From the NCBI GenBank assembly GCA_046075565.1, contig JBJTQJ010000031.1:1-64000 (forward strand): a DNA stretch of 64,000 nt, written 5' to 3'. Each line of letters starts with the position of its first letter. Within the stretch, counting starts at the first letter, position 1. A program made the translations under genes and the position numbers. Under the pieces are notes generated by a model, which had not been told where the DNA came from, did no database searches, and saw only the letters and a list, made by a program, of their open reading frames with translations. This document shows positions 1 to 64,000 of the stretch, in pieces. Origin of the DNA: Verrucomicrobiales bacterium (GTDB lineage: Bacteria; Verrucomicrobiota; Verrucomicrobiia; Verrucomicrobiales; SLCJ01).

Positions 1-1412
1 ACGCGGGCCATCATGCCCATACGCGGGTTGGCAGCGAAAACATCGGCATAATCGGCGATGAAGGACCAATAGAGACCGTCCCAAGCCGGACACCACGGGC
101 CCTTTTTCCAGTCGCTCATTTTGAGGATGTAATTGGATCCGCAGAGGTAAGGCTTCGTGGTGAAGGTTCCGCCGTCGGCGAACTGGCTCATCGCATAGAC
201 ATTCGGGACCATCACCCAGTCGTAGGCGTCGGCGAATAGCTCCATGAACCAACGGTAAACCGCGTCCGGATGAATGCGGCAGAGCAGGAACATGGCACCG
301 AGGACCATGAGGCGTTCGATGTGATGGCACCAGCCGTGATCAAGGGTGCGGCGGATCGCTAGATCCAAGGGCTGGATTCCGGTTTCTCCGGTGTAGAAGG
401 CTCGTGGCATGGGTCGGTCGAATCCCCAGAAGTTGCGCGTGCGCATCGCGGTGCCATTCCGGTGATACTGGGCGCGAATGAATTCCCGCCATCCGATGAT
501 CTGGCGGATGAATCCTTCGAGGGCATTGAGAGGAATGGATCTTTCGCGAGCAACGGCCAGGGTGCGTTCAACGACCAGGGCGGGCGGTAACAAACCGGCA
601 TTCATCATCGGGGTGAGTTGTCCATGAAAAAGGACACGCTCGCGGGTATGGATGGCGTCCTCGTAATCACCGAATTGTCCGAGCCGCTGGTCGAGAAAGT
701 CATCGAGCCAACGCAACGCGCCGCTTGGAGTGATTGGCCATGGCATGCCCTCCGCAGTCCCGAAGGCGTGGGGAAATTTTTCGCGCACGCGGCGGATCTC
801 TTCCGGCATCCACGATGGGTGGTCGTTGGCAATGGGATCCACGGGGACGCGATGACCAGCCGGCAGGCGTTTGCGGTTTTCCTCATCGAAGCTCCAGCGT
901 CCGCCCGTCGGCTGACCGTGATCATCAACGAGGATGCCGAGGCGGCGGCGCTGGGCAGTGTAGAAGTCGGCCATGATCACACGTTTCTTCGAGGCAAAGA
1001 AACGATCGGTCCAATCGCGGGGCGTGAGGAAAAGCGGCGATGGATGGAAGATCAATTCGACACCCTGGCGATCCGCCCAGCGGCGCAGTCGTTTTTCGAG
1101 GAGAAAGTCATCGGGTTCACACAGGTGGGCGGCACGGAGACCGGGAAATGCGCGGGCGAGCAACTCGTCGGTGCGCAGGCCGGGCTCCCAGGCCACGCGG
1201 AGGACCTGATAACCGTCGGCGCGCAGGCGTTCCTCAAAGGCCCGCATTGTGGCCAGATGGTAGAGAAGTTTTTTCGCATGGAATTCGAACCCAACTTCCG
1301 GGTCGCCGAGAACCAGGGGATCTTCGACAAGGATAATCGGTCGCCCCGGATGCAGGGCGGGGGACTCCGGAAAGAGATGATGGGGAAAAACGAGACTGGC
1401 CTGGGTGATCAT
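1..1412 (-). CDS. Cryptochrome/photolyase family protein (bacterial (6-4) photolyase-like); 3' end runs off the window
   Basis: Not in the ORF track (no stop in the window). Manual translation starts MITQASLVFPHHLF at ATG 1412 and contains GWCHHIERLMVLG and WVMVPNVYAMSQFADGGTFTTKPYLCGSNYILKMSDW, motifs of PhrB/CryB-type photolyases. Confidence 0.9.
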   Translation of the reverse strand, partial: MITQASLVFPHHLFPESPALHPGRPIILVEDPLVLGDPEVGFEFHAKKLLYHLATMRAFEERLRADGYQVLRVAWEPGLRTDELLARAFPGLRAAHLCEPDDFLLEKRLRRWADRQGVELIFHPSPLFLTPRDWTDRFFASKKRVIMADFYTAQRRRLGILVDDHGQPTGGRWSFDEENRKRLPAGHRVPVDPIANDHPSWMPEEIRRVREKFPHAFGTAEGMPWPITPSGALRWLDDFLDQRLGQFGDYEDAIHTRERVLFHGQLTPMMNAGLLPPALVVERTLAVARERSIPLNALEGFIRQIIGWREFIRAQYHRNGTAMRTRNFWGFDRPMPRAFYTGETGIQPLDLAIRRTLDHGWCHHIERLMVLGAMFLLCRIHPDAVYRWFMELFADAYDWVMVPNVYAMSQFADGGTFTTKPYLCGSNYILKMSDWKKGPWCPAWDGLYWSFIADYADVFAANPRMGMMAR

Positions 1413-1511
1413 GCTGGAGCGATACGCTCGTCGGCGTCGTTGCGGTCGGTCCGGTGCTTGCATTGGCGGCGAATCGGGTGAACTTTCCGAGAAAAAGCAG
1501 GAGAATCAACC

Positions 1512-1979
1512 ATGCAGCTTGCCCATTTGCTCACCACCGACCAGATCGTTCCGGCCATGGAGGCCACGGATCATTGGCCGGCCATTGTCGAACTGGTGGA
1601 CCACCTGCATCGGCAGGATATGCTATTTCCCGAAAACCGCGAGAGTGTGCTTGAAGCCCTGAAGACGAGGGAGGAATTCACTTCCACGGGCATTGGCTCG
1701 GGGGTCGCGATTCCCCATGCGTTTTCGGAAAAACTCGACCGACTGATCGCAGTCTTCGGGCGCTCGCGGGAAGGCATCGCCTTCGACGCGGTGGACAGCC
1801 ATCCGGTGCACTTCGTGATTTTGTTTTTAGTGCCCAAAGAGGAATACCAATTGCACTTGCAAACACTCGCCGCGATCGCGCGCATGTTCACGAATGCGCG
1901 GGTGCTCGAGGAACTGGCCGCCGCGCCCGATGCGGAAAGTATCCTCGCCATCCTCTCGCAACGCACCGGGCGGACGTAG
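1512..1979 (+). CDS. PTS EIIA component (fructose/mannitol/Ntr family, PtsN-like)
   Basis: Signature REEFTSTGIGSGVAIPHA with the phospho-His; FDAVDSHPVHFVILFL; GGAG RBS upstream. Confidence 0.92.
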   Translation: MQLAHLLTTDQIVPAMEATDHWPAIVELVDHLHRQDMLFPENRESVLEALKTREEFTSTGIGSGVAIPHAFSEKLDRLIAVFGRSREGIAFDAVDSHPVHFVILFLVPKEEYQLHLQTLAAIARMFTNARVLEELAAAPDAESILAILSQRTGRT

Positions 1980-2040
1980 TTTCCTTCTTCGCGTGCCGCA
2001 CCTTTGGTGCGACGGGAAATATCGGAATCATGAAACCGAG

Positions 2041-2277
2041 CTACCGCGGGGCAACGGCGTTCCTGAGCCTCTGGTGGATGGCCGATGGGATCTCATTTGA
2101 AAATGTCACCCGGCCGATCTTATCGATCCAGATTTCGCCTTCGAGAACCCCGTTTGCCGACGCGATGCTGTGGATGTCACGCAAGACACTACCGGCAATC
2201 TTCCCCTTCACGCATGACGCCGAAGCGCCGTGGATCTGGATGGCGTATTCGGAGAACATTCTGGAGAAGAACTTCAT
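2041..2277 (-). CDS. Small hypothetical protein, DUF3634-like
   Basis: 78 aa ending VTFSNEIPSAIHQRLRN, resembling the DUF3634 C-terminal motif; co-directional with and 24 nt downstream of the permease. Confidence 0.55.
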   Translation of the reverse strand: MKFFSRMFSEYAIQIHGASASCVKGKIAGSVLRDIHSIASANGVLEGEIWIDKIGRVTFSNEIPSAIHQRLRNAVAPR

Positions 2278-2300
2278 CTTCGAACGAGGCAGCGGTCATT

Positions 2301-4241
2301 TCACGCTTCCTTGCGATCATAGACGAGCAAGGTGCGCCATCCGTAGATGGCGATGAAGATGAAACAGACGAGCGGGAGCAGGAAGGAGGCGCGCACGCTG
2401 GAGAGTTCGACGAAGCCGAGATCAAATGGCGGCATGTCGAGCACCTTGCCCTGCAGCATCGGGAGGAGGCAGCCGCCGCCGATGGCAAGGATGAGGCCGG
2501 AGGAGGCCAGTTTGGCGTCGTCGCCGAGTCCTTTGAGCGCGATGCCGTAAATGGTCGGGAACATGAGTGACATGCATGCGGAGACGGCGATGAGGCAGTA
2601 GAATCCCGGATAGCCGTGGATAAACACCGTTCCGGCGGTGAAGGCGATGCCGCCCATGGCGAGCAGACCGAGCAGCAGGCCGGGGGAAATGTAGTGGAGC
2701 AGGAAGGTGCAGATGAAGCGACTGGAAACGAAGATGATCATGGCGAGGATGTTGCAGTTCTGCGCCGTGGTCTTGGAGATACCGAGTTCGAGTTCGGCAT
2801 ACTGGATGATGAACGTCCAGCACATGATTTGTGCGCCGACATAGAAGGTCTGGGCGAGCACACCTTCCCAATAACGCGGACGGGAGAGCAGCCGCCGGAG
2901 GGTGGGGCCGATGTGCAGCTCGCTGCCGCCTTCCTGATGTTTGCCGGCGGGGAGTTTCCAAGCGAAGAGGCCGAAGATACCGAGCAGCACGAAACCCATG
3001 ATGGCGTAGGGCCCGACAACGGTGGAGAGGTCTTTTTCCCGGACGTCGGCGAATTGTTTGCCGAGGGCGGCGTAGTGGGGTGTCAGCTTTTCCGCCGGCA
3101 CGGTGGCGATGGCCTGCTTCGCGGCCTCGGATTCTTTTTTCACACTATCGAGCAGCGAAACGATCATCGAGGGATCGGCTTTTGCGGCATCCGCTTTCTT
3201 GCCGAGAGATTCGTAGATGCCCGCCGTGAGGTCGCGCAACTGGGTCGAGGGAGCGGTGGCATTTTTCAGCGCGGAAATGGTGTTGGTGTAGCCTGTCTCG
3301 TTGGTGATGAATTTCGATTCCTCATGCAGAAGCCCGGCGAGTTGCATGCCTCCCGGGCCGTCGAAAAGCTCCTGTTGTTCCTTTTCCGCCGGTGTGGGCA
3401 CAAGCGGTTCGCGCAGTTGCAGCACGATGGCAACAGAGCGGACGGCGACGTCGAATTTGTTTTCGGCGGGTTGTTGGGCGAGGGCCGTGCTGATGGCGGC
3501 GATACGGTCAGCCTTCGGATCGGCGGTGAGCGCGACATCGGAGGCAATGGCAGCAGCCTGCTCCTTGGCCTTTTTGGCGAGGCGCTTTTTCGTCTCCCAA
3601 CCGGGCTCGGCGATGGTTTTTCCAAGGGCCGCGATGTCGCCGGAGATTTTTTCCGTCATTTGCGCGTGCACGGATTTTTGATCCACGGAGGCGGCGACCA
3701 TTTTGCGGCGGCTGTCTTCGGTCGTGCCGTCGAGATTCACCAGGATGATCATGCTGGCCACGAACATTCCGACAATGGAGCCCATGGGATTGAAGGCCTG
3801 GGCGAGATTGAGGCGGCGGGTCGAGGTGCTCTCGTCGCCCATGGAGAGGATGTAGGGATTGGCGGTTGTTTCCAGAAACGACAACCCGCTGGTCATGATG
3901 AGGTAGGCGAGCAGGAACGGGTAGAAATTGAGCGACCACCCGGCGGGAAGGAAAAGCAGACAACCAATCGCGTAGAGGGCAAGGCCCAAGAGAATCCCGC
4001 TTCTATAAGAGAATTTTTTGATGAAGATGGCGGCGGGGATGGCCATGAGGGCGTAGCCGCCGTAGAAGGCTCCTTGCACGAGCGAACTCTCGAAGTTTGT
4101 CAGGAGCAGGATGTTCTTGAATGCCGCGACCATCGGGTTGGTGATGTCGTTGGCGAAGCCCCAGAGGGGAAACAACACGGTCACAAGAATGAAGGGAACA
4201 AGCAGGCTCTTCGGGACGACGGGCGCATTGGGCTGGCTCAT
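2301..4241 (-). CDS. FucP-family (fucose:H+ symporter-like) MFS permease with a large loop insertion
   Basis: LFPLWGFANDITNPMV, LSFLETTANPY, RRLNLAQAFNPMG, AQTFYVGAQI, MSLMFPTIYG; start chosen at MSQPN (4241). Confidence 0.88.
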   Translation of the reverse strand: MSQPNAPVVPKSLLVPFILVTVLFPLWGFANDITNPMVAAFKNILLLTNFESSLVQGAFYGGYALMAIPAAIFIKKFSYRSGILLGLALYAIGCLLFLPAGWSLNFYPFLLAYLIMTSGLSFLETTANPYILSMGDESTSTRRLNLAQAFNPMGSIVGMFVASMIILVNLDGTTEDSRRKMVAASVDQKSVHAQMTEKISGDIAALGKTIAEPGWETKKRLAKKAKEQAAAIASDVALTADPKADRIAAISTALAQQPAENKFDVAVRSVAIVLQLREPLVPTPAEKEQQELFDGPGGMQLAGLLHEESKFITNETGYTNTISALKNATAPSTQLRDLTAGIYESLGKKADAAKADPSMIVSLLDSVKKESEAAKQAIATVPAEKLTPHYAALGKQFADVREKDLSTVVGPYAIMGFVLLGIFGLFAWKLPAGKHQEGGSELHIGPTLRRLLSRPRYWEGVLAQTFYVGAQIMCWTFIIQYAELELGISKTTAQNCNILAMIIFVSSRFICTFLLHYISPGLLLGLLAMGGIAFTAGTVFIHGYPGFYCLIAVSACMSLMFPTIYGIALKGLGDDAKLASSGLILAIGGGCLLPMLQGKVLDMPPFDLGFVELSSVRASFLLPLVCFIFIAIYGWRTLLVYDRKEA

Positions 4242-4527
4242 GGTAGGTGCGGGCTGGGAATGGGAACTGGGGATCCCCGCGGCGCGGGTGTCGTTAGGTT
4301 GCACAATGGCCGTCACAATTGCAACAAGGATTCTGGTGCAGCGCGTCTATCGCACACCGTTGCTACTGCGATGTGGCCATGCCCGCTTTAGCGGCGGCGC
4401 ATTTGCATGCTGCTCAGGCAATGTGTTCCTTGTCCGGGGAAATCCCCCGGCGGGAGAGGGCGACGCCCCGGAGTGGGGCGCATAAAATCGAAATCATCCC
4501 CGCAATCGGGGCCGGGCACCTGGCCCG

Positions 4528-4812
4528 TCAGTCCACGAGATTGTCGATGCGGGCGGCGACATCGAAGTCCGACTTGGTCAAACCGCCGAGGTCGTGCGTG
4601 GTGAGCGTAAGCAGGACGGTGTTGAATCGGATGTCCATATCCGGGTGATGCTGGGCTTCTTCCGCGATTTCCGCTACGCTATTGACGAAGTCGATGGCCT
4701 CCATGAATTCGTCGAATTCGAAGGTGCGGGAAATGTTGTCGCCGTCGATTTCCCATTCGGGGACTTTTTTGGCGAAGTTGTCGAGGTTGGAAGGATCGAT
4801 GAGGTCGGCCAT
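4528..4812 (-). CDS. phhB: Pterin-4a-carbinolamine dehydratase
   Basis: AEEAQHHPDMDIRFNTV...LTTHDLGGLTKSDFDVAARID family motif. Confidence 0.93.
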   Translation of the reverse strand: MADLIDPSNLDNFAKKVPEWEIDGDNISRTFEFDEFMEAIDFVNSVAEIAEEAQHHPDMDIRFNTVLLTLTTHDLGGLTKSDFDVAARIDNLVD

Positions 4813-4982
4813 GGTCGGGTTGCTTCGGGGTGGGGGAAAATTCGTTCTTGGCGTCTCCGTTATGGGTCGAAACCGGCAGAATGCAAGAGGAACTTTCATT
4901 TTTTTTCAGGAGAGAGGGGGGAGAAATCGAAGTTGAAACGACGACGGGTCCGCGCTAGCGGTTGCGGTTGAAGTAGAAAAGC

Positions 4983-5864
4983 ATGAGATCCGCCCACCCA
5001 TCCGCCCCCCTGACCGGCCCGGACGCCCAGTCCTCGCTGGAGAATTTCCTTGATCTGCATGCCCGGAAGGTGGTCATCGCGCTGGCGATTGTGCTGGCCA
5101 TCGTGGCGATCGGCGTGACCATGCACCTGCGGAAGAAAAACTTCGAAACCGAGGCGGGAGCTGCCCTCGTGGCGGCCACGGATTTGGATGCCCTGAAAAA
5201 ATTGACCCAGGATTTCCAAGGGACACCGGCCGCGAAGACCGCCTCTCTATTCATGGCGGATCGCCAACTTGAGGCGGGCGATGCCCAAGCCGCAGCGGAG
5301 ACCCTCCGGGGTTTCATCAGCGCCAATGCCGATCATCCATTGGTCTCCCAAGCCCGTCTGGCTCTGGCCACCGCCCTTGTCAGACAAGGCAAACCCGACG
5401 AAGCGAATGGCGAGTTGGCCGCATTCCTCACGGCTTCCCCGACATCCCCTCTGGCTCCGCTGGCCATGATTCAGCAGGCCGAATTGGCCGAGCAAAAGGG
5501 AGATCTCGAGGGCGCGCGCAAACTTTACGAGCAAGTGACCGCAGGTTTCCCGGATTCCCAGTTTGCCGAGATGGTCAAAATGCAGAACCGCATCGACCGG
5601 GTGGGATTTGTCATGCCGACAGAAGTCGATCCGCCACCTCCGCCCCCAGCCCCCGCTCCCGACCAAGGGCCGAAGCCCGCGGGTGAAACCGGCGGCTCGC
5701 TGCTCGAAGGCGATGGGCCAATCCCTCTTCCCGGCAGCACGCCGAACCCGGCGCTCCCGACCCCGCCTGCTGAAGGAACCGCAGAACCGACTGTCGAGCC
5801 GGTCGCTCCGGAAACGCCCGCCCCGCCCGCTCCGCCCGCCCCGATCCCCCAACCCGAGCCATGA
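4983..5864 (+). CDS. Membrane-anchored TPR protein (YfgM-like) with Pro-rich C-terminal tail
   Basis: Single N-terminal TM, TPR-like helices (HPLVSQARLALA, SPLAPLAMIQQA, FPDSQFA), Pro/Ala-rich tail. Confidence 0.75.
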   Translation: MRSAHPSAPLTGPDAQSSLENFLDLHARKVVIALAIVLAIVAIGVTMHLRKKNFETEAGAALVAATDLDALKKLTQDFQGTPAAKTASLFMADRQLEAGDAQAAAETLRGFISANADHPLVSQARLALATALVRQGKPDEANGELAAFLTASPTSPLAPLAMIQQAELAEQKGDLEGARKLYEQVTAGFPDSQFAEMVKMQNRIDRVGFVMPTEVDPPPPPPAPAPDQGPKPAGETGGSLLEGDGPIPLPGSTPNPALPTPPAEGTAEPTVEPVAPETPAPPAPPAPIPQPEP

Positions 5865-5939
5865 CCTCCGCGACCGGGATGTCCTGATTTCCTCACGCAT
5901 GAGCCCAAAGACAATTTCCTCAATTCAACCAGCACATCC

Positions 5940-7226
5940 ATGATTCGCAATTTAAGAGCACTGGCGGCGGAAGGCCGGAGTATCAAAGTCGGGATCATCG
6001 GCTGCGGAGCCATGGGTTCCGGGGTCGCTTGGCAGGTCGCCCGCACGCCGGGCATGGAGGTCGCCTTTCTCGGCGACTTGAACCCGAACGCGCTCAGCGA
6101 AACGGCAAAATTGACGGGGAACCCTGAAGTGGTGGTGGAGAATCCCGCCAGCCCACCCGATCGCAAGGCCGGAGAAGTGCTCACCACGACCGACCCGCTC
6201 GCGTTGCTGAAATCCGTGAAAATCGACGCCTTGGTCGAGTGCACGAATTCGATCCACGAGGCATTCCATTTTTGCCGCGCGGCCATCGCGCAAAAGGCGC
6301 ATGTGATCCTGATGAATGCCGAAGTGGACCTGGTTTTTGGTCCTCTGCTGGCCCATGAGGCGCGCCAGCAGGGGGTCGTCGTCACATCCGATGCGGGCGA
6401 TCAGCACGGCGTGCTGGCCACCATGGCCGATGAAATCCAGCTCTGGGGATTCCGCATCGTGCAGGCCGGGAACATGAAAGGTTTCCTTTACCGCCATGCC
6501 GACGCCGACCACGCGCGCCCATGGGCCGAAAAACAAAAGGGCAGCGTGATCCAGACGGTCAGCTACACCGACGGCTCGAAGATGAACATCGAGCAGGCCC
6601 TCATCGGCAACTACCTCGGGCTTACGCCCATCAAACCGGGCATGGAAGGTCCGAAAATTTCCGATATCCGCGATGTGCTTGATGCCTTTGATTTCGGCAA
6701 ATATGGCGAACAGGGCCGGGTGGATTTCACCGAAGGTGTGGGCTGGCCCGGCGGTGGCGTGTATATCGTCGGTTATTGCGATGACGACCGGCAGGATTTC
6801 CTGCTCAATTACTACAAGGTCACGGCCAAGCGCCCCTACTACCTGTTCTTCCGGCCTTACCACCTCTGCCATGTCGAGACACCGCGGGCGCTTGCCCAGT
6901 GTTATTTCTATGGCCGCGCGGTGATCGAGCCGCCAAGCACCCGCCTGAACGACGTTTACGCCTACGCGAAAAAGGATTTGAAGCCGGGGGACACCATCCA
7001 CCACGCGATTGGCGGCGACGAAATTTATTCGCTGGTGGATGAATGCTCCAGCGCCAAAGCGGCGAACCATGTGCCGGTTTACCTGCTCGAACCCATCGGT
7101 GGGAAAACCGCGACGGTGAAAAATGCCGTGGCGAAAGACCAGCCCCTGCGCATGAGCGATGTCGAGATTCCCTCGACGCCCTACCACGACCTGCTCGCCG
7201 AGCAGGCCCGCCTGCTCGGCTGCTGA
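5940..7226 (+). CDS. Homoserine-dehydrogenase-like NAD(P)-dependent oxidoreductase with C-terminal SAF domain
   Basis: Rossmann GIIGCGAMG, MNAEVD...GP, GDQHG, DGSK, RPYHLCHVE, and SAF-type AYAKKDLKPG. Confidence 0.8.
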   Translation: MIRNLRALAAEGRSIKVGIIGCGAMGSGVAWQVARTPGMEVAFLGDLNPNALSETAKLTGNPEVVVENPASPPDRKAGEVLTTTDPLALLKSVKIDALVECTNSIHEAFHFCRAAIAQKAHVILMNAEVDLVFGPLLAHEARQQGVVVTSDAGDQHGVLATMADEIQLWGFRIVQAGNMKGFLYRHADADHARPWAEKQKGSVIQTVSYTDGSKMNIEQALIGNYLGLTPIKPGMEGPKISDIRDVLDAFDFGKYGEQGRVDFTEGVGWPGGGVYIVGYCDDDRQDFLLNYYKVTAKRPYYLFFRPYHLCHVETPRALAQCYFYGRAVIEPPSTRLNDVYAYAKKDLKPGDTIHHAIGGDEIYSLVDECSSAKAANHVPVYLLEPIGGKTATVKNAVAKDQPLRMSDVEIPSTPYHDLLAEQARLLGC

Positions 7227-7310
7227 GCATATCTTCCGACCCGAAAAGCCGGATCTTTCCCGCGTGGTGCATTTCCTTGCTTGCGTTGAGGGCGGGGTTT
7301 GGGTAAATGA

Positions 7311-8054
<744 letters not shown>

Positions 8055-8145
8055 GCTGGGTCGCTTTCCGGAATCGTGGAAGAATTGCTGACTTCCCGGA
8101 AGAAGATCTGGCCACCGGGCGTTATAAATGGTAACATCCGCCGCC

Positions 8146-10563
8146 ATGAACCGAATTATTGCCACAATCGCCATCGTGTTCGTTCTGGGCTTGTCCCAGT
8201 GGCCGGTTATCGCCCAGGGGGGAGGTGACCCATTCGCCGCCCCCAAGATGGAAGAGAGGAAGCCGATGCCGAACCTCCTGCCTGGGGCCGGATGGATCGC
8301 ATTGGACGACGAGGGGAACCCCAAGGGCTGGCGCTTGAAGCATTGGCGGGGAAGCGAAGAATGGAAAGGCCAGGTGGTCAAGGAAGGCCCGAAAGGGGAA
8401 AACTGCTTCAAAGTATCGAGCGGGGAGATCACGAATAGCTGCTGGATCTCCCGCGAGATTGAGGTCAAGCCGAACACACGTTATGAGATCAGCGCGAGGA
8501 TTCGCACGGAAAACGTGGAGCCTGAAGATGGCGCCAAAGGGGCGGTGGTCGGCGTTTCTCCCATGCGTGAGTTCTCCCGGGCCTTGCAGGGCACCAATGA
8601 TTGGAAAAGAGTCTTTGGCCACTTCGAAACCGGAGAAGATGAGGACAAGGTGGAGGTCATGCTCTTGCTCGGGGGAGAAGGTCGGGCCAAAGGGACCGCT
8701 TGGTTTTCCGATGTTGCCCTGCGCGAAGCAAGGGGACCTGCCGAAGAAGAGGAGGAAGACGGCACCGAAGCAGACGACGCTCCGCCTCCACCGCCGCCAC
8801 CAACCTACCGCCGCCCTTCGTTTGAAGACCCGGTTTTTTCCGCCGAAGCACTGACACTCGATCGTGACCAGGTGCTCGCTCTCGCCGAAGATATCGCCAC
8901 TCTGGTGACCAATTGTGCGGATCATTCCGAAATTGCGGATCCTCTTTTCCAAGCCCAAGCCCTTGGGATCGCGCTGCGCCTCGATCCGCGCAATCGCACC
9001 GCCGTCGTCGCAAACGGGCAACTGTATCAAGGCCAGAAGCTCAAGCCCACGGGGAACAACCACAATCCGTATGACTACTGGACGCGGATCGACCAATGGG
9101 CGGAAAAGCTCCACTCCAGCGACGCCACCACCGATGACCAGGCACTCGGCCTTTACCTCGGGGATCTCGCCCGCCGCGTTCGCCCGGACCAGGGCTTTGC
9201 CACGAAATTTGCTGCCGCTCACCAAGGAGATTTGGCAGCGGCGTGGGCGCGTATCGTGCCTCCACCCGCCCCGCCGGTGGTGCCCGAGACTCCCCCGGAA
9301 GTCGCCGATAATACCAACCCCGGCGAGCAACCGGACCCTAACGAGACGGGATCGGAATCCAACAACTCCGGCACCGATACAGGAAATCCGGAGGCCGTCG
9401 CGGACAACGCGCGATACAAGATCCCGGATCGATTCCCCCTCCTGACCGCGAGCCTTTTTGTTCCGGTGCAAACGGGTGGCACCGAATCCCGCGCCGCCCT
9501 CCGCAAGGCCACGCTCACCTTCCGCGACTATGAATTTCACAGCTATTGGGATGACAGCGGCGAAAAGAAACGCCGCATTCCCCACTCCAATCAGGAGAAT
9601 ACTTATCTCGCTTTTGACGACAACTGGTATCGACTGCGTGATTCCTGGAATGACCGCGTTGCTCCGATGCTGGATCGCCGTTATGAAGGCTGGCCAAGAC
9701 GCGGGGTGGTTGACGTGGAAATTCCCTATTATCGTGGCAGTAGCGGTAGCATCGCCGTGCTCGCCGTGGGCATCTGCTTCGAAGCCATGGCCCGCGGTTT
9801 GACCCTCGACCCCAAGGTTGCCGCCGTCGGTTCTTGGGGAGAAGAGAAAGACTTTCGCGGCCACTCCCATTTGCCTGGCGTCGTGCTCGGATACGCGAAA
9901 GATTGGCCGGAGATTCTGATTGTCGGTCCCGGCTCGCGCAAGGATCTCGAAGCCCTGGCTGCTACGGGATTGGTCACCCCTTTCCTCTGCACACAAATCA
10001 TCGAGGTTTCGACATTCAGCGAGGCCGTGGCCATCGCGAGCGGCCAACCGCCGCCAGATATCAAGGCTTCCTTGGAAGCTTACCGCGCCATCATGGCCTT
10101 GCGCACGAAAATGGACCCGGGCGTGCTCGCCAAAAACCGCCATGTGCTGGATAAACTCCGCGAAGTCTCCTCCGCAAATTCCAAACACCTCTCTTCAGCA
10201 CTCTTGCTTAAGGCGGCCGAAAACCAAGCCCCACTCGACTTCGATGCCAGCGCGAAAATCGTTTTGAGGCTATTCCGCTCGCTCGAACAACTCGCCGAAA
10301 ACGATCTGGAGTGGGTCTCGCCGGAAGAAGGACAGAAGGCCATTGAGGTTTTTACAGAACGCATGCGCGAGTTCAAACCGCGTCTCGACCGTGGACTTGA
10401 TCGCTACCTCAGCAGACTGGACGACTGCACGAAGGCCCTGACCGAAGCCGCCCGCTTGCGCGACCGGGACACCGGCACCGCCTTGAATCGCGTGGAGAAT
10501 GCCCGGGAGCAAGTGCAGGCTTTCCGTCAAAGCCTGGATCTCGGCACGGCTGCCGGTCGTTGA
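8146..10563 (+). CDS. Exported multidomain protein: carbohydrate-binding (CBM4/9-like) N-domain, acidic/Pro linkers, degenerate Lon-C (S16)-like domain
   Basis: Signal peptide; VKPNTRYEISARIRTENV...GTNDW...GTAWFSDV typical of CBM4_9-like modules; Lon-C-like segment near 9700-10060. Confidence 0.6.
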   Translation: MNRIIATIAIVFVLGLSQWPVIAQGGGDPFAAPKMEERKPMPNLLPGAGWIALDDEGNPKGWRLKHWRGSEEWKGQVVKEGPKGENCFKVSSGEITNSCWISREIEVKPNTRYEISARIRTENVEPEDGAKGAVVGVSPMREFSRALQGTNDWKRVFGHFETGEDEDKVEVMLLLGGEGRAKGTAWFSDVALREARGPAEEEEEDGTEADDAPPPPPPPTYRRPSFEDPVFSAEALTLDRDQVLALAEDIATLVTNCADHSEIADPLFQAQALGIALRLDPRNRTAVVANGQLYQGQKLKPTGNNHNPYDYWTRIDQWAEKLHSSDATTDDQALGLYLGDLARRVRPDQGFATKFAAAHQGDLAAAWARIVPPPAPPVVPETPPEVADNTNPGEQPDPNETGSESNNSGTDTGNPEAVADNARYKIPDRFPLLTASLFVPVQTGGTESRAALRKATLTFRDYEFHSYWDDSGEKKRRIPHSNQENTYLAFDDNWYRLRDSWNDRVAPMLDRRYEGWPRRGVVDVEIPYYRGSSGSIAVLAVGICFEAMARGLTLDPKVAAVGSWGEEKDFRGHSHLPGVVLGYAKDWPEILIVGPGSRKDLEALAATGLVTPFLCTQIIEVSTFSEAVAIASGQPPPDIKASLEAYRAIMALRTKMDPGVLAKNRHVLDKLREVSSANSKHLSSALLLKAAENQAPLDFDASAKIVLRLFRSLEQLAENDLEWVSPEEGQKAIEVFTERMREFKPRLDRGLDRYLSRLDDCTKALTEAARLRDRDTGTALNRVENAREQVQAFRQSLDLGTAAGR

Positions 10564-10581
10564 TTCATATCCCCGCGCCGC

Positions 10582-12420
10582 ATGCCCGACGCCCCGCTCG
10601 CCTACCTCTACTCTCGTTACCCCGTCGTCTCGCAGACCTTCTGCGATTCCGAAATGCTCGCGATGGAGGCCATGGGCCGCGACTTGGTTATCGGTTCGTT
10701 GTATCCACCCAAGAATAGCTTCCGGCACGAGCGGCTCGCCCGTCTGAAGGCACCCATTCACTACCCGCCCCCGCCTGCCGTATTGAAAGACCTGCGGAAG
10801 GAAGCGGAAAAGGACGGAAGCTGGCCGGCGGAAATGATCGCCCGCCACGTTCGAGATTACGGAACATCCTTCCAAGCCGCCACGCGGGCGCGGAATGCCC
10901 TCTGGTTCTCCCGATTATTCCAGCGTCTCGGTGTTCGACATGTGCACGTGCATTTCGCCAACCGCGCCACCCACACCGCTCTTTTCATCAAGGAAATCTC
11001 CGGCATTCCTTTCAGCTTCACACCGCATGCCCAGGATTTCCTCGTCGATCTGGGAAGCGATGCCTTGCTCGCGGAAATGTGCGAAGCCGCCACCGCCGTC
11101 GTCGCGGTGAGCGATTTCAGTCTTGGTTTGCTCAAACAAAAGTGCCCGTCCGCCGCCGACCGCATGACCCGCGTCTACAATGGAATCGAACTCGATGGTT
11201 TTCCTTCCGCGCGAGGCTCTGGTGGTGGCTTTCATATTGTTAGTGTCGGAAGGCTCATCGAGTTCAAGGGATTTCATCATCTCATCAAAGCTATCGCGAC
11301 GCTCCACCAACAAGGTTTGCCCGCGACCGCCGAGATCATCGGCGAAGGCCCGTGGCGCGGCGAGTTGGAGTCGCTCATATCATCCCTCGGGCTCGATGAC
11401 TCGGTGCGTCTCGCGGGCGCGCTCTCGCAAGAGCAAATCAAACATGCGCTTTCCAAAGCCGATGTCTTCTGCCTTGCCTGCACCACCGACGCGAAGGGGG
11501 CGACCGACATTCTGCCCACCGTGATCACCGAAGCGATGGCCTGTGGTTTACCCGTGGTATCAACCCGGTTGGCCGGCGTGCCCGAAATGGTCGCCCATGA
11601 CCAGACCGGACTGCTCGTGGAGCCCGGCGACGTCCCCGGTCTCGCCGCCGCGTTGCGGGTTATTCAAGCTGATCCGGCCAAAGCGCGTTCCTTCGGATTG
11701 GCTGGTCGCGCCCGCGCCGAAAAATTGTTTTCCCTCAAGGTCACTGCTCCCGCGCTCTCCGGAATCTGGAGCGCCGGTGGTTGCCCGGTTCCCGAACGCG
11801 CGGCATCCGAAGAACCGGGCCACACACTCTGGCTTTTCCCGGAAGCCCCATCGAAGGATTCCTTCTCTGATGAAGCAAATTGGATCGTCGATCACTCGCC
11901 TGGCCACCGGATTCTCGCGTTTTCCGCCGCGGGAAATGCCCAAGCCACCGTGCCGCACCTTGATTACCTGCCGGACGGGATCGTGCTGGAAGCTGCTTGG
12001 CGAACCCATCCCGATTGGGTCGCCATCTGCGAGGCCATGCGCACCGAACTCGGTGGCTCGTTAGAGGGCGAGGTCTTCTTTCAAGCAGCCCGCCGTGCCG
12101 TGTGGTTGGCGGAGGAGGCACCGAAACGCGGGGTTCTCCACTTGCATGCCGCCCGATCCCCCGCCGTGTTGGTGGCGTGGCTCGCCGCCCGTCTGGCCCA
12201 TCTCACGTTTTCCGGATTGCTCGAACCTTCTCACGATCTCGATAGTAAGATCGTGGCGCGCATCACCGAATCTGCCCGCTTCATCGCGGGCACGAAGGAG
12301 AATCCGGATCCGCTCGGGCTCGCGGCCCAGGCTCCGAAAAAGCGGGGTCTATTCGCGCGCGCGACCGCCGATCGACCGGATGCGACAAGCGTCTTGAATG
12401 AATGGTTCCATAAACGCTGA
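10582..12420 (+). CDS. Glycosyltransferase family 4 (WcaL-like) with C-terminal extension
   Basis: YPVVSQTF, HVHVHFA, FSFTPHAQD, SVGRLIEFKG, PTVITEAMACGLPVVST. Confidence 0.9.
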   Translation: MPDAPLAYLYSRYPVVSQTFCDSEMLAMEAMGRDLVIGSLYPPKNSFRHERLARLKAPIHYPPPPAVLKDLRKEAEKDGSWPAEMIARHVRDYGTSFQAATRARNALWFSRLFQRLGVRHVHVHFANRATHTALFIKEISGIPFSFTPHAQDFLVDLGSDALLAEMCEAATAVVAVSDFSLGLLKQKCPSAADRMTRVYNGIELDGFPSARGSGGGFHIVSVGRLIEFKGFHHLIKAIATLHQQGLPATAEIIGEGPWRGELESLISSLGLDDSVRLAGALSQEQIKHALSKADVFCLACTTDAKGATDILPTVITEAMACGLPVVSTRLAGVPEMVAHDQTGLLVEPGDVPGLAAALRVIQADPAKARSFGLAGRARAEKLFSLKVTAPALSGIWSAGGCPVPERAASEEPGHTLWLFPEAPSKDSFSDEANWIVDHSPGHRILAFSAAGNAQATVPHLDYLPDGIVLEAAWRTHPDWVAICEAMRTELGGSLEGEVFFQAARRAVWLAEEAPKRGVLHLHAARSPAVLVAWLAARLAHLTFSGLLEPSHDLDSKIVARITESARFIAGTKENPDPLGLAAQAPKKRGLFARATADRPDATSVLNEWFHKR

Positions 12421-12520
12421 AAGCGGATCCGTATCACTGCGTGCGCCGTTTGACAGCCGGAATGGATTGAGTCTCCCACCAGTCCCTCAGTTTCGGAAAG
12501 GAGCACACCGGCGAGGGAGA

Positions 12521-14299
12521 TCACTCGAGTAATTCGGGATAGGCCTCGCGTGCCATGGCCACGCAACGGGCGGCGATTTCCGGCGTGTCGAGTCCATTGA
12601 GCGCGGCTTCTGTTAGTTCACGGCATTTTTCCAAAGAGAGGGAACGCACGGCCCGCTTCACGCGCAGGACTTGCCGGGGACCGACACTCAATTCGTCCAC
12701 GCCAAGACCGATAAGCAAGGGCGAGAAGAGCACGTCGCCGGCGGCTTCGCCGCAAACCCCGACCCAGACGCCCCGTTTCGCGGCCGCTTTGACGACCGTG
12801 TCAATCAGACGCAGCACGCCGGGGTGCATCGGTTCATACAACCCGGCCACCCGTTCGTTCACGCGGTCCACCGCGATGGTGTATTGGGTCAGGTCATTCG
12901 TGCCGATACTGAAAAAGTCAACTTCCGGGGCGAGCAGATCGGCGGCCATGGCCGCGCCGGGCACCTCGATCATCGCGCCGATGGGAATGTTTTCATCGAA
13001 TGCTTTGCCCTCGGCACGCAGTTCATCCATACACTCGCGGGTGATTGCCCGGGCGGTGCGCATCTCGTCGCGGGTCGCAACCATCGGGAACATGATGAGC
13101 GCCTTTCCGTAGCCGCTCGCGCGCAGGATGGCCCGGAGCTGGGTCTTGAAGATTTCTGTTTCCTCGAGGGAAACACGGATGCCGCGCCAACCGAGGAAGG
13201 GATTTGGTTCGGGGGCGTGATGGCGCGCGGTTGGCAACTTGTCGCCTCCGATATCGAAGGTGCGGAAGATCACACCTTCTGCGCCGACTTCACGCACGGC
13301 TTGCGTGTAGGCGAGGAATTGTTCCTCTTCCGTGGGCAAGGTATCGCCCTTCAGATAGAAGAATTCGGTGCGGAAGAGACCGACCCCTTCCGCGCCTTGT
13401 TCCTTCAATACCGGAATTTCACCGAGGAATTCGATGTTGGCGGCCAGCTTCAATCGGCGGCCATCGGTCGTCACCGCCGGCTGATCGCGCAAGTCCTGCA
13501 ACTGCACGCGGATTGCGGAGCGCCTTGCTTCCAGACGTTCGTAGGCCCGCAGGGTTTCGAGCGTCGGATTCACGATCACCAGTCCGAGATAACCATCGAC
13601 CAGCACATCGGCGCCCGATTCCAGCTCATCCGTGATATCAGGCAAACCCACGACCGCCGGTATGCCGAAGGACCGCGCGAGAATGGCCGTGTGTGAGGTG
13701 TGGCTACCGAGTTCGGTAACAAATCCGCGCACCAGTTCGCGATCCATGGCCGCCGTGTCGGATGGCGAGAGATCCTTGGCCACCAGCACATGCGGATAAT
13801 CCGGCAAACTGGCCGCCCGGTCCTTTTCACTTCCAAGATCGCGGAGATTGCGTAGCACACGTTGCGCCACATCCTCCATATCCACCGCCCGTTCGCGAAG
13901 ATACTCGTCCTCGATGCCATCGAAGGCCTCCTGATACCGCATCATCACCTGATAAAAGGCGGCATCCACGGCGAGCCGTTGCTCGCGCAAGGTGCGCTCG
14001 ACCTCGTTCAATAGAACGGAGTCCTCGAGGATGAGGACGTGGGCATCGAAGATCCCTGCTTCCCGGCCTTCGCCGGCCTCATCGAGTTTTTTCTTCAATG
14101 CCTCAACCTGTTCCTTGGTGGCCTCGAGTGCCTCCCCGAAACGCTTCCATTCCGAATCCAGCTCGGAAACCGGCACCACCCTTGCCACCGGCAGGATCAC
14201 GCCGCCCACCACCAGATGGACCTCGGCCCGCGCCACGCCGGGCGACACGCCGATGCCTCGCCAGCGGCGTTCGGTGCGTTCGGGTGTCGGGACCGGCAT
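12521..14299 (-). CDS. ptsI: Phosphoenolpyruvate-protein phosphotransferase (PTS enzyme I)
   Basis: GIGVSPG, TSHTAILARS (phospho-His), GVGLFRTEF, EPNPFLGWRGIR, FFSIGTNDLTQY, GVCGE; start at MPVPT (14299). Confidence 0.95.
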   Translation of the reverse strand: MPVPTPERTERRWRGIGVSPGVARAEVHLVVGGVILPVARVVPVSELDSEWKRFGEALEATKEQVEALKKKLDEAGEGREAGIFDAHVLILEDSVLLNEVERTLREQRLAVDAAFYQVMMRYQEAFDGIEDEYLRERAVDMEDVAQRVLRNLRDLGSEKDRAASLPDYPHVLVAKDLSPSDTAAMDRELVRGFVTELGSHTSHTAILARSFGIPAVVGLPDITDELESGADVLVDGYLGLVIVNPTLETLRAYERLEARRSAIRVQLQDLRDQPAVTTDGRRLKLAANIEFLGEIPVLKEQGAEGVGLFRTEFFYLKGDTLPTEEEQFLAYTQAVREVGAEGVIFRTFDIGGDKLPTARHHAPEPNPFLGWRGIRVSLEETEIFKTQLRAILRASGYGKALIMFPMVATRDEMRTARAITRECMDELRAEGKAFDENIPIGAMIEVPGAAMAADLLAPEVDFFSIGTNDLTQYTIAVDRVNERVAGLYEPMHPGVLRLIDTVVKAAAKRGVWVGVCGEAAGDVLFSPLLIGLGVDELSVGPRQVLRVKRAVRSLSLEKCRELTEAALNGLDTPEIAARCVAMAREAYPELLE

Positions 14300-14595
14300 A
14301 TCACGAAAATGGCGGTGTTTTTGTCCCGTTGCCAAGGAAAAATCGCCCCGCGGAGCCCGCTGGCTTGGACGAACGGCCCGAAAGGTCCGGCAGCCTCCGG
14401 TTGCGGTATTCGCAAAACGGGAGGGGAGAACGGTCCAATGCCGTGGAATCACACCAGGCCTTGAGGAGCCTACAGGTGGAGCCCCTCTGCTGAAAACTCC
14501 ACCACATGGTTCGATCTCATGGCCCAGATTCAGCTCGACGAAGTCATGCAGCTTGTTCCAAAGTCGAAAGCGAAAACCCTGAGCTTCATCTTCCC

Positions 14596-15210
14596 ATGAA
14601 AACGCTCCTTCTATCCTTGTTGCTCCTGGCAATTCCCGCCGTGGACATTTGCCACGGAGTTCCGACGACAGAAAGGCCTGCCGCCGCGCCCAAGTCCGAC
14701 CCATTCCGTATCCCTGCCGAACCCTTCGCGAAGCACCCGCCGGCACAGAGGCTTTTGGACCGGGCAAAACTCGACCATCGTCTGCTCTCGGCGGCCATTT
14801 TTCATGCCACCAACCGCCAACGAACCGCCCACAAATTTCCTCCACTCGTTCATTCCGAAGCATTGAGCCGTGCCGCCCAGGGGCATAGCAACGCCATGGC
14901 CGCGGGTGGATTCTTTGCCCATGACAACCCGAAGGATCGCGACCGCAAGACCATGAAGCAACGCCTCGAACTGGAGGGCATCAAAGAGGGGTTCCGATCG
15001 GAAAACATCGCCAAGACGCCCGTTCAAGGTCTTACCTACCTCAGCGCCGCCGATGCCATGGTCGCGCAGTGGATGAAATCCCGCCGCCATCGGAATGCGA
15101 TCCTCGACCGGAAGATGCTTTATCTCGGCTGCGGTGGGCAAGTCGATCCGTTGTCACCACATTTTTACATCCTTGGCACGCAGAATTTCGCGTCCTCGCT
15201 TCCGCCGTGA
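14596..15210 (+). CDS. Secreted CAP (SCP-like) domain protein
   Basis: Signal peptide; TNRQR...LSRAAQGHSNAMA...FFAH, SENIA, WMKSRRHRNAIL. Confidence 0.85.
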   Translation: MKTLLLSLLLLAIPAVDICHGVPTTERPAAAPKSDPFRIPAEPFAKHPPAQRLLDRAKLDHRLLSAAIFHATNRQRTAHKFPPLVHSEALSRAAQGHSNAMAAGGFFAHDNPKDRDRKTMKQRLELEGIKEGFRSENIAKTPVQGLTYLSAADAMVAQWMKSRRHRNAILDRKMLYLGCGGQVDPLSPHFYILGTQNFASSLPP

Positions 15211-15246
15211 CGGTGTCGTGCTACTTCACTTGGCGGGCAGAATGCC

Positions 15247-15696
15247 TCACGGCATCTTTTCCAGCTTCGTCACCGGGCGTTCGGGATAACGGGAGCCGTC
15301 GTGGTTCATGTAGCGGTGTTCCCATTCGAGTATCACCTTGTCGCCGGGTTTGAGGGCGTTGATTTTGGCAAGGAGGTTGGCGGGCACTTTCTCGTTCTTC
15401 TTGTTGTCTTCAATGAGGAACTGGAAGTCTTTCTGTTTTGGATCTCCATATTCGCCCGCCTTCTGGTAATCCGTGTATTTGTCGATGGTGAAGGTGACCA
15501 TGGTGCCGGAGTGGCCGCATTGGTCGGGACATAGCGAGGTCCGGCCCAGGCATTTGTGCTGGCGGGTGCCTTTGAACGTGGCTTCCGTTTTGTGGACGGC
15601 GAGCAGATCGTAGGGAATCGCTTTGTCTTCCGCTTGCCCGATGGAGAGCAGAAGGGCCTTGGCGACGAGTATTCTTGTGAAGGTGCGGGTGTTCAT
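15247..15696 (-). CDS. Secreted hypothetical protein with a three-Cys motif
   Basis: ATG overlaps the pyrC stop (ATGA); signal-peptide-like N-terminus; [16 protein letters not shown]. Confidence 0.7.
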
Positions 15697-16724
15697 GGTT
15701 TCGGAATGGGTAGGGGAGAGGCCTTCCAAGGCAAGGTGCGACCGGCTTCCATGGGAATGACGGTTTCTTCTCCGCCGCCGTAGCTGGCCGGGATGGTCCA
15801 CGGTTCCTTGGTGAGGACAATCATTTTCCTGGTGGAGGCAAAGCCGTGGATGGCGCGCGCGCGCCCGCCGACAAAGTCGCCGAGTTTGTCGAGTGCGTTA
15901 TGCCTCTCGAACAATTCCGCCAGACGCGCGAGGGCGAGGGGTGCCGTGAAGACACCGGCCGCGCAGCCGCAGCATTCCTTTTTGTGCCGGGGGTGTGGCG
16001 CGGAATCACTGCCGAACATGAGTTTCGGGTGGCCGGACAAGGCGGCGGCCAGCAGCGCTTCGCGGTCCTCCGGACGTTTGGCAATTGGTTTGCAAAAGAG
16101 GTGAGGGTTGAGCAATCCACCCGCGACATCATCGAGGGTGATGACGAGGTGTTGGAGGGTGACAGTGGCGTGGAGATTTTCGTAACGGTCGAGTAATTCC
16201 ACGGCACCGGCGGTCGTGATGTGCTCCATGGTGATGCGCAGCTTGGGAAATTCCGTGGCCATCCATTCGTAGGTGTCGAGGAATTCCGTTTCACGATCCA
16301 TGACGAAGCCATGGCTTTCGCCGTGGACCATCAATGGGATGCCCATCTCTTCCATCCGGCGCAGGGTGGGCACGGCATCCGCCATCGCGCGCACACCGCC
16401 TTCCGAGTTGGTGGTAGCGCCTTCGGGATACAATTTGATCCCGAAAAGATGAGGGCGGGCTTTCTCCAGTTCCGTTTCGCTGTAGTCGCGGAAAAACAAC
16501 ATCATCAGCGGGTCGAAATCGTGCCCGGCGCAGGCAGCGAGGATTCGTTCCCGGTAGGCAAGCAGGCGCTCCAGTGAATCAACCGGCGGGACGAGGTTGG
16601 GCATGATGATCGCCCCCGCGAAGGTTTCCGCGCTCAACGGAGCCACCACCTCGAGCATTTTCCCATCGCGGAGATGGAGGTGCATGTCGAGGGGAGAGTC
16701 TAAGAGGATTCGGTTTTCCGTCAT
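15693..16724 (-). CDS. pyrC: Dihydroorotase (homodimeric type)
   Basis: [47 protein letters not shown]. Confidence 0.96.
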
Positions 16725-16776
16725 GGCCGTCGTAAATCTACCGCGGAATCAAAAAAGAAAAACCCGGAATCGGAAC

Positions 16777-17985
16777 TTATATTTCCACCTTGAGGGCCTT
16801 TGCTTTCTCCAAATCCACCTCGACACCGAGGCCGGGGCCGGTAGGCGGCTGCAGGTAGCCGTCTTTCACGACCAAGGAATCCTTCAAGATGCAGCCGTTG
16901 AGGAATTGCGGGCCGTTCAGAGCGGCGGGTTTTTGCAATTCCCTCGTTCCATAGACCGCGATGGTGGCGGCTAGGGAAATGTCGGGATCGGTGAGCCCGC
17001 TGCCGAGCCAGAGCAGGCCGCGTTCGCGGAGGAGATCGATCTGCGCCATACACGTGGTGATGCCGCCGACGCGCGCCGGTTTCGCGGCCATGCCGTTCAT
17101 CATGCCGAGGGCAAGGAACTCCTCGAGGTCGCGCAGGCTGATGACACCTTCATCCATGAGGATGGGCAGTGCATTGAGTTTTGTGATCTTCTGATAGGCG
17201 CGGATGAGGTTCGGTTTCATCGGTGCCTCGAGCACATCCGCTCCGGCCGCGGCAAGACGCGGAGCGGCCTTGAGGGCGGTCTCCTCGTCGTATCCTCCGT
17301 TCGCATCCGCCCAGAGAAATCCTTCGGGCGCGAGGCGGCGCACTTCGCGGGCGAGTTTCTCATCGAAGTCCAAATCGGGTGCAACCTTGATGTTAAAATT
17401 GCGGTATCCGAGGGCCGAGCCTTCCTCCATCGATTTGGCAACCTCATCAATGGATTTGACGTTCACCGTCCAGCTGAGCAGCAAGGGTTTCGGGGCGGGT
17501 TTTTGCCAGAGTTCATGCAGTGGCTTGCCGGCCGCGCGCCCGAGCATGTCCCAGACCGCAATGTCGATGCCCGCACGGGCGATGGGCATGCCGGTGGTGA
17601 AACCCGGCGCAATGGCCTGATCAAGCGCTGCATGCAAACCCGGTAAATCGGCGGGGTCGCGTCCGACGATAGCCGGGCCGAAATAATCGCGCAGCGCGAT
17701 GGCACATCCTTCAAGGGTTTCGTCGCTCCAGCGTGGGATAGGCACACTTTGACCCCAACCGACAGTCCCGTCATCCGCGGTCAAACGCACGAGCACGGCG
17801 GCGCGCCCGCCCTGGTTCCGGCCACCGTGGAAGAACTTGAAATACCCTTTCATCGGGTAAACCACCGGCCAAGTCTCGACGCGTTCGATGCGACGGGATC
17901 CCGGTGCTGCGGCAGCGGCCATGGCCACCGCCGGAAGAGCGGCGGTGGCGGTGGCAAGGAATTGTCGGCGTGGCATCGGAGGCAT
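16777..17985 (-). CDS. Enolase-superfamily (MLE/mandelate racemase-like) enzyme with Tat signal
   Basis: PRRQFL Tat motif; NFNIKV, DANGGY, EAP, MDE metal ligands; PTGPGLGVEVD. Confidence 0.85.
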   Translation of the reverse strand: MPPMPRRQFLATATAALPAVAMAAAAAPGSRRIERVETWPVVYPMKGYFKFFHGGRNQGGRAAVLVRLTADDGTVGWGQSVPIPRWSDETLEGCAIALRDYFGPAIVGRDPADLPGLHAALDQAIAPGFTTGMPIARAGIDIAVWDMLGRAAGKPLHELWQKPAPKPLLLSWTVNVKSIDEVAKSMEEGSALGYRNFNIKVAPDLDFDEKLAREVRRLAPEGFLWADANGGYDEETALKAAPRLAAAGADVLEAPMKPNLIRAYQKITKLNALPILMDEGVISLRDLEEFLALGMMNGMAAKPARVGGITTCMAQIDLLRERGLLWLGSGLTDPDISLAATIAVYGTRELQKPAALNGPQFLNGCILKDSLVVKDGYLQPPTGPGLGVEVDLEKAKALKVEI

Positions 17986-18006
17986 GGGAATCTGCTTTCA
18001 GGATGC

Positions 18007-19320
18007 TCAGGCCCGGTGCTTGTAGTCAAGCATGGAATTCGCCTCCGCATCGCCGGGGAAGGTTTCCGTCACCGGATCCCATATCAATTTACGGCCCAAC
18101 TTCATCGCGATGTGGGTAATGATGCAGATGGTATTCGAGCGATGGCCCACTTCCACCGGGCAAATGGGTTCGCGTCCTTCGCGGATGCTGGCGAGGAAAT
18201 CATCCATGTGCTGGGTGCTCACGGGCAGACGCTTTTCCCCTTCTCCGATTTTTTCACGGGCGAGCTCGCGCGGTTCGGTTTTCATGATCTCGCGGCTGAC
18301 CCAGAGTTTTCCTTTGTCGCCCTCCACCCACACGCCGGCATCACCGGTTTTACCTAACAAACGAACGCCATTCGCGAATTCTCCTTCCATGCTGAAGGTC
18401 GTGTGCACGTTGAAGAGTCCTCGTTGTGGGAATTCGCCGGCCGCTTTCACCTCGACGATGCCGCTGTCGTCGCTGCCATTCGCCCACTGCGCGATATCGA
18501 ACATGTGGGCTCCCCATCCGGTGACCATGCCGAGGCAGTAGTCTTCGATCTGCAACCACCCGGGCCGTCCAAATCCATCCTGCGGGTGCACACGGTCTTC
18601 GGTGTATTCGGCCAGTGGGCGCGGCCCCAGCCAGCCTTTGAAATCGAGATTCGCCGGGACGGGCATGGTTTGCGTGCGGCCGGTGCCGTGATCCGGCGGA
18701 AGCTGGGCCGTGATGGTGTGCACCTTGCCGAGGCGGCCATTGAGCGCGAGTTCGCAGGCTTCGCGGAAGCGTTTCGAGGAACGCTGCATCGAACCGGTCT
18801 GCAATACGACCTTGTGATCCCGCACCGCTTTGACCAGTTGTTGCCCTTCGGCGTGGGTGTAGGTGAGCGGCTTTTCCAGATAGATGTGTTTGCCTGCCAG
18901 GGCGGCGGCAATGGCCGGTCCGGCATGCTGGTGATCCGGTGTCGCGATGAGCACGCCATCCAAATCGGGGCGCGCGATGACCTCCCGGTAATCCCCATAG
19001 GTCGCACAATTGCTTTTCCACTCCGGAGTTTTTTCCGCGTAAAACTTGTCCACCATTTCCTTGGCCGATTGGGTGCGCTTGCTGTCGTAGTCGCAGACCG
19101 CCACCACCCTCGCCCCGCGTTTCAAGCCGTGATTGAGTAGATCACGCAGATCCCCAATCCCCATCCGGCCGACGCCGATGGCCGCGAATTCCATCTGCGA
19201 CGTCGCCGCCGCCTGACCCCGCGCCCAGCGTGGCAGAATCATCGGAGCCACCGCCACCGCCGCCCCAGCCAAAAAACGCCGCCGCCCAAACCGGATATTG
19301 TTGCATCCAATGATGTTCAT
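18007..19320 (-). CDS. Gfo/Idh/MocA-family oxidoreductase with Tat signal
   Basis: GRRRFL, IGVGRMG, IATPDHQH, YLEKPL, QTGSMQRS, WGAHMFD. Confidence 0.92.
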   Translation of the reverse strand: MNIIGCNNIRFGRRRFLAGAAVAVAPMILPRWARGQAAATSQMEFAAIGVGRMGIGDLRDLLNHGLKRGARVVAVCDYDSKRTQSAKEMVDKFYAEKTPEWKSNCATYGDYREVIARPDLDGVLIATPDHQHAGPAIAAALAGKHIYLEKPLTYTHAEGQQLVKAVRDHKVVLQTGSMQRSSKRFREACELALNGRLGKVHTITAQLPPDHGTGRTQTMPVPANLDFKGWLGPRPLAEYTEDRVHPQDGFGRPGWLQIEDYCLGMVTGWGAHMFDIAQWANGSDDSGIVEVKAAGEFPQRGLFNVHTTFSMEGEFANGVRLLGKTGDAGVWVEGDKGKLWVSREIMKTEPRELAREKIGEGEKRLPVSTQHMDDFLASIREGREPICPVEVGHRSNTICIITHIAMKLGRKLIWDPVTETFPGDAEANSMLDYKHRA

Positions 19321-19431
19321 GTCGGGAAATACACGGAGGAAAAGCCGGAACAATCATTGAATTTTTGGCAGGGGAGCTTGGTGCCGAAAAGCCCCCTTTG
19401 GAAAATCAAACGAGTTCATCGCGCCACCGTT

Positions 19432-19746
19432 TCATGGCTCATGATCCGGGACGATCTTCTGCGTCCTTTTCGGGAAGAAAGCTCTTACCATCAACCAAAA
19501 GGGCAGAATGACCACGAGCCAAGTTGCGATGTCGGCCAAGGGGATCAAGAGCATCCATGAATTTTCCTCTCCCGGATGAATGTAGGCGGCCAGAGCCGTG
19601 AGACTGATTGAGACAAACGGGACTGTGCCACGGTCGCATGCGCAATTCGGTTCACGCCGACGCAAGACCCGGCGCCAGTTTTTCACCGCCACTAGCACGG
19701 CAAGAAACAACGCCAACCCCGCCAGCCCGTAACGGAAATCGGTCAT
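19432..19746 (-). CDS. Small hypothetical membrane protein
   Basis: 104 aa with about 3 hydrophobic segments; fills the gap between genes. Confidence 0.5.
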   Translation of the reverse strand: MTDFRYGLAGLALFLAVLVAVKNWRRVLRRREPNCACDRGTVPFVSISLTALAAYIHPGEENSWMLLIPLADIATWLVVILPFWLMVRAFFPKRTQKIVPDHEP

Positions 19747-19882
19747 TGCTGATCAGATACCACAGCGAGGGGCCTCCCGCCAGACAAAATCTCCCTTTGG
19801 ACCTCCGGCCGGAGTCGGCACTCGAGCCGATTCCTTTGATTCCCGATTGCCGGAACTCCGCGGGAAAGGCACATTGCGCGAC

Positions 19883-21064
19883 ATGAAATACGGATTCTTT
19901 CTTGCGGCAATCGTTGCCACGCACATCACCACCACTTCCGTCGCCCTGTGTGATGACACCGCAAAGCCGGCCAAGGGATGGACGCAGAATTTGCTGCACG
20001 ACGGACCGCTTGCGGAATTCCAACCGGTCGCGAACTGGCATGGTGTTGCCAAGGTCGAGGCGGAGCCCGGAAAGCCCGGTTTGTTATCCGATGGAGAAGG
20101 AAAAATTCTGATCAACGCAACCGACAAGCAAACAAAGGCGCCTTACCTGCTGACGAAATCGCGTTACGGCGATGCACGTGTCGAACTTGAATTCATGATT
20201 CCGAAAGGCTCGAATGCCGGAGTCTATATGATGGGACGCTATGAGGTACAGATCCTCGATGGTTTTGGCAAAACCAAAGTCGGCTCCGGCGATCTTGGCG
20301 GCATTTACCAGCGATGGGATCCCGCCCGTGGCAAAGGCAAGGAGGGATTCGAGGGCATCGCGCCCAAGGTGAACGCCGCCAAGGCCCCTGGGGAATGGCA
20401 GACCATGAAGATCATCTTCCGGGCACCATTGTTTGATGAAGCGGGCAAAAAGACCGCCGACGCCAGTTTCGAGAAGGTTCTGGTGAATGGGGTGCTCGTG
20501 CAGGAAAACGCGACCACGACCGGTCCCACCCGTTCGTCGCCGCTGGAGGGAGAAGAGGCGCTCGGACCGATCGCCATTCAGGGCGACCACGGACCCATTG
20601 CCATCCGGAACTTCCGCGTGACTTCGCTGGACAAAGGTGACCAATCCCGTTTCACCGAACTGGATGCCTATTGGGCGGAAGTTTCCCGCGCGGTCAATGA
20701 AGGCGACTTTGAAGCCTACTCCGCCACCTGCCATCCGGAAGGTATTCTGGTGAGCGGCTCGAAAAACCATAGCCAACCCCTGGCCTCCGCCCTCGTGCGC
20801 TGGAAAAAAGACTTCACCGAGACCCGTGAAGGTAAGGTGAAATCACGGGTGGAATTCCGCTTTTCCAAGCGCGTCGGAGATGCCACCACCGCCCACGAAA
20901 CCGGCATCTTCTGTTACACCTCCCAGCAACCCGGCGGCGAGCCGAAAAGGGATTACGTCCACCTCGAGGCCCTCCTCGTGAAAAGGGATGGCGCTTGGAA
21001 GATCCTCATGGAGAACCAAATTGGCCCCGCGACCGAAGCCGAATGGCTTGCCTTCGTCCCTTAA
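19883..21064 (+). CDS. Secreted DUF1080 (3-keto-glycoside lyase/hydrolase family) protein fused to an NTF2/SnoaL-like domain
   Basis: Signal peptide; LEFMIPKGSNAGVYMMGRYEVQILD, GEWQTM, QGDHGPIAIRN; C-terminal WAEVSRAVNEGDFEAY...AHETGIF...WKILME. Confidence 0.85.
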   Translation: MKYGFFLAAIVATHITTTSVALCDDTAKPAKGWTQNLLHDGPLAEFQPVANWHGVAKVEAEPGKPGLLSDGEGKILINATDKQTKAPYLLTKSRYGDARVELEFMIPKGSNAGVYMMGRYEVQILDGFGKTKVGSGDLGGIYQRWDPARGKGKEGFEGIAPKVNAAKAPGEWQTMKIIFRAPLFDEAGKKTADASFEKVLVNGVLVQENATTTGPTRSSPLEGEEALGPIAIQGDHGPIAIRNFRVTSLDKGDQSRFTELDAYWAEVSRAVNEGDFEAYSATCHPEGILVSGSKNHSQPLASALVRWKKDFTETREGKVKSRVEFRFSKRVGDATTAHETGIFCYTSQQPGGEPKRDYVHLEALLVKRDGAWKILMENQIGPATEAEWLAFVP

Positions 21065-21225
21065 GAGGACAAGCGCCATGGCATCCATCCCGGTGGCCGG
21101 CTCGGGCGGATGGTCGGCCATGTCCTCGGAGGGCGGGAAAACCCGGTCCTGCAGGGGTGGTGGTTTTTTCTTGCCATGCCGACGGGTTTCGGGTGATAGT
21201 CGCCGCTAGAAAGAAAAACACGGGT

Positions 21226-21459
21226 ATGAACGACCACTACCACGAGCGCCATGACGAGCCGCTGCATACGGAAAAAATCATGACCGATCGCAAAGTTTAC
21301 TTCATTGATTTGAAGGAAAACGCCCGCGGCAAATTCGTGAAGATTACGGAAGACGTGCGGGGCCGCCGTGATACCATCCTTCTGCCCTGCGAGGCATTGG
21401 AAGAGTTTATCAATGCTTTGCAGAATGTCCGCCAGGCCTACCTCGATCACGAGGGTTGA
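21226..21459 (+). CDS. PUR-repeat (DUF3276/PurA-like) single-stranded nucleic-acid-binding protein
   Basis: KVYFIDLKENARGKFVKITE...RDTILLP...LEEF is the PUR repeat pattern. Confidence 0.85.
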   Translation: MNDHYHERHDEPLHTEKIMTDRKVYFIDLKENARGKFVKITEDVRGRRDTILLPCEALEEFINALQNVRQAYLDHEG

Positions 21460-21538
21460 AACGCAGGGCAGCGCGCGGGTAGCTGCGGGCGCGGACGGGA
21501 ACGATGAGATGAACGAGTAGCGGTCAACCGGAAGCGCC

Positions 21539-23386
21539 ATGGGGAGGATTCACATCATGACCGATACCCTGGCCAGCCAAGTGGCGGCCGGGGAAGTGGT
21601 CGAGCGGCCGGAGTCCGTGGTGCGCGAACTGTTGGACAACGCGATCGACGCGGGAGCGCGTCGTATTGAAGTGCGGGTGGAAAAGGGCGGGTCTTCGCTG
21701 ATCGCATTGACCGACGATGGACAAGGTATGGGCCGCGATGATGCGGTGCTGGCTTTGGAAAGGCATGCGACCAGCAAATTGCAGCGCATCGAAGATTTGC
21801 AGTCGCTGCGCACGATGGGATTCCGCGGCGAAGCGCTGCCCAGTATCGCGAGCGTGAGCCGCTTCACGATGCGCACCCGCGAGCACGGTTCGGTTTCAGG
21901 AACACGGGTGGAAGTGGAGGGCGGTGTTGTGCGCATGGTGCGCGAAGATGGCTGCGCACCGGGGACGAGCGTGGAGGTGCGGAGTTTGTTTTTCAATGTG
22001 CCAGCGCGCCGGAAATTCCTGCGCGGCATTGCCACCGAGTTTGGTCATGTCGAACATCGCGTGCGTTTGATGGCGGCAGCACATCCATCCGTCGGGTTTA
22101 CCCTCTTTCACGATGGCCGCGAGGTTCTGCGGGTGGCTCCCGGTCAGGATTTGCGCGGACGTTCGCGGGAACTGCTCGGGAGCGAACTGGGAAGAAAGCT
22201 GCTGGATGTGGAAATGGAAACCAGTCGGGGCAGAGTGGAAGGCATGTGCAGTCCACCAGGACTCGCGCGTCCGACACGACGGATGATCCACTTTTTTGTG
22301 AACCGTCGGCCGGTGGAAAGTGCCATCCTGCGCTCTGCGGTGGCCGATGCTTATGCGGGGCTGATCGAGCGTGGAACACATCCAGCCTGTGTGTTGTTTC
22401 TTGATTTGGATCCGGGGGACTGTGATATCAATGTCCACCCGGCGAAAAGAGAGATCCGCTTCCGCGATCCCGGATTCGTGCAAGATTTGTTGCGGGAGGC
22501 ACTGGAGTCGGCAGTGCGCCGTCCCGCACCAAACAATTCCGCGCCTCGTGAACGAGCGGTTCTTCCCCCTGAGGCCTCGGACGAAAGTGAGGACAAACTC
22601 GTTTTGCCTCAAGCCGTCGAATCCAGAGGAACAGAAAGCAGCGTCGAAATCCCGAGGGATGCTCCGAAGGGAATTGCTCCTAAGGAGACCAAAGCCGACA
22701 TGCTTCCCGGTCAGGCAACTTGGGAAGCGCCCGTTACTCCATCATTACCCGAACCGCAGGAAATCGCCGGGCTTTTCCCCGAGAGCGTGGACGCGCGCGG
22801 CCCGGTAGGGTTGGCCTCAGCCGTGCATTTGGGGGCCGTGCTCGGTTCCTATGAGATCTTCGCGCTGGATGACGGATTGCTGCTGATGGAACGCCGCGCC
22901 GCGGTAGAGAGGATTCTTTTCGAGTGGCTGACCGCCCATCGTGGCGAGGCTGATGCCAGCCAAGGGTTGTTGATTCCGATTCCCCTGAGTCTGGCACCCC
23001 AGGAAATGGAGGAAATCGAGCCCCATCTGCCGGCCTTGCGGGATCTCGGGATTGGGGTCGAGCCATTCGGTCCGAGAACTCTTCTGCTCACCTCCCTGCC
23101 AACTTTGGTCCAATCGGAGGATCCGGGGGCCTTGGCCCGTCTGGTTCTCGGGGGCGTACGGGCGGCGGCACAGGGAAAACGCGGGCCCCTTGAGCGCCGG
23201 GCTCTGTTGGCCGTGGTGAGTCGCGAATTGGCTGGCGGGGGCCGAGCACTCCCGGAATTTGGCAGTGGACCGGAATTATTGCGGCGTTTGCTGGCCTGTG
23301 AGATGCCTTATTGCTGCCCCCGCGGGCGGGCGACCCTCTCTCAATTGAGCCGGGGCGACCTCGCCAGACGCTTTGGTTTGGCCTAA
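21539..23386 (+). CDS. mutL: DNA mismatch repair endonuclease MutL
   Basis: QVAAGEVVERP, ELLDNAIDA, RHATSK, MGFRGEALPSI, DINVHPAKREIRF, CPRGR. Confidence 0.96.
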   Translation: MGRIHIMTDTLASQVAAGEVVERPESVVRELLDNAIDAGARRIEVRVEKGGSSLIALTDDGQGMGRDDAVLALERHATSKLQRIEDLQSLRTMGFRGEALPSIASVSRFTMRTREHGSVSGTRVEVEGGVVRMVREDGCAPGTSVEVRSLFFNVPARRKFLRGIATEFGHVEHRVRLMAAAHPSVGFTLFHDGREVLRVAPGQDLRGRSRELLGSELGRKLLDVEMETSRGRVEGMCSPPGLARPTRRMIHFFVNRRPVESAILRSAVADAYAGLIERGTHPACVLFLDLDPGDCDINVHPAKREIRFRDPGFVQDLLREALESAVRRPAPNNSAPRERAVLPPEASDESEDKLVLPQAVESRGTESSVEIPRDAPKGIAPKETKADMLPGQATWEAPVTPSLPEPQEIAGLFPESVDARGPVGLASAVHLGAVLGSYEIFALDDGLLLMERRAAVERILFEWLTAHRGEADASQGLLIPIPLSLAPQEMEEIEPHLPALRDLGIGVEPFGPRTLLLTSLPTLVQSEDPGALARLVLGGVRAAAQGKRGPLERRALLAVVSRELAGGGRALPEFGSGPELLRRLLACEMPYCCPRGRATLSQLSRGDLARRFGLA

Positions 23387-23582
23387 AAATTACGGTTTGG
23401 CGTGAAAATTTGCGCTTTTTTGAGAAAATTCGCTTTTTTCAGAACAATTTCTGGTAATTTTGAAATATCTCTGTAAATTTGTCTCCATAGGGAAAAACTG
23501 GGGCCGTAAAGACAATAGCGGCACCCTGATTCTCGAACCACTACCAATACCCTCAGCCTCTACAGCCCTCACCGCACTCATT

Positions 23583-24146
23583 ATGAAAGATCTGGAATCC
23601 AAGGACATGCCCGACCTTCTGACCGTTAAGGAAACTTCGCAGTATTTGCGGATCCCTCTCCCCACGGTCTACTATCTGGTCCAGCGCGGGCAGTTGCCAG
23701 CCGTGCAAATCGGTGGTCGCTGGCGGATCAAACGCGATCTTCTCGACCGCGATGTGTTGCGCAAGGACCAAGCCCAGCGCCAATCGGTGCTGGTGGTGGA
23801 CGACGACGTCGCCCTGCAGGCCCTTTTCCGGGAGTTTCTCCGTCGCGGTGGGCTGAATGGAACCGTGGTGGGCACGGCCAAGGAAGCCATCGAACTCTTC
23901 CCCCGTCAGAATTTCAGCCTCGCCATCCTCGACCTCCATTTGCCCGACACGCCGGGGGACGAACTCTACCTCCGCCTCCAGGAAATCAACCCGGAGGTGC
24001 CGATCATCATCGTGACCGGCTACCCGGACAGCGAAATGCTCAATCGGATCCTGGTGAACGGCCCGGTCACCGTGCTGCGCAAGCCGGTGGATTTCGAACA
24101 GCTGACCGCCATCATCAAGCGCATGGGGCGTCCGGCGGCGGTCTGA
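23583..24146 (+). CDS. Excisionase-type HTH (HTH_17) fused to a response-regulator receiver domain
   Basis: LLTVKETSQYLRI...LPAVQIGGRWRI, followed by VLVVDDD, ILDLHLPD (phospho-Asp), IVTGY, LRKP. Confidence 0.88.
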   Translation: MKDLESKDMPDLLTVKETSQYLRIPLPTVYYLVQRGQLPAVQIGGRWRIKRDLLDRDVLRKDQAQRQSVLVVDDDVALQALFREFLRRGGLNGTVVGTAKEAIELFPRQNFSLAILDLHLPDTPGDELYLRLQEINPEVPIIIVTGYPDSEMLNRILVNGPVTVLRKPVDFEQLTAIIKRMGRPAAV

Positions 24147-24225
24147 CCCGGCGTGGCGGAATCTCTTGTCCTTGGCGGACAATTGGCGTTGCCTTTTCCC
24201 CTTCCTGCCTAGAGTTGGGGAACGC

Positions 24226-25101
24226 ATGAAGAAGATTTACATTGATGGTCGGCTCCTGGCCGAGGACGAGGCGAAGATCTCCGTGTTTGACCACGGACTG
24301 CTTTACGGGGACGGGGTCTTCGAAGGTATCCGGTATTACAACGGACGCGTGTTCAAACTCGATGAACACATTGATCGGCTTTACGCTTCGGCGCAGGCCA
24401 TCTTGCTCACGGTTCCCTTGTCTCGCGATGAGATGATCGAGGCGACGCTGGAGACCCTCCGCGCCAACGGTTTGGAAGACGGTTACATCCGTCTCATGGT
24501 CACGCGGGGGGTGGGTAGCCTCGGCCTTAATCCTTACCAGTGTCCCAAGGCGTCGGTGATCATCATCGCCTCGGCCATCAGCCTCTATCCGGCGGAGTGT
24601 TATGAGAAAGGTCTCGTGCTCGCGACCTGTGCCACCCGCCGGCCTCCGCCCGGGGCTTTGTCTCCGCAGGTCAAGTCCCTCAACTATCTGAACAATGTCA
24701 TGGCCAAGATCGAAGCGATCCAGGCCGGTGGCCAGGAAGGGTTGATGCTCAACGAACAGGGATTCGTGGCGGAATGCACGGGGGACAATCTTTTCGTGAT
24801 CAAAAACGGCCGCATCACCACCCCGCCCGTCACCGCGGGGGCGCTAGATGGCATCACACGCCGCGTGATATTCGACATCGGTGCCGAACTCGGCATCCCC
24901 GTGGTCGAGGAAATGATGACACGCTACGAGGTCTTCACCGCCGACGAATGTTTTCTCACCGGGACAGCCGCCGAGGTGGTGCCCGTCGTAAAGTTGGATC
25001 AGCGGACCATCGGAACCGGGCAACCGGGCCCGATTACCCGGCGAGTTATCACCCGATTCCGGGAGTTGACCGCCACCACCGGCACGCCCATCCATTCCTA
25101 G
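24226..25101 (+). CDS. ilvE: Branched-chain amino acid aminotransferase
   Basis: DHGLLYGDGVFEGIR, VKSLNYLNN, ECTGDNLF, LDGITR, FLTGTAAEV. Confidence 0.95.
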   Translation: MKKIYIDGRLLAEDEAKISVFDHGLLYGDGVFEGIRYYNGRVFKLDEHIDRLYASAQAILLTVPLSRDEMIEATLETLRANGLEDGYIRLMVTRGVGSLGLNPYQCPKASVIIIASAISLYPAECYEKGLVLATCATRRPPPGALSPQVKSLNYLNNVMAKIEAIQAGGQEGLMLNEQGFVAECTGDNLFVIKNGRITTPPVTAGALDGITRRVIFDIGAELGIPVVEEMMTRYEVFTADECFLTGTAAEVVPVVKLDQRTIGTGQPGPITRRVITRFRELTATTGTPIHS

Positions 25102-25106
25102 ACTCC

Positions 25107-25619
25107 ATGGAATCCATCCCTTGCGACCTTTGTTCCGAAAAAGCCACCGTGTATTTTACCCAGATCATCGATGGGAAAATGCAGAAAGTGAACTTGTGTG
25201 AAAAGTGCGCGAAGGAAAAAGGAGTCACCGATCCAACCGGATTCGCCCTTGCCGATTTGCTCTTTGGCATCGGCCAACAGCAGAAGGTCGGTCGTCCCCC
25301 GGGGCGGCGAGCCGAGAGCTGCCCGCAATGCGGGCTGACGGCGGAGCAGCTCAAAAAGACAGGGCGTGTCGGCTGTCCGAAGTGTTACGAGGTCTTTTCC
25401 GATAGCCTCTCCTCCATTCTCAAGGCCATGCACAAGGGTCTTTGCCACCACGGCAAGGTGCCGAGCCGATGGGTTGAGTCGCGCGAACGCTCCTTGCGCT
25501 TGCGCGACCTGAAGGCCGCTTTGGATCAAGCGGTGGCCGAGGAACGTTATGAAGATGCGGCGACTTTCCGCGACAACATCCAGGCCATGGAACAACCCGC
25601 TGGCGAAAAGCAACCCTGA
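25107..25619 (+). CDS. mcsA: McsA-like activator (CxxC motifs plus UVR domain)
   Basis: CDLC, CEKC, CPQC, GRVGCPKCY, H-GKVP, AVAEERYEDAATFRDNI; directly upstream of mcsB. Confidence 0.9.
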   Translation: MESIPCDLCSEKATVYFTQIIDGKMQKVNLCEKCAKEKGVTDPTGFALADLLFGIGQQQKVGRPPGRRAESCPQCGLTAEQLKKTGRVGCPKCYEVFSDSLSSILKAMHKGLCHHGKVPSRWVESRERSLRLRDLKAALDQAVAEERYEDAATFRDNIQAMEQPAGEKQP

Positions 25620-25632
25620 CCCATTCTGCCCC

Positions 25633-26775
25633 ATGATGCGCTTCGCCACCATTCTTAAAAATCCGGCCCGTTGGATGCTCGGCCCGGAAGTCCACCCGCA
25701 GGTCGTGGTTTCCAGCCGCATCCGCCTCGCCCGCAACCTCGCCGACGCTTCTTTTCCCGGCCGCGCCGTCGTGGAAGAGCGCCGCCGCGTGCTTGACCGG
25801 GTTTTTCCCGCCCTCGAATCCCTCGGGGAAATGCGGGACGCTTTCGCCCGTCCACTCGACGAACTGAATGCCGTCGAAAAAAAAGTCCTCGTGGAAAGGC
25901 ACCTGATCAGCCGTGAACAGGCGGGCAATGCCTCCGGCAGCGGCGTGGTGATCAATCGCGCGCAGAGTCTTTCAATCATGGTCAATGAGGAAGACCATCT
26001 GCGCATGCAAGCGATGTTCCCGGGCTTGGCCCTTCATCCCGCCCACGCCGCGCTTGACGCGGTGGACACCGCCCTCGAAGAGAAGCTCGATTTCGCCTTC
26101 GACGACAAACTCGGATTCCTGACCAGCTGCCCGAGCAACGTCGGCACGGGGCTGCGCGCCTCGGTCATGGTCCATCTTCCCGGCCTCGTGCTCAGCGATC
26201 AAGTCAACAAGGTCGTGGCCGCGGTGAACAAGATCGGGCTGGCCGTGCGCGGATTGTTCGGGGAGGGCAGCGAAGCCCAGAGCAACCTTTTCCAGGTTTC
26301 CAACCAGACCACCCTCGGCGAATCGGAATCGGACATCATCGACCGCTTGACCAAGGTGATCGAACAGGTCATCTCGAGCGAACTCAACGCCCGGGCCAAA
26401 CTCCTGGAAGACAAACCCGGCATCCTTTGCGACCACATCGGGCGCGCCTACGGCATTTTGCGCCACAGCCGCATCATCGACACCAAGGAAGCCCTCAATC
26501 ATTTGTCCATGCTGCGCCTCGGCATGGATCTTGGCTTCTTACCTGCTTTACCGAACGGTGACTCCATCGAACTCCTGCTCATGGACATCCAGCCCGCCCA
26601 CCTCCAATGGCAGAGCCGCTCCAAATTGACCCCCGAACAACGGGATGGCTTGCGTTCCTGCATTTTGAGGGAAAGATTGAGCTTGCTTCCCGAGCCGGAA
26701 ATCCGTCATCCTTCCTTCAATGGCACCGACGAACCCCCCTCCGACGTAGAGTCAAACCAACCCGAAGATTCATGA
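25633..26775 (+). CDS. mcsB: Protein arginine kinase
   Basis: [59 protein letters not shown]. Confidence 0.94.
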
Positions 26776-29309
26776 GCAATTTTACACCCCGCGCCCAACA
26801 GGTCCTCGCCTTGGCCCGCAAAGAGGCCGACCGCTTCAATCACAATTATGTTGGCACCGAGCACCTCCTGCTCGGTCTCATCAAACTCGGCCAAGGAGTC
26901 GCCGTCAACGTGCTCCAGCGCCTCAATCTCGACCTCGATACCGTCCGTATGGAAGTCGAGAAACACGTCGGCACCGGCCCCGAGACGAAAATGGCCGGCA
27001 ATATCCCTTACACGCCCCGCGTGAAAAAGGTCCTCGCCCTCGCGGGCAAGGAGGCCAAGGCTCTCAACCATTCCTATGTCGGAACCGAACACATCCTGCT
27101 CGGTTTGCTCCGCGAAGGCGAGGGCGTGGCCGCGCGCGTGCTGGAAAGCCTGAATGTCGATATCGACCGCGCCCGTCAGGAAATCCTCAAGGAATTGGAT
27201 CCGAATTTCTCCGGTTCCGGCAACCAGCCATCCGACGACGAAGACGAACCTTCCGGCGGTGAAGAAAACGAGGAACGACAGCAAAGCGGCCCCGGCGGCA
27301 AAAAGGAGAACAAAACTCCCGCCCTCAAGGCTTTCGGCCGCGATCTCACCGAACTGGCGCGCGAATCCGGTCTCGATCCCGTCATTGGACGCACCAGCGA
27401 GATTGAACGGGTCATCCAGATCCTCTGCCGGCGCACCAAGAACAATCCCGTGCTCATCGGTGAGGCCGGTGTTGGCAAAACCGCCATCGTCGAAGGCCTC
27501 GCCCAGGAAATCGCCTCCGGCAATGTTCCGGAAATCCTCCGCGACAAAAAGGTCATTACCCTCGATCTCGCCCTCATGGTCGCGGGCACGAAATACCGCG
27601 GGCAATTCGAAGAACGCATCAAGGCGGTGATGGACGAAATCCGCCGCTCCAAGAATGTCATTCTTTTCATCGACGAGCTTCACACCATCGTTGGAGCAGG
27701 CTCTGCCGAAGGAGCCATGGATGCCTCGAACATCATCAAGCCATCCCTCAGCCGCGGCGAACTCCAGTGTATCGGAGCGACTACCCTGAACGAATACCGC
27801 AAGTATATCGAGAAGGACGCCGCCCTCGAACGCCGCTTCCAGCAGGTGAAAGTGGATGAACCGTCGGTCGCCGACGCCATCCTCATCCTCCAGGGGTTGA
27901 AAGGTAAATACGAGCTGCACCACAAGGCGAAATACACCGACGCCGCTATCGAAGGCGCGGTCAAACTTTCCGAGCGTTATCTGAGCAGCCGCTATTTGCC
28001 CGACAAGGCCATCGATATCATGGATGAAGCCGGCTCCAAGGCCCGCATTGGCAGCCTGACCCGCCCGCCCGCCATCAAGGACATCGAGGCCGAGATCGAG
28101 AAGATCAATGCCGACAAGTCCTCCGCCATCAAAGAGCAGGACTTCGAGAAAGCCGCCTCGCTCCGCGACGCGGAAAAGAATGCCAAAACGCGCCTCGATG
28201 ATGTGCTGAAAAAATGGCGCGCCGACAGCGAGGAAAAAGTCGTGGTTGTCGACGAAGAGGACATCATGGCCGTGGTTTCCAAGTGGACCGGCGTGCCGCT
28301 CCGCCGCATGGAGGAACAGGAAACGAAACGCCTGCTCCGCATGGAGGAGGAACTCAAGGACAAGGTCATCGGCCAGAACGAAGCCGTCACCGCCATCTCC
28401 AAAGCCCTGCGCCGCAGCCGCGCCGACCTCAAGGACCCCCGCCGCCCCATCGGTTCGTTCATTTTCCTCGGCCCCACCGGCGTCGGGAAAACTTTCCTCG
28501 CCCGCAATCTGGCGGAATTCATGTTTGGCGATCCGGATGCTCTCATCCAAATCGACATGTCGGAATACATGGAGAAATTCACCTCCAGCCGTCTCATTGG
28601 TTCTCCTCCGGGTTACGTCGGTTATGAAGAGGGTGGACAACTCTCGGAAGCGGTTCGCCGCCGTCCGTATTCGGTTGTGCTTTTCGATGAGATCGAGAAA
28701 GCCCACCCCGATGTGATGAACCTGCTTCTCCAGATCCTGGAGGAAGGCACTATCACCGACTCGCTCGGGCGCAAGATCGATTTCCGCAATACAATCATCA
28801 TCATGACCTCGAATGTCGGGGCCGAACTCATCAAGAAACAAAACACCATGGGCTTCGGCGCTCTCGGCGGTTCCGCCGAAGGGGATGCAAACTACGATGT
28901 GATGAAGGAGAAACTGACCGAACAGGCGAAGAAGGTCTTCAAACCGGAATTCCTCAACCGCCTCGACGACCTCATCGTTTTCCACATGCTCGAAAAACCG
29001 GATCTCGAGCGCATCGTCGATCTCGAAGTTTCGAAGGTCACCGCCCGCGTCAAGAACAAGGGCATCACCCTCGAACTTACCTCGGAAGCGCGCGAAGTCG
29101 TCATCGAACAAGGTTATGACCCGAGCTATGGCGCCCGTCCGATGCGCCGGGCTGTCGAGCGACTCATGGAAGACCCGCTGGCCGAACATCTGCTGCGCGG
29201 CGACATCCACGAAGGCGACACCGTCGAAATACGCCGCGGCGACAACGGAAAATCACTGAGCTTCCACGTCAAGAGTCCGCAAGGCCCCGCTCCCGCCAAT
29301 CAGGGGTGA
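26772..29309 (+). CDS. clpC: ATP-dependent Clp protease ATP-binding subunit ClpC
   Basis: Two Clp-N repeats (GTEHLLLG), Walker A motifs GEAGVGKT and [12 protein letters not shown]-domain, MGF ClpP-binding loop; ATGA overlap with mcsB. Confidence 0.96.
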
Positions 29310-29319
29310 GGCGGGGGAT

Positions 29320-29498
29320 ATGGTGAAAGGCGTGAAACCGGGCGACCGGGTGGTGTGATAGGCATCGGCGGGCTCGGTAATTTGGCCGTCCAGTTTCTGG
29401 CCAAATGGGGATGCCATGTGACCGCTTTCACATCCATGGCGGCGAAGGCGAAAGAGGCCATGGCACTCAGGGCCACCGATATGCTGGACAGCAGGGGC
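29320..29498 (+). pseudogene. Remnant of a Zn-dependent (Ahr/CAD-like) alcohol dehydrogenase
   Basis: [12 protein letters not shown] then, after a frameshift, [27 protein letters not shown]...[14 protein letters not shown]. Confidence 0.75.
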
Positions 29499-29555
29499 AG
29501 CGCTCCGACAATCACGAGGAATTCAAAGACAACCATCCAGTTCATGGGGGATAGG

Positions 29556-31070
29556 TTATTGCACGGGTGCCATGAGGCGGGAGGCGCGGATGGCGAAGCG
29601 CGACCAGAAACCTCGGCTCTGCACTTCCTCCGCCCGCACAAGGCGCGAATCACTGAGATCCTTTTCCAGCATTTTCCGCACCTGATCGGTGAATCCCCGG
29701 TCGTGGATGGCGATGGTGATTTCGAAGTTCAGGCGGAAGGAGCGGTTGTCAAAATTCGCCGTGCCGATGGTGCAGCCCTCGTCGTCGATGAGCATGACCT
29801 TCTGGTGCATGAAGCCTTTCTGGTGGCGGTAGAATTTGATGCCGACACGTTCCAATTCCTCCACATAAGACCAACCGGAAAGTTCCACCATTTTGTTATC
29901 CGATTTGTCCGGCACGATCACCCGCACATCCACGCCTCGCAGGGCGGCCAGTTGCAGCGCGCTGATGAATTGCTCGTCGGGCACGAAATACGGGCTGGAG
30001 ATCCAGAGCCGGGTCTTGGCCGAAGCAATGGCGTGCAAATTGAAGAGGGTGCAGGTCTCGAGGGGATCATCCGGCCCTGAAGGCAGGCACATGATGTCCA
30101 TCGAAGCGCCGCTGGCGGCAGGTTTGGGATCAAAATTGAGGTCCGGCATGGTGCCGGTCGCCCAATTCCAGTCTTCCGCGAAAGCGATTTGCACGCTATC
30201 GACCACCGGGCCCTCGAGTTTCACATGGGTGTCGCGCCAGGCCCCGACTTTGGGATCCTTGCCAAGGTATTCGTCGCCGACATTGTGGCCGCCAACCCAT
30301 GCGACCAGGCCATCGACGACCACGATCTTGCGATGGTTGCGGAAGTTGAGTTGGAACCGGTTGGTCGATCCCTTCGTGCTATTGAATGGCACAATCTCTG
30401 CCCCGCAAGCCTTGAAATCCGGACCCCAGACTTTGGCGATGTTGCCACTCCCGATCTCATCGTAAAGCACGCGCACTTTGATTCCTTCCCTCGCGCGAGC
30501 GAGCAGACGATCTTTCAATTGTTTCCCGATGTCGTCGTCGTGCAGGATGTAGAACTGAACGAGCACGTATTCCTTGGCTTGATCGATGCCTTCGAAAATC
30601 GATCGGAAGGTGGCTTCCCCATCGATGAGCAACTCCGCGTCGTTTTTGGTGGTGAATGGGAGCTTGGCCAGTTTTTCGACGAGCAGCGCTCGATCACGAG
30701 CTGGTTGGGCTATCAGTTCGCGCTCGACCAGCTTGCGCATGTATTCCTCGGAGCGTCCCGCAACCTTGGCTCGCTCGGTGCGGCGGGCCGAGACATATCC
30801 CTCGAATTTGCTGCGCCCGAAGCCCCAATAGGCGGGCACGGAGACGACTGGAAAAGTATTGAGCGAAATCGCCCAAGCGATGGCACCCTGGGCAGTGCGC
30901 GTTTCCATGATGGCCCGCACGGAGGTCAACGCTCCCGGGATATGGGCCAGGATAAAGAAGAGCGACATAACCATACGTTTGTGACGAGCCGTCCAGGCCG
31001 CCAGCCGGCCAATGATGGGAACTCGGAGGATAAAACCAGTAAAACGGCGGGGAATCGCGAGCGGATTCAC
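29556..31070 (-). CDS. cls: Cardiolipin synthase
   Basis: Two HKD motifs ([21 protein letters not shown]), N-terminal TM hairpin, [15 protein letters not shown]; start uncertain. Confidence 0.93.
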
Positions 31071-31299
31071 AGGCGGATAAGTCTGTTTTAGAGTGGAATC
31101 ACTAGTCGAAGCACGGGTCCATGGCAAGCGGCCTCTCTGCCACGAACGATTCCGGCCTAAAGAGACCATGTGAAAAAGCCGACTATCGCGTTCCCGTGCG
31201 ATTTTTGAGTCCGGATTGCGCTGGCAGACGAATTATTTCCACGACCGGATAATTTTTAAACCTCCCATGTTCGGTCTTCATCAAAACCACCCCCCAACC

Positions 31300-32577
31300 A
31301 TGATAACTCCGAACATCATCAACTCCCAACGGGCTGTTGCCTTCGCCGCCTTCATCTTGGCGAGCGCATCCGTTTCAGCCAAAGAAATAAAGCTGGCCTC
31401 CTTCGAATCCAAAGATGCCCTGGAGTCATGGACCACGGTCAATGACAGCGTCATGGGTGGCGCCTCGAAAGGCGGGGCCCGACTCACCGAAGACGGGACA
31501 CTCAAGTTCTCGGGAAACCTTTCCTTGGACAACAACGGCGGATTCTCCTCGATTCGCACCAAGCCCAATCCGATGGATTTGTCGGAGACCAACTCCATCC
31601 TCGTCAAGTCATGCGGCGACGGTCGGACCTATTGGGTTGACCTCCGTGTTGAGGGTCAAATGGGAGGAAGTTCTTACCGCGCGGCCTTGCCAACCACCGC
31701 GGGTGAATGGAAAGAAACCCGTCTTCCCATGTCAAGTTTCAAACCCCAAGCTTTCGGCCAAGATCTGGCTTTCAAGCCCATCAATCCCTCCTCCGTCGCC
31801 TCGGTTGGCTTCACTCTTTCCGATAAGAAAGAAGGACCCTTCGCCCTTGAAGTCGAATATGTGAAGGCGGTGGCCAGCGAAGCTTCCGGCAAAAAGAAAG
31901 GCAACACCATCGTCGATGTGGCCGCCGCCGCGGGGGGATTCAAGACCCTGCTCGCCGCTGCGACCGCTGCTGACTTGGCCGGCGCTCTCTCGGGAGAAGG
32001 ACCATTCACCGTTTTGGCTCCCACGGACGAAGCTTTCGCCAAGCTTCCCAAAGGAACCCTTGAAACCCTGCTCAAACCCGAAAACCGCAAGCAACTTGCG
32101 GACATTCTGAAGAACCACGTGATTCCGGCGAAGGTGACATTGGCCAAAGCCCTTGAATTGCGCGAAGGCCCGACATTGCTTGAAACCAAGATTCCCTTCT
32201 CGTTCGAGGACGGACGAGTGCTCGTCGGCGCTTCCACCCTTTTGAAGGCGGATATCGAAGCCTCGAACGGTATCATTCATGTCATTGACCAGGTGCTTAT
32301 CCCAGCGCCATCCTCAACCCAACCCCTTGGAGCGGCTGAGCTGATTGAAATGGCCATTGACCGCGGGGTGCCGATGTTCAATCACGGTGATGCCGCAGCC
32401 TGCGCCGCCGTTTATGAAGTGACCGCCGAAGCCCTGCGTAGCATGGATACCGTCTCGCAGGAAGCACGCGAGAAGATCGGCCAAGCGCTGAAAAAAGCGC
32501 GTGCCGAAAAATCCTCCCGCGAGCAAGCTTGGATTCTGCGTGACGCTCTCGACAGCGCTTACAAGAGCCTGCAGTAA
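31300..32577 (+). CDS. Secreted CIA30 plus fasciclin (FAS1) domain protein
   Basis: WTTVNDSVMGGAS...NNGGFSSIR (CIA30); GPFTVLAPTDEAF and NGIIHVIDQVL (FAS1). Confidence 0.9.
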   Translation: MITPNIINSQRAVAFAAFILASASVSAKEIKLASFESKDALESWTTVNDSVMGGASKGGARLTEDGTLKFSGNLSLDNNGGFSSIRTKPNPMDLSETNSILVKSCGDGRTYWVDLRVEGQMGGSSYRAALPTTAGEWKETRLPMSSFKPQAFGQDLAFKPINPSSVASVGFTLSDKKEGPFALEVEYVKAVASEASGKKKGNTIVDVAAAAGGFKTLLAAATAADLAGALSGEGPFTVLAPTDEAFAKLPKGTLETLLKPENRKQLADILKNHVIPAKVTLAKALELREGPTLLETKIPFSFEDGRVLVGASTLLKADIEASNGIIHVIDQVLIPAPSSTQPLGAAELIEMAIDRGVPMFNHGDAAACAAVYEVTAEALRSMDTVSQEAREKIGQALKKARAEKSSREQAWILRDALDSAYKSLQ

Positions 32578-32600
32578 TTTCCTCCAATCGAAGCATTCTT

Positions 32601-32653
32601 AGTCACGGTTTGCCTGAGCCGCCTGCCCCCCGGCGCTCTTGCGAACCGTGACT
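32601..32653. terminator. Inverted repeat between convergent genes (possible terminator)
   Basis: AGTCACGGTT...AACCGTGACT perfect 10-bp arms with a long loop. Confidence 0.4.
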
Positions 32654-32660
32654 TTGCTTT

Positions 32661-34997
32661 TCACGGCTTCTCGAAAACCCTCACCGCATAAATCTGCGCG
32701 CGGGTAATACCGTTGGTTTGTAGGACTTCGACTCGCACGCGTTTCACCATTTCGAGATCGGCGGCGTGATGGCGGTTGCGCAAATGGTTGTCGCGGACGT
32801 CGGCGATGATCGTTGAGGAACGATCGTCATGTCCTGCGATCACTCGGTAATCTCTGATGATCGAAGGAATCGCGTTCATCGGATATCCTTGCCAGCTTTG
32901 CGAGAAGTGGAAGTGCAAAGAGGAATCGAGGATGACCTGGACCCCGGAGATGGAACGTGCATTCTCCCAGGCCAATTCAAGCCATTCCGGAGAATTGAAA
33001 TCGGTGGCCGCCGACACCCAGAGGTTGGGCAGATTGGTGGGCCGCGACCATCCATTCACCGCCATTGCCGACGAGTATAGTTCCTGGGCCGGGCTGGTGA
33101 CACTGCAATAGGCGAAGTTGAGGAAGCCGCTCTGCGCCGTAAAGTGCCGGGCGTGATCATTCCAGTCCGGAGCGAGAACGGCGGCCCCATCCGCGTCCAC
33201 GGCCCGTTTCATTCCAATGGTCAGGGCGCGTGAAGTCCATTTGGTGAAAGGATTCGGGCGGATGGGGTCTTCCGGGCGCGGGTAATACCAGCGTTTGCCC
33301 GGAGGTGTCTCCGTCATGTGGATGGCGATATCCGGGTTCTTTCCGAGAATGAGGAAGTGCCAACCGGGCCGAGTTATTGCTACTCCCAAGGGCAATTCAA
33401 GCCATTGCGATTTGCCCCGCCGGATCGAAATCCTGGCTTCGGCGAGTTTTTCCTCCGGGAAGGTTGAATGGTTGGCTGGCCCTTGGTGAAAACGAAAAGC
33501 CAGTTCGGTGTCTTGCTTGGCATCGATCAAAAGGGAAATGCTTTCCAAGCGCTCGCTGGCGACGGGCAATTGGAGCAATCGTTCATTCGACAATCGGTCC
33601 AAACCCCAGCTTTCACATGCACGAGTTTCTTGGAAGACACTCGAGGCAGAGGCCATCGCTTGCGGGGCGATGTCGTTGGTGACCGCGAGATCGAGCGCGT
33701 GGATATGGTGATCCGCCAGAAGCAGATCGCTTTGCACGGCCCGCAGTGGCGAACCCTGCGCCAGCGCGCGGGGATCGAGTTTGTTTTTCACCGCATGACT
33801 GGCCGCCATGCCGACGGCTTCTCCAAGCTGCGCGCAAGTGAGCATCACCCGCGTGCTTGATAGCGCATAGTGGGTCGCGCTGATGTTGCGTCCGGCGAAG
33901 AAAAGATTGGCTACGCGGCGGGAGTAGAGAGATCGCAACGGCACGTTGTGTGGGCCCCGCAGATACTGGTGGGTGCTGGGATTCACCTTGTCGTGGAATC
34001 CTCCCGGCGGATGGTGATCAAAGCCCCATCCCCCGAAGGCCACGGCGTCGTCGAAGTGGGCTTGCTCGTCGATCTCGTTCATTGTCAGAACATGGTCGCC
34101 TTCGAAGCGCCGGGACTCCCGTTTGCCCGGGACCGCTCCCATCCAATCCAACTCATAAGTGATCAGTCTCTCGGAAAGTCGCGAGCGGTTCTTCAAAAAG
34201 TCCCAGACCGCGAGGGTGATGCGCTGGACCTCGTCCTTGATCTTTCGTGTTTCGTGCACGGTATCGAGAGCGCCGCCCCATTCGAGCCACCAGAAGCCGC
34301 CTGTGTCGGGAAAGAAATGTTCGCAGACAGGACGATAAGGGCCGAAATCGTCCTCGCCCAATTTCATGCCAACCCACGGCGGTAGAACAAATGGCACCGG
34401 ACGTCCGGCATCCCGCGCGTGCATGTGGAGGCTGCAGCCCATGGTGTCGCCATTGGGTTCGTCCGGGCACATCGGCTCGTTGAATTCGGATCGGGCTTCC
34501 ACTCCCATGCGGAAAGGTGCGCCGGCCAGTGAACCGACAACCCCGTCACCGGAACAATCGGCGTAGTAAGGAGCTTGGAATTCATGCCAGGTTTCCTCCA
34601 TCGAACAATAGGCGGTCACGCTGGACACCCGATCGCCTTCATCGTTCGTGGCGACCTTGCACACGGCGCAGTTGAGGAAAAGCTCCAGATGCGGCTCGTT
34701 GCGGGCGAGTGATTCCATCTCCAGATTCCATCCTTCGGGCGAACAGGTCGGGTTGCGCAGGAGATTGTTCAGGAACAACTCCTCGATAAGACCGGTCTCC
34801 CGCGAGAAGACGAAATTGCATTGGGTCGCTCCGACCGGAGGCACACGGATCTCGGTGCTGGCATTGCCGCCGAGCACGGGACGGTCTTGGACGAGGGCGG
34901 TGCGGATGCCCTGACGCGCGGCAGTAATGGCGGCGCAGAGGCCGGAGAGTCCGCCGCCGATGACAACAAAATCGTAGGGATGAAGGATCGTTTTCAA
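32661..34997 (-). CDS. FAD-dependent oxidoreductase (FAD_oxidored family) with C-terminal beta-sandwich/discoidin-like region
   Basis: VVIGGGLSG...QDRPVLGGNASTE, ADCSGDG, PGKRESRR, FAGRNISATH, SSTRVMLTC. Confidence 0.88.
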   Translation of the reverse strand: MKTILHPYDFVVIGGGLSGLCAAITAARQGIRTALVQDRPVLGGNASTEIRVPPVGATQCNFVFSRETGLIEELFLNNLLRNPTCSPEGWNLEMESLARNEPHLELFLNCAVCKVATNDEGDRVSSVTAYCSMEETWHEFQAPYYADCSGDGVVGSLAGAPFRMGVEARSEFNEPMCPDEPNGDTMGCSLHMHARDAGRPVPFVLPPWVGMKLGEDDFGPYRPVCEHFFPDTGGFWWLEWGGALDTVHETRKIKDEVQRITLAVWDFLKNRSRLSERLITYELDWMGAVPGKRESRRFEGDHVLTMNEIDEQAHFDDAVAFGGWGFDHHPPGGFHDKVNPSTHQYLRGPHNVPLRSLYSRRVANLFFAGRNISATHYALSSTRVMLTCAQLGEAVGMAASHAVKNKLDPRALAQGSPLRAVQSDLLLADHHIHALDLAVTNDIAPQAMASASSVFQETRACESWGLDRLSNERLLQLPVASERLESISLLIDAKQDTELAFRFHQGPANHSTFPEEKLAEARISIRRGKSQWLELPLGVAITRPGWHFLILGKNPDIAIHMTETPPGKRWYYPRPEDPIRPNPFTKWTSRALTIGMKRAVDADGAAVLAPDWNDHARHFTAQSGFLNFAYCSVTSPAQELYSSAMAVNGWSRPTNLPNLWVSAATDFNSPEWLELAWENARSISGVQVILDSSLHFHFSQSWQGYPMNAIPSIIRDYRVIAGHDDRSSTIIADVRDNHLRNRHHAADLEMVKRVRVEVLQTNGITRAQIYAVRVFEKP

Positions 34998-36481
34998 GGC
35001 TTTTCTTGTTCAGGAATTTTCGGGGCACCCGCGATGAGGATGACGAGAAGGAAGACAAGGCAGGTGATGGGATAAATCCAGAGTTCGTCCAGCTTCATGA
35101 TGCCCTGGGCATTGAGGAAAAGAATAACAAGCGCCGTCGCGATGGCCGCCACGGTGGCGGGGAGGAGCACCGCGAATTTGCCTCGCCGGGCGAGTGCAAA
35201 AAGCGCGATCATCAGGAGTGGCCCGTAGGTCAGCACCGGAAGTTTGTAAGCCAGAACCAACAATCCGCCGCCTTTCGATAAACTACCCGCGACGTAAGCG
35301 AGAAGACTCAGCACCACCCCCCAGCCGATAACCGAGAATTTCGACAGACGCAGGCACTGGCTTTCGCTGGCATCCGGGCGGATCCATTTGCGATAGATAC
35401 CATTCACGGTCGTTTCGGAGAGCGCCGCGAGGGCGGAATCGAGGGTCGAGATGCCCGCCGCAAAGATGGCTGCGATGATCAATCCGCTCAGGCCGACCGG
35501 GAGCGCATGGATGATAAAGTAGGGGTAGACGGCATCCTTGTTTTCAGCGACAAAGGCCGCGGCCCCGCCGTCGAGAGGGAAATGCTGGTAATAGAGCCAC
35601 AAGCCGAGCCCGAGCGCTGCCGTGAGGAGGGAAAAGAAAACAATCCCCAGTGAGCCGAGCACCGCCTTGCGCGCTTCATTCGCATTCCGGCAGCAGATCA
35701 TGCGCTGCGTAACCACCTGATCGACGGAATTCTGGGCCAGTTCGAAAATGGCAAAACAAAACAGGCCGGTCCAGAGGGTCCACGTCTTCGCCGGGTCGAG
35801 CGAGACGTCGATCAGTTTCATCTTCGCGGCTTGGTCGAGTTCGGTGATGGCTTTGGAGATCCCGATGGGCAAGCCACCGAGAATGGTCACCACCGAGATG
35901 ATTGCGCCCGCCAACATGAGCGCGAACATGATGAAGTCGGTCCAAATCACCGTCGTGATGCCACCCATCAAGGTCCAGACAATGGCGAACAATCCGATGA
36001 TGAAAACCGATTGGCTGATCGGCATGTTCACCACCACGCTGAGAACGAGGGCCACCGCGAGCAGTCGCAGGCCATGGCCGAGGATGGCGCTCACCAGAAA
36101 GAGACCTCGGGAAAGATCTGCTGCTTTGGCCCCGAGGCGGTTCTCGATGAAATCATAAGGGCTGTAGATCTTCCGTTCGTAAAATGGTTTTACGAAAAGC
36201 AGGACCATGAGGAGTTTCGCCAAGACGAATCCGAAAAGCGTGCCCTGAAGGTAGAGGAGGTTTCCTCCCGGACGGAAAATCGCCCCCGGCACCGCGATGA
36301 TGGTCACCGCGCTGATCTGCGTGGCCATAATCGATCCCGACACGGCCCACCACGGCAGGCTGCGTCCTCCGAGGAAGAAGTCGTCCATGCCGCTTTGTTT
36401 GCCTTTGAGCAGATGGCCGAGGAACGTCGTCCCCACCGCGAAGAAGGCCAAAACGGCCCAATTGATCCAACCGAAGTTCAT
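34994..36481 (-). CDS. Sodium:solute symporter (SSS family)
   Basis: DFFLGGRSLPWWAV, ATQISA, GGITTVIWTD, DQVVTQR, AAIFAAGISTLDS. Confidence 0.92.
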   Translation of the reverse strand: MNFGWINWAVLAFFAVGTTFLGHLLKGKQSGMDDFFLGGRSLPWWAVSGSIMATQISAVTIIAVPGAIFRPGGNLLYLQGTLFGFVLAKLLMVLLFVKPFYERKIYSPYDFIENRLGAKAADLSRGLFLVSAILGHGLRLLAVALVLSVVVNMPISQSVFIIGLFAIVWTLMGGITTVIWTDFIMFALMLAGAIISVVTILGGLPIGISKAITELDQAAKMKLIDVSLDPAKTWTLWTGLFCFAIFELAQNSVDQVVTQRMICCRNANEARKAVLGSLGIVFFSLLTAALGLGLWLYYQHFPLDGGAAAFVAENKDAVYPYFIIHALPVGLSGLIIAAIFAAGISTLDSALAALSETTVNGIYRKWIRPDASESQCLRLSKFSVIGWGVVLSLLAYVAGSLSKGGGLLVLAYKLPVLTYGPLLMIALFALARRGKFAVLLPATVAAIATALVILFLNAQGIMKLDELWIYPITCLVFLLVILIAGAPKIPEQEKP

Positions 36482-36567
36482 GGTGCGGGTGTTAGGAGGT
36501 TGCGGGGGATGGGAGGAATGGCCATTGGGAAAATACCCAAACGGACCGGGAATGGTCAATGCGAACT

Positions 36568-36586
36568 TGCGTATTTAATTTACGCA
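36568..36586. promoter_or_regulatory. Palindromic candidate operator upstream of the SSS/oxidoreductase pair
   Basis: TGCGTA-TTTAATT-TACGCA in an AT-rich intergenic spot. Confidence 0.4.
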
Positions 36587-36607
36587 TTTGCGGCAGCCGG
36601 GGCGGGT

Positions 36608-37807
36608 TTACGTTCCGAGGCGGGAATTCCGGCGATATCGCGCGGGAGTGCTGCCGAAGTGTTTCCGAAAGATGGGAATCATGTGCTCCACGTAGTTGAA
36701 TCCGCATGCGGCGGCGACATCCGGGATGGGAATGTCGGTGGTGTCGAGCAGGGTCCGGGCTTTTTCGATTTTCGTGCGGCGGATCTCATCGGCGGGGCTG
36801 CGCCCGATGATCTCCTTGAATCGACGCTCCAGGCTGCGACGGGCCATGGGGACGGCTTTGAGGATGGACTTCACATTGATGCCCTCATGGGCATGGTCGC
36901 GGATGAATCGCATGGCCTGCTGTATGGCAACATCTTCACAAGCCACGATGTCAGTGGATTGGCGGGTGGTCACACCCAAGGGAGGAAGCCGGGTTTCTTT
37001 TTCAGCAAGCGGCTCACCGCGCAGGAGCCGATCGAGTTGGGCAGCCGCATGGTAACCGATCTGCCGCACCGGAATATCCACTCCGCTCAGAGGTGGATGG
37101 ATCACGCGGCCCAGCAGGTCCTCGGTCTCGAGACTGATGATCGAGATATCTTCGGGGACACGCAGGCCGCCCTCCGCACAAGCCATGGCAAGATGGCGGC
37201 AGAGACCGGTCGCCCACCCGATGACACCGGCGGGTTGGGGAAGAGATGCCAACCAGCGCTGGCGATCCTTCTGATGTTCTTCCTGCCCGGATGTGGGGCC
37301 GATTTTTTTCGAAGGAACGTAGAGCACCGGCTCCATATCCATTTCCACCATCACCTTGCGGAAAGCGTCCGACCAGAAATCAATGAACGGACGGTGTGGT
37401 TCACCGCAGAACGCCAGAACCCGCAGGCCCTTTTCCAACAGATGTTCCACCGCCATACGGACGACGGCTTCCGCATCACTGGTCACGCGGGGAAAATGGT
37501 CACTCACCCGGCGTGAGCCGGATACATTCACCACCGGAATCCCGAGGACCTTGATCTTGCGCGCGAGTTGCCGGGTCTGAATGGCCGCGATCATGCCATC
37601 ACCCGACCAACCCGGTGGAAGGTCGGTTGTTTCATCCGCTCCGCTCGGATTCATTTCCAAAAGCCATGGTCCGTGCTGCTGGGCATACTGCCAGATCCCC
37701 TCGATGATCCCTCTGCCATACTCGCTCCACGTGCCAACGAGCAGACCGATCCGAGGATGGGTTGGTCGCTTGTGGGTGGGATTCTTTTTTCTACCGAATG
37801 CGGTCAT
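36608..37807 (-). CDS. XylR-type regulator (LacI-like sensor domain plus AraC HTH)
   Basis: YGRGIIEGI, PPLSGVD, GVTTRQSTD, RRSLERRF, VAAACGF...FRKHFGSTPARYR. Confidence 0.92.
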   Translation of the reverse strand: MTAFGRKKNPTHKRPTHPRIGLLVGTWSEYGRGIIEGIWQYAQQHGPWLLEMNPSGADETTDLPPGWSGDGMIAAIQTRQLARKIKVLGIPVVNVSGSRRVSDHFPRVTSDAEAVVRMAVEHLLEKGLRVLAFCGEPHRPFIDFWSDAFRKVMVEMDMEPVLYVPSKKIGPTSGQEEHQKDRQRWLASLPQPAGVIGWATGLCRHLAMACAEGGLRVPEDISIISLETEDLLGRVIHPPLSGVDIPVRQIGYHAAAQLDRLLRGEPLAEKETRLPPLGVTTRQSTDIVACEDVAIQQAMRFIRDHAHEGINVKSILKAVPMARRSLERRFKEIIGRSPADEIRRTKIEKARTLLDTTDIPIPDVAAACGFNYVEHMIPIFRKHFGSTPARYRRNSRLGT

Positions 37808-37912
37808 TCAAGGCTGTTTTAGCAGAGGTGGAGAAAGACGCAACAGAATTGCCGGGGAAATCCACATGCGCAACGGAAGAACAACGGGAGCCGCTGGTTC
37901 CAATTCGTGCTT

Positions 37913-38833
37913 TCACCATCCCGCCATCAACCGGATGCGGCTGGCCAGATCTTCCGGAGATTCAAGGTCTCCGGTTTCCACCCGCTGGAATTCTTCCGCT
38001 TTCTTGAACCACGTGCGCTGCCTGCGCGCATACTGCCATGTCAATGTCGCGAGTTCTTCCGCGGCTTGAGTATGCTCGAGAGTCCCTGCCCGCCATGCGC
38101 GTGCGGTGGCCAGACCAAGGGTGGTTGAAGCCGAACGCCCGAGCGGGAGTTTTTCCAAAGCATCAATCTCCCGCGATAGCTCCGGACCGAACATGCGAGC
38201 GCTTCGTTCGCGTATCCGGGTTTTGAGGCTCTCGGTTTCAGGCCAAAGGCTAAAGCTTGGCGGACCATCGCGCCGACTTCCCTGGCCGCGTCGCAAAGAA
38301 GAAGCCGGTTGACCGCTGAGCAAGCAAATCTCCAGCGCGCGGGTGACCCGGCGCGGGTTCATGCGATCAATCCGTTCCCATTCCTCCGGATCCAACCGCT
38401 GAAGTTCATCCAACTGACTCTCCAGGCTCATAGCTTCAAGCCGCGCGCGCAGCTCGGCATCCGGAGCTGGCAATCCACTATCAAGTCCGCCGCTAAAGGC
38501 ACGCAGATAAAGTCCGGAGCCGGAAACGAGAATTACTTTTTTCCCGCGCTGGCAGATTTCCGCAACCACGGAGTGAGCCAGAGCTGCGAAGCCGGCGGCG
38601 TCCCGCTCCATGTTCGTTTCGAGGAATCCGTAAAGATGGTGTGGTGCCATGGCCAATTCGGTTTCACTCGGTTGCGCGGTCAGGATCTTCATGCCCGCGA
38701 AAGCCTGATAGGGATCGAGGTTGACCACCTCGGCATCGCAGGCGCGTGCGAGTGCGGCGGCCACGGCTGACTTTCCGGACGCGGTTGGCCCGGCCAGTGC
38801 GAGCACACCATCGAATTGCATTTTCTCCGCCAT
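37913..38833 (-). CDS. miaA: tRNA dimethylallyltransferase
   Basis: GPTASGKS, TAQP, PHHL, GSGLYL, NPRRVTRALE, YARRQRTWF. Confidence 0.93.
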   Translation of the reverse strand: MAEKMQFDGVLALAGPTASGKSAVAAALARACDAEVVNLDPYQAFAGMKILTAQPSETELAMAPHHLYGFLETNMERDAAGFAALAHSVVAEICQRGKKVILVSGSGLYLRAFSGGLDSGLPAPDAELRARLEAMSLESQLDELQRLDPEEWERIDRMNPRRVTRALEICLLSGQPASSLRRGQGSRRDGPPSFSLWPETESLKTRIRERSARMFGPELSREIDALEKLPLGRSASTTLGLATARAWRAGTLEHTQAAEELATLTWQYARRQRTWFKKAEEFQRVETGDLESPEDLASRIRLMAGW

Positions 38834-38838
38834 GGGAA

Positions 38839-39519
38839 TCAAGGGGCGCCTTCCGCCTTCAGGACGACGTCGTCAAACTCAACCATGTCGTCGAAGGATC
38901 CCACTCCCACCGCACCGGCCTGAAGATCCCCGACCTTACAACTCATCATCGGGGATTCCATGTCATCGACATAACAGCGCAACATGCCACTTGGTCTATC
39001 ATACCAGACCCGGATCGTCTGCCAGTCTTTCTTCACGAGTTTCGGCACCGGCTGGGTGAGATGGGGCAGTTGCTCGCGACCATCCGGCTTCACGCGCATG
39101 ATGACATTGTGCACGGTGGAGTTTTCCGCCGAGAAATGGATGTAGGTGTAATCGAGCGGGCCTTTCCATCCGACCAGTAAAAGCAGATCTCGTCCGGGAG
39201 TGGTAAGGGGGGTATGGCAGATGCCGCGGGCGGTGAGGGTGAAGGAGCCCGCGGGTTGGTGGCCACCGCGCACCAGCCAGGAAAGCGGAGCCCGGAATGG
39301 CCCCGGGTTCCCCCGTGTGACGAGTTCCAGGTTGGGATTGGTCGCCGCGGTCATTTCCCAGACACACGTCTCCCTCGGTGTCCATTCGGCCAGCCCCTTG
39401 GCGAAGTTTTCCGTAAAAACGACGGGAAATTCGGGAGCCGCGGCCTTTTCAGCCGGCGGGAGTTCGGGAGCAGCCTTCATGCAGCCAACCAACCCAAGGA
39501 GAGGGAACAGAAACTTCAT
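38839..39519 (-). CDS. Putative lipoprotein with concanavalin-like (DUF1080-related) fold
   Basis: Lipobox LVGC; beta-rich; ends GAVGVGSFDDMVEFDDV. Confidence 0.65.
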   Translation of the reverse strand: MKFLFPLLGLVGCMKAAPELPPAEKAAAPEFPVVFTENFAKGLAEWTPRETCVWEMTAATNPNLELVTRGNPGPFRAPLSWLVRGGHQPAGSFTLTARGICHTPLTTPGRDLLLLVGWKGPLDYTYIHFSAENSTVHNVIMRVKPDGREQLPHLTQPVPKLVKKDWQTIRVWYDRPSGMLRCYVDDMESPMMSCKVGDLQAGAVGVGSFDDMVEFDDVVLKAEGAP

Positions 39520-39576
39520 ATCCCAGCATACGCCGCCCCCCGACCCGATCCAACATCACACGACGAAACGGACGAC

Positions 39577-39612
39577 AAAAAAGGCCGCGCTCCCGAAGAA
39601 GCACGGCCTTTT
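39577..39612 (-). terminator. Intrinsic terminator
   Basis: Minus strand reads GGCCGTGCTTC-TTCG-GGAGCGCGGCC-TTTTTT (cUUCGg tetraloop, U6 tail). Confidence 0.85.
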
Positions 39613-39725
39613 CTGAACAACAACACAAACCTGAAAGAGCAAAAAGGAGAAAACCCCTCACCACATTTGTGAAAAAAGGAAAAAATCCGCGAAAGCCAAA
39701 AAACACTTCGGCTCCCCGAAATAAA

Positions 39726-40547
39726 TTACCCAATAGTGCCGGGATTTTGGTTCAGGGCCTCGATACGGCCGGTGGTTCCGGTCCAGGAATGGCTCCGGGC
39801 AATGGCCGTCGTGATGAACTCCTTGGCAGCCGCTACCGCCGCGCCGAGCAACAGGCCCTTGGCGAGTCCGGCGGTGATGGCGGCGGAATAGGTGCAGCCG
39901 GTCCCGTGGGTGGTCACGCCCTCGATGAAGTCCGCTTCAAAGGTCTCGACGGAGGACTGGCCGGGCATGGCCAGCACATCGGTGGCGAGGCCGTCCCGCA
40001 AATGCCCGCCCTTGAGCAGGAAGGACGTCCCGTAGCGGTCGGCCAACTCCCTTGCCGTGGAAGCCAGACCGGAGCGCTCGATTTTCCTGCCGTCGAGCAA
40101 AACGGAGGCTTCGTCCAGATTGGGGGTCGCCAGCGTCGCGCGCGGCAGTAGCACCCGCCGGTAGAGGTCGATGGCCTCCGGCTCGATCAAGGGATCGCCG
40201 GTCGATGCCATCATCACCGGATCCACCACCAACGGGCAGGCCAAGCCCGACAAGGCTCCGGCCACCGCTTCGATGTGGGGAGCGGAAAAAAGCATCCCGG
40301 TCTTTACCGCGCCCAGCGGAAACGACTTCGCCAACAACGAGACCTGCCCGGCCACCAGCGCCGGCGGCAAAGGGAAAACCTCCTCGACCACCAACGCGGT
40401 CTCGGAAACCACACAGGTCACGGCGGTCAGGCCGTGCACGCCGAGGGCGGAGAAGGTTTTCAGATCCGCTTGCAGTCCGGCTCCGGCCGAAGAATCGGAT
40501 CCCGCGATGGTCATGGCCACCGGTGGCGAGGAAATTTGGATGCTCAT
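39726..40547 (-). CDS. thiD: Hydroxymethylpyrimidine/phosphomethylpyrimidine kinase
   Basis: TIAGSDSSAGAGLQADLKT, VKTGML, VDPVM, TPNLDEA, LKGGH, THGTGCTYSAA. Confidence 0.96.
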   Translation of the reverse strand: MSIQISSPPVAMTIAGSDSSAGAGLQADLKTFSALGVHGLTAVTCVVSETALVVEEVFPLPPALVAGQVSLLAKSFPLGAVKTGMLFSAPHIEAVAGALSGLACPLVVDPVMMASTGDPLIEPEAIDLYRRVLLPRATLATPNLDEASVLLDGRKIERSGLASTARELADRYGTSFLLKGGHLRDGLATDVLAMPGQSSVETFEADFIEGVTTHGTGCTYSAAITAGLAKGLLLGAAVAAAKEFITTAIARSHSWTGTTGRIEALNQNPGTIG

Positions 40548-40656
40548 GACCACAAATCACGCCGCGATGCGCCCGGTGGTCAAGCTCCCGGCGGGTCCGC
40601 GTTTTGGGCTCAAGGAAACCATCCGAAGGCGAATATCAGGATCAGGCAGACAAAAT

Positions 40657-41074
40657 CCCAGAGCGCCGTCGTCGGTCGCCGAAGGCTCCCTCTGCCAGCG
40701 CAGTCCGACACGATGGCTTTTCATATGCCCGGTGGTTACGGGGATTCAAACGCTTAACTTCGCGCGTATGCCCGTAGCGGCACCGCTTCCGGTGCCGGGC
40801 GAGGGACGCTCCACTTTCTCCGAGCTGCGATCTCTTCACCCCGGAATGCGAAGGCGTTCCGGGCGAGTCCCCGACTCCTTACGGGCGACTGGGAGAAATC
40901 CTTAACCTGACGCGCATGCCCTTAGTGGTGCCAGCGGGCGGGTGCCAGTTTCCGACGCAACTCGGTTCATCGACGTTTGCTGGCACCCCTGCCGGGGTGC
41001 GGGAGATATCTCTGGTAATCCGGTGGTGTCGCTACGCTCAGCCACCGGCTATAAGCTTCGATGCCTCCGGCATC
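40657..41074. repeat. Cluster of REP-like palindromes
   Basis: GTAG+CGGCACCG-cttc-CGGTGCCG (40774-40797); CCCGGAATGC/GCGTTCCGGG (40840-40863); GCACCCC/GGGGTGC (40983-41000); CCGGTGG/CCACCGG (41020-41048); GATGCC/GGCATC (41060-41074). Confidence 0.6.
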
Positions 41075-41489
41075 GCCTTGAGCACTCCCCATCTTGCCCA
41101 ATAATGTGAGTTTAGCACCAGCAATCTTGGTCTTCCGAGTTCTCGTTGTTCAAATCCTTGTAGGGCAAGAGCGAGACGCTCTTGCTACGCGTGACGTGGA
41201 AACTCAAGGGGATATGGCCTGTGAGGTTCCCTCGGAGTAGTAGCAAGACCGTTGAAGCCTTCGAAGCCTTGGCGAAGTAGGCCCGGTCTTGCCCTGAGAC
41301 CTGAGCGCACTTTGCCATTTCGAGTGCTAAACTGACAGTATTGCCCATCTTGCCCAAAGATGGGAAACCCATCCGGCTTACGGGCCACTCGATTCGCCAT
41401 TCTACAGCCAATCTTCCCGTTCCCGCGAATAGTCAAAAAGTCCTGCCCGATTTGCGAAGAGCCTGAAATGCTAAGCTCTGAATTTTTCA

Positions 41490-42251
41490 TCAGGAATCTG
41501 CCAGCGTAGAGCCCGGTGGCTCATGCCTCGAGCGTCGTGGCCGCTGGAAGAGATAAGTGGATCCGGCAAAAATCAACGTCAAGAGAAGCAAGCACGTCGC
41601 TGCTCCGAAGCCATAAAGTCCGAATACGGCGACTATGTTCAGTGGGTCGAGAGCTTCCCCGACAACTGCCTCCTTTGTGTGGGTGCTGTGCGAATGGACG
41701 TATGCCAAGCGAGCAAGACAAAGTCCGAACAATGTCAGGCTAACACAAATGAGTTTTATCAGTGCTATGCGGCACTCGGCAGCCCCTGGATATTTGAAGG
41801 TGATCTGGAGGCAAATCAATCCCCAACCCTCTTGAGAGAACCGGTGGGTATGGTTCTTAACGGCCCCGGGCTTCAGGTCGACTCGCTTCTCAAGAACAAA
41901 GACATTCGCCTCCGGGTAGTAGATCGAATAGTAGAAAAACTTCCGGCCCTGACCGGGAGTGTAATCAATATCCTCGCGAAGTGCTTGAAGCGTTGGGAAT
42001 ATCTTCGTGGGCTGATCAAAGCCGGAATAGGCTTCCTTAACGATTGGACCGCCCGATGCGAATATCGACGTCAGCACTTCATCTATTTGCGATTCAGAAA
42101 TGGTCTTTGTTGTCTGCATCTTTTTTACCGAACAGTCTTTATTCGTGTCCTCCCGCCGGATGATATCAAGCGGGGATTCTTCCGACATCGAATGCAAAAA
42201 CCGATTGGAAATCAGTGAGTTTTTTTTGGCCAAAGTGCGTATATCAGGCAT
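41490..42251 (-). CDS. Lower-GC hypothetical protein, probably a chimeric or truncated gene
   Basis: Soluble domain (EAYS...HTHRFSQEGWGLICLQ) switching abruptly to two hydrophobic segments; atypical composition. Confidence 0.45.
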   Translation of the reverse strand: MPDIRTLAKKNSLISNRFLHSMSEESPLDIIRREDTNKDCSVKKMQTTKTISESQIDEVLTSIFASGGPIVKEAYSGFDQPTKIFPTLQALREDIDYTPGQGRKFFYYSIYYPEANVFVLEKRVDLKPGAVKNHTHRFSQEGWGLICLQITFKYPGAAECRIALIKLICVSLTLFGLCLARLAYVHSHSTHTKEAVVGEALDPLNIVAVFGLYGFGAATCLLLLTLIFAGSTYLFQRPRRSRHEPPGSTLADS

Positions 42252-42495
42252 CCTGCTGTTGAGGCCAGGTTTGGTCGAGTGCGCGGCTGATATCAGGAGT
42301 CAGGGGACAGGAGGCCGATGTCGTTCTTTTCCCCATCCGTGGTCATCCGTGAAATCTGTGGTTCCTCAAGTCTCCGGGTTTGTCATTCCACATCCATCCG
42401 GCAGCTGGCTCTACCGCGCGAGTTTCGGCCGAGGCACTTCGTGACCTCAGCCCTCCGGTGTTTCCAATGCCATCAGCTTCACGAGCAACCCAATC

Positions 42496-43995
42496 TTATT
42501 CTTCTTCGCTGCCGCCGAGGGTGACGTTGATGTTGTAGGCGTTCTGGAGGTGGGCGTGGGCCTTGCTGGCTTGGCCGGATTTCGGGTAGCGTTTGCAGGT
42601 GAGCTGGAACGTGCGGATGGCACTTTCCTTGTCCTTGGCTTCCTCGTGGGTGAAACCGATTTGCAATGATGCCTCGGGGGCCGAAGCATCGACGACCTTG
42701 CACTGGTTGTAGAGCACGATGGCCTCGGCGGTTTCGCCGAGTTTGCGGTGGCAGGCGGCCATGCGGAAGTAACTGTCCGGGAACCGGTCGCTCTGACGGT
42801 AGGTGGCGATGGCTTTTTTCCAGTCGGCGAGCTTTTCATAACATCCGGCAATGGCCCAGAGGTATTCGCCGACGTTGTTTCCATCAAGATCGATCAGCTC
42901 GCGGTAGGCGGTGATGGCTTCGGCGGTTTTGCCTTCTTCCAGCAGCATCGCGATCAGATTCTTGCGTCCGGCGACCACATCCTTGAACTGACCGTAAATC
43001 CGGCGGGCCTCATCGCGTTTTTCCCGCTTTTTGCACCACTCCGCCATGCGTCCCAACAATCCGTCGTCGTTGCCAAAACGCTTACCGATTTCCTCATACA
43101 ATGCCCATGTCTCGGACGGCCGCCCGAGGGAGGAATTTAGATCGGCGGCGCGGTAAAGAAGGTCCTTCGCGATATCCGGTCGGGCGGCGCCCTCCGTGCG
43201 CAAGGTGTCGAGCAATTGGTCGGCGAGTTTGAGCGCGGCATTCCGTGTGCCGGGTTCCTTGAGCAGGTGTTCGACCGTTTTGGTGGACATGCCATAGACG
43301 GCATCGAAGAGCTCGGGTCCGCTGTAACTGGTGGCGAGGGCCTTTTTTCCATCGTCGAGCCGCTGGGCGAAAAAATGGAGTTGGGCGAGTTCCCGGCTGG
43401 CCTCCAAACAGGTCGCTTTGGAGGACTCCGTCCGTTTCACCTTGTAGGTGAGATCATTGAGCAACGAGAGTTTTTCCGCCTCATCCTGGTGGAGACGGGC
43501 ATAGTGGAGCAGGTCGGTCCGCGAACGGATGGCAATCTCGTGCTCAGGGTATTCCTTGACCAGAAAACGGAACGCGTCCTGCGCCTTCTTGACTTCGCCC
43601 ATCTTGCGGTAGGCATCGGCAATGCAGTAGGCGGCCAACGTGGCTTCGTGGGATTCCGGCCAGTAGTCAATGACCGATTGGAAGCCCTCGCGCAGGGCGG
43701 TTTCGGGCTTCTTGAGGTGCATCATGCTGTGGCTCCACATCAATTGCGCGTAGGGCGCGCCGGGGCTCTTTTCGTAAAGGGTCAGGAACTTCTCGTATTC
43801 GGCCAGCGCAGTCTTGAAGTCGCCATTGGTGTAGAGCTTTTCCGCGATCCGGAGCTGATAGCGCTCGACCTCTCGCATCTTTTCAAAGGTCGGCACCTGG
43901 ATCTGTTCGAGCGGGGATAGCCCGGCGAAAAGGCATGCGCCTTGCCCCATGCTCCACAGGGCGGTCAACAGGGCGATGACAATGGGCTTTTTCAT
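42496..43995 (-). CDS. Exported TPR protein (last gene of the envelope operon)
   Basis: Signal peptide MKKPIVIALL; repeated YPxS/WPES-type TPR turns; ATGA overlap with the upstream gene. Confidence 0.85.
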   Translation of the reverse strand: MKKPIVIALLTALWSMGQGACLFAGLSPLEQIQVPTFEKMREVERYQLRIAEKLYTNGDFKTALAEYEKFLTLYEKSPGAPYAQLMWSHSMMHLKKPETALREGFQSVIDYWPESHEATLAAYCIADAYRKMGEVKKAQDAFRFLVKEYPEHEIAIRSRTDLLHYARLHQDEAEKLSLLNDLTYKVKRTESSKATCLEASRELAQLHFFAQRLDDGKKALATSYSGPELFDAVYGMSTKTVEHLLKEPGTRNAALKLADQLLDTLRTEGAARPDIAKDLLYRAADLNSSLGRPSETWALYEEIGKRFGNDDGLLGRMAEWCKKREKRDEARRIYGQFKDVVAGRKNLIAMLLEEGKTAEAITAYRELIDLDGNNVGEYLWAIAGCYEKLADWKKAIATYRQSDRFPDSYFRMAACHRKLGETAEAIVLYNQCKVVDASAPEASLQIGFTHEEAKDKESAIRTFQLTCKRYPKSGQASKAHAHLQNAYNINVTLGGSEEE

Positions 43996-45410
43996 TTCGC
44001 GGTGGCGGCGAGCCATTTGTTGTATTCGGCGTGGGCGTAATGGATGATGTTCACTCCGAGTTGGTAGCAGGATTCCCAGACTTCGTGGGGCACGCCGGAA
44101 TGTCCGTCCGCCCACGCGTCGCCAATGTCGCCCGGATGATAATACACGGCAAGGCGCCCGTCCACCACCCAGCCGAGGGCATTGGAGCGACCATGGGGGG
44201 CGACAATCGGCAGGCGTGGCAATGGATAAGGCACGCGGTGGATTGGGTGATCGAGATAGACCGAGATGGGCTCCACCCGTGGGAGAATCTTCGCCATCAT
44301 GCCGACGAACTGCCCTTCCCAGCCGGAGCTGCCGCCATTGTCGCCGAACAACATGCCGTGGTGTTCCAGCAGGTAGGTGCGCAGGATTTTAATCTCGGCA
44401 TCGCTCACGTTGATGTTCCGCTGGCCGGTCATATAAACCATCGGCGGGCTCTTGCGGGGCGGGAAAGTTTTCAGCCGCGCGATGGCCATCGGCTCCGGGC
44501 GATCGCTGACCTGATGACCGAGGCGCACACCGTATTCGGTCAGCAGGTTGAGATCCGCCCCGCGGGCCATGTCTTGATCCCAATCTCCGCCGTCGTAGAT
44601 CAAACGGATGAAGCGGACCTTGCCGCGCGGCGAACCGCGTGAAAATCCCGCGCCCTCGCCCAGCCCCTGGCCGATCTGATAAAGGTGTTCGGTCACTTCC
44701 AGCACGTTGAGCTTCACGTCATCGATGGGCGGCGGATTGAACAAGATGCTGCTGTAGGGATTGATGACGTATTTCTTTTTGATGACCTTCTGGATTTGCA
44801 CCACCTGCTTGAGTTGCTTGACCTCGCCTCCGCCCAACGGGGACTCGTAGATGGAACAACCGGTGAGCCTCGTGAGGATGAGCAACACGCAGCCGAAGAG
44901 AAAGCTATAGGTGACGACGGTGAAAACCGACTGGCGGAGTTTGCGGCTGTTACGTCCGAAATACCATGCCGCCAATTGGCGCGGATCCCATACCCGCTTC
45001 GTGGTGTCCGGAGGTTTGGCGCGTTTGGTTTCCCTTTCAATCCACCACACCGCCCAGGCGAGACCGATGAAGAATGCAATCACCGTCCCGGCCGTGGTGA
45101 TGCCGTCTGCCATCCCGTAGGATGACCACAGCAATGGCAAATGGGCGGCGAGTTGCCAGAGCGGGAAGTAACATGCGGTCAAGACGGCGCGGAAAACGAT
45201 GGGCGGGCCGGACCGCCAGCGCCGCAGCCAATAGAAACAAACGGGAAGGGCCGCCACAAAGCCGATCGCTTGCCCACCGGGCGAAAAAAAATAGAACACG
45301 TGGGCATCGAGCCAAAACAAACACCAGATCACGGCGGCAATCCCCGTCAGCACGACCGGACGGCGGACGTGATGCGCCAAGAATTGCCTGAACCGGGATC
45401 CATCCATCAC
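43992..45410 (-). CDS. Polytopic membrane protein with C-terminal DUF4159 domain
   Basis: About 5 N-terminal TMs; RFIRLIYDGGDWDQ, PMVYMTG, LRTYLLEHHGMLFGD, HPIH, GDIGDAW, LGVNIIHYA. Confidence 0.8.
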   Translation of the reverse strand: MMDGSRFRQFLAHHVRRPVVLTGIAAVIWCLFWLDAHVFYFFSPGGQAIGFVAALPVCFYWLRRWRSGPPIVFRAVLTACYFPLWQLAAHLPLLWSSYGMADGITTAGTVIAFFIGLAWAVWWIERETKRAKPPDTTKRVWDPRQLAAWYFGRNSRKLRQSVFTVVTYSFLFGCVLLILTRLTGCSIYESPLGGGEVKQLKQVVQIQKVIKKKYVINPYSSILFNPPPIDDVKLNVLEVTEHLYQIGQGLGEGAGFSRGSPRGKVRFIRLIYDGGDWDQDMARGADLNLLTEYGVRLGHQVSDRPEPMAIARLKTFPPRKSPPMVYMTGQRNINVSDAEIKILRTYLLEHHGMLFGDNGGSSGWEGQFVGMMAKILPRVEPISVYLDHPIHRVPYPLPRLPIVAPHGRSNALGWVVDGRLAVYYHPGDIGDAWADGHSGVPHEVWESCYQLGVNIIHYAHAEYNKWLAATAK

Positions 45411-45892
45411 TCGAGGTCCTTCAGGAAATCATCGGTCCGGCTCTCAAGCGGGTTCTTATCCGGAGGAGCGGAAATTTCCCCGCCGATGCCGAGATTGGAA
45501 AGCGCATCGGCCGACGGGGCTGCGGGCTTGACTTCGGCGGGCGGGGTTTCGGGAGCGGCTGGAACCGTGGGCTGCGCCGGGGCTGCCGGGACGGTCGCGG
45601 CTGCGGGTTGCGCGGCGACTGGCGCTTCATCCTTGGCGAGGAAATAGGGGATGGCGGTGAAGATGAGAATCGTGCCCGCAATCAGGGCGGTGGAAAGACC
45701 AAGGCAGCGGACGAGTTGGCTACCGGCGACAATCCCGAGCATTTCCTGCGGGCTTTTGCCTTTGAGTTCGCGCAGGAAGGCCTGCAACTCGGCCATGGTC
45801 TCACGGGAGTTGTTCCGCATCTCGCGCATGTCCGCCGTGGCGCTGGCGAGGGCACTTCGTTTGGCGGCCGGTTTCTCGGGTTGGATTTTCAT
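45407..45892 (-). CDS. Single-pass membrane protein with Pro/Ala-rich linker
   Basis: Amphipathic N-terminus (ELQAFLRELKGKSPQEMLG), one TM, AAPAQP-rich stretch, C-terminal NPLESRTDDFLKDLE. Confidence 0.75.
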   Translation of the reverse strand: MKIQPEKPAAKRSALASATADMREMRNNSRETMAELQAFLRELKGKSPQEMLGIVAGSQLVRCLGLSTALIAGTILIFTAIPYFLAKDEAPVAAQPAAATVPAAPAQPTVPAAPETPPAEVKPAAPSADALSNLGIGGEISAPPDKNPLESRTDDFLKDLE

Positions 45893-45902
45893 GACGTGGG
45901 AT

Positions 45903-46304
45903 TCACTCTTCGGGTTCAAGGATGTGGATCAAATCACCGCCGGCTTCGGCGATGGCGGCGATGACCGGTTCAAAATGGGTGGCTTTGGCTTCGCGGTGGA
46001 CCTTGAGGAACACATGACGTTGTCCGGCTGGGGTATCGCCGAGGATGGCGTTCAGCGCGGCGGCCAGTTCGGCGGGAGTGGTCTCCTTGCCATCGAGATA
46101 GGTTTTGAATCCGGTGTCGATGGTGACACTGGCCCGCGGCGCGGCGACCATTTCCACCTCCTTGAGTTTGGCCGGTTGCCACTGGATGTGGCTGTCGTCC
46201 TGCGCCCGGGCGAGGATGACAAAGAAGATCAACAAAAGAAACGCGATGTCCCCCATGGCGAAGGTGGGAATCGACGCGGTCAATTGTTTGCGCGGAAGTT
46301 TCAT
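45903..46304 (-). CDS. ExbD/TolR family protein (second paralogue)
   Basis: IPTFAMGDIAFLLLIFFVI with the conserved TM Asp. Confidence 0.9.
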   Translation of the reverse strand: MKLPRKQLTASIPTFAMGDIAFLLLIFFVILARAQDDSHIQWQPAKLKEVEMVAAPRASVTIDTGFKTYLDGKETTPAELAAALNAILGDTPAGQRHVFLKVHREAKATHFEPVIAAIAEAGGDLIHILEPEE

Positions 46305-46723
46305 TCGACGTTGATGGTTTCCTTCGATTCAAGTTCCAGAGTCAGGATGCCGCCCGCTTGGTCAATGACCTGCGAGACCTGCATCCACCTCGGATAAGGA
46401 GTCTCCGGTGAACTTTTGACCACCACGATGCGGTCCTCCTCGCGGGACTTTTGTTTGAGTTCGGCGGCGAGGCGGGTAGCGAATTCCGGGAGTTGCAGCG
46501 GGTTGCCGTTGAGCACGATGCTGCTGGGCGTGATTGAGACCTCGAGGTTCTGGCTTTGGTCGCGCTTTTCGGCTTTGGCTTCGGTCTTCGGGAGGGTCTG
46601 CGGCACGCCGGTCTCCGGCTGCACGGCCGCGCAAACCAGGAAAAAGATGATCAAGGTAAAGGCGATGTCCGAGCTGGCGCAGCCCGGCGGATCGACCAAG
46701 AGGGTGCCGCGTTTCAGTTTCAT
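46301..46723 (-). CDS. ExbD/TolR family protein (first paralogue)
   Basis: ASSDIAFTLIIFFLV with the conserved TM Asp; VVVKSSPETPYPRWMQV periplasmic domain. Confidence 0.9.
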   Translation of the reverse strand: MKLKRGTLLVDPPGCASSDIAFTLIIFFLVCAAVQPETGVPQTLPKTEAKAEKRDQSQNLEVSITPSSIVLNGNPLQLPEFATRLAAELKQKSREEDRIVVVKSSPETPYPRWMQVSQVIDQAGGILTLELESKETINVE

Positions 46724-47439
46724 GGTTCGCGTGACTTGATGGTCATTCGGAGGGTGACAACTTCGATCATTTCGGCGGCGGAGCTTTCCACCTGCAGGAC
46801 GAACTCATTGATGATACCGGTGAAATAGTTGAAGGCCATGTAGGCCGGAATACCGACAATCAAGCCGAAGGCGGTGGTGAGCAGCGCGACCCGGATCCCG
46901 GCGGCAGCAGCCACCACGATGTTCTGCTGGCCGATATTCGCCTCGATGTCCCCGAAGGCGACGATCATGCCCTGCACGGTGCCGAGGAATCCGAGCATCG
47001 GCGCGACCGACGCGATGGTCGCGAGGATGGGCAGGTGTTTTTCCAAGGCGGCGACGATGTGCACACCGCAATTTTCCATGCTTTTGATCACCTGTTGTTC
47101 GAGTTGGGCGGGATCGTAGTCGAGGCGGCGCAGCACGAGATACTTGCGCAGGCCGTTGGAAAGCACGGCCGGCACGGGGCCGCGGGCGGCATCACACAGT
47201 TCGAGGGATTCCTCAATCCGATCTTCGGATAACAACGTGACAACCTGTTCGCGGAGCGCGGAAGAATCCGTTCCCAACATTTTCAGACTGCGGTAGCGTT
47301 CGATGACCACGGCAAGTCCGAGGATGAGCAGGAGGAGGATCGGCCACATGAAAATCCCGCCTTCCAGCAGGTGTTTCATGGCACCGCTTTCGAAAAATCC
47401 GGCGGCAAGGGTGGATGGAATGGGAAGATTCATGATCAT
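46720..47439 (-). CDS. MotA/TolQ/ExbB proton channel protein
   Basis: GGIFMWPI, LATIASVAPMLGFLGTVQGMI, GIRVALLTTAFGLIVGIP. Confidence 0.95.
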   Translation of the reverse strand: MIMNLPIPSTLAAGFFESGAMKHLLEGGIFMWPILLLLILGLAVVIERYRSLKMLGTDSSALREQVVTLLSEDRIEESLELCDAARGPVPAVLSNGLRKYLVLRRLDYDPAQLEQQVIKSMENCGVHIVAALEKHLPILATIASVAPMLGFLGTVQGMIVAFGDIEANIGQQNIVVAAAAGIRVALLTTAFGLIVGIPAYMAFNYFTGIINEFVLQVESSAAEMIEVVTLRMTIKSREP

Positions 47440-50400
47440 TCGTTGAGATTCGCCTCGCGGTCGAACTGGTTGAGCAACTCCGGCAGGGCGAGGCGGCCGC
47501 GAGAGTATTTGGCGGCGTCGCTTTCGGGGAAATCCCAACGGCAGCGGTTGTAGCGCCGGAACGCGTTCGGGATATCCTTGCCCATACGGTAGCTTTCCCC
47601 CGCCCAGAACAACGCCTGCGCGGTGAGTTCTTGTTCGGGATAACGTTTCACGAAGGCATCAAAGGCGGAACCGGCCTTGATGAATTCATCCATCTTGTAG
47701 TGGCATTGCCCGATGCGGAACGCCATCTTGGGCGCCCATTCGTGGTTGGGGAAACGTTCGACAAACTTGATGCCGACCGTGGCTGCGACAGCAAAGTCTT
47801 CTTTCACATAAAAATGCTCGTTGATACGCAGCATGACATTGGCGATCAGCGGGCTCTTCGGATAAGTGGCGGCGAGAGTCACGTAGGATTCGAGAGCTTC
47901 GTCCAACTCACCCGCCTCTTCATGGCATTGGCCGAGCTTGTAGAGTGCGTCGGGCGCGAGATTGTGTTCCGGATAGTTGCTCACGATGGATCCGTAGGCG
48001 GCGATGGCATCGTTCCAATCCTTGGTCTCCTGGGCGAATTGGCCCAACAGATAGGAAACCCGGGGTTTGTATTTCGGATCGGGATGATCCTCGTGGAGTT
48101 CGCGCAACACGCGCTTGCCGGCATTGAGGGCGGCCGTGGACTCCTCTTCGTTGTCGAGTTTCCGCTGGCCTTTGAAAAGCTCGAAGTAGCTTTCGGCAAT
48201 GTGGAAACGGGTTTGCGTGGCCAGCTCCTCGTCCTTGAAGACCTTGCTGAAGGCGGAGAATTGGCCATCGGTGCCGACTGCGAGGGGGATTTCGATTTTT
48301 AGGATGGTTTGTCCGTCCTCGGTGTGCGGGACGTTGTCGAGATAGCCGACGGTCAGCGCATCCCCGAAAAAGCACTCGATGCCGCCCTCGAAGTTGGCCG
48401 GCTTGGGGGCGGAGGAGGCGATGAGTGGAAACGCGCCGCTGAAAATCCCGCTGTGGCTGACGGTTTCCTCCAGTTCGACCGTTTCATCTTCTCCGGAGGA
48501 AGTCATGATCCTGACCATCGCCTTGTCGCGCTGGTCGGAAAGATCGCGATCCGGATCCTCCAAGAGGATGAAAAGTTTTTTCCCGACATACCCGGTGTCC
48601 ACATCCTCGGCATACCCGCTATCGGTGATGCGCAAGGTCGCGGCCGAACGGAGGGTGGCCTTGGCATCCAGGGTGGCCTCTTTTCCATCCGGGCGCGAGA
48701 CATCCTGGTAGCTCGCGGTCAGGGTATCGGCTCCGGTGACATTGAGCACGCGCATGCCGGGAAGCGCGGTGGCGGTGGCGCTGATAGCCGCGCCTTCAAC
48801 CGGCACCGTGGCCGGGCTTTCGATGCCTCCGAGCATCAGGGGAATCCGGCCAACAAACCGGCCTTCCAACAAGGCGGGATTGGGAGCATCATCCAGCGTG
48901 GCATTCGGCGGAGCGTGGTCACGAGAGAGGAAACAACGGATACGAGACTTGGTTCCCTGGGTGGTGGTGACATCGATGCTCACCTCACTGCGCGAGTTCT
49001 TCGCCTCGTCGGGGTCAATCACTTCGATGGTCAGGGGCAGCCGGTAATCCACCGTGGCCACGTGGTCTTTCGCGGGCGTGGTCATCACCGGAGAAAATGC
49101 TGGTGGTCCGCCGAAGGGCTTTTGACTTTCCACTATCTGGATGATGGCCTCGGTCGGTTCATTGATTAGAACCACGGCCTCACGCGGGGAGGCATGGCCG
49201 GGGAAAATATTCTGCCGGTCGGTGTAGCGCAGATAAAGCTTGTCGCCGCGCTTCACCGCGATTTTGCCTTCGGTTGCTGCATTGGCCGTTTCGATTTCGG
49301 CGGTGAAGACTCCCGTCGAGGGGCCGGTTTCGACGGCGGTAAGCTTGATGGGAGCATCGGCATTCACCTGCACTTCCACCTCCACCGAGTCGCGGTCGAG
49401 GCCGATGTCCAAATCAAAATCAGTCACTTCCGCGACGATGCGCTCGCCGGGTTCGAAGCGCAGTAGTTCCTTGCGGGAACCCTGGACCGAGCCGTCGCCG
49501 GCGCGGTTGAAACCATAGGTGATCGGAACCATGGTCCCGTTGTGATAGGTGGCCGTGAGGTCTTTGGTCAGCAGGCGGTTGCGCTGGCGTCCCCCGGCAG
49601 TGATTTCGTCCAGATAGGAGACCGTAACGGTGTCGCCCGGCGCGAGTTCAAGGATGTTGTTGCCGGCCAGCTCGAGCACATCCTCCGCCGGCGGAGTGTG
49701 GCGCTTGCCTCCGCCCTCAACCTGCACGTTGCTCACCGCGATCGATTCACCGCGGTATTCGAGGAATTCGAAATCGATGAAGCGCAGCGGGCGCGAAGGC
49801 ATCGAGAAACTCCATGTGTTGGCTTCCTTTTTGATTCCCGAGGACGATTGTGGGGCAGCTTCTGTTAGGCCGAGCACGGCGGCGACGTCAAAATCCGCCG
49901 CGCTGAAAGGTAGCATTTTCACCGCCGATGACTGGCGGCTTTCCCGGGCGCGCTGGGCTTCGACCGCCTTGGTGGCGGGGGTGGCGAGTGAAAAGATAGT
50001 CAACTCGTGCGAGCCTCGTCCAAGGAACACATCAACCGTGCGCCCATCCTCGCCAAGCGGAAGCTCCAACTTGCCGTCGAGCATTATGGCGGATTTTGCA
50101 CCAGTGACCCCGAGGCGCACGGCGCCATCGCGTTCCTGGACGAAGGAACCGGACCAGACGAGGAAGTGGGCGTCCGTGTTGTTTTCGGGAGCTTGCCATG
50201 CCAATCCATCGACCTTGCGCGTTTCCGTTGGCTCGGACTTGAGAACAAGTTCGGCGATCTGCTCCCAGGTGTAGGACTCCCGCAATTCCTTCGCGGGTAT
50301 CTTGTAAATGCGGAGCTGCATTTGCTTGTCGGCGAATGTGATCCGCTTTTCCGCCGGGGCGGGGGGGAATTCATCGAGAAGATACCAATACCTTCCGTCA

Positions 50401-53400
50401 TGGCTGCCGCGCACCCGCATCCGGACCGGTGCTTCTTGCTCGGTATCGGGAGAGCTAAGGGCGACGGATTCCACGGCCCGGAGTTCCTTCATGTCGATGG
50501 TCAGGGACTTCGGGGCGCTGCCATCCGGTTCACTGCGCCAGAAGGTCTTCGGGTCATGGTCGATGGCCATCAAGGCATTGTGATCGAGCGCGGAATCGGT
50601 GGCCTTCGCGCCGGCAGGTAGTTCACCGGTGGCGACCGTGCCTTGGAAGACCCCGCCGTGTGCGGAGGACTCCGCGATTTCCACCTGCACTTCGTCGCCA
50701 CTGGCCGAAGTCAGTTTGATTCCCACCTTGTCCGGGGCATTGGTCAGGTCGCGATCGCCATCCTTGGCCTGGATATAAATCAGATTGCCCGGCTTCACTT
50801 GGTCCTTCGGGCGCGCGACCGAACGGGAGACGGGCACTTCGGGTTGTGCGATTTCCTCTTTGAGATTTTCGGTGAAGGTCTTTTTGTCCTCGTCGACGAT
50901 CTCGCTGCTGGCCACGTCCAGGCTGCCATCGGAAGCGACACGAAGGCGGGTGTTGCTGAGGAATTCGAACTGGAACTGCTTTTTGAAGTCCTCGGGGTAA
51001 TCGACGACGATGGTATCACCGCCGGTGAGCTGAAGGGTGCCATCACCTGCTTCCGCCACGCCAAGCAGGGTGGGAACTTCAGTGAGGAATATCCCTCTAC
51101 CCGCACCTCCACTTGTTAGGAATGACTCCTCGCGATCATCGCCCGGTTCGGTGCGGATGAGCACGGGGATGCGGGTGTTGCCATGGCTGATGCCGAGGTC
51201 CGGGTCCTGAACAATCACCGAGAGAGCAGTGCCGGGCGTATGCCAGACGTTCGATTCATGACCAAGGCGGCCGACGGTGCGGAGGGTTTCCAGTTGGGCG
51301 AGGAAGCGTTGTTCGATGCCGTAAACCTCCGCGAGATTGAACAAGGTTTCGTTGGCGAGGTCGGCGTCCGGCGAGTTTTCCAAGACAGAAAGGAAAATAC
51401 GGCGCGATTCCTGATGCTGGTCCTGGCGCAGGGCGACCACACCCAGCATGAACTTCGCGCGAATGGAAATGGATGGCAGCGGGTTCTCCGAAAGGTCGGT
51501 GAAAATTTCCGCCGCTTGTTCATAGACCTTCTGGGCCATGAAGGTTTCGCCGATACCAAAGCGGGCTTGTATCGCCTCGGGCTGGTCCTTGTAAAGATTG
51601 AGCACGGTGGTGAACTCCGCCCGTGCGATGTCATACTGTCCGGCTTGCTGATAGTTGCGGGCGAGGAGCAACTGGATGCGTGCCTTGTCCCTGATGTCGG
51701 TATTCTGGGCCTCACCGAACTTGAGCAACCACCCGCGCAGGATGTCTTCGGCCCGCTCGTGTTCTCCGGCGCCTCCCTTGTTGATATGGGTTTCGGCCGC
51801 GAAAAGAATCAACTCGACGGGGAGCTCGTTGCGGTGGGCGTCGAAGAGGGCGCGTTGACTTTGATAAGCACGTTCGGCCAGTTCCGTTTCGCCGAGCCGA
51901 AGGTGGAGCACGACTTGCAGGAGCGGGGCGAGCGGGCTGTCGCTGGGGATGTCGGCGCCCAAACCACCCGCCATGCTGTAGGCCTTGCGCAGCAGCGCGC
52001 GGGCGTCGTTCTTTTCAGCCTCGCCGACGGCACCGATGGAGTTGAGCAAACCATTGAGGATGGCGGCGGCGAGCGAAGGATCATTTTTTGCCAGAGCGGA
52101 CTGTGCGAACGGATACAGCCGCTTCCATGACTCGTGGTGGGGATCCGCCATGAGGATCAACCTTTGCACGTTGAGCAAGCGGTCGATGGTGCGGGGTTCC
52201 TTGTCCATCAGCTCCATGCCGGCTTCCGCGCTCAGGCGTCCCATCTTGAGATCGCGGACAATGCGGAAGACGCGCGCCTTTTTTTCGTCCGGCAAATCCT
52301 TGGAGCCGCGCGCGGCTTCGAGCCAGCCGCGCGCCGGCCACTCGCCCATGTTCCATGGACTGAAGGGAGATTGATCGGCCCGGGTGCGGGCGCTTTTCAG
52401 AATGGGTTCCATGCCATCGATATCCCCGCTGCGGAACGCGATGTTGGCGACTTCAGCGGCATAGGCGGCGTTGTGGCGTTGCTTTGCCTCGTAGCGGGAT
52501 TTGAGGAAACTTGCCGCTTCTTCGGGCTTGAGGGTCGCGGCGACGCGGAGAGCACAAGAGACGGACTCTCCATCCATGGGATCCAAATCCATACGCGAGC
52601 GCCACCATGCGACCGCTTCCGTCTTCATGCCCAGTTCGCTCATGATGTCACCGAGCCGTGCGGATTGCGATAGCGGCTGATCGCTTTCTTTGGAAGAAGC
52701 AGTGATCCAAGGAATGGCCTTGCGGGTGACGGCTTGATTCTTCGTGGCGCAGAGGCGGACCCAGTTGTCGGACGAGACATTCGCGGGAGGAATTCCTAAC
52801 AAATGATTCGCTGCGGCAACGCGCATCTCCGGGGTGGAATAGTCGGCGGCCTCAAGCCAGCGGGAAGCGGCCTCGGCATCTTTGGGCATCTCACGGCAGA
52901 GGTTCTGATAGTGTTCCGCCGAGCCTTCCTTCGCTTTTCCGCCCAGATGGTGACGATAGACATAGGCGAGACGGGCCAGCAGCAGCCGGCGCTGCTCGGG
53001 TGTGGGGTTCGCTTGCAGAAGTTCCTTGCAGGATTGTCCGGCCTTCCCGCCATCTTCGCGGGTCTGACGCCAGAGCCGGGCGATGTTGTCATTCTGATGC
53101 TCCCCACGGGCGGCTTGCCATTCGCGGTGGCGGTTCTTTTCGCTTGGCTCCGGTTTCCATAACCGCTCGTGGAATCCACGCACATGGGGGAATGCCTTGG
53201 AACTGGCGACGATCGTCGCAAGATCCTGCCGGAAAGCTTCGTCGCTGGGTGCGGACTCGTAGAGAAACTTCACGATATCCTCGGTTCGACCCTCTTCCGG
53301 CGGTGATTTCAGATAAGCGGCCGCCGCCTCGCGGGCATTGGCCGTGTCCTTGAGGCGGTCACGATAAACATCCAGGGCCAACACGGCGCGGAGCTTTGAT

Positions 53401-54497
53401 GTTTTGGTGGGACTGCCGGCGATCACCTTGAGCAAGCCCCTGGCCGCGCGCTGAGCATCCTCACCGCACCAATTGACATAAGCCTGGGGCAGATCCTGGT
53501 TGTCTGGGTCGTTGAGCATCACCTCTTCGGCAAGGGCGAGGGCGAGCGAGCTTTCCTTGGCCTCGGCCGCTGTGTAGGCGGCGCGGGCAAGCTGCCCGTA
53601 GCGATCCTCGCGGCGGGGAAAAGCCGCCAGATACCGACGAGCCTCGGCTTCGATTTGCTTGGGCGCGATCTTCGCGGCGCCCATCGCGGAAATGAGGCTT
53701 CGGTGGGCCTCATCCCGACCGGGACCAATTGCCTTGCGGAATGAGTCGACGGCATTTGCATGCTGGCCGAGTTGACTTTCAAATTGGCCGGCGAGGAAGG
53801 CAATCTCGCGTTGCTGCGCTTCATCAGCCGGTGCCTGGCGGCGGACGAGATTCTTGGCGATGACCAAGCCTTCCGCCCATTGCTCCGAACGCCGGGCGGA
53901 TTTCATGCCTTGGATTCCGCATTCCGTCAGCGCTGCATCGGTTGAAAGTTTTTCCGTGAGTTCGATGGCCAGAGCAGTCGCTTGTTTCAGAGACGCGGGG
54001 TTGTTGGCCACAATGAAGAGATCCAGCGCCTGAATGCCATGACGGGCGGCGCCACCGTTCTTCCAGATATCGCGGCGGAGGGACGCGGCCATCGGACCGC
54101 GGGCGGTGCGTTCGCAGGCGGTGGCCAATCGATCGCGGGCCTCATTGGCCAGCGGGTCGTTGGGGAACATTTCCAGAAACTGCCTGCCGGTCGTGATGAC
54201 ATCCTCGTGGCGCGCGGTCGCGGCGAAGCCGTCCATGAGTTTGATGGTGGCCTCGGCGCGGCGGGGGTGGGCGGTCTGCGTGCGCGAGAACCTGCCGGCC
54301 GTGCGGATCAATCCGAAGGGTTGACCGTCCTGCCAATAGTGGTCCATGAGTTCCAGCATCATCCCGGCGGCGGCGGGCGAAATCTCGGCCGTCTCCTTAA
54401 GTCGGGCCTCAAGGTCAGCGGCCTTGTCGGCGGCTGCCGTGAAGGGCGTCCAACCTAACAGGAAGAGGGCAACCAACGATTGGGAGAAAGTTTTCAA
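47436..54497 (-). CDS. Giant (2353 aa) exported TPR/alpha-solenoid protein with Ig-like repeats and a discoidin-like insert
   Basis: Signal peptide; about 1080 aa helical N-region; beta-rich middle with DxDxD repeats and AIDHDPKTFW (F5/8-like); C-terminal TPRs; TTG start overlaps the upstream TGA. Confidence 0.85.
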   Translation of the reverse strand: MKTFSQSLVALFLLGWTPFTAAADKAADLEARLKETAEISPAAAGMMLELMDHYWQDGQPFGLIRTAGRFSRTQTAHPRRAEATIKLMDGFAATARHEDVITTGRQFLEMFPNDPLANEARDRLATACERTARGPMAASLRRDIWKNGGAARHGIQALDLFIVANNPASLKQATALAIELTEKLSTDAALTECGIQGMKSARRSEQWAEGLVIAKNLVRRQAPADEAQQREIAFLAGQFESQLGQHANAVDSFRKAIGPGRDEAHRSLISAMGAAKIAPKQIEAEARRYLAAFPRREDRYGQLARAAYTAAEAKESSLALALAEEVMLNDPDNQDLPQAYVNWCGEDAQRAARGLLKVIAGSPTKTSKLRAVLALDVYRDRLKDTANAREAAAAYLKSPPEEGRTEDIVKFLYESAPSDEAFRQDLATIVASSKAFPHVRGFHERLWKPEPSEKNRHREWQAARGEHQNDNIARLWRQTREDGGKAGQSCKELLQANPTPEQRRLLLARLAYVYRHHLGGKAKEGSAEHYQNLCREMPKDAEAASRWLEAADYSTPEMRVAAANHLLGIPPANVSSDNWVRLCATKNQAVTRKAIPWITASSKESDQPLSQSARLGDIMSELGMKTEAVAWWRSRMDLDPMDGESVSCALRVAATLKPEEAASFLKSRYEAKQRHNAAYAAEVANIAFRSGDIDGMEPILKSARTRADQSPFSPWNMGEWPARGWLEAARGSKDLPDEKKARVFRIVRDLKMGRLSAEAGMELMDKEPRTIDRLLNVQRLILMADPHHESWKRLYPFAQSALAKNDPSLAAAILNGLLNSIGAVGEAEKNDARALLRKAYSMAGGLGADIPSDSPLAPLLQVVLHLRLGETELAERAYQSQRALFDAHRNELPVELILFAAETHINKGGAGEHERAEDILRGWLLKFGEAQNTDIRDKARIQLLLARNYQQAGQYDIARAEFTTVLNLYKDQPEAIQARFGIGETFMAQKVYEQAAEIFTDLSENPLPSISIRAKFMLGVVALRQDQHQESRRIFLSVLENSPDADLANETLFNLAEVYGIEQRFLAQLETLRTVGRLGHESNVWHTPGTALSVIVQDPDLGISHGNTRIPVLIRTEPGDDREESFLTSGGAGRGIFLTEVPTLLGVAEAGDGTLQLTGGDTIVVDYPEDFKKQFQFEFLSNTRLRVASDGSLDVASSEIVDEDKKTFTENLKEEIAQPEVPVSRSVARPKDQVKPGNLIYIQAKDGDRDLTNAPDKVGIKLTSASGDEVQVEIAESSAHGGVFQGTVATGELPAGAKATDSALDHNALMAIDHDPKTFWRSEPDGSAPKSLTIDMKELRAVESVALSSPDTEQEAPVRMRVRGSHDGRYWYLLDEFPPAPAEKRITFADKQMQLRIYKIPAKELRESYTWEQIAELVLKSEPTETRKVDGLAWQAPENNTDAHFLVWSGSFVQERDGAVRLGVTGAKSAIMLDGKLELPLGEDGRTVDVFLGRGSHELTIFSLATPATKAVEAQRARESRQSSAVKMLPFSAADFDVAAVLGLTEAAPQSSSGIKKEANTWSFSMPSRPLRFIDFEFLEYRGESIAVSNVQVEGGGKRHTPPAEDVLELAGNNILELAPGDTVTVSYLDEITAGGRQRNRLLTKDLTATYHNGTMVPITYGFNRAGDGSVQGSRKELLRFEPGERIVAEVTDFDLDIGLDRDSVEVEVQVNADAPIKLTAVETGPSTGVFTAEIETANAATEGKIAVKRGDKLYLRYTDRQNIFPGHASPREAVVLINEPTEAIIQIVESQKPFGGPPAFSPVMTTPAKDHVATVDYRLPLTIEVIDPDEAKNSRSEVSIDVTTTQGTKSRIRCFLSRDHAPPNATLDDAPNPALLEGRFVGRIPLMLGGIESPATVPVEGAAISATATALPGMRVLNVTGADTLTASYQDVSRPDGKEATLDAKATLRSAATLRITDSGYAEDVDTGYVGKKLFILLEDPDRDLSDQRDKAMVRIMTSSGEDETVELEETVSHSGIFSGAFPLIASSAPKPANFEGGIECFFGDALTVGYLDNVPHTEDGQTILKIEIPLAVGTDGQFSAFSKVFKDEELATQTRFHIAESYFELFKGQRKLDNEEESTAALNAGKRVLRELHEDHPDPKYKPRVSYLLGQFAQETKDWNDAIAAYGSIVSNYPEHNLAPDALYKLGQCHEEAGELDEALESYVTLAATYPKSPLIANVMLRINEHFYVKEDFAVAATVGIKFVERFPNHEWAPKMAFRIGQCHYKMDEFIKAGSAFDAFVKRYPEQELTAQALFWAGESYRMGKDIPNAFRRYNRCRWDFPESDAAKYSRGRLALPELLNQFDREANLNE

Positions 54498-56677
54498 AAT
54501 CCTCCTTTCTTGAGGGCTTCGACAATCTTGGCGGCTTCCGCCGCGATCTCGCTTTCGGGGAAATCATGGATGAGTTGTTCGAAGCGCCTGCGGGCCTCCG
54601 GTTTGCGGTCGAGTTTGTAAAGGCAGCGGCCGTAGTTGAAGAGGATCACATCGAGGAAATTCGCATCGGGATGATCCGAGAGCACGTTTTCAAAAACATC
54701 GGTGGCACGCAGATAGTCTTCCTTCTGATAGTAGAACGCCGCCATCTTGGCGACCGCATCACCGATGCGCCCGGAATCCGGAAATTGCTCGTAAACCTTC
54801 TGGTAGGCGAGGAAGGCGCTTTCGTAAAGCTGAGCGGATTTGGAGGCCTCGGCCTTGGTTGCCATGGCCTCGTAGCACTCGCCGATGTGGAATTGCGCTT
54901 CGCCGCGCAGCGGGCTGTTCGTCAGCTTGGTGATGCTCGTGTATAGGCTGATCGCCCGGATGTGGTTCTCGCGCTTCCGCTCGACATGGGCTTGCTGGAG
55001 CATCGCCTCGTCAACGAAACTGCTCGCCGGAAACTCGGCCAGCAGGCGTTGGCTCATTCCCAAAGCGAGGTCGAGTTTGTCCATCGCGAAATAGATGCGC
55101 CAAAGCTGGACATAGGTTTCTTCCAGCGGTTTTCCGCCGGCTTTGCGGGCTTCACCGAGGATTTCCTCGCAGACGGCGAGTGCTTCCCCGTATTTGAGAT
55201 CGGCTTTGGCATTGAGGCCGAATTCCTTGTAGTGATTGCCGACTTCCGTAAGGGCGGATGCGGTGCGGATTCGGGTATTGAGCCTTAATTGCTCGTCGGA
55301 AATATCGGTCCGGGTGACCCTGACCTCGCCGAGATTGCCCTCGATGATGCCGGCTTGGGCGGTGCGAATTTGCGGGCTATCGGTCAGGTTTTTCTCATCG
55401 AGATAGACCAGACGCATGATTTCCCCGGGTTCACCGGCAAGGCTTCCATCGGCTGCGCCTGGGCGAAGGGGAAATGCTTGGCGAAAGACACCGGCTTGAT
55501 CGGTTTCGCGCAGCACCACCGGGAAACTCCGCACCACCACCAGCGGGTCGATTCGATCCTTGAGCTGGCCGCCATCTGCGGCTTCGGCCAGTTCCCCGGC
55601 CGCCACCCGGCGGGCGATTTCCTCGTCGATTTCATCCGGAGTCTTGCGACGGAAAAACTGCGCTTCGGCATTGAGCGAATCAGCGCCCGGGCTGATGTCG
55701 TGATCGGCATCGATGACCTGGAGGTGAACCGGCTTGCCGAGAACAACCGCTTGGATCTCCTGTTGGTAGGAACCATCGAGAATGCGGGCGATGCCATTGC
55801 CGAAAACCTCGACCGTCTTCAAGCGCTTCTTGTTGGTCGATTTGTCGGCAGCGTGGGCGTCGACATAGGTGACTTCCACAGAATCGCCGCCCCGGAGATC
55901 GAGAATGCCATTGCCCGGGGTGGCAGGTCCGAGCGTGGTGGCAATCGCACCGAGGGCGATCCGGGCATTGCGCCCGGCGAGATCGCAGGCCACGATTTCC
56001 TCGTCGCCACTTTTCGTGAGGCAGCGGATTTTTATCTGCTCACCGGGCTGGAGAATGGCAAAATCGAGATCGTCGATCTTGATATACAACCGTTTGCCCG
56101 CTTCGAGTTTCTCGAGCTTTGCGTCCTCACCGGCCCGGGCGGTGCCGACTTTTTCGAGCGCCTCAATGGCGCGGCTGTAATGGCCGAGTTTGAAGTGGCC
56201 GAGGCCGATATAATAGTAGGCTTCATTGACGTGTGTCGAAGTGGGGAACCGCTCGATGACATCACGCATGATGGTGAAGCACTTGCCATAGTTGGCGGCC
56301 TCGTAATAGCAGGTGCCGGTATGCACAAAGGCGTAGGCGCGGCGTTCATCGTTGCCATTGGCTTCCACGGCGGCGGCTTCGTAGTGAAGACGGGCTTTGT
56401 CGTATTCGCGGAGTTCAAGACGCAAGTGATCGGCCAAGCGGAGATGTGCGTCGAAGCGGGTCTCACTGCCCGGGTAGCGTTCAATGACCGACTCCCAGAT
56501 CTCGAGAGCCTTTTCGTTCTCACCGACTTCGAGGCGCGCATCACCGGCCTGCAACAACTTGCGGGCGGCGCGATCCTCGATGATGGAGCCACGTTCGGCT
56601 TTCTCCGCTTCCTGGGCGGGGAGGACGGCGGTCAGCGCGAGGATGATGGTCAGGACGCGGGCGGTTGGGAAAGCCAT
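54494..56677 (-). CDS. Exported TPR protein with two Ig-like repeats
   Basis: Signal peptide; TPRs at both ends (YPGS, FPTS, FPDS, FPES); central LYIKIDDLD and LQVIDADHD repeats. Confidence 0.85.
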   Translation of the reverse strand: MAFPTARVLTIILALTAVLPAQEAEKAERGSIIEDRAARKLLQAGDARLEVGENEKALEIWESVIERYPGSETRFDAHLRLADHLRLELREYDKARLHYEAAAVEANGNDERRAYAFVHTGTCYYEAANYGKCFTIMRDVIERFPTSTHVNEAYYYIGLGHFKLGHYSRAIEALEKVGTARAGEDAKLEKLEAGKRLYIKIDDLDFAILQPGEQIKIRCLTKSGDEEIVACDLAGRNARIALGAIATTLGPATPGNGILDLRGGDSVEVTYVDAHAADKSTNKKRLKTVEVFGNGIARILDGSYQQEIQAVVLGKPVHLQVIDADHDISPGADSLNAEAQFFRRKTPDEIDEEIARRVAAGELAEAADGGQLKDRIDPLVVVRSFPVVLRETDQAGVFRQAFPLRPGAADGSLAGEPGEIMRLVYLDEKNLTDSPQIRTAQAGIIEGNLGEVRVTRTDISDEQLRLNTRIRTASALTEVGNHYKEFGLNAKADLKYGEALAVCEEILGEARKAGGKPLEETYVQLWRIYFAMDKLDLALGMSQRLLAEFPASSFVDEAMLQQAHVERKRENHIRAISLYTSITKLTNSPLRGEAQFHIGECYEAMATKAEASKSAQLYESAFLAYQKVYEQFPDSGRIGDAVAKMAAFYYQKEDYLRATDVFENVLSDHPDANFLDVILFNYGRCLYKLDRKPEARRRFEQLIHDFPESEIAAEAAKIVEALKKGGF

Positions 56678-56682
56678 GAGGG

Positions 56683-57939
56683 TCAAGCAAGCAGTTCGTG
56701 AATCGGATTGGCTTCCTTGCGGACGAGGCGCATCGGCCGCCCCTGCGGAGTGATGATTTCCTTGGCGAGATCAATGCCGAGCGCTTTGCAGATGGTGGCG
56801 TGGAGATCCGCCACGTTGACCGGACGTTCGGCTGGTTCCATGCCATCGGCATCGGAGGCACCGAGGATGCTGCCGCCTTTGATGCCGCCACCGGCCATCA
56901 GACAACTGAAGCAGCGCGCCCAGTGATCGCGACCCGCGGCCTCGTTGACCCGGGGCGTGCGGCCGAATTCGCTGAGGACCACGACGAGGGTTTTGTCCAG
57001 CATGCCATTTGCCTTGAGGTCGGAAAGCAGCGATGCGATTCCGGGATCCATGACCGCGCCGTGGGCGCGCATCGCTTCGAAGATATTGCCGTGGTTATCG
57101 AATCCTCCGCGGTTGATCTGCACAAACCGCACGCCTTTCTCCACCAAGCGGCGGGCGAGCAAGGCACCGCGCCCGAATTCCGTGTTGCCATAACGTTCGA
57201 TGGTTTGCGGATTTTCCTCCTCAAGTTCAAAGGCCTTGAGCGCCGGACTTTCCATCAGCGCGACCGCATCACGGAGGGCGATTTCGGAAGCCTTCATGGC
57301 GTCCGCTCCGGTGAGACCGGATGTGCGGGCATTCATGCGTTCGAGGATTTGCAGGCGCTGCATGCCGCGCGCGTGGTTGATCCCTTCGGGAAACGCGAGA
57401 TACGGATCCTTTTCGCCGGGGCGACCGACGAAGTAGGCTTCGCATTGTTGGCCGAGGTATCCGGAGCGGGCGGCTTGGCCGCTGATGCTGACAAACGCGG
57501 GTAGATCGCCGAGCGGTTCGCGTTCATGCACGACAATCGATCCGAGTCCCGGGTGGAGGATGTTGGGTGATTGGGCGAAGCCTGTCTGCAACTCGTATTG
57601 GGCGCGGCCGTGATCGCCATTGGTGCCGGCGATTGAACGGATCAGCGCGGCATGGTGCATTTGTTTGGCGAGCTGGGGAAAAATTTCCGAAATTTCCATG
57701 CCATCGACCGAGGTTTTGATCGGCTGGAACTCACCTTGGACCGGACGCCCGGGTTTCGGGTCCCACGTATCGAGATGGCTCATGCCGCCGTCGTTCCAGA
57801 AAAGGATGACGTGCTCGGCCGTGGCCCTGCCAGTCCCCGCGCGGGCCAACAACCCGCTGATAGGCATACCCAGCAGCGACGCGCTGAACATCTTCAGCAT
57901 ACGGCGGCGGGTGGATTGGTAATCGGTGCAAGCGTTCAT
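56683..57939 (-). CDS. DUF1501 domain protein with Tat signal
   Basis: TRRRML; GGMSHLDTWDPKP, LLARRLVEKGVRFV, FDNHG, SEFGRTP, GRDHW, AGGGIKGG. Confidence 0.93.
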   Translation of the reverse strand: MNACTDYQSTRRRMLKMFSASLLGMPISGLLARAGTGRATAEHVILFWNDGGMSHLDTWDPKPGRPVQGEFQPIKTSVDGMEISEIFPQLAKQMHHAALIRSIAGTNGDHGRAQYELQTGFAQSPNILHPGLGSIVVHEREPLGDLPAFVSISGQAARSGYLGQQCEAYFVGRPGEKDPYLAFPEGINHARGMQRLQILERMNARTSGLTGADAMKASEIALRDAVALMESPALKAFELEEENPQTIERYGNTEFGRGALLARRLVEKGVRFVQINRGGFDNHGNIFEAMRAHGAVMDPGIASLLSDLKANGMLDKTLVVVLSEFGRTPRVNEAAGRDHWARCFSCLMAGGGIKGGSILGASDADGMEPAERPVNVADLHATICKALGIDLAKEIITPQGRPMRLVRKEANPIHELLA

Positions 57940-57957
57940 GATTGTGCGAATTCGGGT

Positions 57958-60390
57958 TTAAGGCAGATAACGGAACTCGTGGCTGTTGAGCAAAGCCCAG
58001 CGCAGGTCGGCCATACCATCTTCCCGGTTGTTCGCCAGCAATGCCAAGGCTTCGGCTTTTTCTTCCGCACTGGGCAGGCGGGTCAGGATTTCCTGATAGG
58101 CCCAGTCGATGGCCTTGTCGGGATCCTTTTGCAGGATGGCGTGGAGCGGTTCGAGCGGGCCGACCCGCGAGGCTTCATGGGTCATGCGGCCATTGAGCAT
58201 CATGAGCTGCTGGCGCAGCGATGGGGACGCGTCGCGGAATTCCCCGAGGGCCGCGCGTTCCGGTTGGCCGAACACGCGCAGGAAGTGGGCCGGCGGAGCC
58301 GGAGTGGCCATGTGCATTGCGCTGTCGAACCGCGGATTGTCATCCACGGTCTCCACGACGGTCTTGGTTTCGAATTTCGTCGAGTTACCCGCGTTTTGCC
58401 TTTGCATGGCCAACATGCGTTCGGCTTCGATTTGTTGATCGGACATGGCGCGCATGGACTCAAGTTCCGATCGTTCTTCTTTGGTCAGAATGGCATTAAA
58501 ATCCAGTTTCAGGGTGGATTCGAGATCGTAGCCATCATCGCGCATCGGCGGTGCCGCCGGGGCTTCCGCCATTGCCGGTTCCTTGGCGGGAGTTGTTTGC
58601 CCTTTGATGGGAACGCGCACCTCACGCGTGACTTGTTTGGCGTTGGCTCCCGCCGGCCATTTGTGGTCGCTGAGGTGACCGGCCACGATCACGCTGTCGA
58701 AGAGGACCTCGCCAATCATCCGCCGGGTGGGAGCGGCGGAGAAGTTTTTCTCGCTCTCCTCGCGAACTAACACCGGCGTCGAAGCGGGCAGGGCCGTGCG
58801 GCGGTAGGCATCGGACAAAGTGATGATGCGGATGAGATGACGGAAATCATAACCACTGGCCACGAATTCGCGGGAGAGGAAATCCAAGGCCGTCGGGTTG
58901 CGCGGAAGATTGTAGTCGGAAAAATTATCGAGTGACTCGACAAACCCGCGCCCGATGAGTTCCGCCCACACGCGGTTGACAAATGCCTTGGCGAAATAGT
59001 CGTTGCGCGGATCAGTGATCAGGCTGGCCAGTTGGTCGCGCAATTCGCTGGTCCGGTAGAGGTCGCGATGCACGTCGAGCGCCCGGCTTTCGCGTTGCGC
59101 TTCTTCGAGCACGACATCGCGCGGTTTTCCGGGAGCGGGTTGGACGCCATCAAGCAAGGCATCGAGTTCGGCGTTTTCTTTTCCGGAGGACGCGGACTTG
59201 CTCTTTTCCTCGCGTGCTTTCAGGAATCGCACGAGATGGGCGGGTGGTGTCTCCGGTTCGTCGAAGCGGATGGGGAACCGCGGTTTGACCGGACTGCGGG
59301 TCCCGCCATTGGCTTTGTCTTCGGGTGGCCAGAGCACGGTCATTTCCTGACCCTCGGTGGTGTAAACCATACCCTGCTGCCGCCCCTGCACCTTGCGGGT
59401 CTTGCCGAAAAATGCGGCGAACTCATAAAAGTCCCGCTGTTTCCAATCATCGAATGGATGGTCATGGCACATCGCACAGCCGATTTGGACACCCATAAAG
59501 ACCTGCGCCGATGAAGCGGCCAGTTCCATCGGGTTCACATCGTCACCGAGGATGAAGCCGACCGCCGGATTCGCATTGGCCCGGCCCGACGCGCTGATCA
59601 ATTCGCGCACCATTACATCATAGGGCTTTTCCTTTTCAATCGATCCGTGCACGTAGGCGAGCAGTTGGTTTCCACCAGTGACATTCGAGCGTATCCGCAG
59701 CGTATCCGCCATAAAGACCGTCCATCGATCGGAGAATCGCGGATGGGCGAGGAGTTGGTCGATGAGTTTTTCGCGTTGGTTGCCATCCATGCCTTTGAAA
59801 GCTTTCAACTCGTCCATGGTCGGGATGCGTCCGATCAGATCGATGGTGGTCCGGCGGAGAAAGGCGGAGTCGCTGATCGTCCGGGTGGTGATCAACTCTT
59901 TCCCGGCGTTTTCGCGTTTGAGGATGTCGTCCAGGATGGCGGCGGCTTCGGCGGCGGATGCGGGCGGTTTTGCAGGAATGGAGACCCGTTTGGGCGGTTC
60001 GGGTTTGCGCTCGGTCAGGATCACTCCGGATGGCCAATAGGCGCCGGCGCGCACCCACTCTTCGAGCAGTTTCACTTCGGCTGGCTCTAAGGCTTTCCCT
60101 TCGTCAGGCATGACGCCTTGGTCGATGGGGCGGAGAAGGACACGGACCAGCATCTCGCTTTCTTCGGGTTTGCCGGGGACAAGGGCCTCGGCGGTGTCGC
60201 CGCCCTCGAGCACTGCCGCATGGGTGTCCATGCGCAAGCCACCCTTGCTTTGCTCCGCATTGTGGCAACGAACACAATTCTGTTCGAGGATCGGCTGGAC
60301 CAGCGTCACGAAGTCCGGCCCGGTGGCACGCGCAAAAAACGGACTGGCTAGGACCACGCAGGCCCCGATGGCTGGTATATGGGTGCGCAC
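57958..60390 (-). CDS. Planctomycete cytochrome c plus DUF1549 plus DUF1553 protein
   Basis: VQPILEQNCVRCH...KGGLRMD...MP...WVRAGA (PSCyt1); FLRRTTIDLIGRIPT, CAMCHDHPFDDW (DUF1549); FVNRVWAELIGRG, WALLNSHEF (DUF1553). Confidence 0.93.
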   Translation of the reverse strand: MRTHIPAIGACVVLASPFFARATGPDFVTLVQPILEQNCVRCHNAEQSKGGLRMDTHAAVLEGGDTAEALVPGKPEESEMLVRVLLRPIDQGVMPDEGKALEPAEVKLLEEWVRAGAYWPSGVILTERKPEPPKRVSIPAKPPASAAEAAAILDDILKRENAGKELITTRTISDSAFLRRTTIDLIGRIPTMDELKAFKGMDGNQREKLIDQLLAHPRFSDRWTVFMADTLRIRSNVTGGNQLLAYVHGSIEKEKPYDVMVRELISASGRANANPAVGFILGDDVNPMELAASSAQVFMGVQIGCAMCHDHPFDDWKQRDFYEFAAFFGKTRKVQGRQQGMVYTTEGQEMTVLWPPEDKANGGTRSPVKPRFPIRFDEPETPPAHLVRFLKAREEKSKSASSGKENAELDALLDGVQPAPGKPRDVVLEEAQRESRALDVHRDLYRTSELRDQLASLITDPRNDYFAKAFVNRVWAELIGRGFVESLDNFSDYNLPRNPTALDFLSREFVASGYDFRHLIRIITLSDAYRRTALPASTPVLVREESEKNFSAAPTRRMIGEVLFDSVIVAGHLSDHKWPAGANAKQVTREVRVPIKGQTTPAKEPAMAEAPAAPPMRDDGYDLESTLKLDFNAILTKEERSELESMRAMSDQQIEAERMLAMQRQNAGNSTKFETKTVVETVDDNPRFDSAMHMATPAPPAHFLRVFGQPERAALGEFRDASPSLRQQLMMLNGRMTHEASRVGPLEPLHAILQKDPDKAIDWAYQEILTRLPSAEEKAEALALLANNREDGMADLRWALLNSHEFRYLP

Positions 60391-60591
60391 GGGGGAATTT
60401 AATTAAACCCATTTAATGACATGACGGGGTGGATTGGTCAAGATTATTTCACGGCAATCACACCAATGTTTTGACTGTCCCCCGTCGCCGGCAAAATTCC
60501 CGCCTGAGACCACCCCATTTCTTCAGTTTTCCGACCCCCTGCTTTTGGGGTGGAAGTTTCGGGGGTCGCGGGCTAAGCTTCCCCCAAGACC

Positions 60592-61425
60592 ATGTCCATT
60601 TTCAAAAAACCTCCCGTTCCGACGGGATTGCAACGCCGCTCCGACCTGCCCGAAGGTCTCTGGCACAAGTGCCCGTCCTGTGGAGAGGTCATCCATGAGC
60701 TGGAATTGCGGCAGGAACTCCACGTCTGCCGTCATTGTGGCCAACATTTCCTCATGCCCTCAGACGAGCGGGCATTCAGCCTCGCCGACGCCGGAACTTG
60801 GGAAGAAATCGACGCCGGTTTGGTTTCCCAAAACCCGCTCGGATTCCACCAGTATGAGGACAAAGTGGCACGGGCCCGCCTGGCCAGCGGCATGAATGAC
60901 GCCATCCGCACTGGGCGGTGCCGCCTCGACGGGCGACCGGCCGTGCTCGGAATCATGGATTTCCGCTTCTTCGCCGGCTCGATGGGTTCGGTCGTCGGGG
61001 AAAAAATCACCCGAGCTGTCGAGATGGCGACGCGGGAAAAATGTCCGGTCATTCTTTTCAGTGCCTCGGGTGGAGCCCGTATGCAAGAGGGCATGTTCTC
61101 GCTCATGCAGATGGCCAAGACCTCGGGGGCGCTGGCCCGCCACCACCAAGCCGGTCAACTCTTCATTTCCGTGCTCACCCATCCGACCACCGGAGGGGTC
61201 ACGGCCTCCTTCGCGACCCTCGGGGATGTGATCCTCGCCGAACCGCATTGTATGATCGGCTTTGCCGGTCCGCGGGTGGTGAAAGAAACAACCCACCAGA
61301 ATCTTCCCGAAGGATTCCAGACCGCCGAGTTCATGCTCCAGCACGGACTCGTTGATCGAATCGTGCAACGCCGCGACATGCGCGCCGAACTCAGCCGCCT
61401 CGTCGCGCTCACCGCGCGGGCGTGA
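60592..61425 (+). CDS. accD: Acetyl-CoA carboxylase carboxyltransferase beta subunit
   Basis: LWHKCPSC...CRHC zinc finger, GSMGSVVGEKI, SGGARMQEG, PTTGGVTASFA. Confidence 0.97.
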   Translation: MSIFKKPPVPTGLQRRSDLPEGLWHKCPSCGEVIHELELRQELHVCRHCGQHFLMPSDERAFSLADAGTWEEIDAGLVSQNPLGFHQYEDKVARARLASGMNDAIRTGRCRLDGRPAVLGIMDFRFFAGSMGSVVGEKITRAVEMATREKCPVILFSASGGARMQEGMFSLMQMAKTSGALARHHQAGQLFISVLTHPTTGGVTASFATLGDVILAEPHCMIGFAGPRVVKETTHQNLPEGFQTAEFMLQHGLVDRIVQRRDMRAELSRLVALTARA

Positions 61426-61450
61426 ACCGCGCATCCGGCGCGCGCCTGAA

Positions 61451-62674
61451 ATGGAACCGACCACTCCACTCGATTGGTTGTATTCGACCCAATGGTTCGG
61501 GGTGAAACTCGGCCTCGGAAACATGGAGCGTTTGCTCCGCGAGGGATTGGCTAATCCAGCGCCCGGCGTGAAGGTCCTGCATGTCGCCGGCACGAATGGC
61601 AAGGGTTCGGTCTGCGCCATCGCCGATAGCGTGGCCCGCGCCCTCGGCATCAAGACCGGGCTCTTCACCTCGCCGCATCTGGTGGACTTCCGCGAGCGCA
61701 TCCGCGTGAGCGGGGAAATGATCCCCGCGGAAGAACTCGACCGCGAGCTGACTGAATTGCGGGAACTCGTTTCCTCCTGGGACCCGCATCCCACCTTCTT
61801 CGAACTCTCGCTTGCTGTTGCGTTGCGCTGGTTCAAAGCCCGCGGCTGCGAGCTGCTCGTTTTGGAAACCGGCATGGGCGGACGGCTCGATGCCACCAAC
61901 GCCGTGCCCTCGGATGTTTCGGTGATCACACCCATCGGCATGGATCACTGCGAATGGCTCGGGGACACGCTTGGAAAAATCGCGGTGGAAAAAGCCGGCA
62001 TCTTCAAACCGGGTGTGCCAGTCTTTTCTTCGGCCCAGGAACCGGATGCGAAACGTGTGCTGCTCGAACAGGCGAACATGGTTCGCTGCCCGATCCGCTT
62101 CATCGAAGAGCCGCTCGTCGGTTATCCGCTTGCGTTGGCCGGCAGCCACCAGCGCCACAACGCCGCCCTCGCCACCGAGGCTTTGTTTTGCCTCGGGTAT
62201 CCATTGAATGTCGAATCGGTATCGTTTGGACTTTCCCATGTGAGCTGGCCGGGGCGCTTCGATCGTCGACCGGAACACCGCATGGTGCTTGATGGCGCCC
62301 ACAATCCCCAGGGAGCCGCTCTGCTCGCCCGCGTCTGGCGGGAGTGGTTTCCCCGCGAGAATGCGACCCTTGTCTTCAGCGCTCTCTCCGACAAAGACCC
62401 GGTTGCCCTGTTGGGGGAACTCCGCCCCATCGCGGACCACATCGTCGTTTGCCCGGTCAATTCGCCCCGCGCCCGGACCGCTGATGACCTCGCCCAGGCC
62501 GCTCGTCTGGCGGGCTTCGCGGAAAAGGAAATCACCACCGCCCACGATATCCCTGCCGCCCTCGCCGCCGCCCGCACCATGGAAAACACCATTCTCGTCG
62601 CCGGCTCGCTCTACCTCATCGGGCAAGCGCTCGCGGAAATCGAGAAGTCCCCGTATCGCCCGACCGCGCAGTGA
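61451..62674 (+). CDS. folC: Folylpolyglutamate/dihydrofolate synthase
   Basis: HVAGTNGKGS, TSPHL..FRERI, ETGMGGRLDATN, EKAGI, WPGRF, DGAHNP. Confidence 0.96.
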   Translation: MEPTTPLDWLYSTQWFGVKLGLGNMERLLREGLANPAPGVKVLHVAGTNGKGSVCAIADSVARALGIKTGLFTSPHLVDFRERIRVSGEMIPAEELDRELTELRELVSSWDPHPTFFELSLAVALRWFKARGCELLVLETGMGGRLDATNAVPSDVSVITPIGMDHCEWLGDTLGKIAVEKAGIFKPGVPVFSSAQEPDAKRVLLEQANMVRCPIRFIEEPLVGYPLALAGSHQRHNAALATEALFCLGYPLNVESVSFGLSHVSWPGRFDRRPEHRMVLDGAHNPQGAALLARVWREWFPRENATLVFSALSDKDPVALLGELRPIADHIVVCPVNSPRARTADDLAQAARLAGFAEKEITTAHDIPAALAAARTMENTILVAGSLYLIGQALAEIEKSPYRPTAQ

Positions 62675-62722
62675 GTAAGTGCCAGGTTTTGACAGAAATC
62701 CTGCTTATGGAAGATTTCTATC

Positions 62723-62992
62723 GTGCAAATCACCCTCAGAATTCGCGATGACCTTTACCGTGCAGCCAATGCGGAAGCGGCTCGGGAGGGCATCAGTTTG
62801 GCTTCCTTTTTGGAATCGGCAATCCGGATGCGCCTGCGGAAACCGGATCACAGGAATACCGGGAAGCCCCACGCGTTTCTCATTTACACCCCCGATCAAC
62901 CCCTGACATTGTCCAACGAGGGAATCAAACGGGCCGCGGAGGAAGAGGGATTCCGATATGACCTGCGGAAACTCGGGGGAGAAACACCATGA
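62723..62992 (+). CDS. Ribbon-helix-helix antitoxin-like protein (VapB/CopG-like)
   Basis: MQITLRIRDDLYRAANAEAAREGISLASFLESAIR strand-helix-helix pattern. Confidence 0.7.
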   Translation: MQITLRIRDDLYRAANAEAAREGISLASFLESAIRMRLRKPDHRNTGKPHAFLIYTPDQPLTLSNEGIKRAAEEEGFRYDLRKLGGETP

Positions 62993-63055
62993 GTCGTTCA
63001 CCTCGACACGGGCTTTTCCCGTTTCGAGGGTGTCTCCTTGAATGTGCCCGCGTGA
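62989..63055 (+). pseudogene. Deletion remnant of a VapC/PIN toxin
   Basis: ATG coupled to the antitoxin stop (ATGA, GGAG RBS), then out-of-frame HLDTGFSRFEGVSLNVPA*, resembling a PIN C-terminal D-x-x-F-x-R-F-x-G motif. Confidence 0.55.
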
Positions 63056-63137
63056 TGCGTATCCACGGCCTTTGATCACCGGCCATCACCCGGGCTTGCG
63101 GCGGGGCGGAAATTCGCGATGGTGAACGTTGATTCCA

Positions 63138-63911
63138 ATGACGCGGTTTCGTCCATGCATCGACCTGCACGAAGGGCAGGTCAAACAAATTGTCGGCGGC
63201 ACCTTGACTGCCGACGGGGCGGGCACGCATGTAAACCACGCCAGCGATCGTCCCGCATCGTGGTTCGCGAACCGTTACCGCGAGGATGGCCTGACCGGCG
63301 GACACGTAATTTTGTTAGGACCTGGCAACGAGACCGCCGCGCGCGAGGCCTTGGCGGCTTGGCCGGGAGGATTGCAGGTCGGTGGCGGAATCCGGCCCGG
63401 TGGAGCGGCCCGTTGGATCGAAGCTGGAGCCAGCCATGTTATCCTCACCAGCGCTCTCTTTGACGGGGATGGGAATTTCCAAAACGAAATCCTCGATGCC
63501 CTCATCGCCGAAGTGGGCAAAGAGCATCTTGTCATCGACCTGAGTTGCCGCCGCGATGAAACCGGTTGGGTGGTGGCGATGGACCAATGGCGCAAACGCA
63601 CCCGCCTGCGGGTCGATGCCCCGACCTTGGCGCGCCTGGCTGATCGCTGCTCCGAATTTTTGATCCACGCGGCGGATGTCGAAGGGCTTTGCCGCGGTAT
63701 CGACGAGGATCTCGTGCGTTTGCTTGGCGAACACGCGGTCATTCCCGCCACCTATGCCGGTGGCGCGCGCGGCGTCGAGGACCTGCATCGGGTCGCGGAA
63801 CTCAGTGGCAACCGTATCGATCTCACCATCGGCAGCGCCCTCGATATCTTTGGCGGCACGGGCGCGCGATACGAGGATTGTGTCGCTTTCAACCGGCGTC
63901 CACTTGCATGA
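63138..63911 (+). CDS. hisA: ProFAR isomerase, eukaryote-type (His6-like)
   Basis: MTRFRPCIDLHEGQVKQIVGGTL, GGHVILLG, LQVGGGI, IDLSCR, EFLIHAADVEG, DLTIGSALDIFGG. Confidence 0.95.
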   Translation: MTRFRPCIDLHEGQVKQIVGGTLTADGAGTHVNHASDRPASWFANRYREDGLTGGHVILLGPGNETAAREALAAWPGGLQVGGGIRPGGAARWIEAGASHVILTSALFDGDGNFQNEILDALIAEVGKEHLVIDLSCRRDETGWVVAMDQWRKRTRLRVDAPTLARLADRCSEFLIHAADVEGLCRGIDEDLVRLLGEHAVIPATYAGGARGVEDLHRVAELSGNRIDLTIGSALDIFGGTGARYEDCVAFNRRPLA

Positions 63912-64000
63912 GCGACCCCGTCGTCATCGCGCTGGCGCTGGCGGCGGCCCTCGTATTCGCGGGCATCATCGCCACCGTGCGATCCTCCCGTCGGCAATCG
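63908..64000 (+). CDS. 5' end of a membrane-anchored protein (partial)
   Basis: ATGA overlap with hisA; MSDPVVIALALAAALVFAGIIATVRSSRRQS. Confidence 0.55.
   Translation, partial: MSDPVVIALALAAALVFAGIIATVRSSRRQS

Follow-up and report, generated by a model that had tools for sequence, protein, structure and literature searches.

In the order ExbB-ExbD-ExbD-TonB of many Ton operons, the gene of the anchored protein follows those of the stator. The Agl-Glt system of Myxococcus (AglRQS with GltD/GltE) comprises one TolQ-like protein, two different TolR-like proteins and large TPR proteins. The closest described loci belong to the PVC group and hold the order TPR-tolQ-tolR-tolR-transducer, the last being termed a 'vWA force transducer' (Origin and Evolution of Bacterial Periplasmic Force Transducers, Mol Biol Evol 2025, PMC12204202). 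In the part of that paper considered here, these loci have no assigned function and no reported mutants, gliding is suggested as a role for related PVC loci (section 8), and part 13 of the supplement includes Tichowtungia. Modules of DUF1501 with PSCyt/PSD proteins have also been described in PVC bacteria by Kamneva et al. 2012 (PMC3542564) and He et al. 2017 (PMC5615132); ExbD, TolQ and TPR do not appear in the text of PMC3542564.

The locus described here lies in a window of 64,000 nucleotides from a Verrucomicrobiales bacterium (the whole stretch of DNA that was analysed), and its genes are named g1 to g10. Like the vWA loci, which occur in Planctomycetes and Verrucomicrobia according to the same part of PMC12204202, it holds TPR genes, one tolQ-like gene and two heterologous tolR-like genes, followed by anchored proteins of the type TMH-linker-non-TonB C-domain. 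However, its C-domain is DUF4159, with a predicted class-I-amidotransferase-like fold, instead of vWA; its second anchored protein (g8) ends in a peptide tip rather than a domain; and g8 and g9 do not hold the conserved TMH His, which is found only in a paralogous module of the same genome. DUF4159, DUF1501 and PSCyt are not mentioned in that part of the paper. The family found in the cluster and that of the vWA transducers may overlap. The opinion of the initial annotation that no named system has such a composition is thus partly upheld: similar PVC loci are in print, while a link between DUF1501/PSCyt and a motor operon was not found there, as the literature searched yielded no paper joining DUF1501 with ExbB, or PSCyt with TolQ. 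About evenly balanced, in our judgement, is the case that the ten genes form one conserved operon for a PMF-driven envelope machine, neither Ton nor Tol-Pal, with a stator, g8 and g9 as outputs, a TPR scaffold and a g1/g2 module. On this reading, it would be a 5:2-motor system of a third kind, one that has transducers of its own.

Organisation and conservation of the ten-gene cluster

In the ORF listing of the window, ten ORFs, all in one direction and mostly overlapping, occupy 42496-60390 of the minus strand (Table 1), as had been claimed for ten co-directional genes over about 18 kb. All six stop/start overlaps named before are present (54494-54497, 47436-47439, 46720-46723, 46301-46304, 45407-45410, and 43992-43995), with ATGA, GTGA or TTGA as the junction motif, and the remaining junctions do not exceed 18 nt. 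That every product is exported or membrane-bound agrees with a predicted signal or TMH in each of the ten proteins, and signal-peptide-like N-termini can be read in g1, g3, g4, and g10. The families listed initially are also recovered, except that DUF4159 is not the final gene but g9, g10 being a third TPR protein. Neither Pfam nor NCBIfam gave a match to TonB_C, TonB_2, plug, barrel, TolB or OmpA families in the ten proteins, no Pal or OmpA-like gene was found in the cluster with Pfam, and no outer-membrane component is encoded among the ten genes.

Table 1. Features of the cluster in the window
Feature	Description	Coordinates	Strand	Basis
g1	exported PSCyt1 + PSCyt2 (DUF1549) + PSD1 (DUF1553), 810 aa	57958..60390	-	Pfam over cut-off
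g2	DUF1501, twin-arginine N-terminus, 418 aa	56683..57939	-	Pfam DUF1501 360.7 bits
g3	exported TPR protein, 730 aa	54494..56686	-	Pfam TPR families
g4	giant exported TPR + F5/8 type C, 2353 aa	47436..54497	-	Pfam, NCBIfam
g5	MotA/ExbB/TolQ-family stator subunit, 239 aa, 3 TMH	46720..47439	-	Pfam 92.4 bits
g6	ExbD/TolR paralog 1, 140 aa, 1 TMH	46301..46723	-	Pfam ExbD
g7	ExbD/TolR paralog 2, 133 aa, 1 TMH	45903..46304	-	Pfam ExbD
g8	small anchored protein, 1 TMH	45407..45892 (ORF to 45919)	-	no family; alignment
g9	polytopic anchor (5 helices) + periplasmic DUF4159, 472 aa	43992..45410	-	Pfam DUF4159 106 bits
g10	exported TPR protein, 499 aa	42496..43995	-	Pfam TPR families
intergenic	likely operon promoter region	60391..60591	.	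common to operon and divergent accD

Upstream of the cluster, a divergent accD-like ORF is located at 60592-61425 (plus strand), and the intergenic region between both holds no match to the sigma-70 consensus. Downstream of 42496, the ORFs are not conserved together with the cluster. These boundaries, together with the recurrence of the gene order in two phyla, argue that the ten-gene unit is more than a chance arrangement. A search for the same order elsewhere shows that synteny is kept: most of 80 loci around relatives of g9 have the genes g4-g10 in this order, in records labelled Verrucomicrobiota as well as in those labelled Planctomycetota, the counts for single genes covering only those loci with enough flank. 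Among 11 other genomes, all of g1 to g9/g10 is contiguous in seven, and g1-g2-g3 are adjacent in nine. Two MAGs have the cluster in two parts: G031 carries g1-g3 on one contig and g4-g10 on another, and in G038 the break lies between g1-g5 and g6-g10. Orthologs of g9 (E<=1e-60) were found in 2/151 sampled Verrucomicrobiota and 2/151 sampled Planctomycetota genomes, both counts including the centre genome, and the module therefore looks accessory rather than housekeeping.

The stator genes, the anchored proteins and the TPR proteins

The stator genes are well conserved among the loci (g5 in 56 of 61, g6 in 63 of 65, and g7 in 66 of 68). The two ExbD paralogs are 32% identical to each other, and Asp19 in their TMH is conserved in all 65 aligned sequences of g6 and in 67 of 68 of g7. 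This residue, together with family membership, suggests that the ten-gene machine is energised by the PMF. The earlier proposal of a dedicated PMF-energised periplasmic machine is supported, as to its energisation to this extent, and otherwise by conserved synteny, by the specificity of the DUF1549/1553+DUF1501 pair and by the distinctness from Ton and Tol.

A paralogous copy of the motor module is encoded on contig C8 of the same genome, and its same-position genes are the best matches of g5, g6, and g7. Behind the stator genes, at the TonB position, lie g8 and g9, both with an N-in TMH and a periplasmic part. The small protein g8, for which ATG at 45892 is the more likely start, belongs to no Pfam or NCBIfam family. 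A tblastn search detected it in 67 of 72 loci, and ORFs were taken from 68 loci. An alignment of 33 sequences reveals a conserved cytoplasmic N-part, the TMH, a variable linker rich in Pro, Ala and Glu, and a conserved acidic C-terminal peptide; a globular C-domain is absent, and some relatives hold a N-terminal GYF_2 domain. We regard g8 as a candidate for a transducer or a tether.

The DUF4159 protein g9 was modelled with AF2 (mean pLDDT of 75.8; five helices), residues 260-470 reaching a pLDDT of 80-98 per 10-residue block, mostly above 90. Comparison of the model with 4i66 (Foldseek E of 1.4e-9; VIA Z of 23.6 and rmsd of 1.8 over 186 residues) indicates that the DUF4159 domain, as predicted, is of the GATase1-like (class-I-amidotransferase-like) fold. 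No Pfam VWA family was found, and no vWA structure appears among the listed Foldseek matches or the top 50 VIA matches of g9. An alignment of 35 orthologs holds 80 invariant columns, including D357 in a GDNGG motif, H406, H425, and D428. This protein is a candidate transducer as well; since no function is known for the DUF4159 fold, it could alternatively be an enzyme or a regulator.

Several features give g8 and g9 the look of transducers, namely the gene position, the N-in TMH with a periplasmic part, and the paralogous module (C8; also G003), to whose same-position genes g5-g7 are closest. There, the DUF4159 protein shows a TonB-like S-x3-H signature in its last TMH, and the TMH of the small protein likewise contains a His. 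However, the His of TonB, TolA and the paralogous module is absent from g8 and g9 of the orthogroup in the window, and the TMH of g9 holds Tyr-Ser/Thr in its place, so that a TonB-like docking on the stator finds no support in the motif. The cluster resembles a Ton system in its ExbB/ExbD-family stator with a TMH Asp and in its gene order (ExbB-ExbD-ExbD-anchored protein), but not in the TonB C-domain, the TMH S-x3-H or the receptor, all of which are absent.

The largest TPR protein, g4, starts at a TTG preceded by AGGAGG. Its N-terminal TPR-like repeats are followed by a F5/8 type C domain at residues 1302-1416 and, towards the C-terminus, by a TPR_6/CpoB-like block at approximately 2130-2330. 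It precedes g5 in 47 of the 55 loci whose flank is long enough, and g3 is kept upstream of g4. The third TPR protein, g10, ends in an acidic, conserved C-terminus, and follows g9 at a distance of up to 1.5 kb in 69 of 74 loci.

This combination of a TolQ/TolR-type stator, an anchored long-spacer protein and TPR_6-type repeats recalls Tol-Pal with CpoB/YbgF, and a Tol-like system for envelope integrity or division, in which a TolQR-type motor with CpoB-like TPR proteins and g8 as a minimal TolA would coordinate processes of the outer membrane and the cell wall, is the best surviving of the other explanations, although an unlikely one. The best NCBIfam matches of g5 and g6 are TolQ and TolR, but the scores are far under the equivalog cut-offs (for g5, 100.9 bits for TolQ with a cut-off of 221, and 64.1 for ExbB with a cut-off of 206). 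Likewise, TIGR02795 (YbgF/CpoB TPR) is above its cut-off of 90.1 in g3 (99.5 bits, 4 stretches), g4, and g10 (91.6), but these scores are sums over several TPR stretches in far larger proteins. The TMH and long spacer of g8 have a TolA-like layout, and no TolB_N domain was found anywhere in the genome. On the other hand, the genome holds a separate Tol-like locus on C108, in the order TolQ-like, ExbD/TolR, TonB_2 protein and PD40 propeller, and the cluster differs from Tol-Pal in its two ExbD paralogs, its TPR proteins of 499-2353 aa, and the absence of a TolA C-domain, TolB and Pal. Moreover, the rarity of the module and the paralogous copy in the genome fit poorly with a housekeeping role.

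The PSCyt/DUF1501 pair

The label 'dihaem' given to g1 fits its sequence, which contains two CXXCH motifs (residues 39 and 305). Its orthologs are 46-75% identical and adjoin g2 in 9/11 genomes; those from planctomycetes have 707-720 aa, and their matches begin at query residue 144-153, leaving PSCyt1 unmatched. The N-terminus of g2 contains an RRR motif. Each genome has just one clear g2 ortholog (62-89% identity, paralogs not exceeding 42%), and this adjoins g1 and g3 in nine of the 11 genomes checked. Together, g1 and g2 make up a typical PVC pair of a PSCyt1/PSCyt2/PSD1 and a Tat-signal DUF1501 protein (PMC3542564, PMC5615132), but this pair represents a single orthogroup that goes with a motor operon.

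In the two genomes without a g2 ortholog, g10 is followed immediately by another PSCyt2/PSD1+DUF1501 pair that shares its strand; in L096, the PSCyt2/PSD1 gene after g10 is followed by the contig end, and L082 and L097 carry a longer version of the pair. With 14 to 27 first-look DUF1501 candidates in 6-7 Mb, such a position is unlikely to arise by chance. Judging from these sequences, the DUF1549/1553+DUF1501 pair is one specific orthogroup and no chance neighbour of the motor genes.

That an enzyme module (g1-g3, with DUF1549/1553, DUF1501 and TPR) and a motor module (g4-g10) are independent units which have no more than their location in common is accordingly less probable still than a Tol-like system. 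The contig split in G031 would agree with it, as would the abundance of DUF1501 (14 matches in the genome of the window, and 10 to 78 at E<=1e-20 in relatives) and the paralogous modules on C8 and L019, where such a pair is not within reach. The pair is absent within 13 kb upstream of the C8 module and is thus not required by every such module. However, the adjacent pair is kept beside g3 in two phyla, the g2/g3 and g3/g4 junctions overlap or abut, and the other pairs directly after g10 speak against chance.

The proposed machine

The preferred reading is a single PMF-driven machine; what the analysis shows is which genes are present and conserved, their topology signals and folds, and the ExbD Asp. 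In this machine, g5 would assemble with the two different ExbD paralogs into a 5:2-type inner-membrane stator, and g8 and g9 would take the motor output in place of TonB/TolA. In g9, a short Lys-rich linker joins the TMH to the periplasmic DUF4159 head; in g8, a Pro/Ala-rich spacer leads from the TMH to the conserved acidic C-terminal peptide, which may dock into a TPR groove. The exported g3, g4 (with its discoidin-type domain) and g10 would provide a periplasmic or outer-envelope scaffold on which g8 and g9 act, and the haem protein g1 with the Tat-exported g2 would be the enzymatic or cargo part served by the machine. Most likely, such a machine would use energy to capture, move or process a macromolecule that is imported or belongs to the envelope and that could be a glycan.

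One TolQ-like protein, two different TolR-like proteins and large TPR proteins are also what the cluster shares with AglRQS and GltD/GltE, and an Agl-Glt-like motor for surface motility or adhesion would accord with the gliding suggested for related PVC loci in the above part of PMC12204202. This is nevertheless quite improbable. Judging by Pfam, the cluster holds no outer-membrane barrel or other Glt outer-membrane protein, no TonB-like GltG/J, and no MglA/B or AglZ, and a Ras-like GTPase and a Roadblock protein accompany a separate ExbB-ExbD locus on C10. The named relatives Haloferula, Luteolibacter, Roseibacillus and Rubritalea are not known to be motile.

Finally, it is hardly credible that the cluster supplies an extra ExbB-ExbD stator to an ordinary Ton system whose genes are scattered, because, although a TonB_C protein and two TonB-dependent barrels are encoded elsewhere, that TonB adjoins its own ExbB and receptor on C119, eleven stator genes stand against two barrels in the genome, and the cluster keeps its own anchored proteins at the TonB position across two phyla. 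The view that the locus is neither canonical Ton nor Tol-Pal also stands when a distant cognate TonB is considered, as TonB, TolB, Pal and a barrel are all missing from the cluster, and the TonB-type proteins of the Ton- and Tol-like loci sit by their own stators on C119, C108, and C46.

Organization of the ten-gene cluster

The initial annotation had proposed a cluster of ten co-directional genes, and ten minus-strand ORFs (g1 to g10, in the order of transcription) do occupy this part of the window. The six stop/start overlaps that it named are all real (ATGA, GTGA, TTGA) and the other gaps are of 18 nt or less, but the order in which it listed the genes does not hold: the DUF4159 gene is the ninth, and a third TPR gene closes the cluster. 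A promoter and terminator scan returned nothing within the intergenic gaps, and promoter-like sites were no commoner than in shuffled sequences. The gene accD, which starts at 60592, is divergent from the cluster, and both flanks hold ordinary housekeeping genes. The genome, of 3.9 Mb, is 100% complete by marker genes.

Positions and assignments of the cluster genes and of other features mentioned in the text (C, contigs of the window's own genome; L, loci of relatives of g9 or of the stator)
Feature	Position	Length	Assignment or content	Further features
Cluster g1–g10	window 42496–60390		Ten minus-strand ORFs
g1	window 57958–60390	810 aa	PSCyt1, DUF1549 and DUF1553 (Pfam, NCBIfam)	Two CXXCH motifs
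g2		418 aa	DUF1501	Twin-arginine N-terminus
g3		730 aa	TPR
g4		2353 aa	TPR repeats, F5/8 type C domain	C-terminal TPR_6 block
g5			MotA/ExbB
g6, g7			ExbD	32% mutual identity
g8			No family (Pfam, NCBIfam)
g9			DUF4159	Polytopic N-terminus ahead of DUF4159
g10	window 42496–43995		TPR
g10 C-terminus	window 42499–42540		Acidic tail	TLGG-x-EEE type
Flank below cluster	window 37913–40553		miaA-like IPP transferase, thiD-like kinase
Flank above cluster	window 60592–63911		accD, Mur-ligase-family (folC-like) gene, His_biosynth-family gene
Paralogous module	C8:1–5269		Fills the contig wholly
Third DUF4159 fragment	C85:1–204		DUF4159	At contig start
Inserted gene	L019:14036–14416		23S rRNA intervening-sequence protein	Four-helix-bundle family
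Stator fusion locus	C46:23141–29708 (L111)		DUF2341-LamG-MotA/ExbB fusion, TonB_2 protein
ExbB-ExbD pair	C10:37200–39655 (L117:4004–6456)		ExbB, ExbD, Ras/Arf-like small GTPase, Roadblock/LC7 protein
GH95 gene	L085:18391–20727		GH95 fucosidase-type gene	Planctomycete MAG

The first two genes encode a DUF1501/PSCyt2/PSD1 pair, with 360.7 bits for DUF1501 (PF07394), 135.5 for DUF1549 (PF07583), and 148.3 for DUF1553 (PF07587). Neither protein matched a PDB entry by sequence, and the structure model of g1, which is poor (mean pLDDT 62.4), had no Foldseek match in the PDB at E≤0.001. Among the TPR proteins, those of 730, 2353, and 539 aa score 99.5, 144.1, and 91.6 against the CpoB/YbgF TPR model TIGR02795 (cut-off 90.1), each value being summed over two to four stretches; the 539 aa refer to the long-ORF form of g10, which counts 499 aa from the ATG. 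CpoB/YbgF itself is small, at approximately 260 aa, and begins with a coiled coil, and the TPR proteins of the cluster fall far under the cut-off of 383 for the full-length CpoB model (NF008068). For the middle of g4, the ESM Atlas gave TPR and F5/8C leads only, at 0.86. The acidic tail of g10 is conserved across both phyla, and is the second conserved C-terminal peptide of the cluster, beside that of g8.

The stator and its candidate output proteins

The best-supported reading of the cluster is a dedicated 5:2-motor system, in which g8 and g9 would serve as membrane-anchored output proteins particular to the system, g3, g4, and g10 would make up a TPR scaffold, and the cytochrome/DUF1501 pair would be the dedicated working module. 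What is observed here comprises the composition, the conservation, the folds, and the ExbD aspartates described below, while the use of the proton-motive force (PMF), the stoichiometry, the coupling, the docking on the TPR proteins, and the role of the system are predicted. As for the substrate, the discoidin-type domain of g4 and the lectin-like inserts in related pairs hint at glycans. The product of g5 belongs to the MotA/ExbB/TolQ family (PF01618, 92.4 bits against a cut-off of 22.9) and has three hydrophobic segments corresponding to three transmembrane helices (TMHs), whereas g6 and g7 are both members of the ExbD family (PF02472, 54.7 and 53.3 bits against a cut-off of 25.4). The protonatable Asp of their TMH is kept in 65/65 aligned sequences for g6 and in 67/68 for g7. 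An anti-phage defence driven by a 5:2 motor, such as Zorya, was also considered and rejected: PADLOC assigned no family to nine of the proteins, and its sole match was a weak TPR match of g3 (E 8.7e-4).

Among the rival explanations, the one with most weight is a Tol-like envelope system. By NCBIfam, g5 is nearer to TolQ (TIGR02796, 100.9) than to ExbB (TIGR02797, 64.1); however, both scores are far below the respective equivalog cut-offs of 221 and 206, and the cluster holds no TolB/Pal-type gene. PD40, TolB_N, and OmpA family proteins are all missing from the cluster, and TolB_N was not found in the genome either. A Tol-like locus does exist on another contig (C108), where a TolQ-like protein, an ExbD, a TonB_2 protein, and a PD40 propeller are encoded together. 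The claim that the cluster holds no TonB or receptor is borne out, as Pfam and NCBIfam detected no TonB C-domain, plug, barrel, TolB, or OmpA in the ten proteins. Likewise, neither database matched TonB_C, TonB_2, or the TolA C-terminal domain in any of them.

Within the dedicated motor system, the position of TonB/TolA would be taken by g8 and g9. An alignment of g8 with 32 relatives exhibits a conserved, cytoplasmic N-terminal part, to which certain relatives add a GYF_2 domain, followed by one TMH, a variable Pro/Ala/Glu-rich spacer of approximately 50–90 residues, and a conserved C-terminal peptide with an acidic motif at its end (DDFLKDLE in the window). The only lead for this family in the ESM Atlas is an automatic "SecG" label, without Pfam. 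On the other hand, g9 holds five helices followed by a domain modelled at pLDDT >90, which belongs to DUF4159 (PF13709, 106 bits against a cut-off of 25.9) and is predicted to be periplasmic because Lys/Arg-rich loops precede the last helix (positive-inside rule). The polytopic region ahead of this helix ranges from none to more than 1400 residues among relatives, the conserved core comprising a cytoplasmic motif, the last TMH, a linker, and DUF4159. A joint complex prediction of g8, g9 (residues 125–472), and g10 (residues 24–499) scored 0.00 and gave no verdict.

The g9 domain model is best matched by an uncharacterised protein from structural genomics, PDB 4i66 (Foldseek E 1.4e-9; VIA Z 23.6, rmsd 1.8, 186 residues), and a profile of the g9 orthologs had no match in the PDB by sequence. 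Weaker fold matches (Z 8–9.6) comprise class I glutamine amidotransferases, ThuA-like proteins, and the N-domain of IFT52. Class I glutamine amidotransferases hold a Cys-His-Glu catalytic triad, and the assignment of g9 to this class was rejected, as no Cys in the domain is invariant among 35 orthologs. The residues that are invariant in these orthologs include Asp357 (in GDNGG), His406, His425-Pro-Gly-Asp428, Asp431, and Trp433.

The anchoring TMH of TonB and TolA bears an S-x3-H signature with a conserved His. Proteins of the type found in the window depart from it, with Tyr-Ser/Thr at this place in the g9 orthogroup and a g8 TMH devoid of His. The signature is also cited in the available text of PMC12204202. 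The genome holds a paralogous module on C8, a 5.3-kb contig. From the tail of a giant TPR protein, the module runs through ExbB and two ExbD proteins to a small Pro-rich protein with a TMH and a DUF4159 protein that is polytopic, and here the last TMH of the DUF4159 protein bears a TonB-like S-x3-H, while the TMH of the small protein has a His. This supports the idea that proteins of the g8 and g9 type are, by descent, stator-coupled transducers. The best match of each of g5, g6, and g7 is the gene at the same position of the paralogous module, so the module was duplicated as a whole; the g8 family, compared by hhalign with the small protein, reached a probability of 28.6%. Genome G003 has the paralogous module in full, its two giants counting 2470 aa and no fewer than 1777 aa, and at this locus (L019) an inserted gene for an intervening-sequence protein separates ExbB from the first ExbD. 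Contig C85 carries one more DUF4159 fragment, and the assembly probably breaks inside repeated giant genes.

Synteny, distribution, and the cytochrome/DUF1501 pair

An alignment of g9 relatives, searched against one genome per species, gave at least 444 confirmed places, of which the best 80 were kept with 10-kb flanks, and counts cover only the loci with enough flank. The gene-neighbourhood check across Verrucomicrobiota and Planctomycetota agrees with a conserved unit, as the order and strand of the window are kept in most loci: among these best 80, g4 is so placed in 47/55, g5 in 56/61, g6 in 63/65, g7 in 66/68, g8 in 67/72, and g10, within 1.5 kb, in 69/74. Several absences of g8 are tblastn misses, since ORFs of like design are present (L080, L091, and L097). 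The same 80 loci carry 25 Planctomycetota and 53 Verrucomicrobiota labels, although many are contigs of MAGs, for which the taxon label is at times questionable.

Carriers are infrequent. Orthologs of g9 at E≤1e-60 were found in 2/151 evenly sampled Verrucomicrobiota genomes and 2/151 sampled Planctomycetota genomes, centre genome included, and full-length orthologs in 4/31 close relatives and 0/6 genomes of one family (f2); the system looks accessory rather than housekeeping. For display, a quick tree of the g9 core (81 rows, SH-aLRT support, partial loci L060 and L065 excluded) was given a midpoint root, which sets the two paralogous proteins apart as the most distant group. All 25 planctomycete-labelled rows fall on one side of a branch with an SH-aLRT of 92, not starred, from which we conclude only that the module does not seem to have been shuffled often between the two phyla. 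Several cluster contigs, including L034, L024, L049, L072, and L022, bear the labels Vicinamibacteria, Akkermansia muciniphila, or Prosthecobacter debontii; the g9 sequences on these contigs group with Akkermansiaceae-type MAGs, and errors of binning or naming seem to lie behind the labels.

Since the 10-kb flanks stop short of g1–g3, the whole genomes behind the loci were searched for these genes. Exactly one close relative of g2 (62–89% identity) is present in 9 of 11 genomes, in every case between the orthologs of g1 and g3, whereas the other DUF1501 genes reach at most 42%; between Verrucomicrobiota- and Planctomycetota-labelled genomes the identity is still 62–63%. The stretch from g1 to g9/g10 is contiguous in seven genomes (G029, G032, G033, G034, G035, G036, and G039), two of them planctomycete-labelled MAGs, one a Rubripirellula, and is split in two other MAGs, with g1–g3 apart from g4–g10 in G031, and g1–g5 apart from g6–g10 in G038.

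The arrangement in G031 would fit the second rival by weight, in which the cluster consists of two adjacent but independent units. Against this, a pair of this kind flanks the motor module on one side or the other across genomes. The planctomycete MAGs G037 and G040, where g3–g10 are present and no g2 ortholog was detected at E≤1e-85, encode a short PSCyt2/PSD1 protein and a DUF1501 protein directly after g10 on the same strand; the start of such a pair follows g10 in L096, and a longer PSCyt1-PSCyt2-LamG-PSD1 protein with a DUF1501 partner does so in L082 and L097. A cytochrome/DUF1501 pair thus travels with the motor module, either before g3 or after g10. Approximately 2.4 kb downstream of one post-g10 pair, in a planctomycete MAG, there is a GH95 fucosidase-type gene. 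DUF1501 has 14 matches in the genome of the window, and from 10 to 78 at E≤1e-20 in relatives.

Relation to known systems

The third rival by weight is a gliding-type motor. The Agl-Glt gliding machinery comprises Glt outer-membrane and TonB-like components under the control of MglA/B, and none of the ten proteins matches any of these families. Elsewhere in the genome, an ExbB-ExbD pair adjoins a GTPase and a Roadblock/LC7 protein (C10), a pairing that resembles MglA/MglB of gliding bacteria.

The weakest rival is a spare Ton stator. With eleven MotA/ExbB matches in the genome against two TonB-dependent barrels and three TonB-type proteins, most stators lack a canonical partner, and each TonB-type protein adjoins its own stator, namely in C119 (receptor, TonB, and ExbB together), C108, and C46 (a 649-aa fusion beside a TonB_2 protein), which argues against an orphan stator serving a distant TonB. 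The C46 fusion sits between an ShlB-type transporter and the TonB_2 protein, which is followed by a Porin_5 protein.

The closest described kind of locus to the dedicated motor system is that of the vWA force transducers, whose function is called unknown in the available text of PMC12204202. Like them, g9 holds a TMH, a linker, and a globular non-TonB C-domain encoded after TPR-tolQ-tolR-tolR, although the C-domain here is DUF4159 by both Pfam and fold, as compared by description; the two families may overlap. No vWA entry appears among the Foldseek and VIA fold matches listed for g9, and Pfam yields DUF4159 only. A literature search for DUF4159 returned only a Pfam database paper. The cluster extends the range of outputs that 5:2 stators may drive, as the candidate transducers in the window have a DUF4159 head or no more than a short acidic peptide, and lack the His believed necessary for docking.

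In a bolder and rather unlikely extension of the dedicated motor reading, power would pass from the inner membrane to the periplasm by a third class of coupling, next to those of Ton and Tol. A 5:2 ExbB/ExbD1/ExbD2 motor would act on a giant TPR scaffold by means of transducers headed by DUF4159 or tipped by a peptide, and its client would be the PVC-specific PSCyt/PSD and DUF1501 enzyme pair. Few families of unknown function are as expanded in Planctomycetes and Verrucomicrobia as DUF1501 and PSCyt/PSD, and a third coupling class, if real, would be the first functional handle on both, with at least some of these pairs being energised periplasmic polymer-handling machines rather than free enzymes.

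The available portions of Kamneva et al. (2012, PMC3542564) and He et al. (2017, PMC5615132) report that the DUF1501 and PSCyt/PSD pairs are specific to PVC bacteria and have no known function, and do not mention a motor; literature searches found no paper combining DUF1501 with ExbB, PSCyt with TolQ, or Haloferula with ExbD. One unusually conserved orthologous pair joined to a putatively proton-driven motor offers a concrete, testable entry to DUF1501/PSCyt. The cluster is carried by a cultured bacterium with a complete genome, Haloferula helveola (g9 is HAHE_31820 and g1 is HAHE_31900), which makes genetics feasible.
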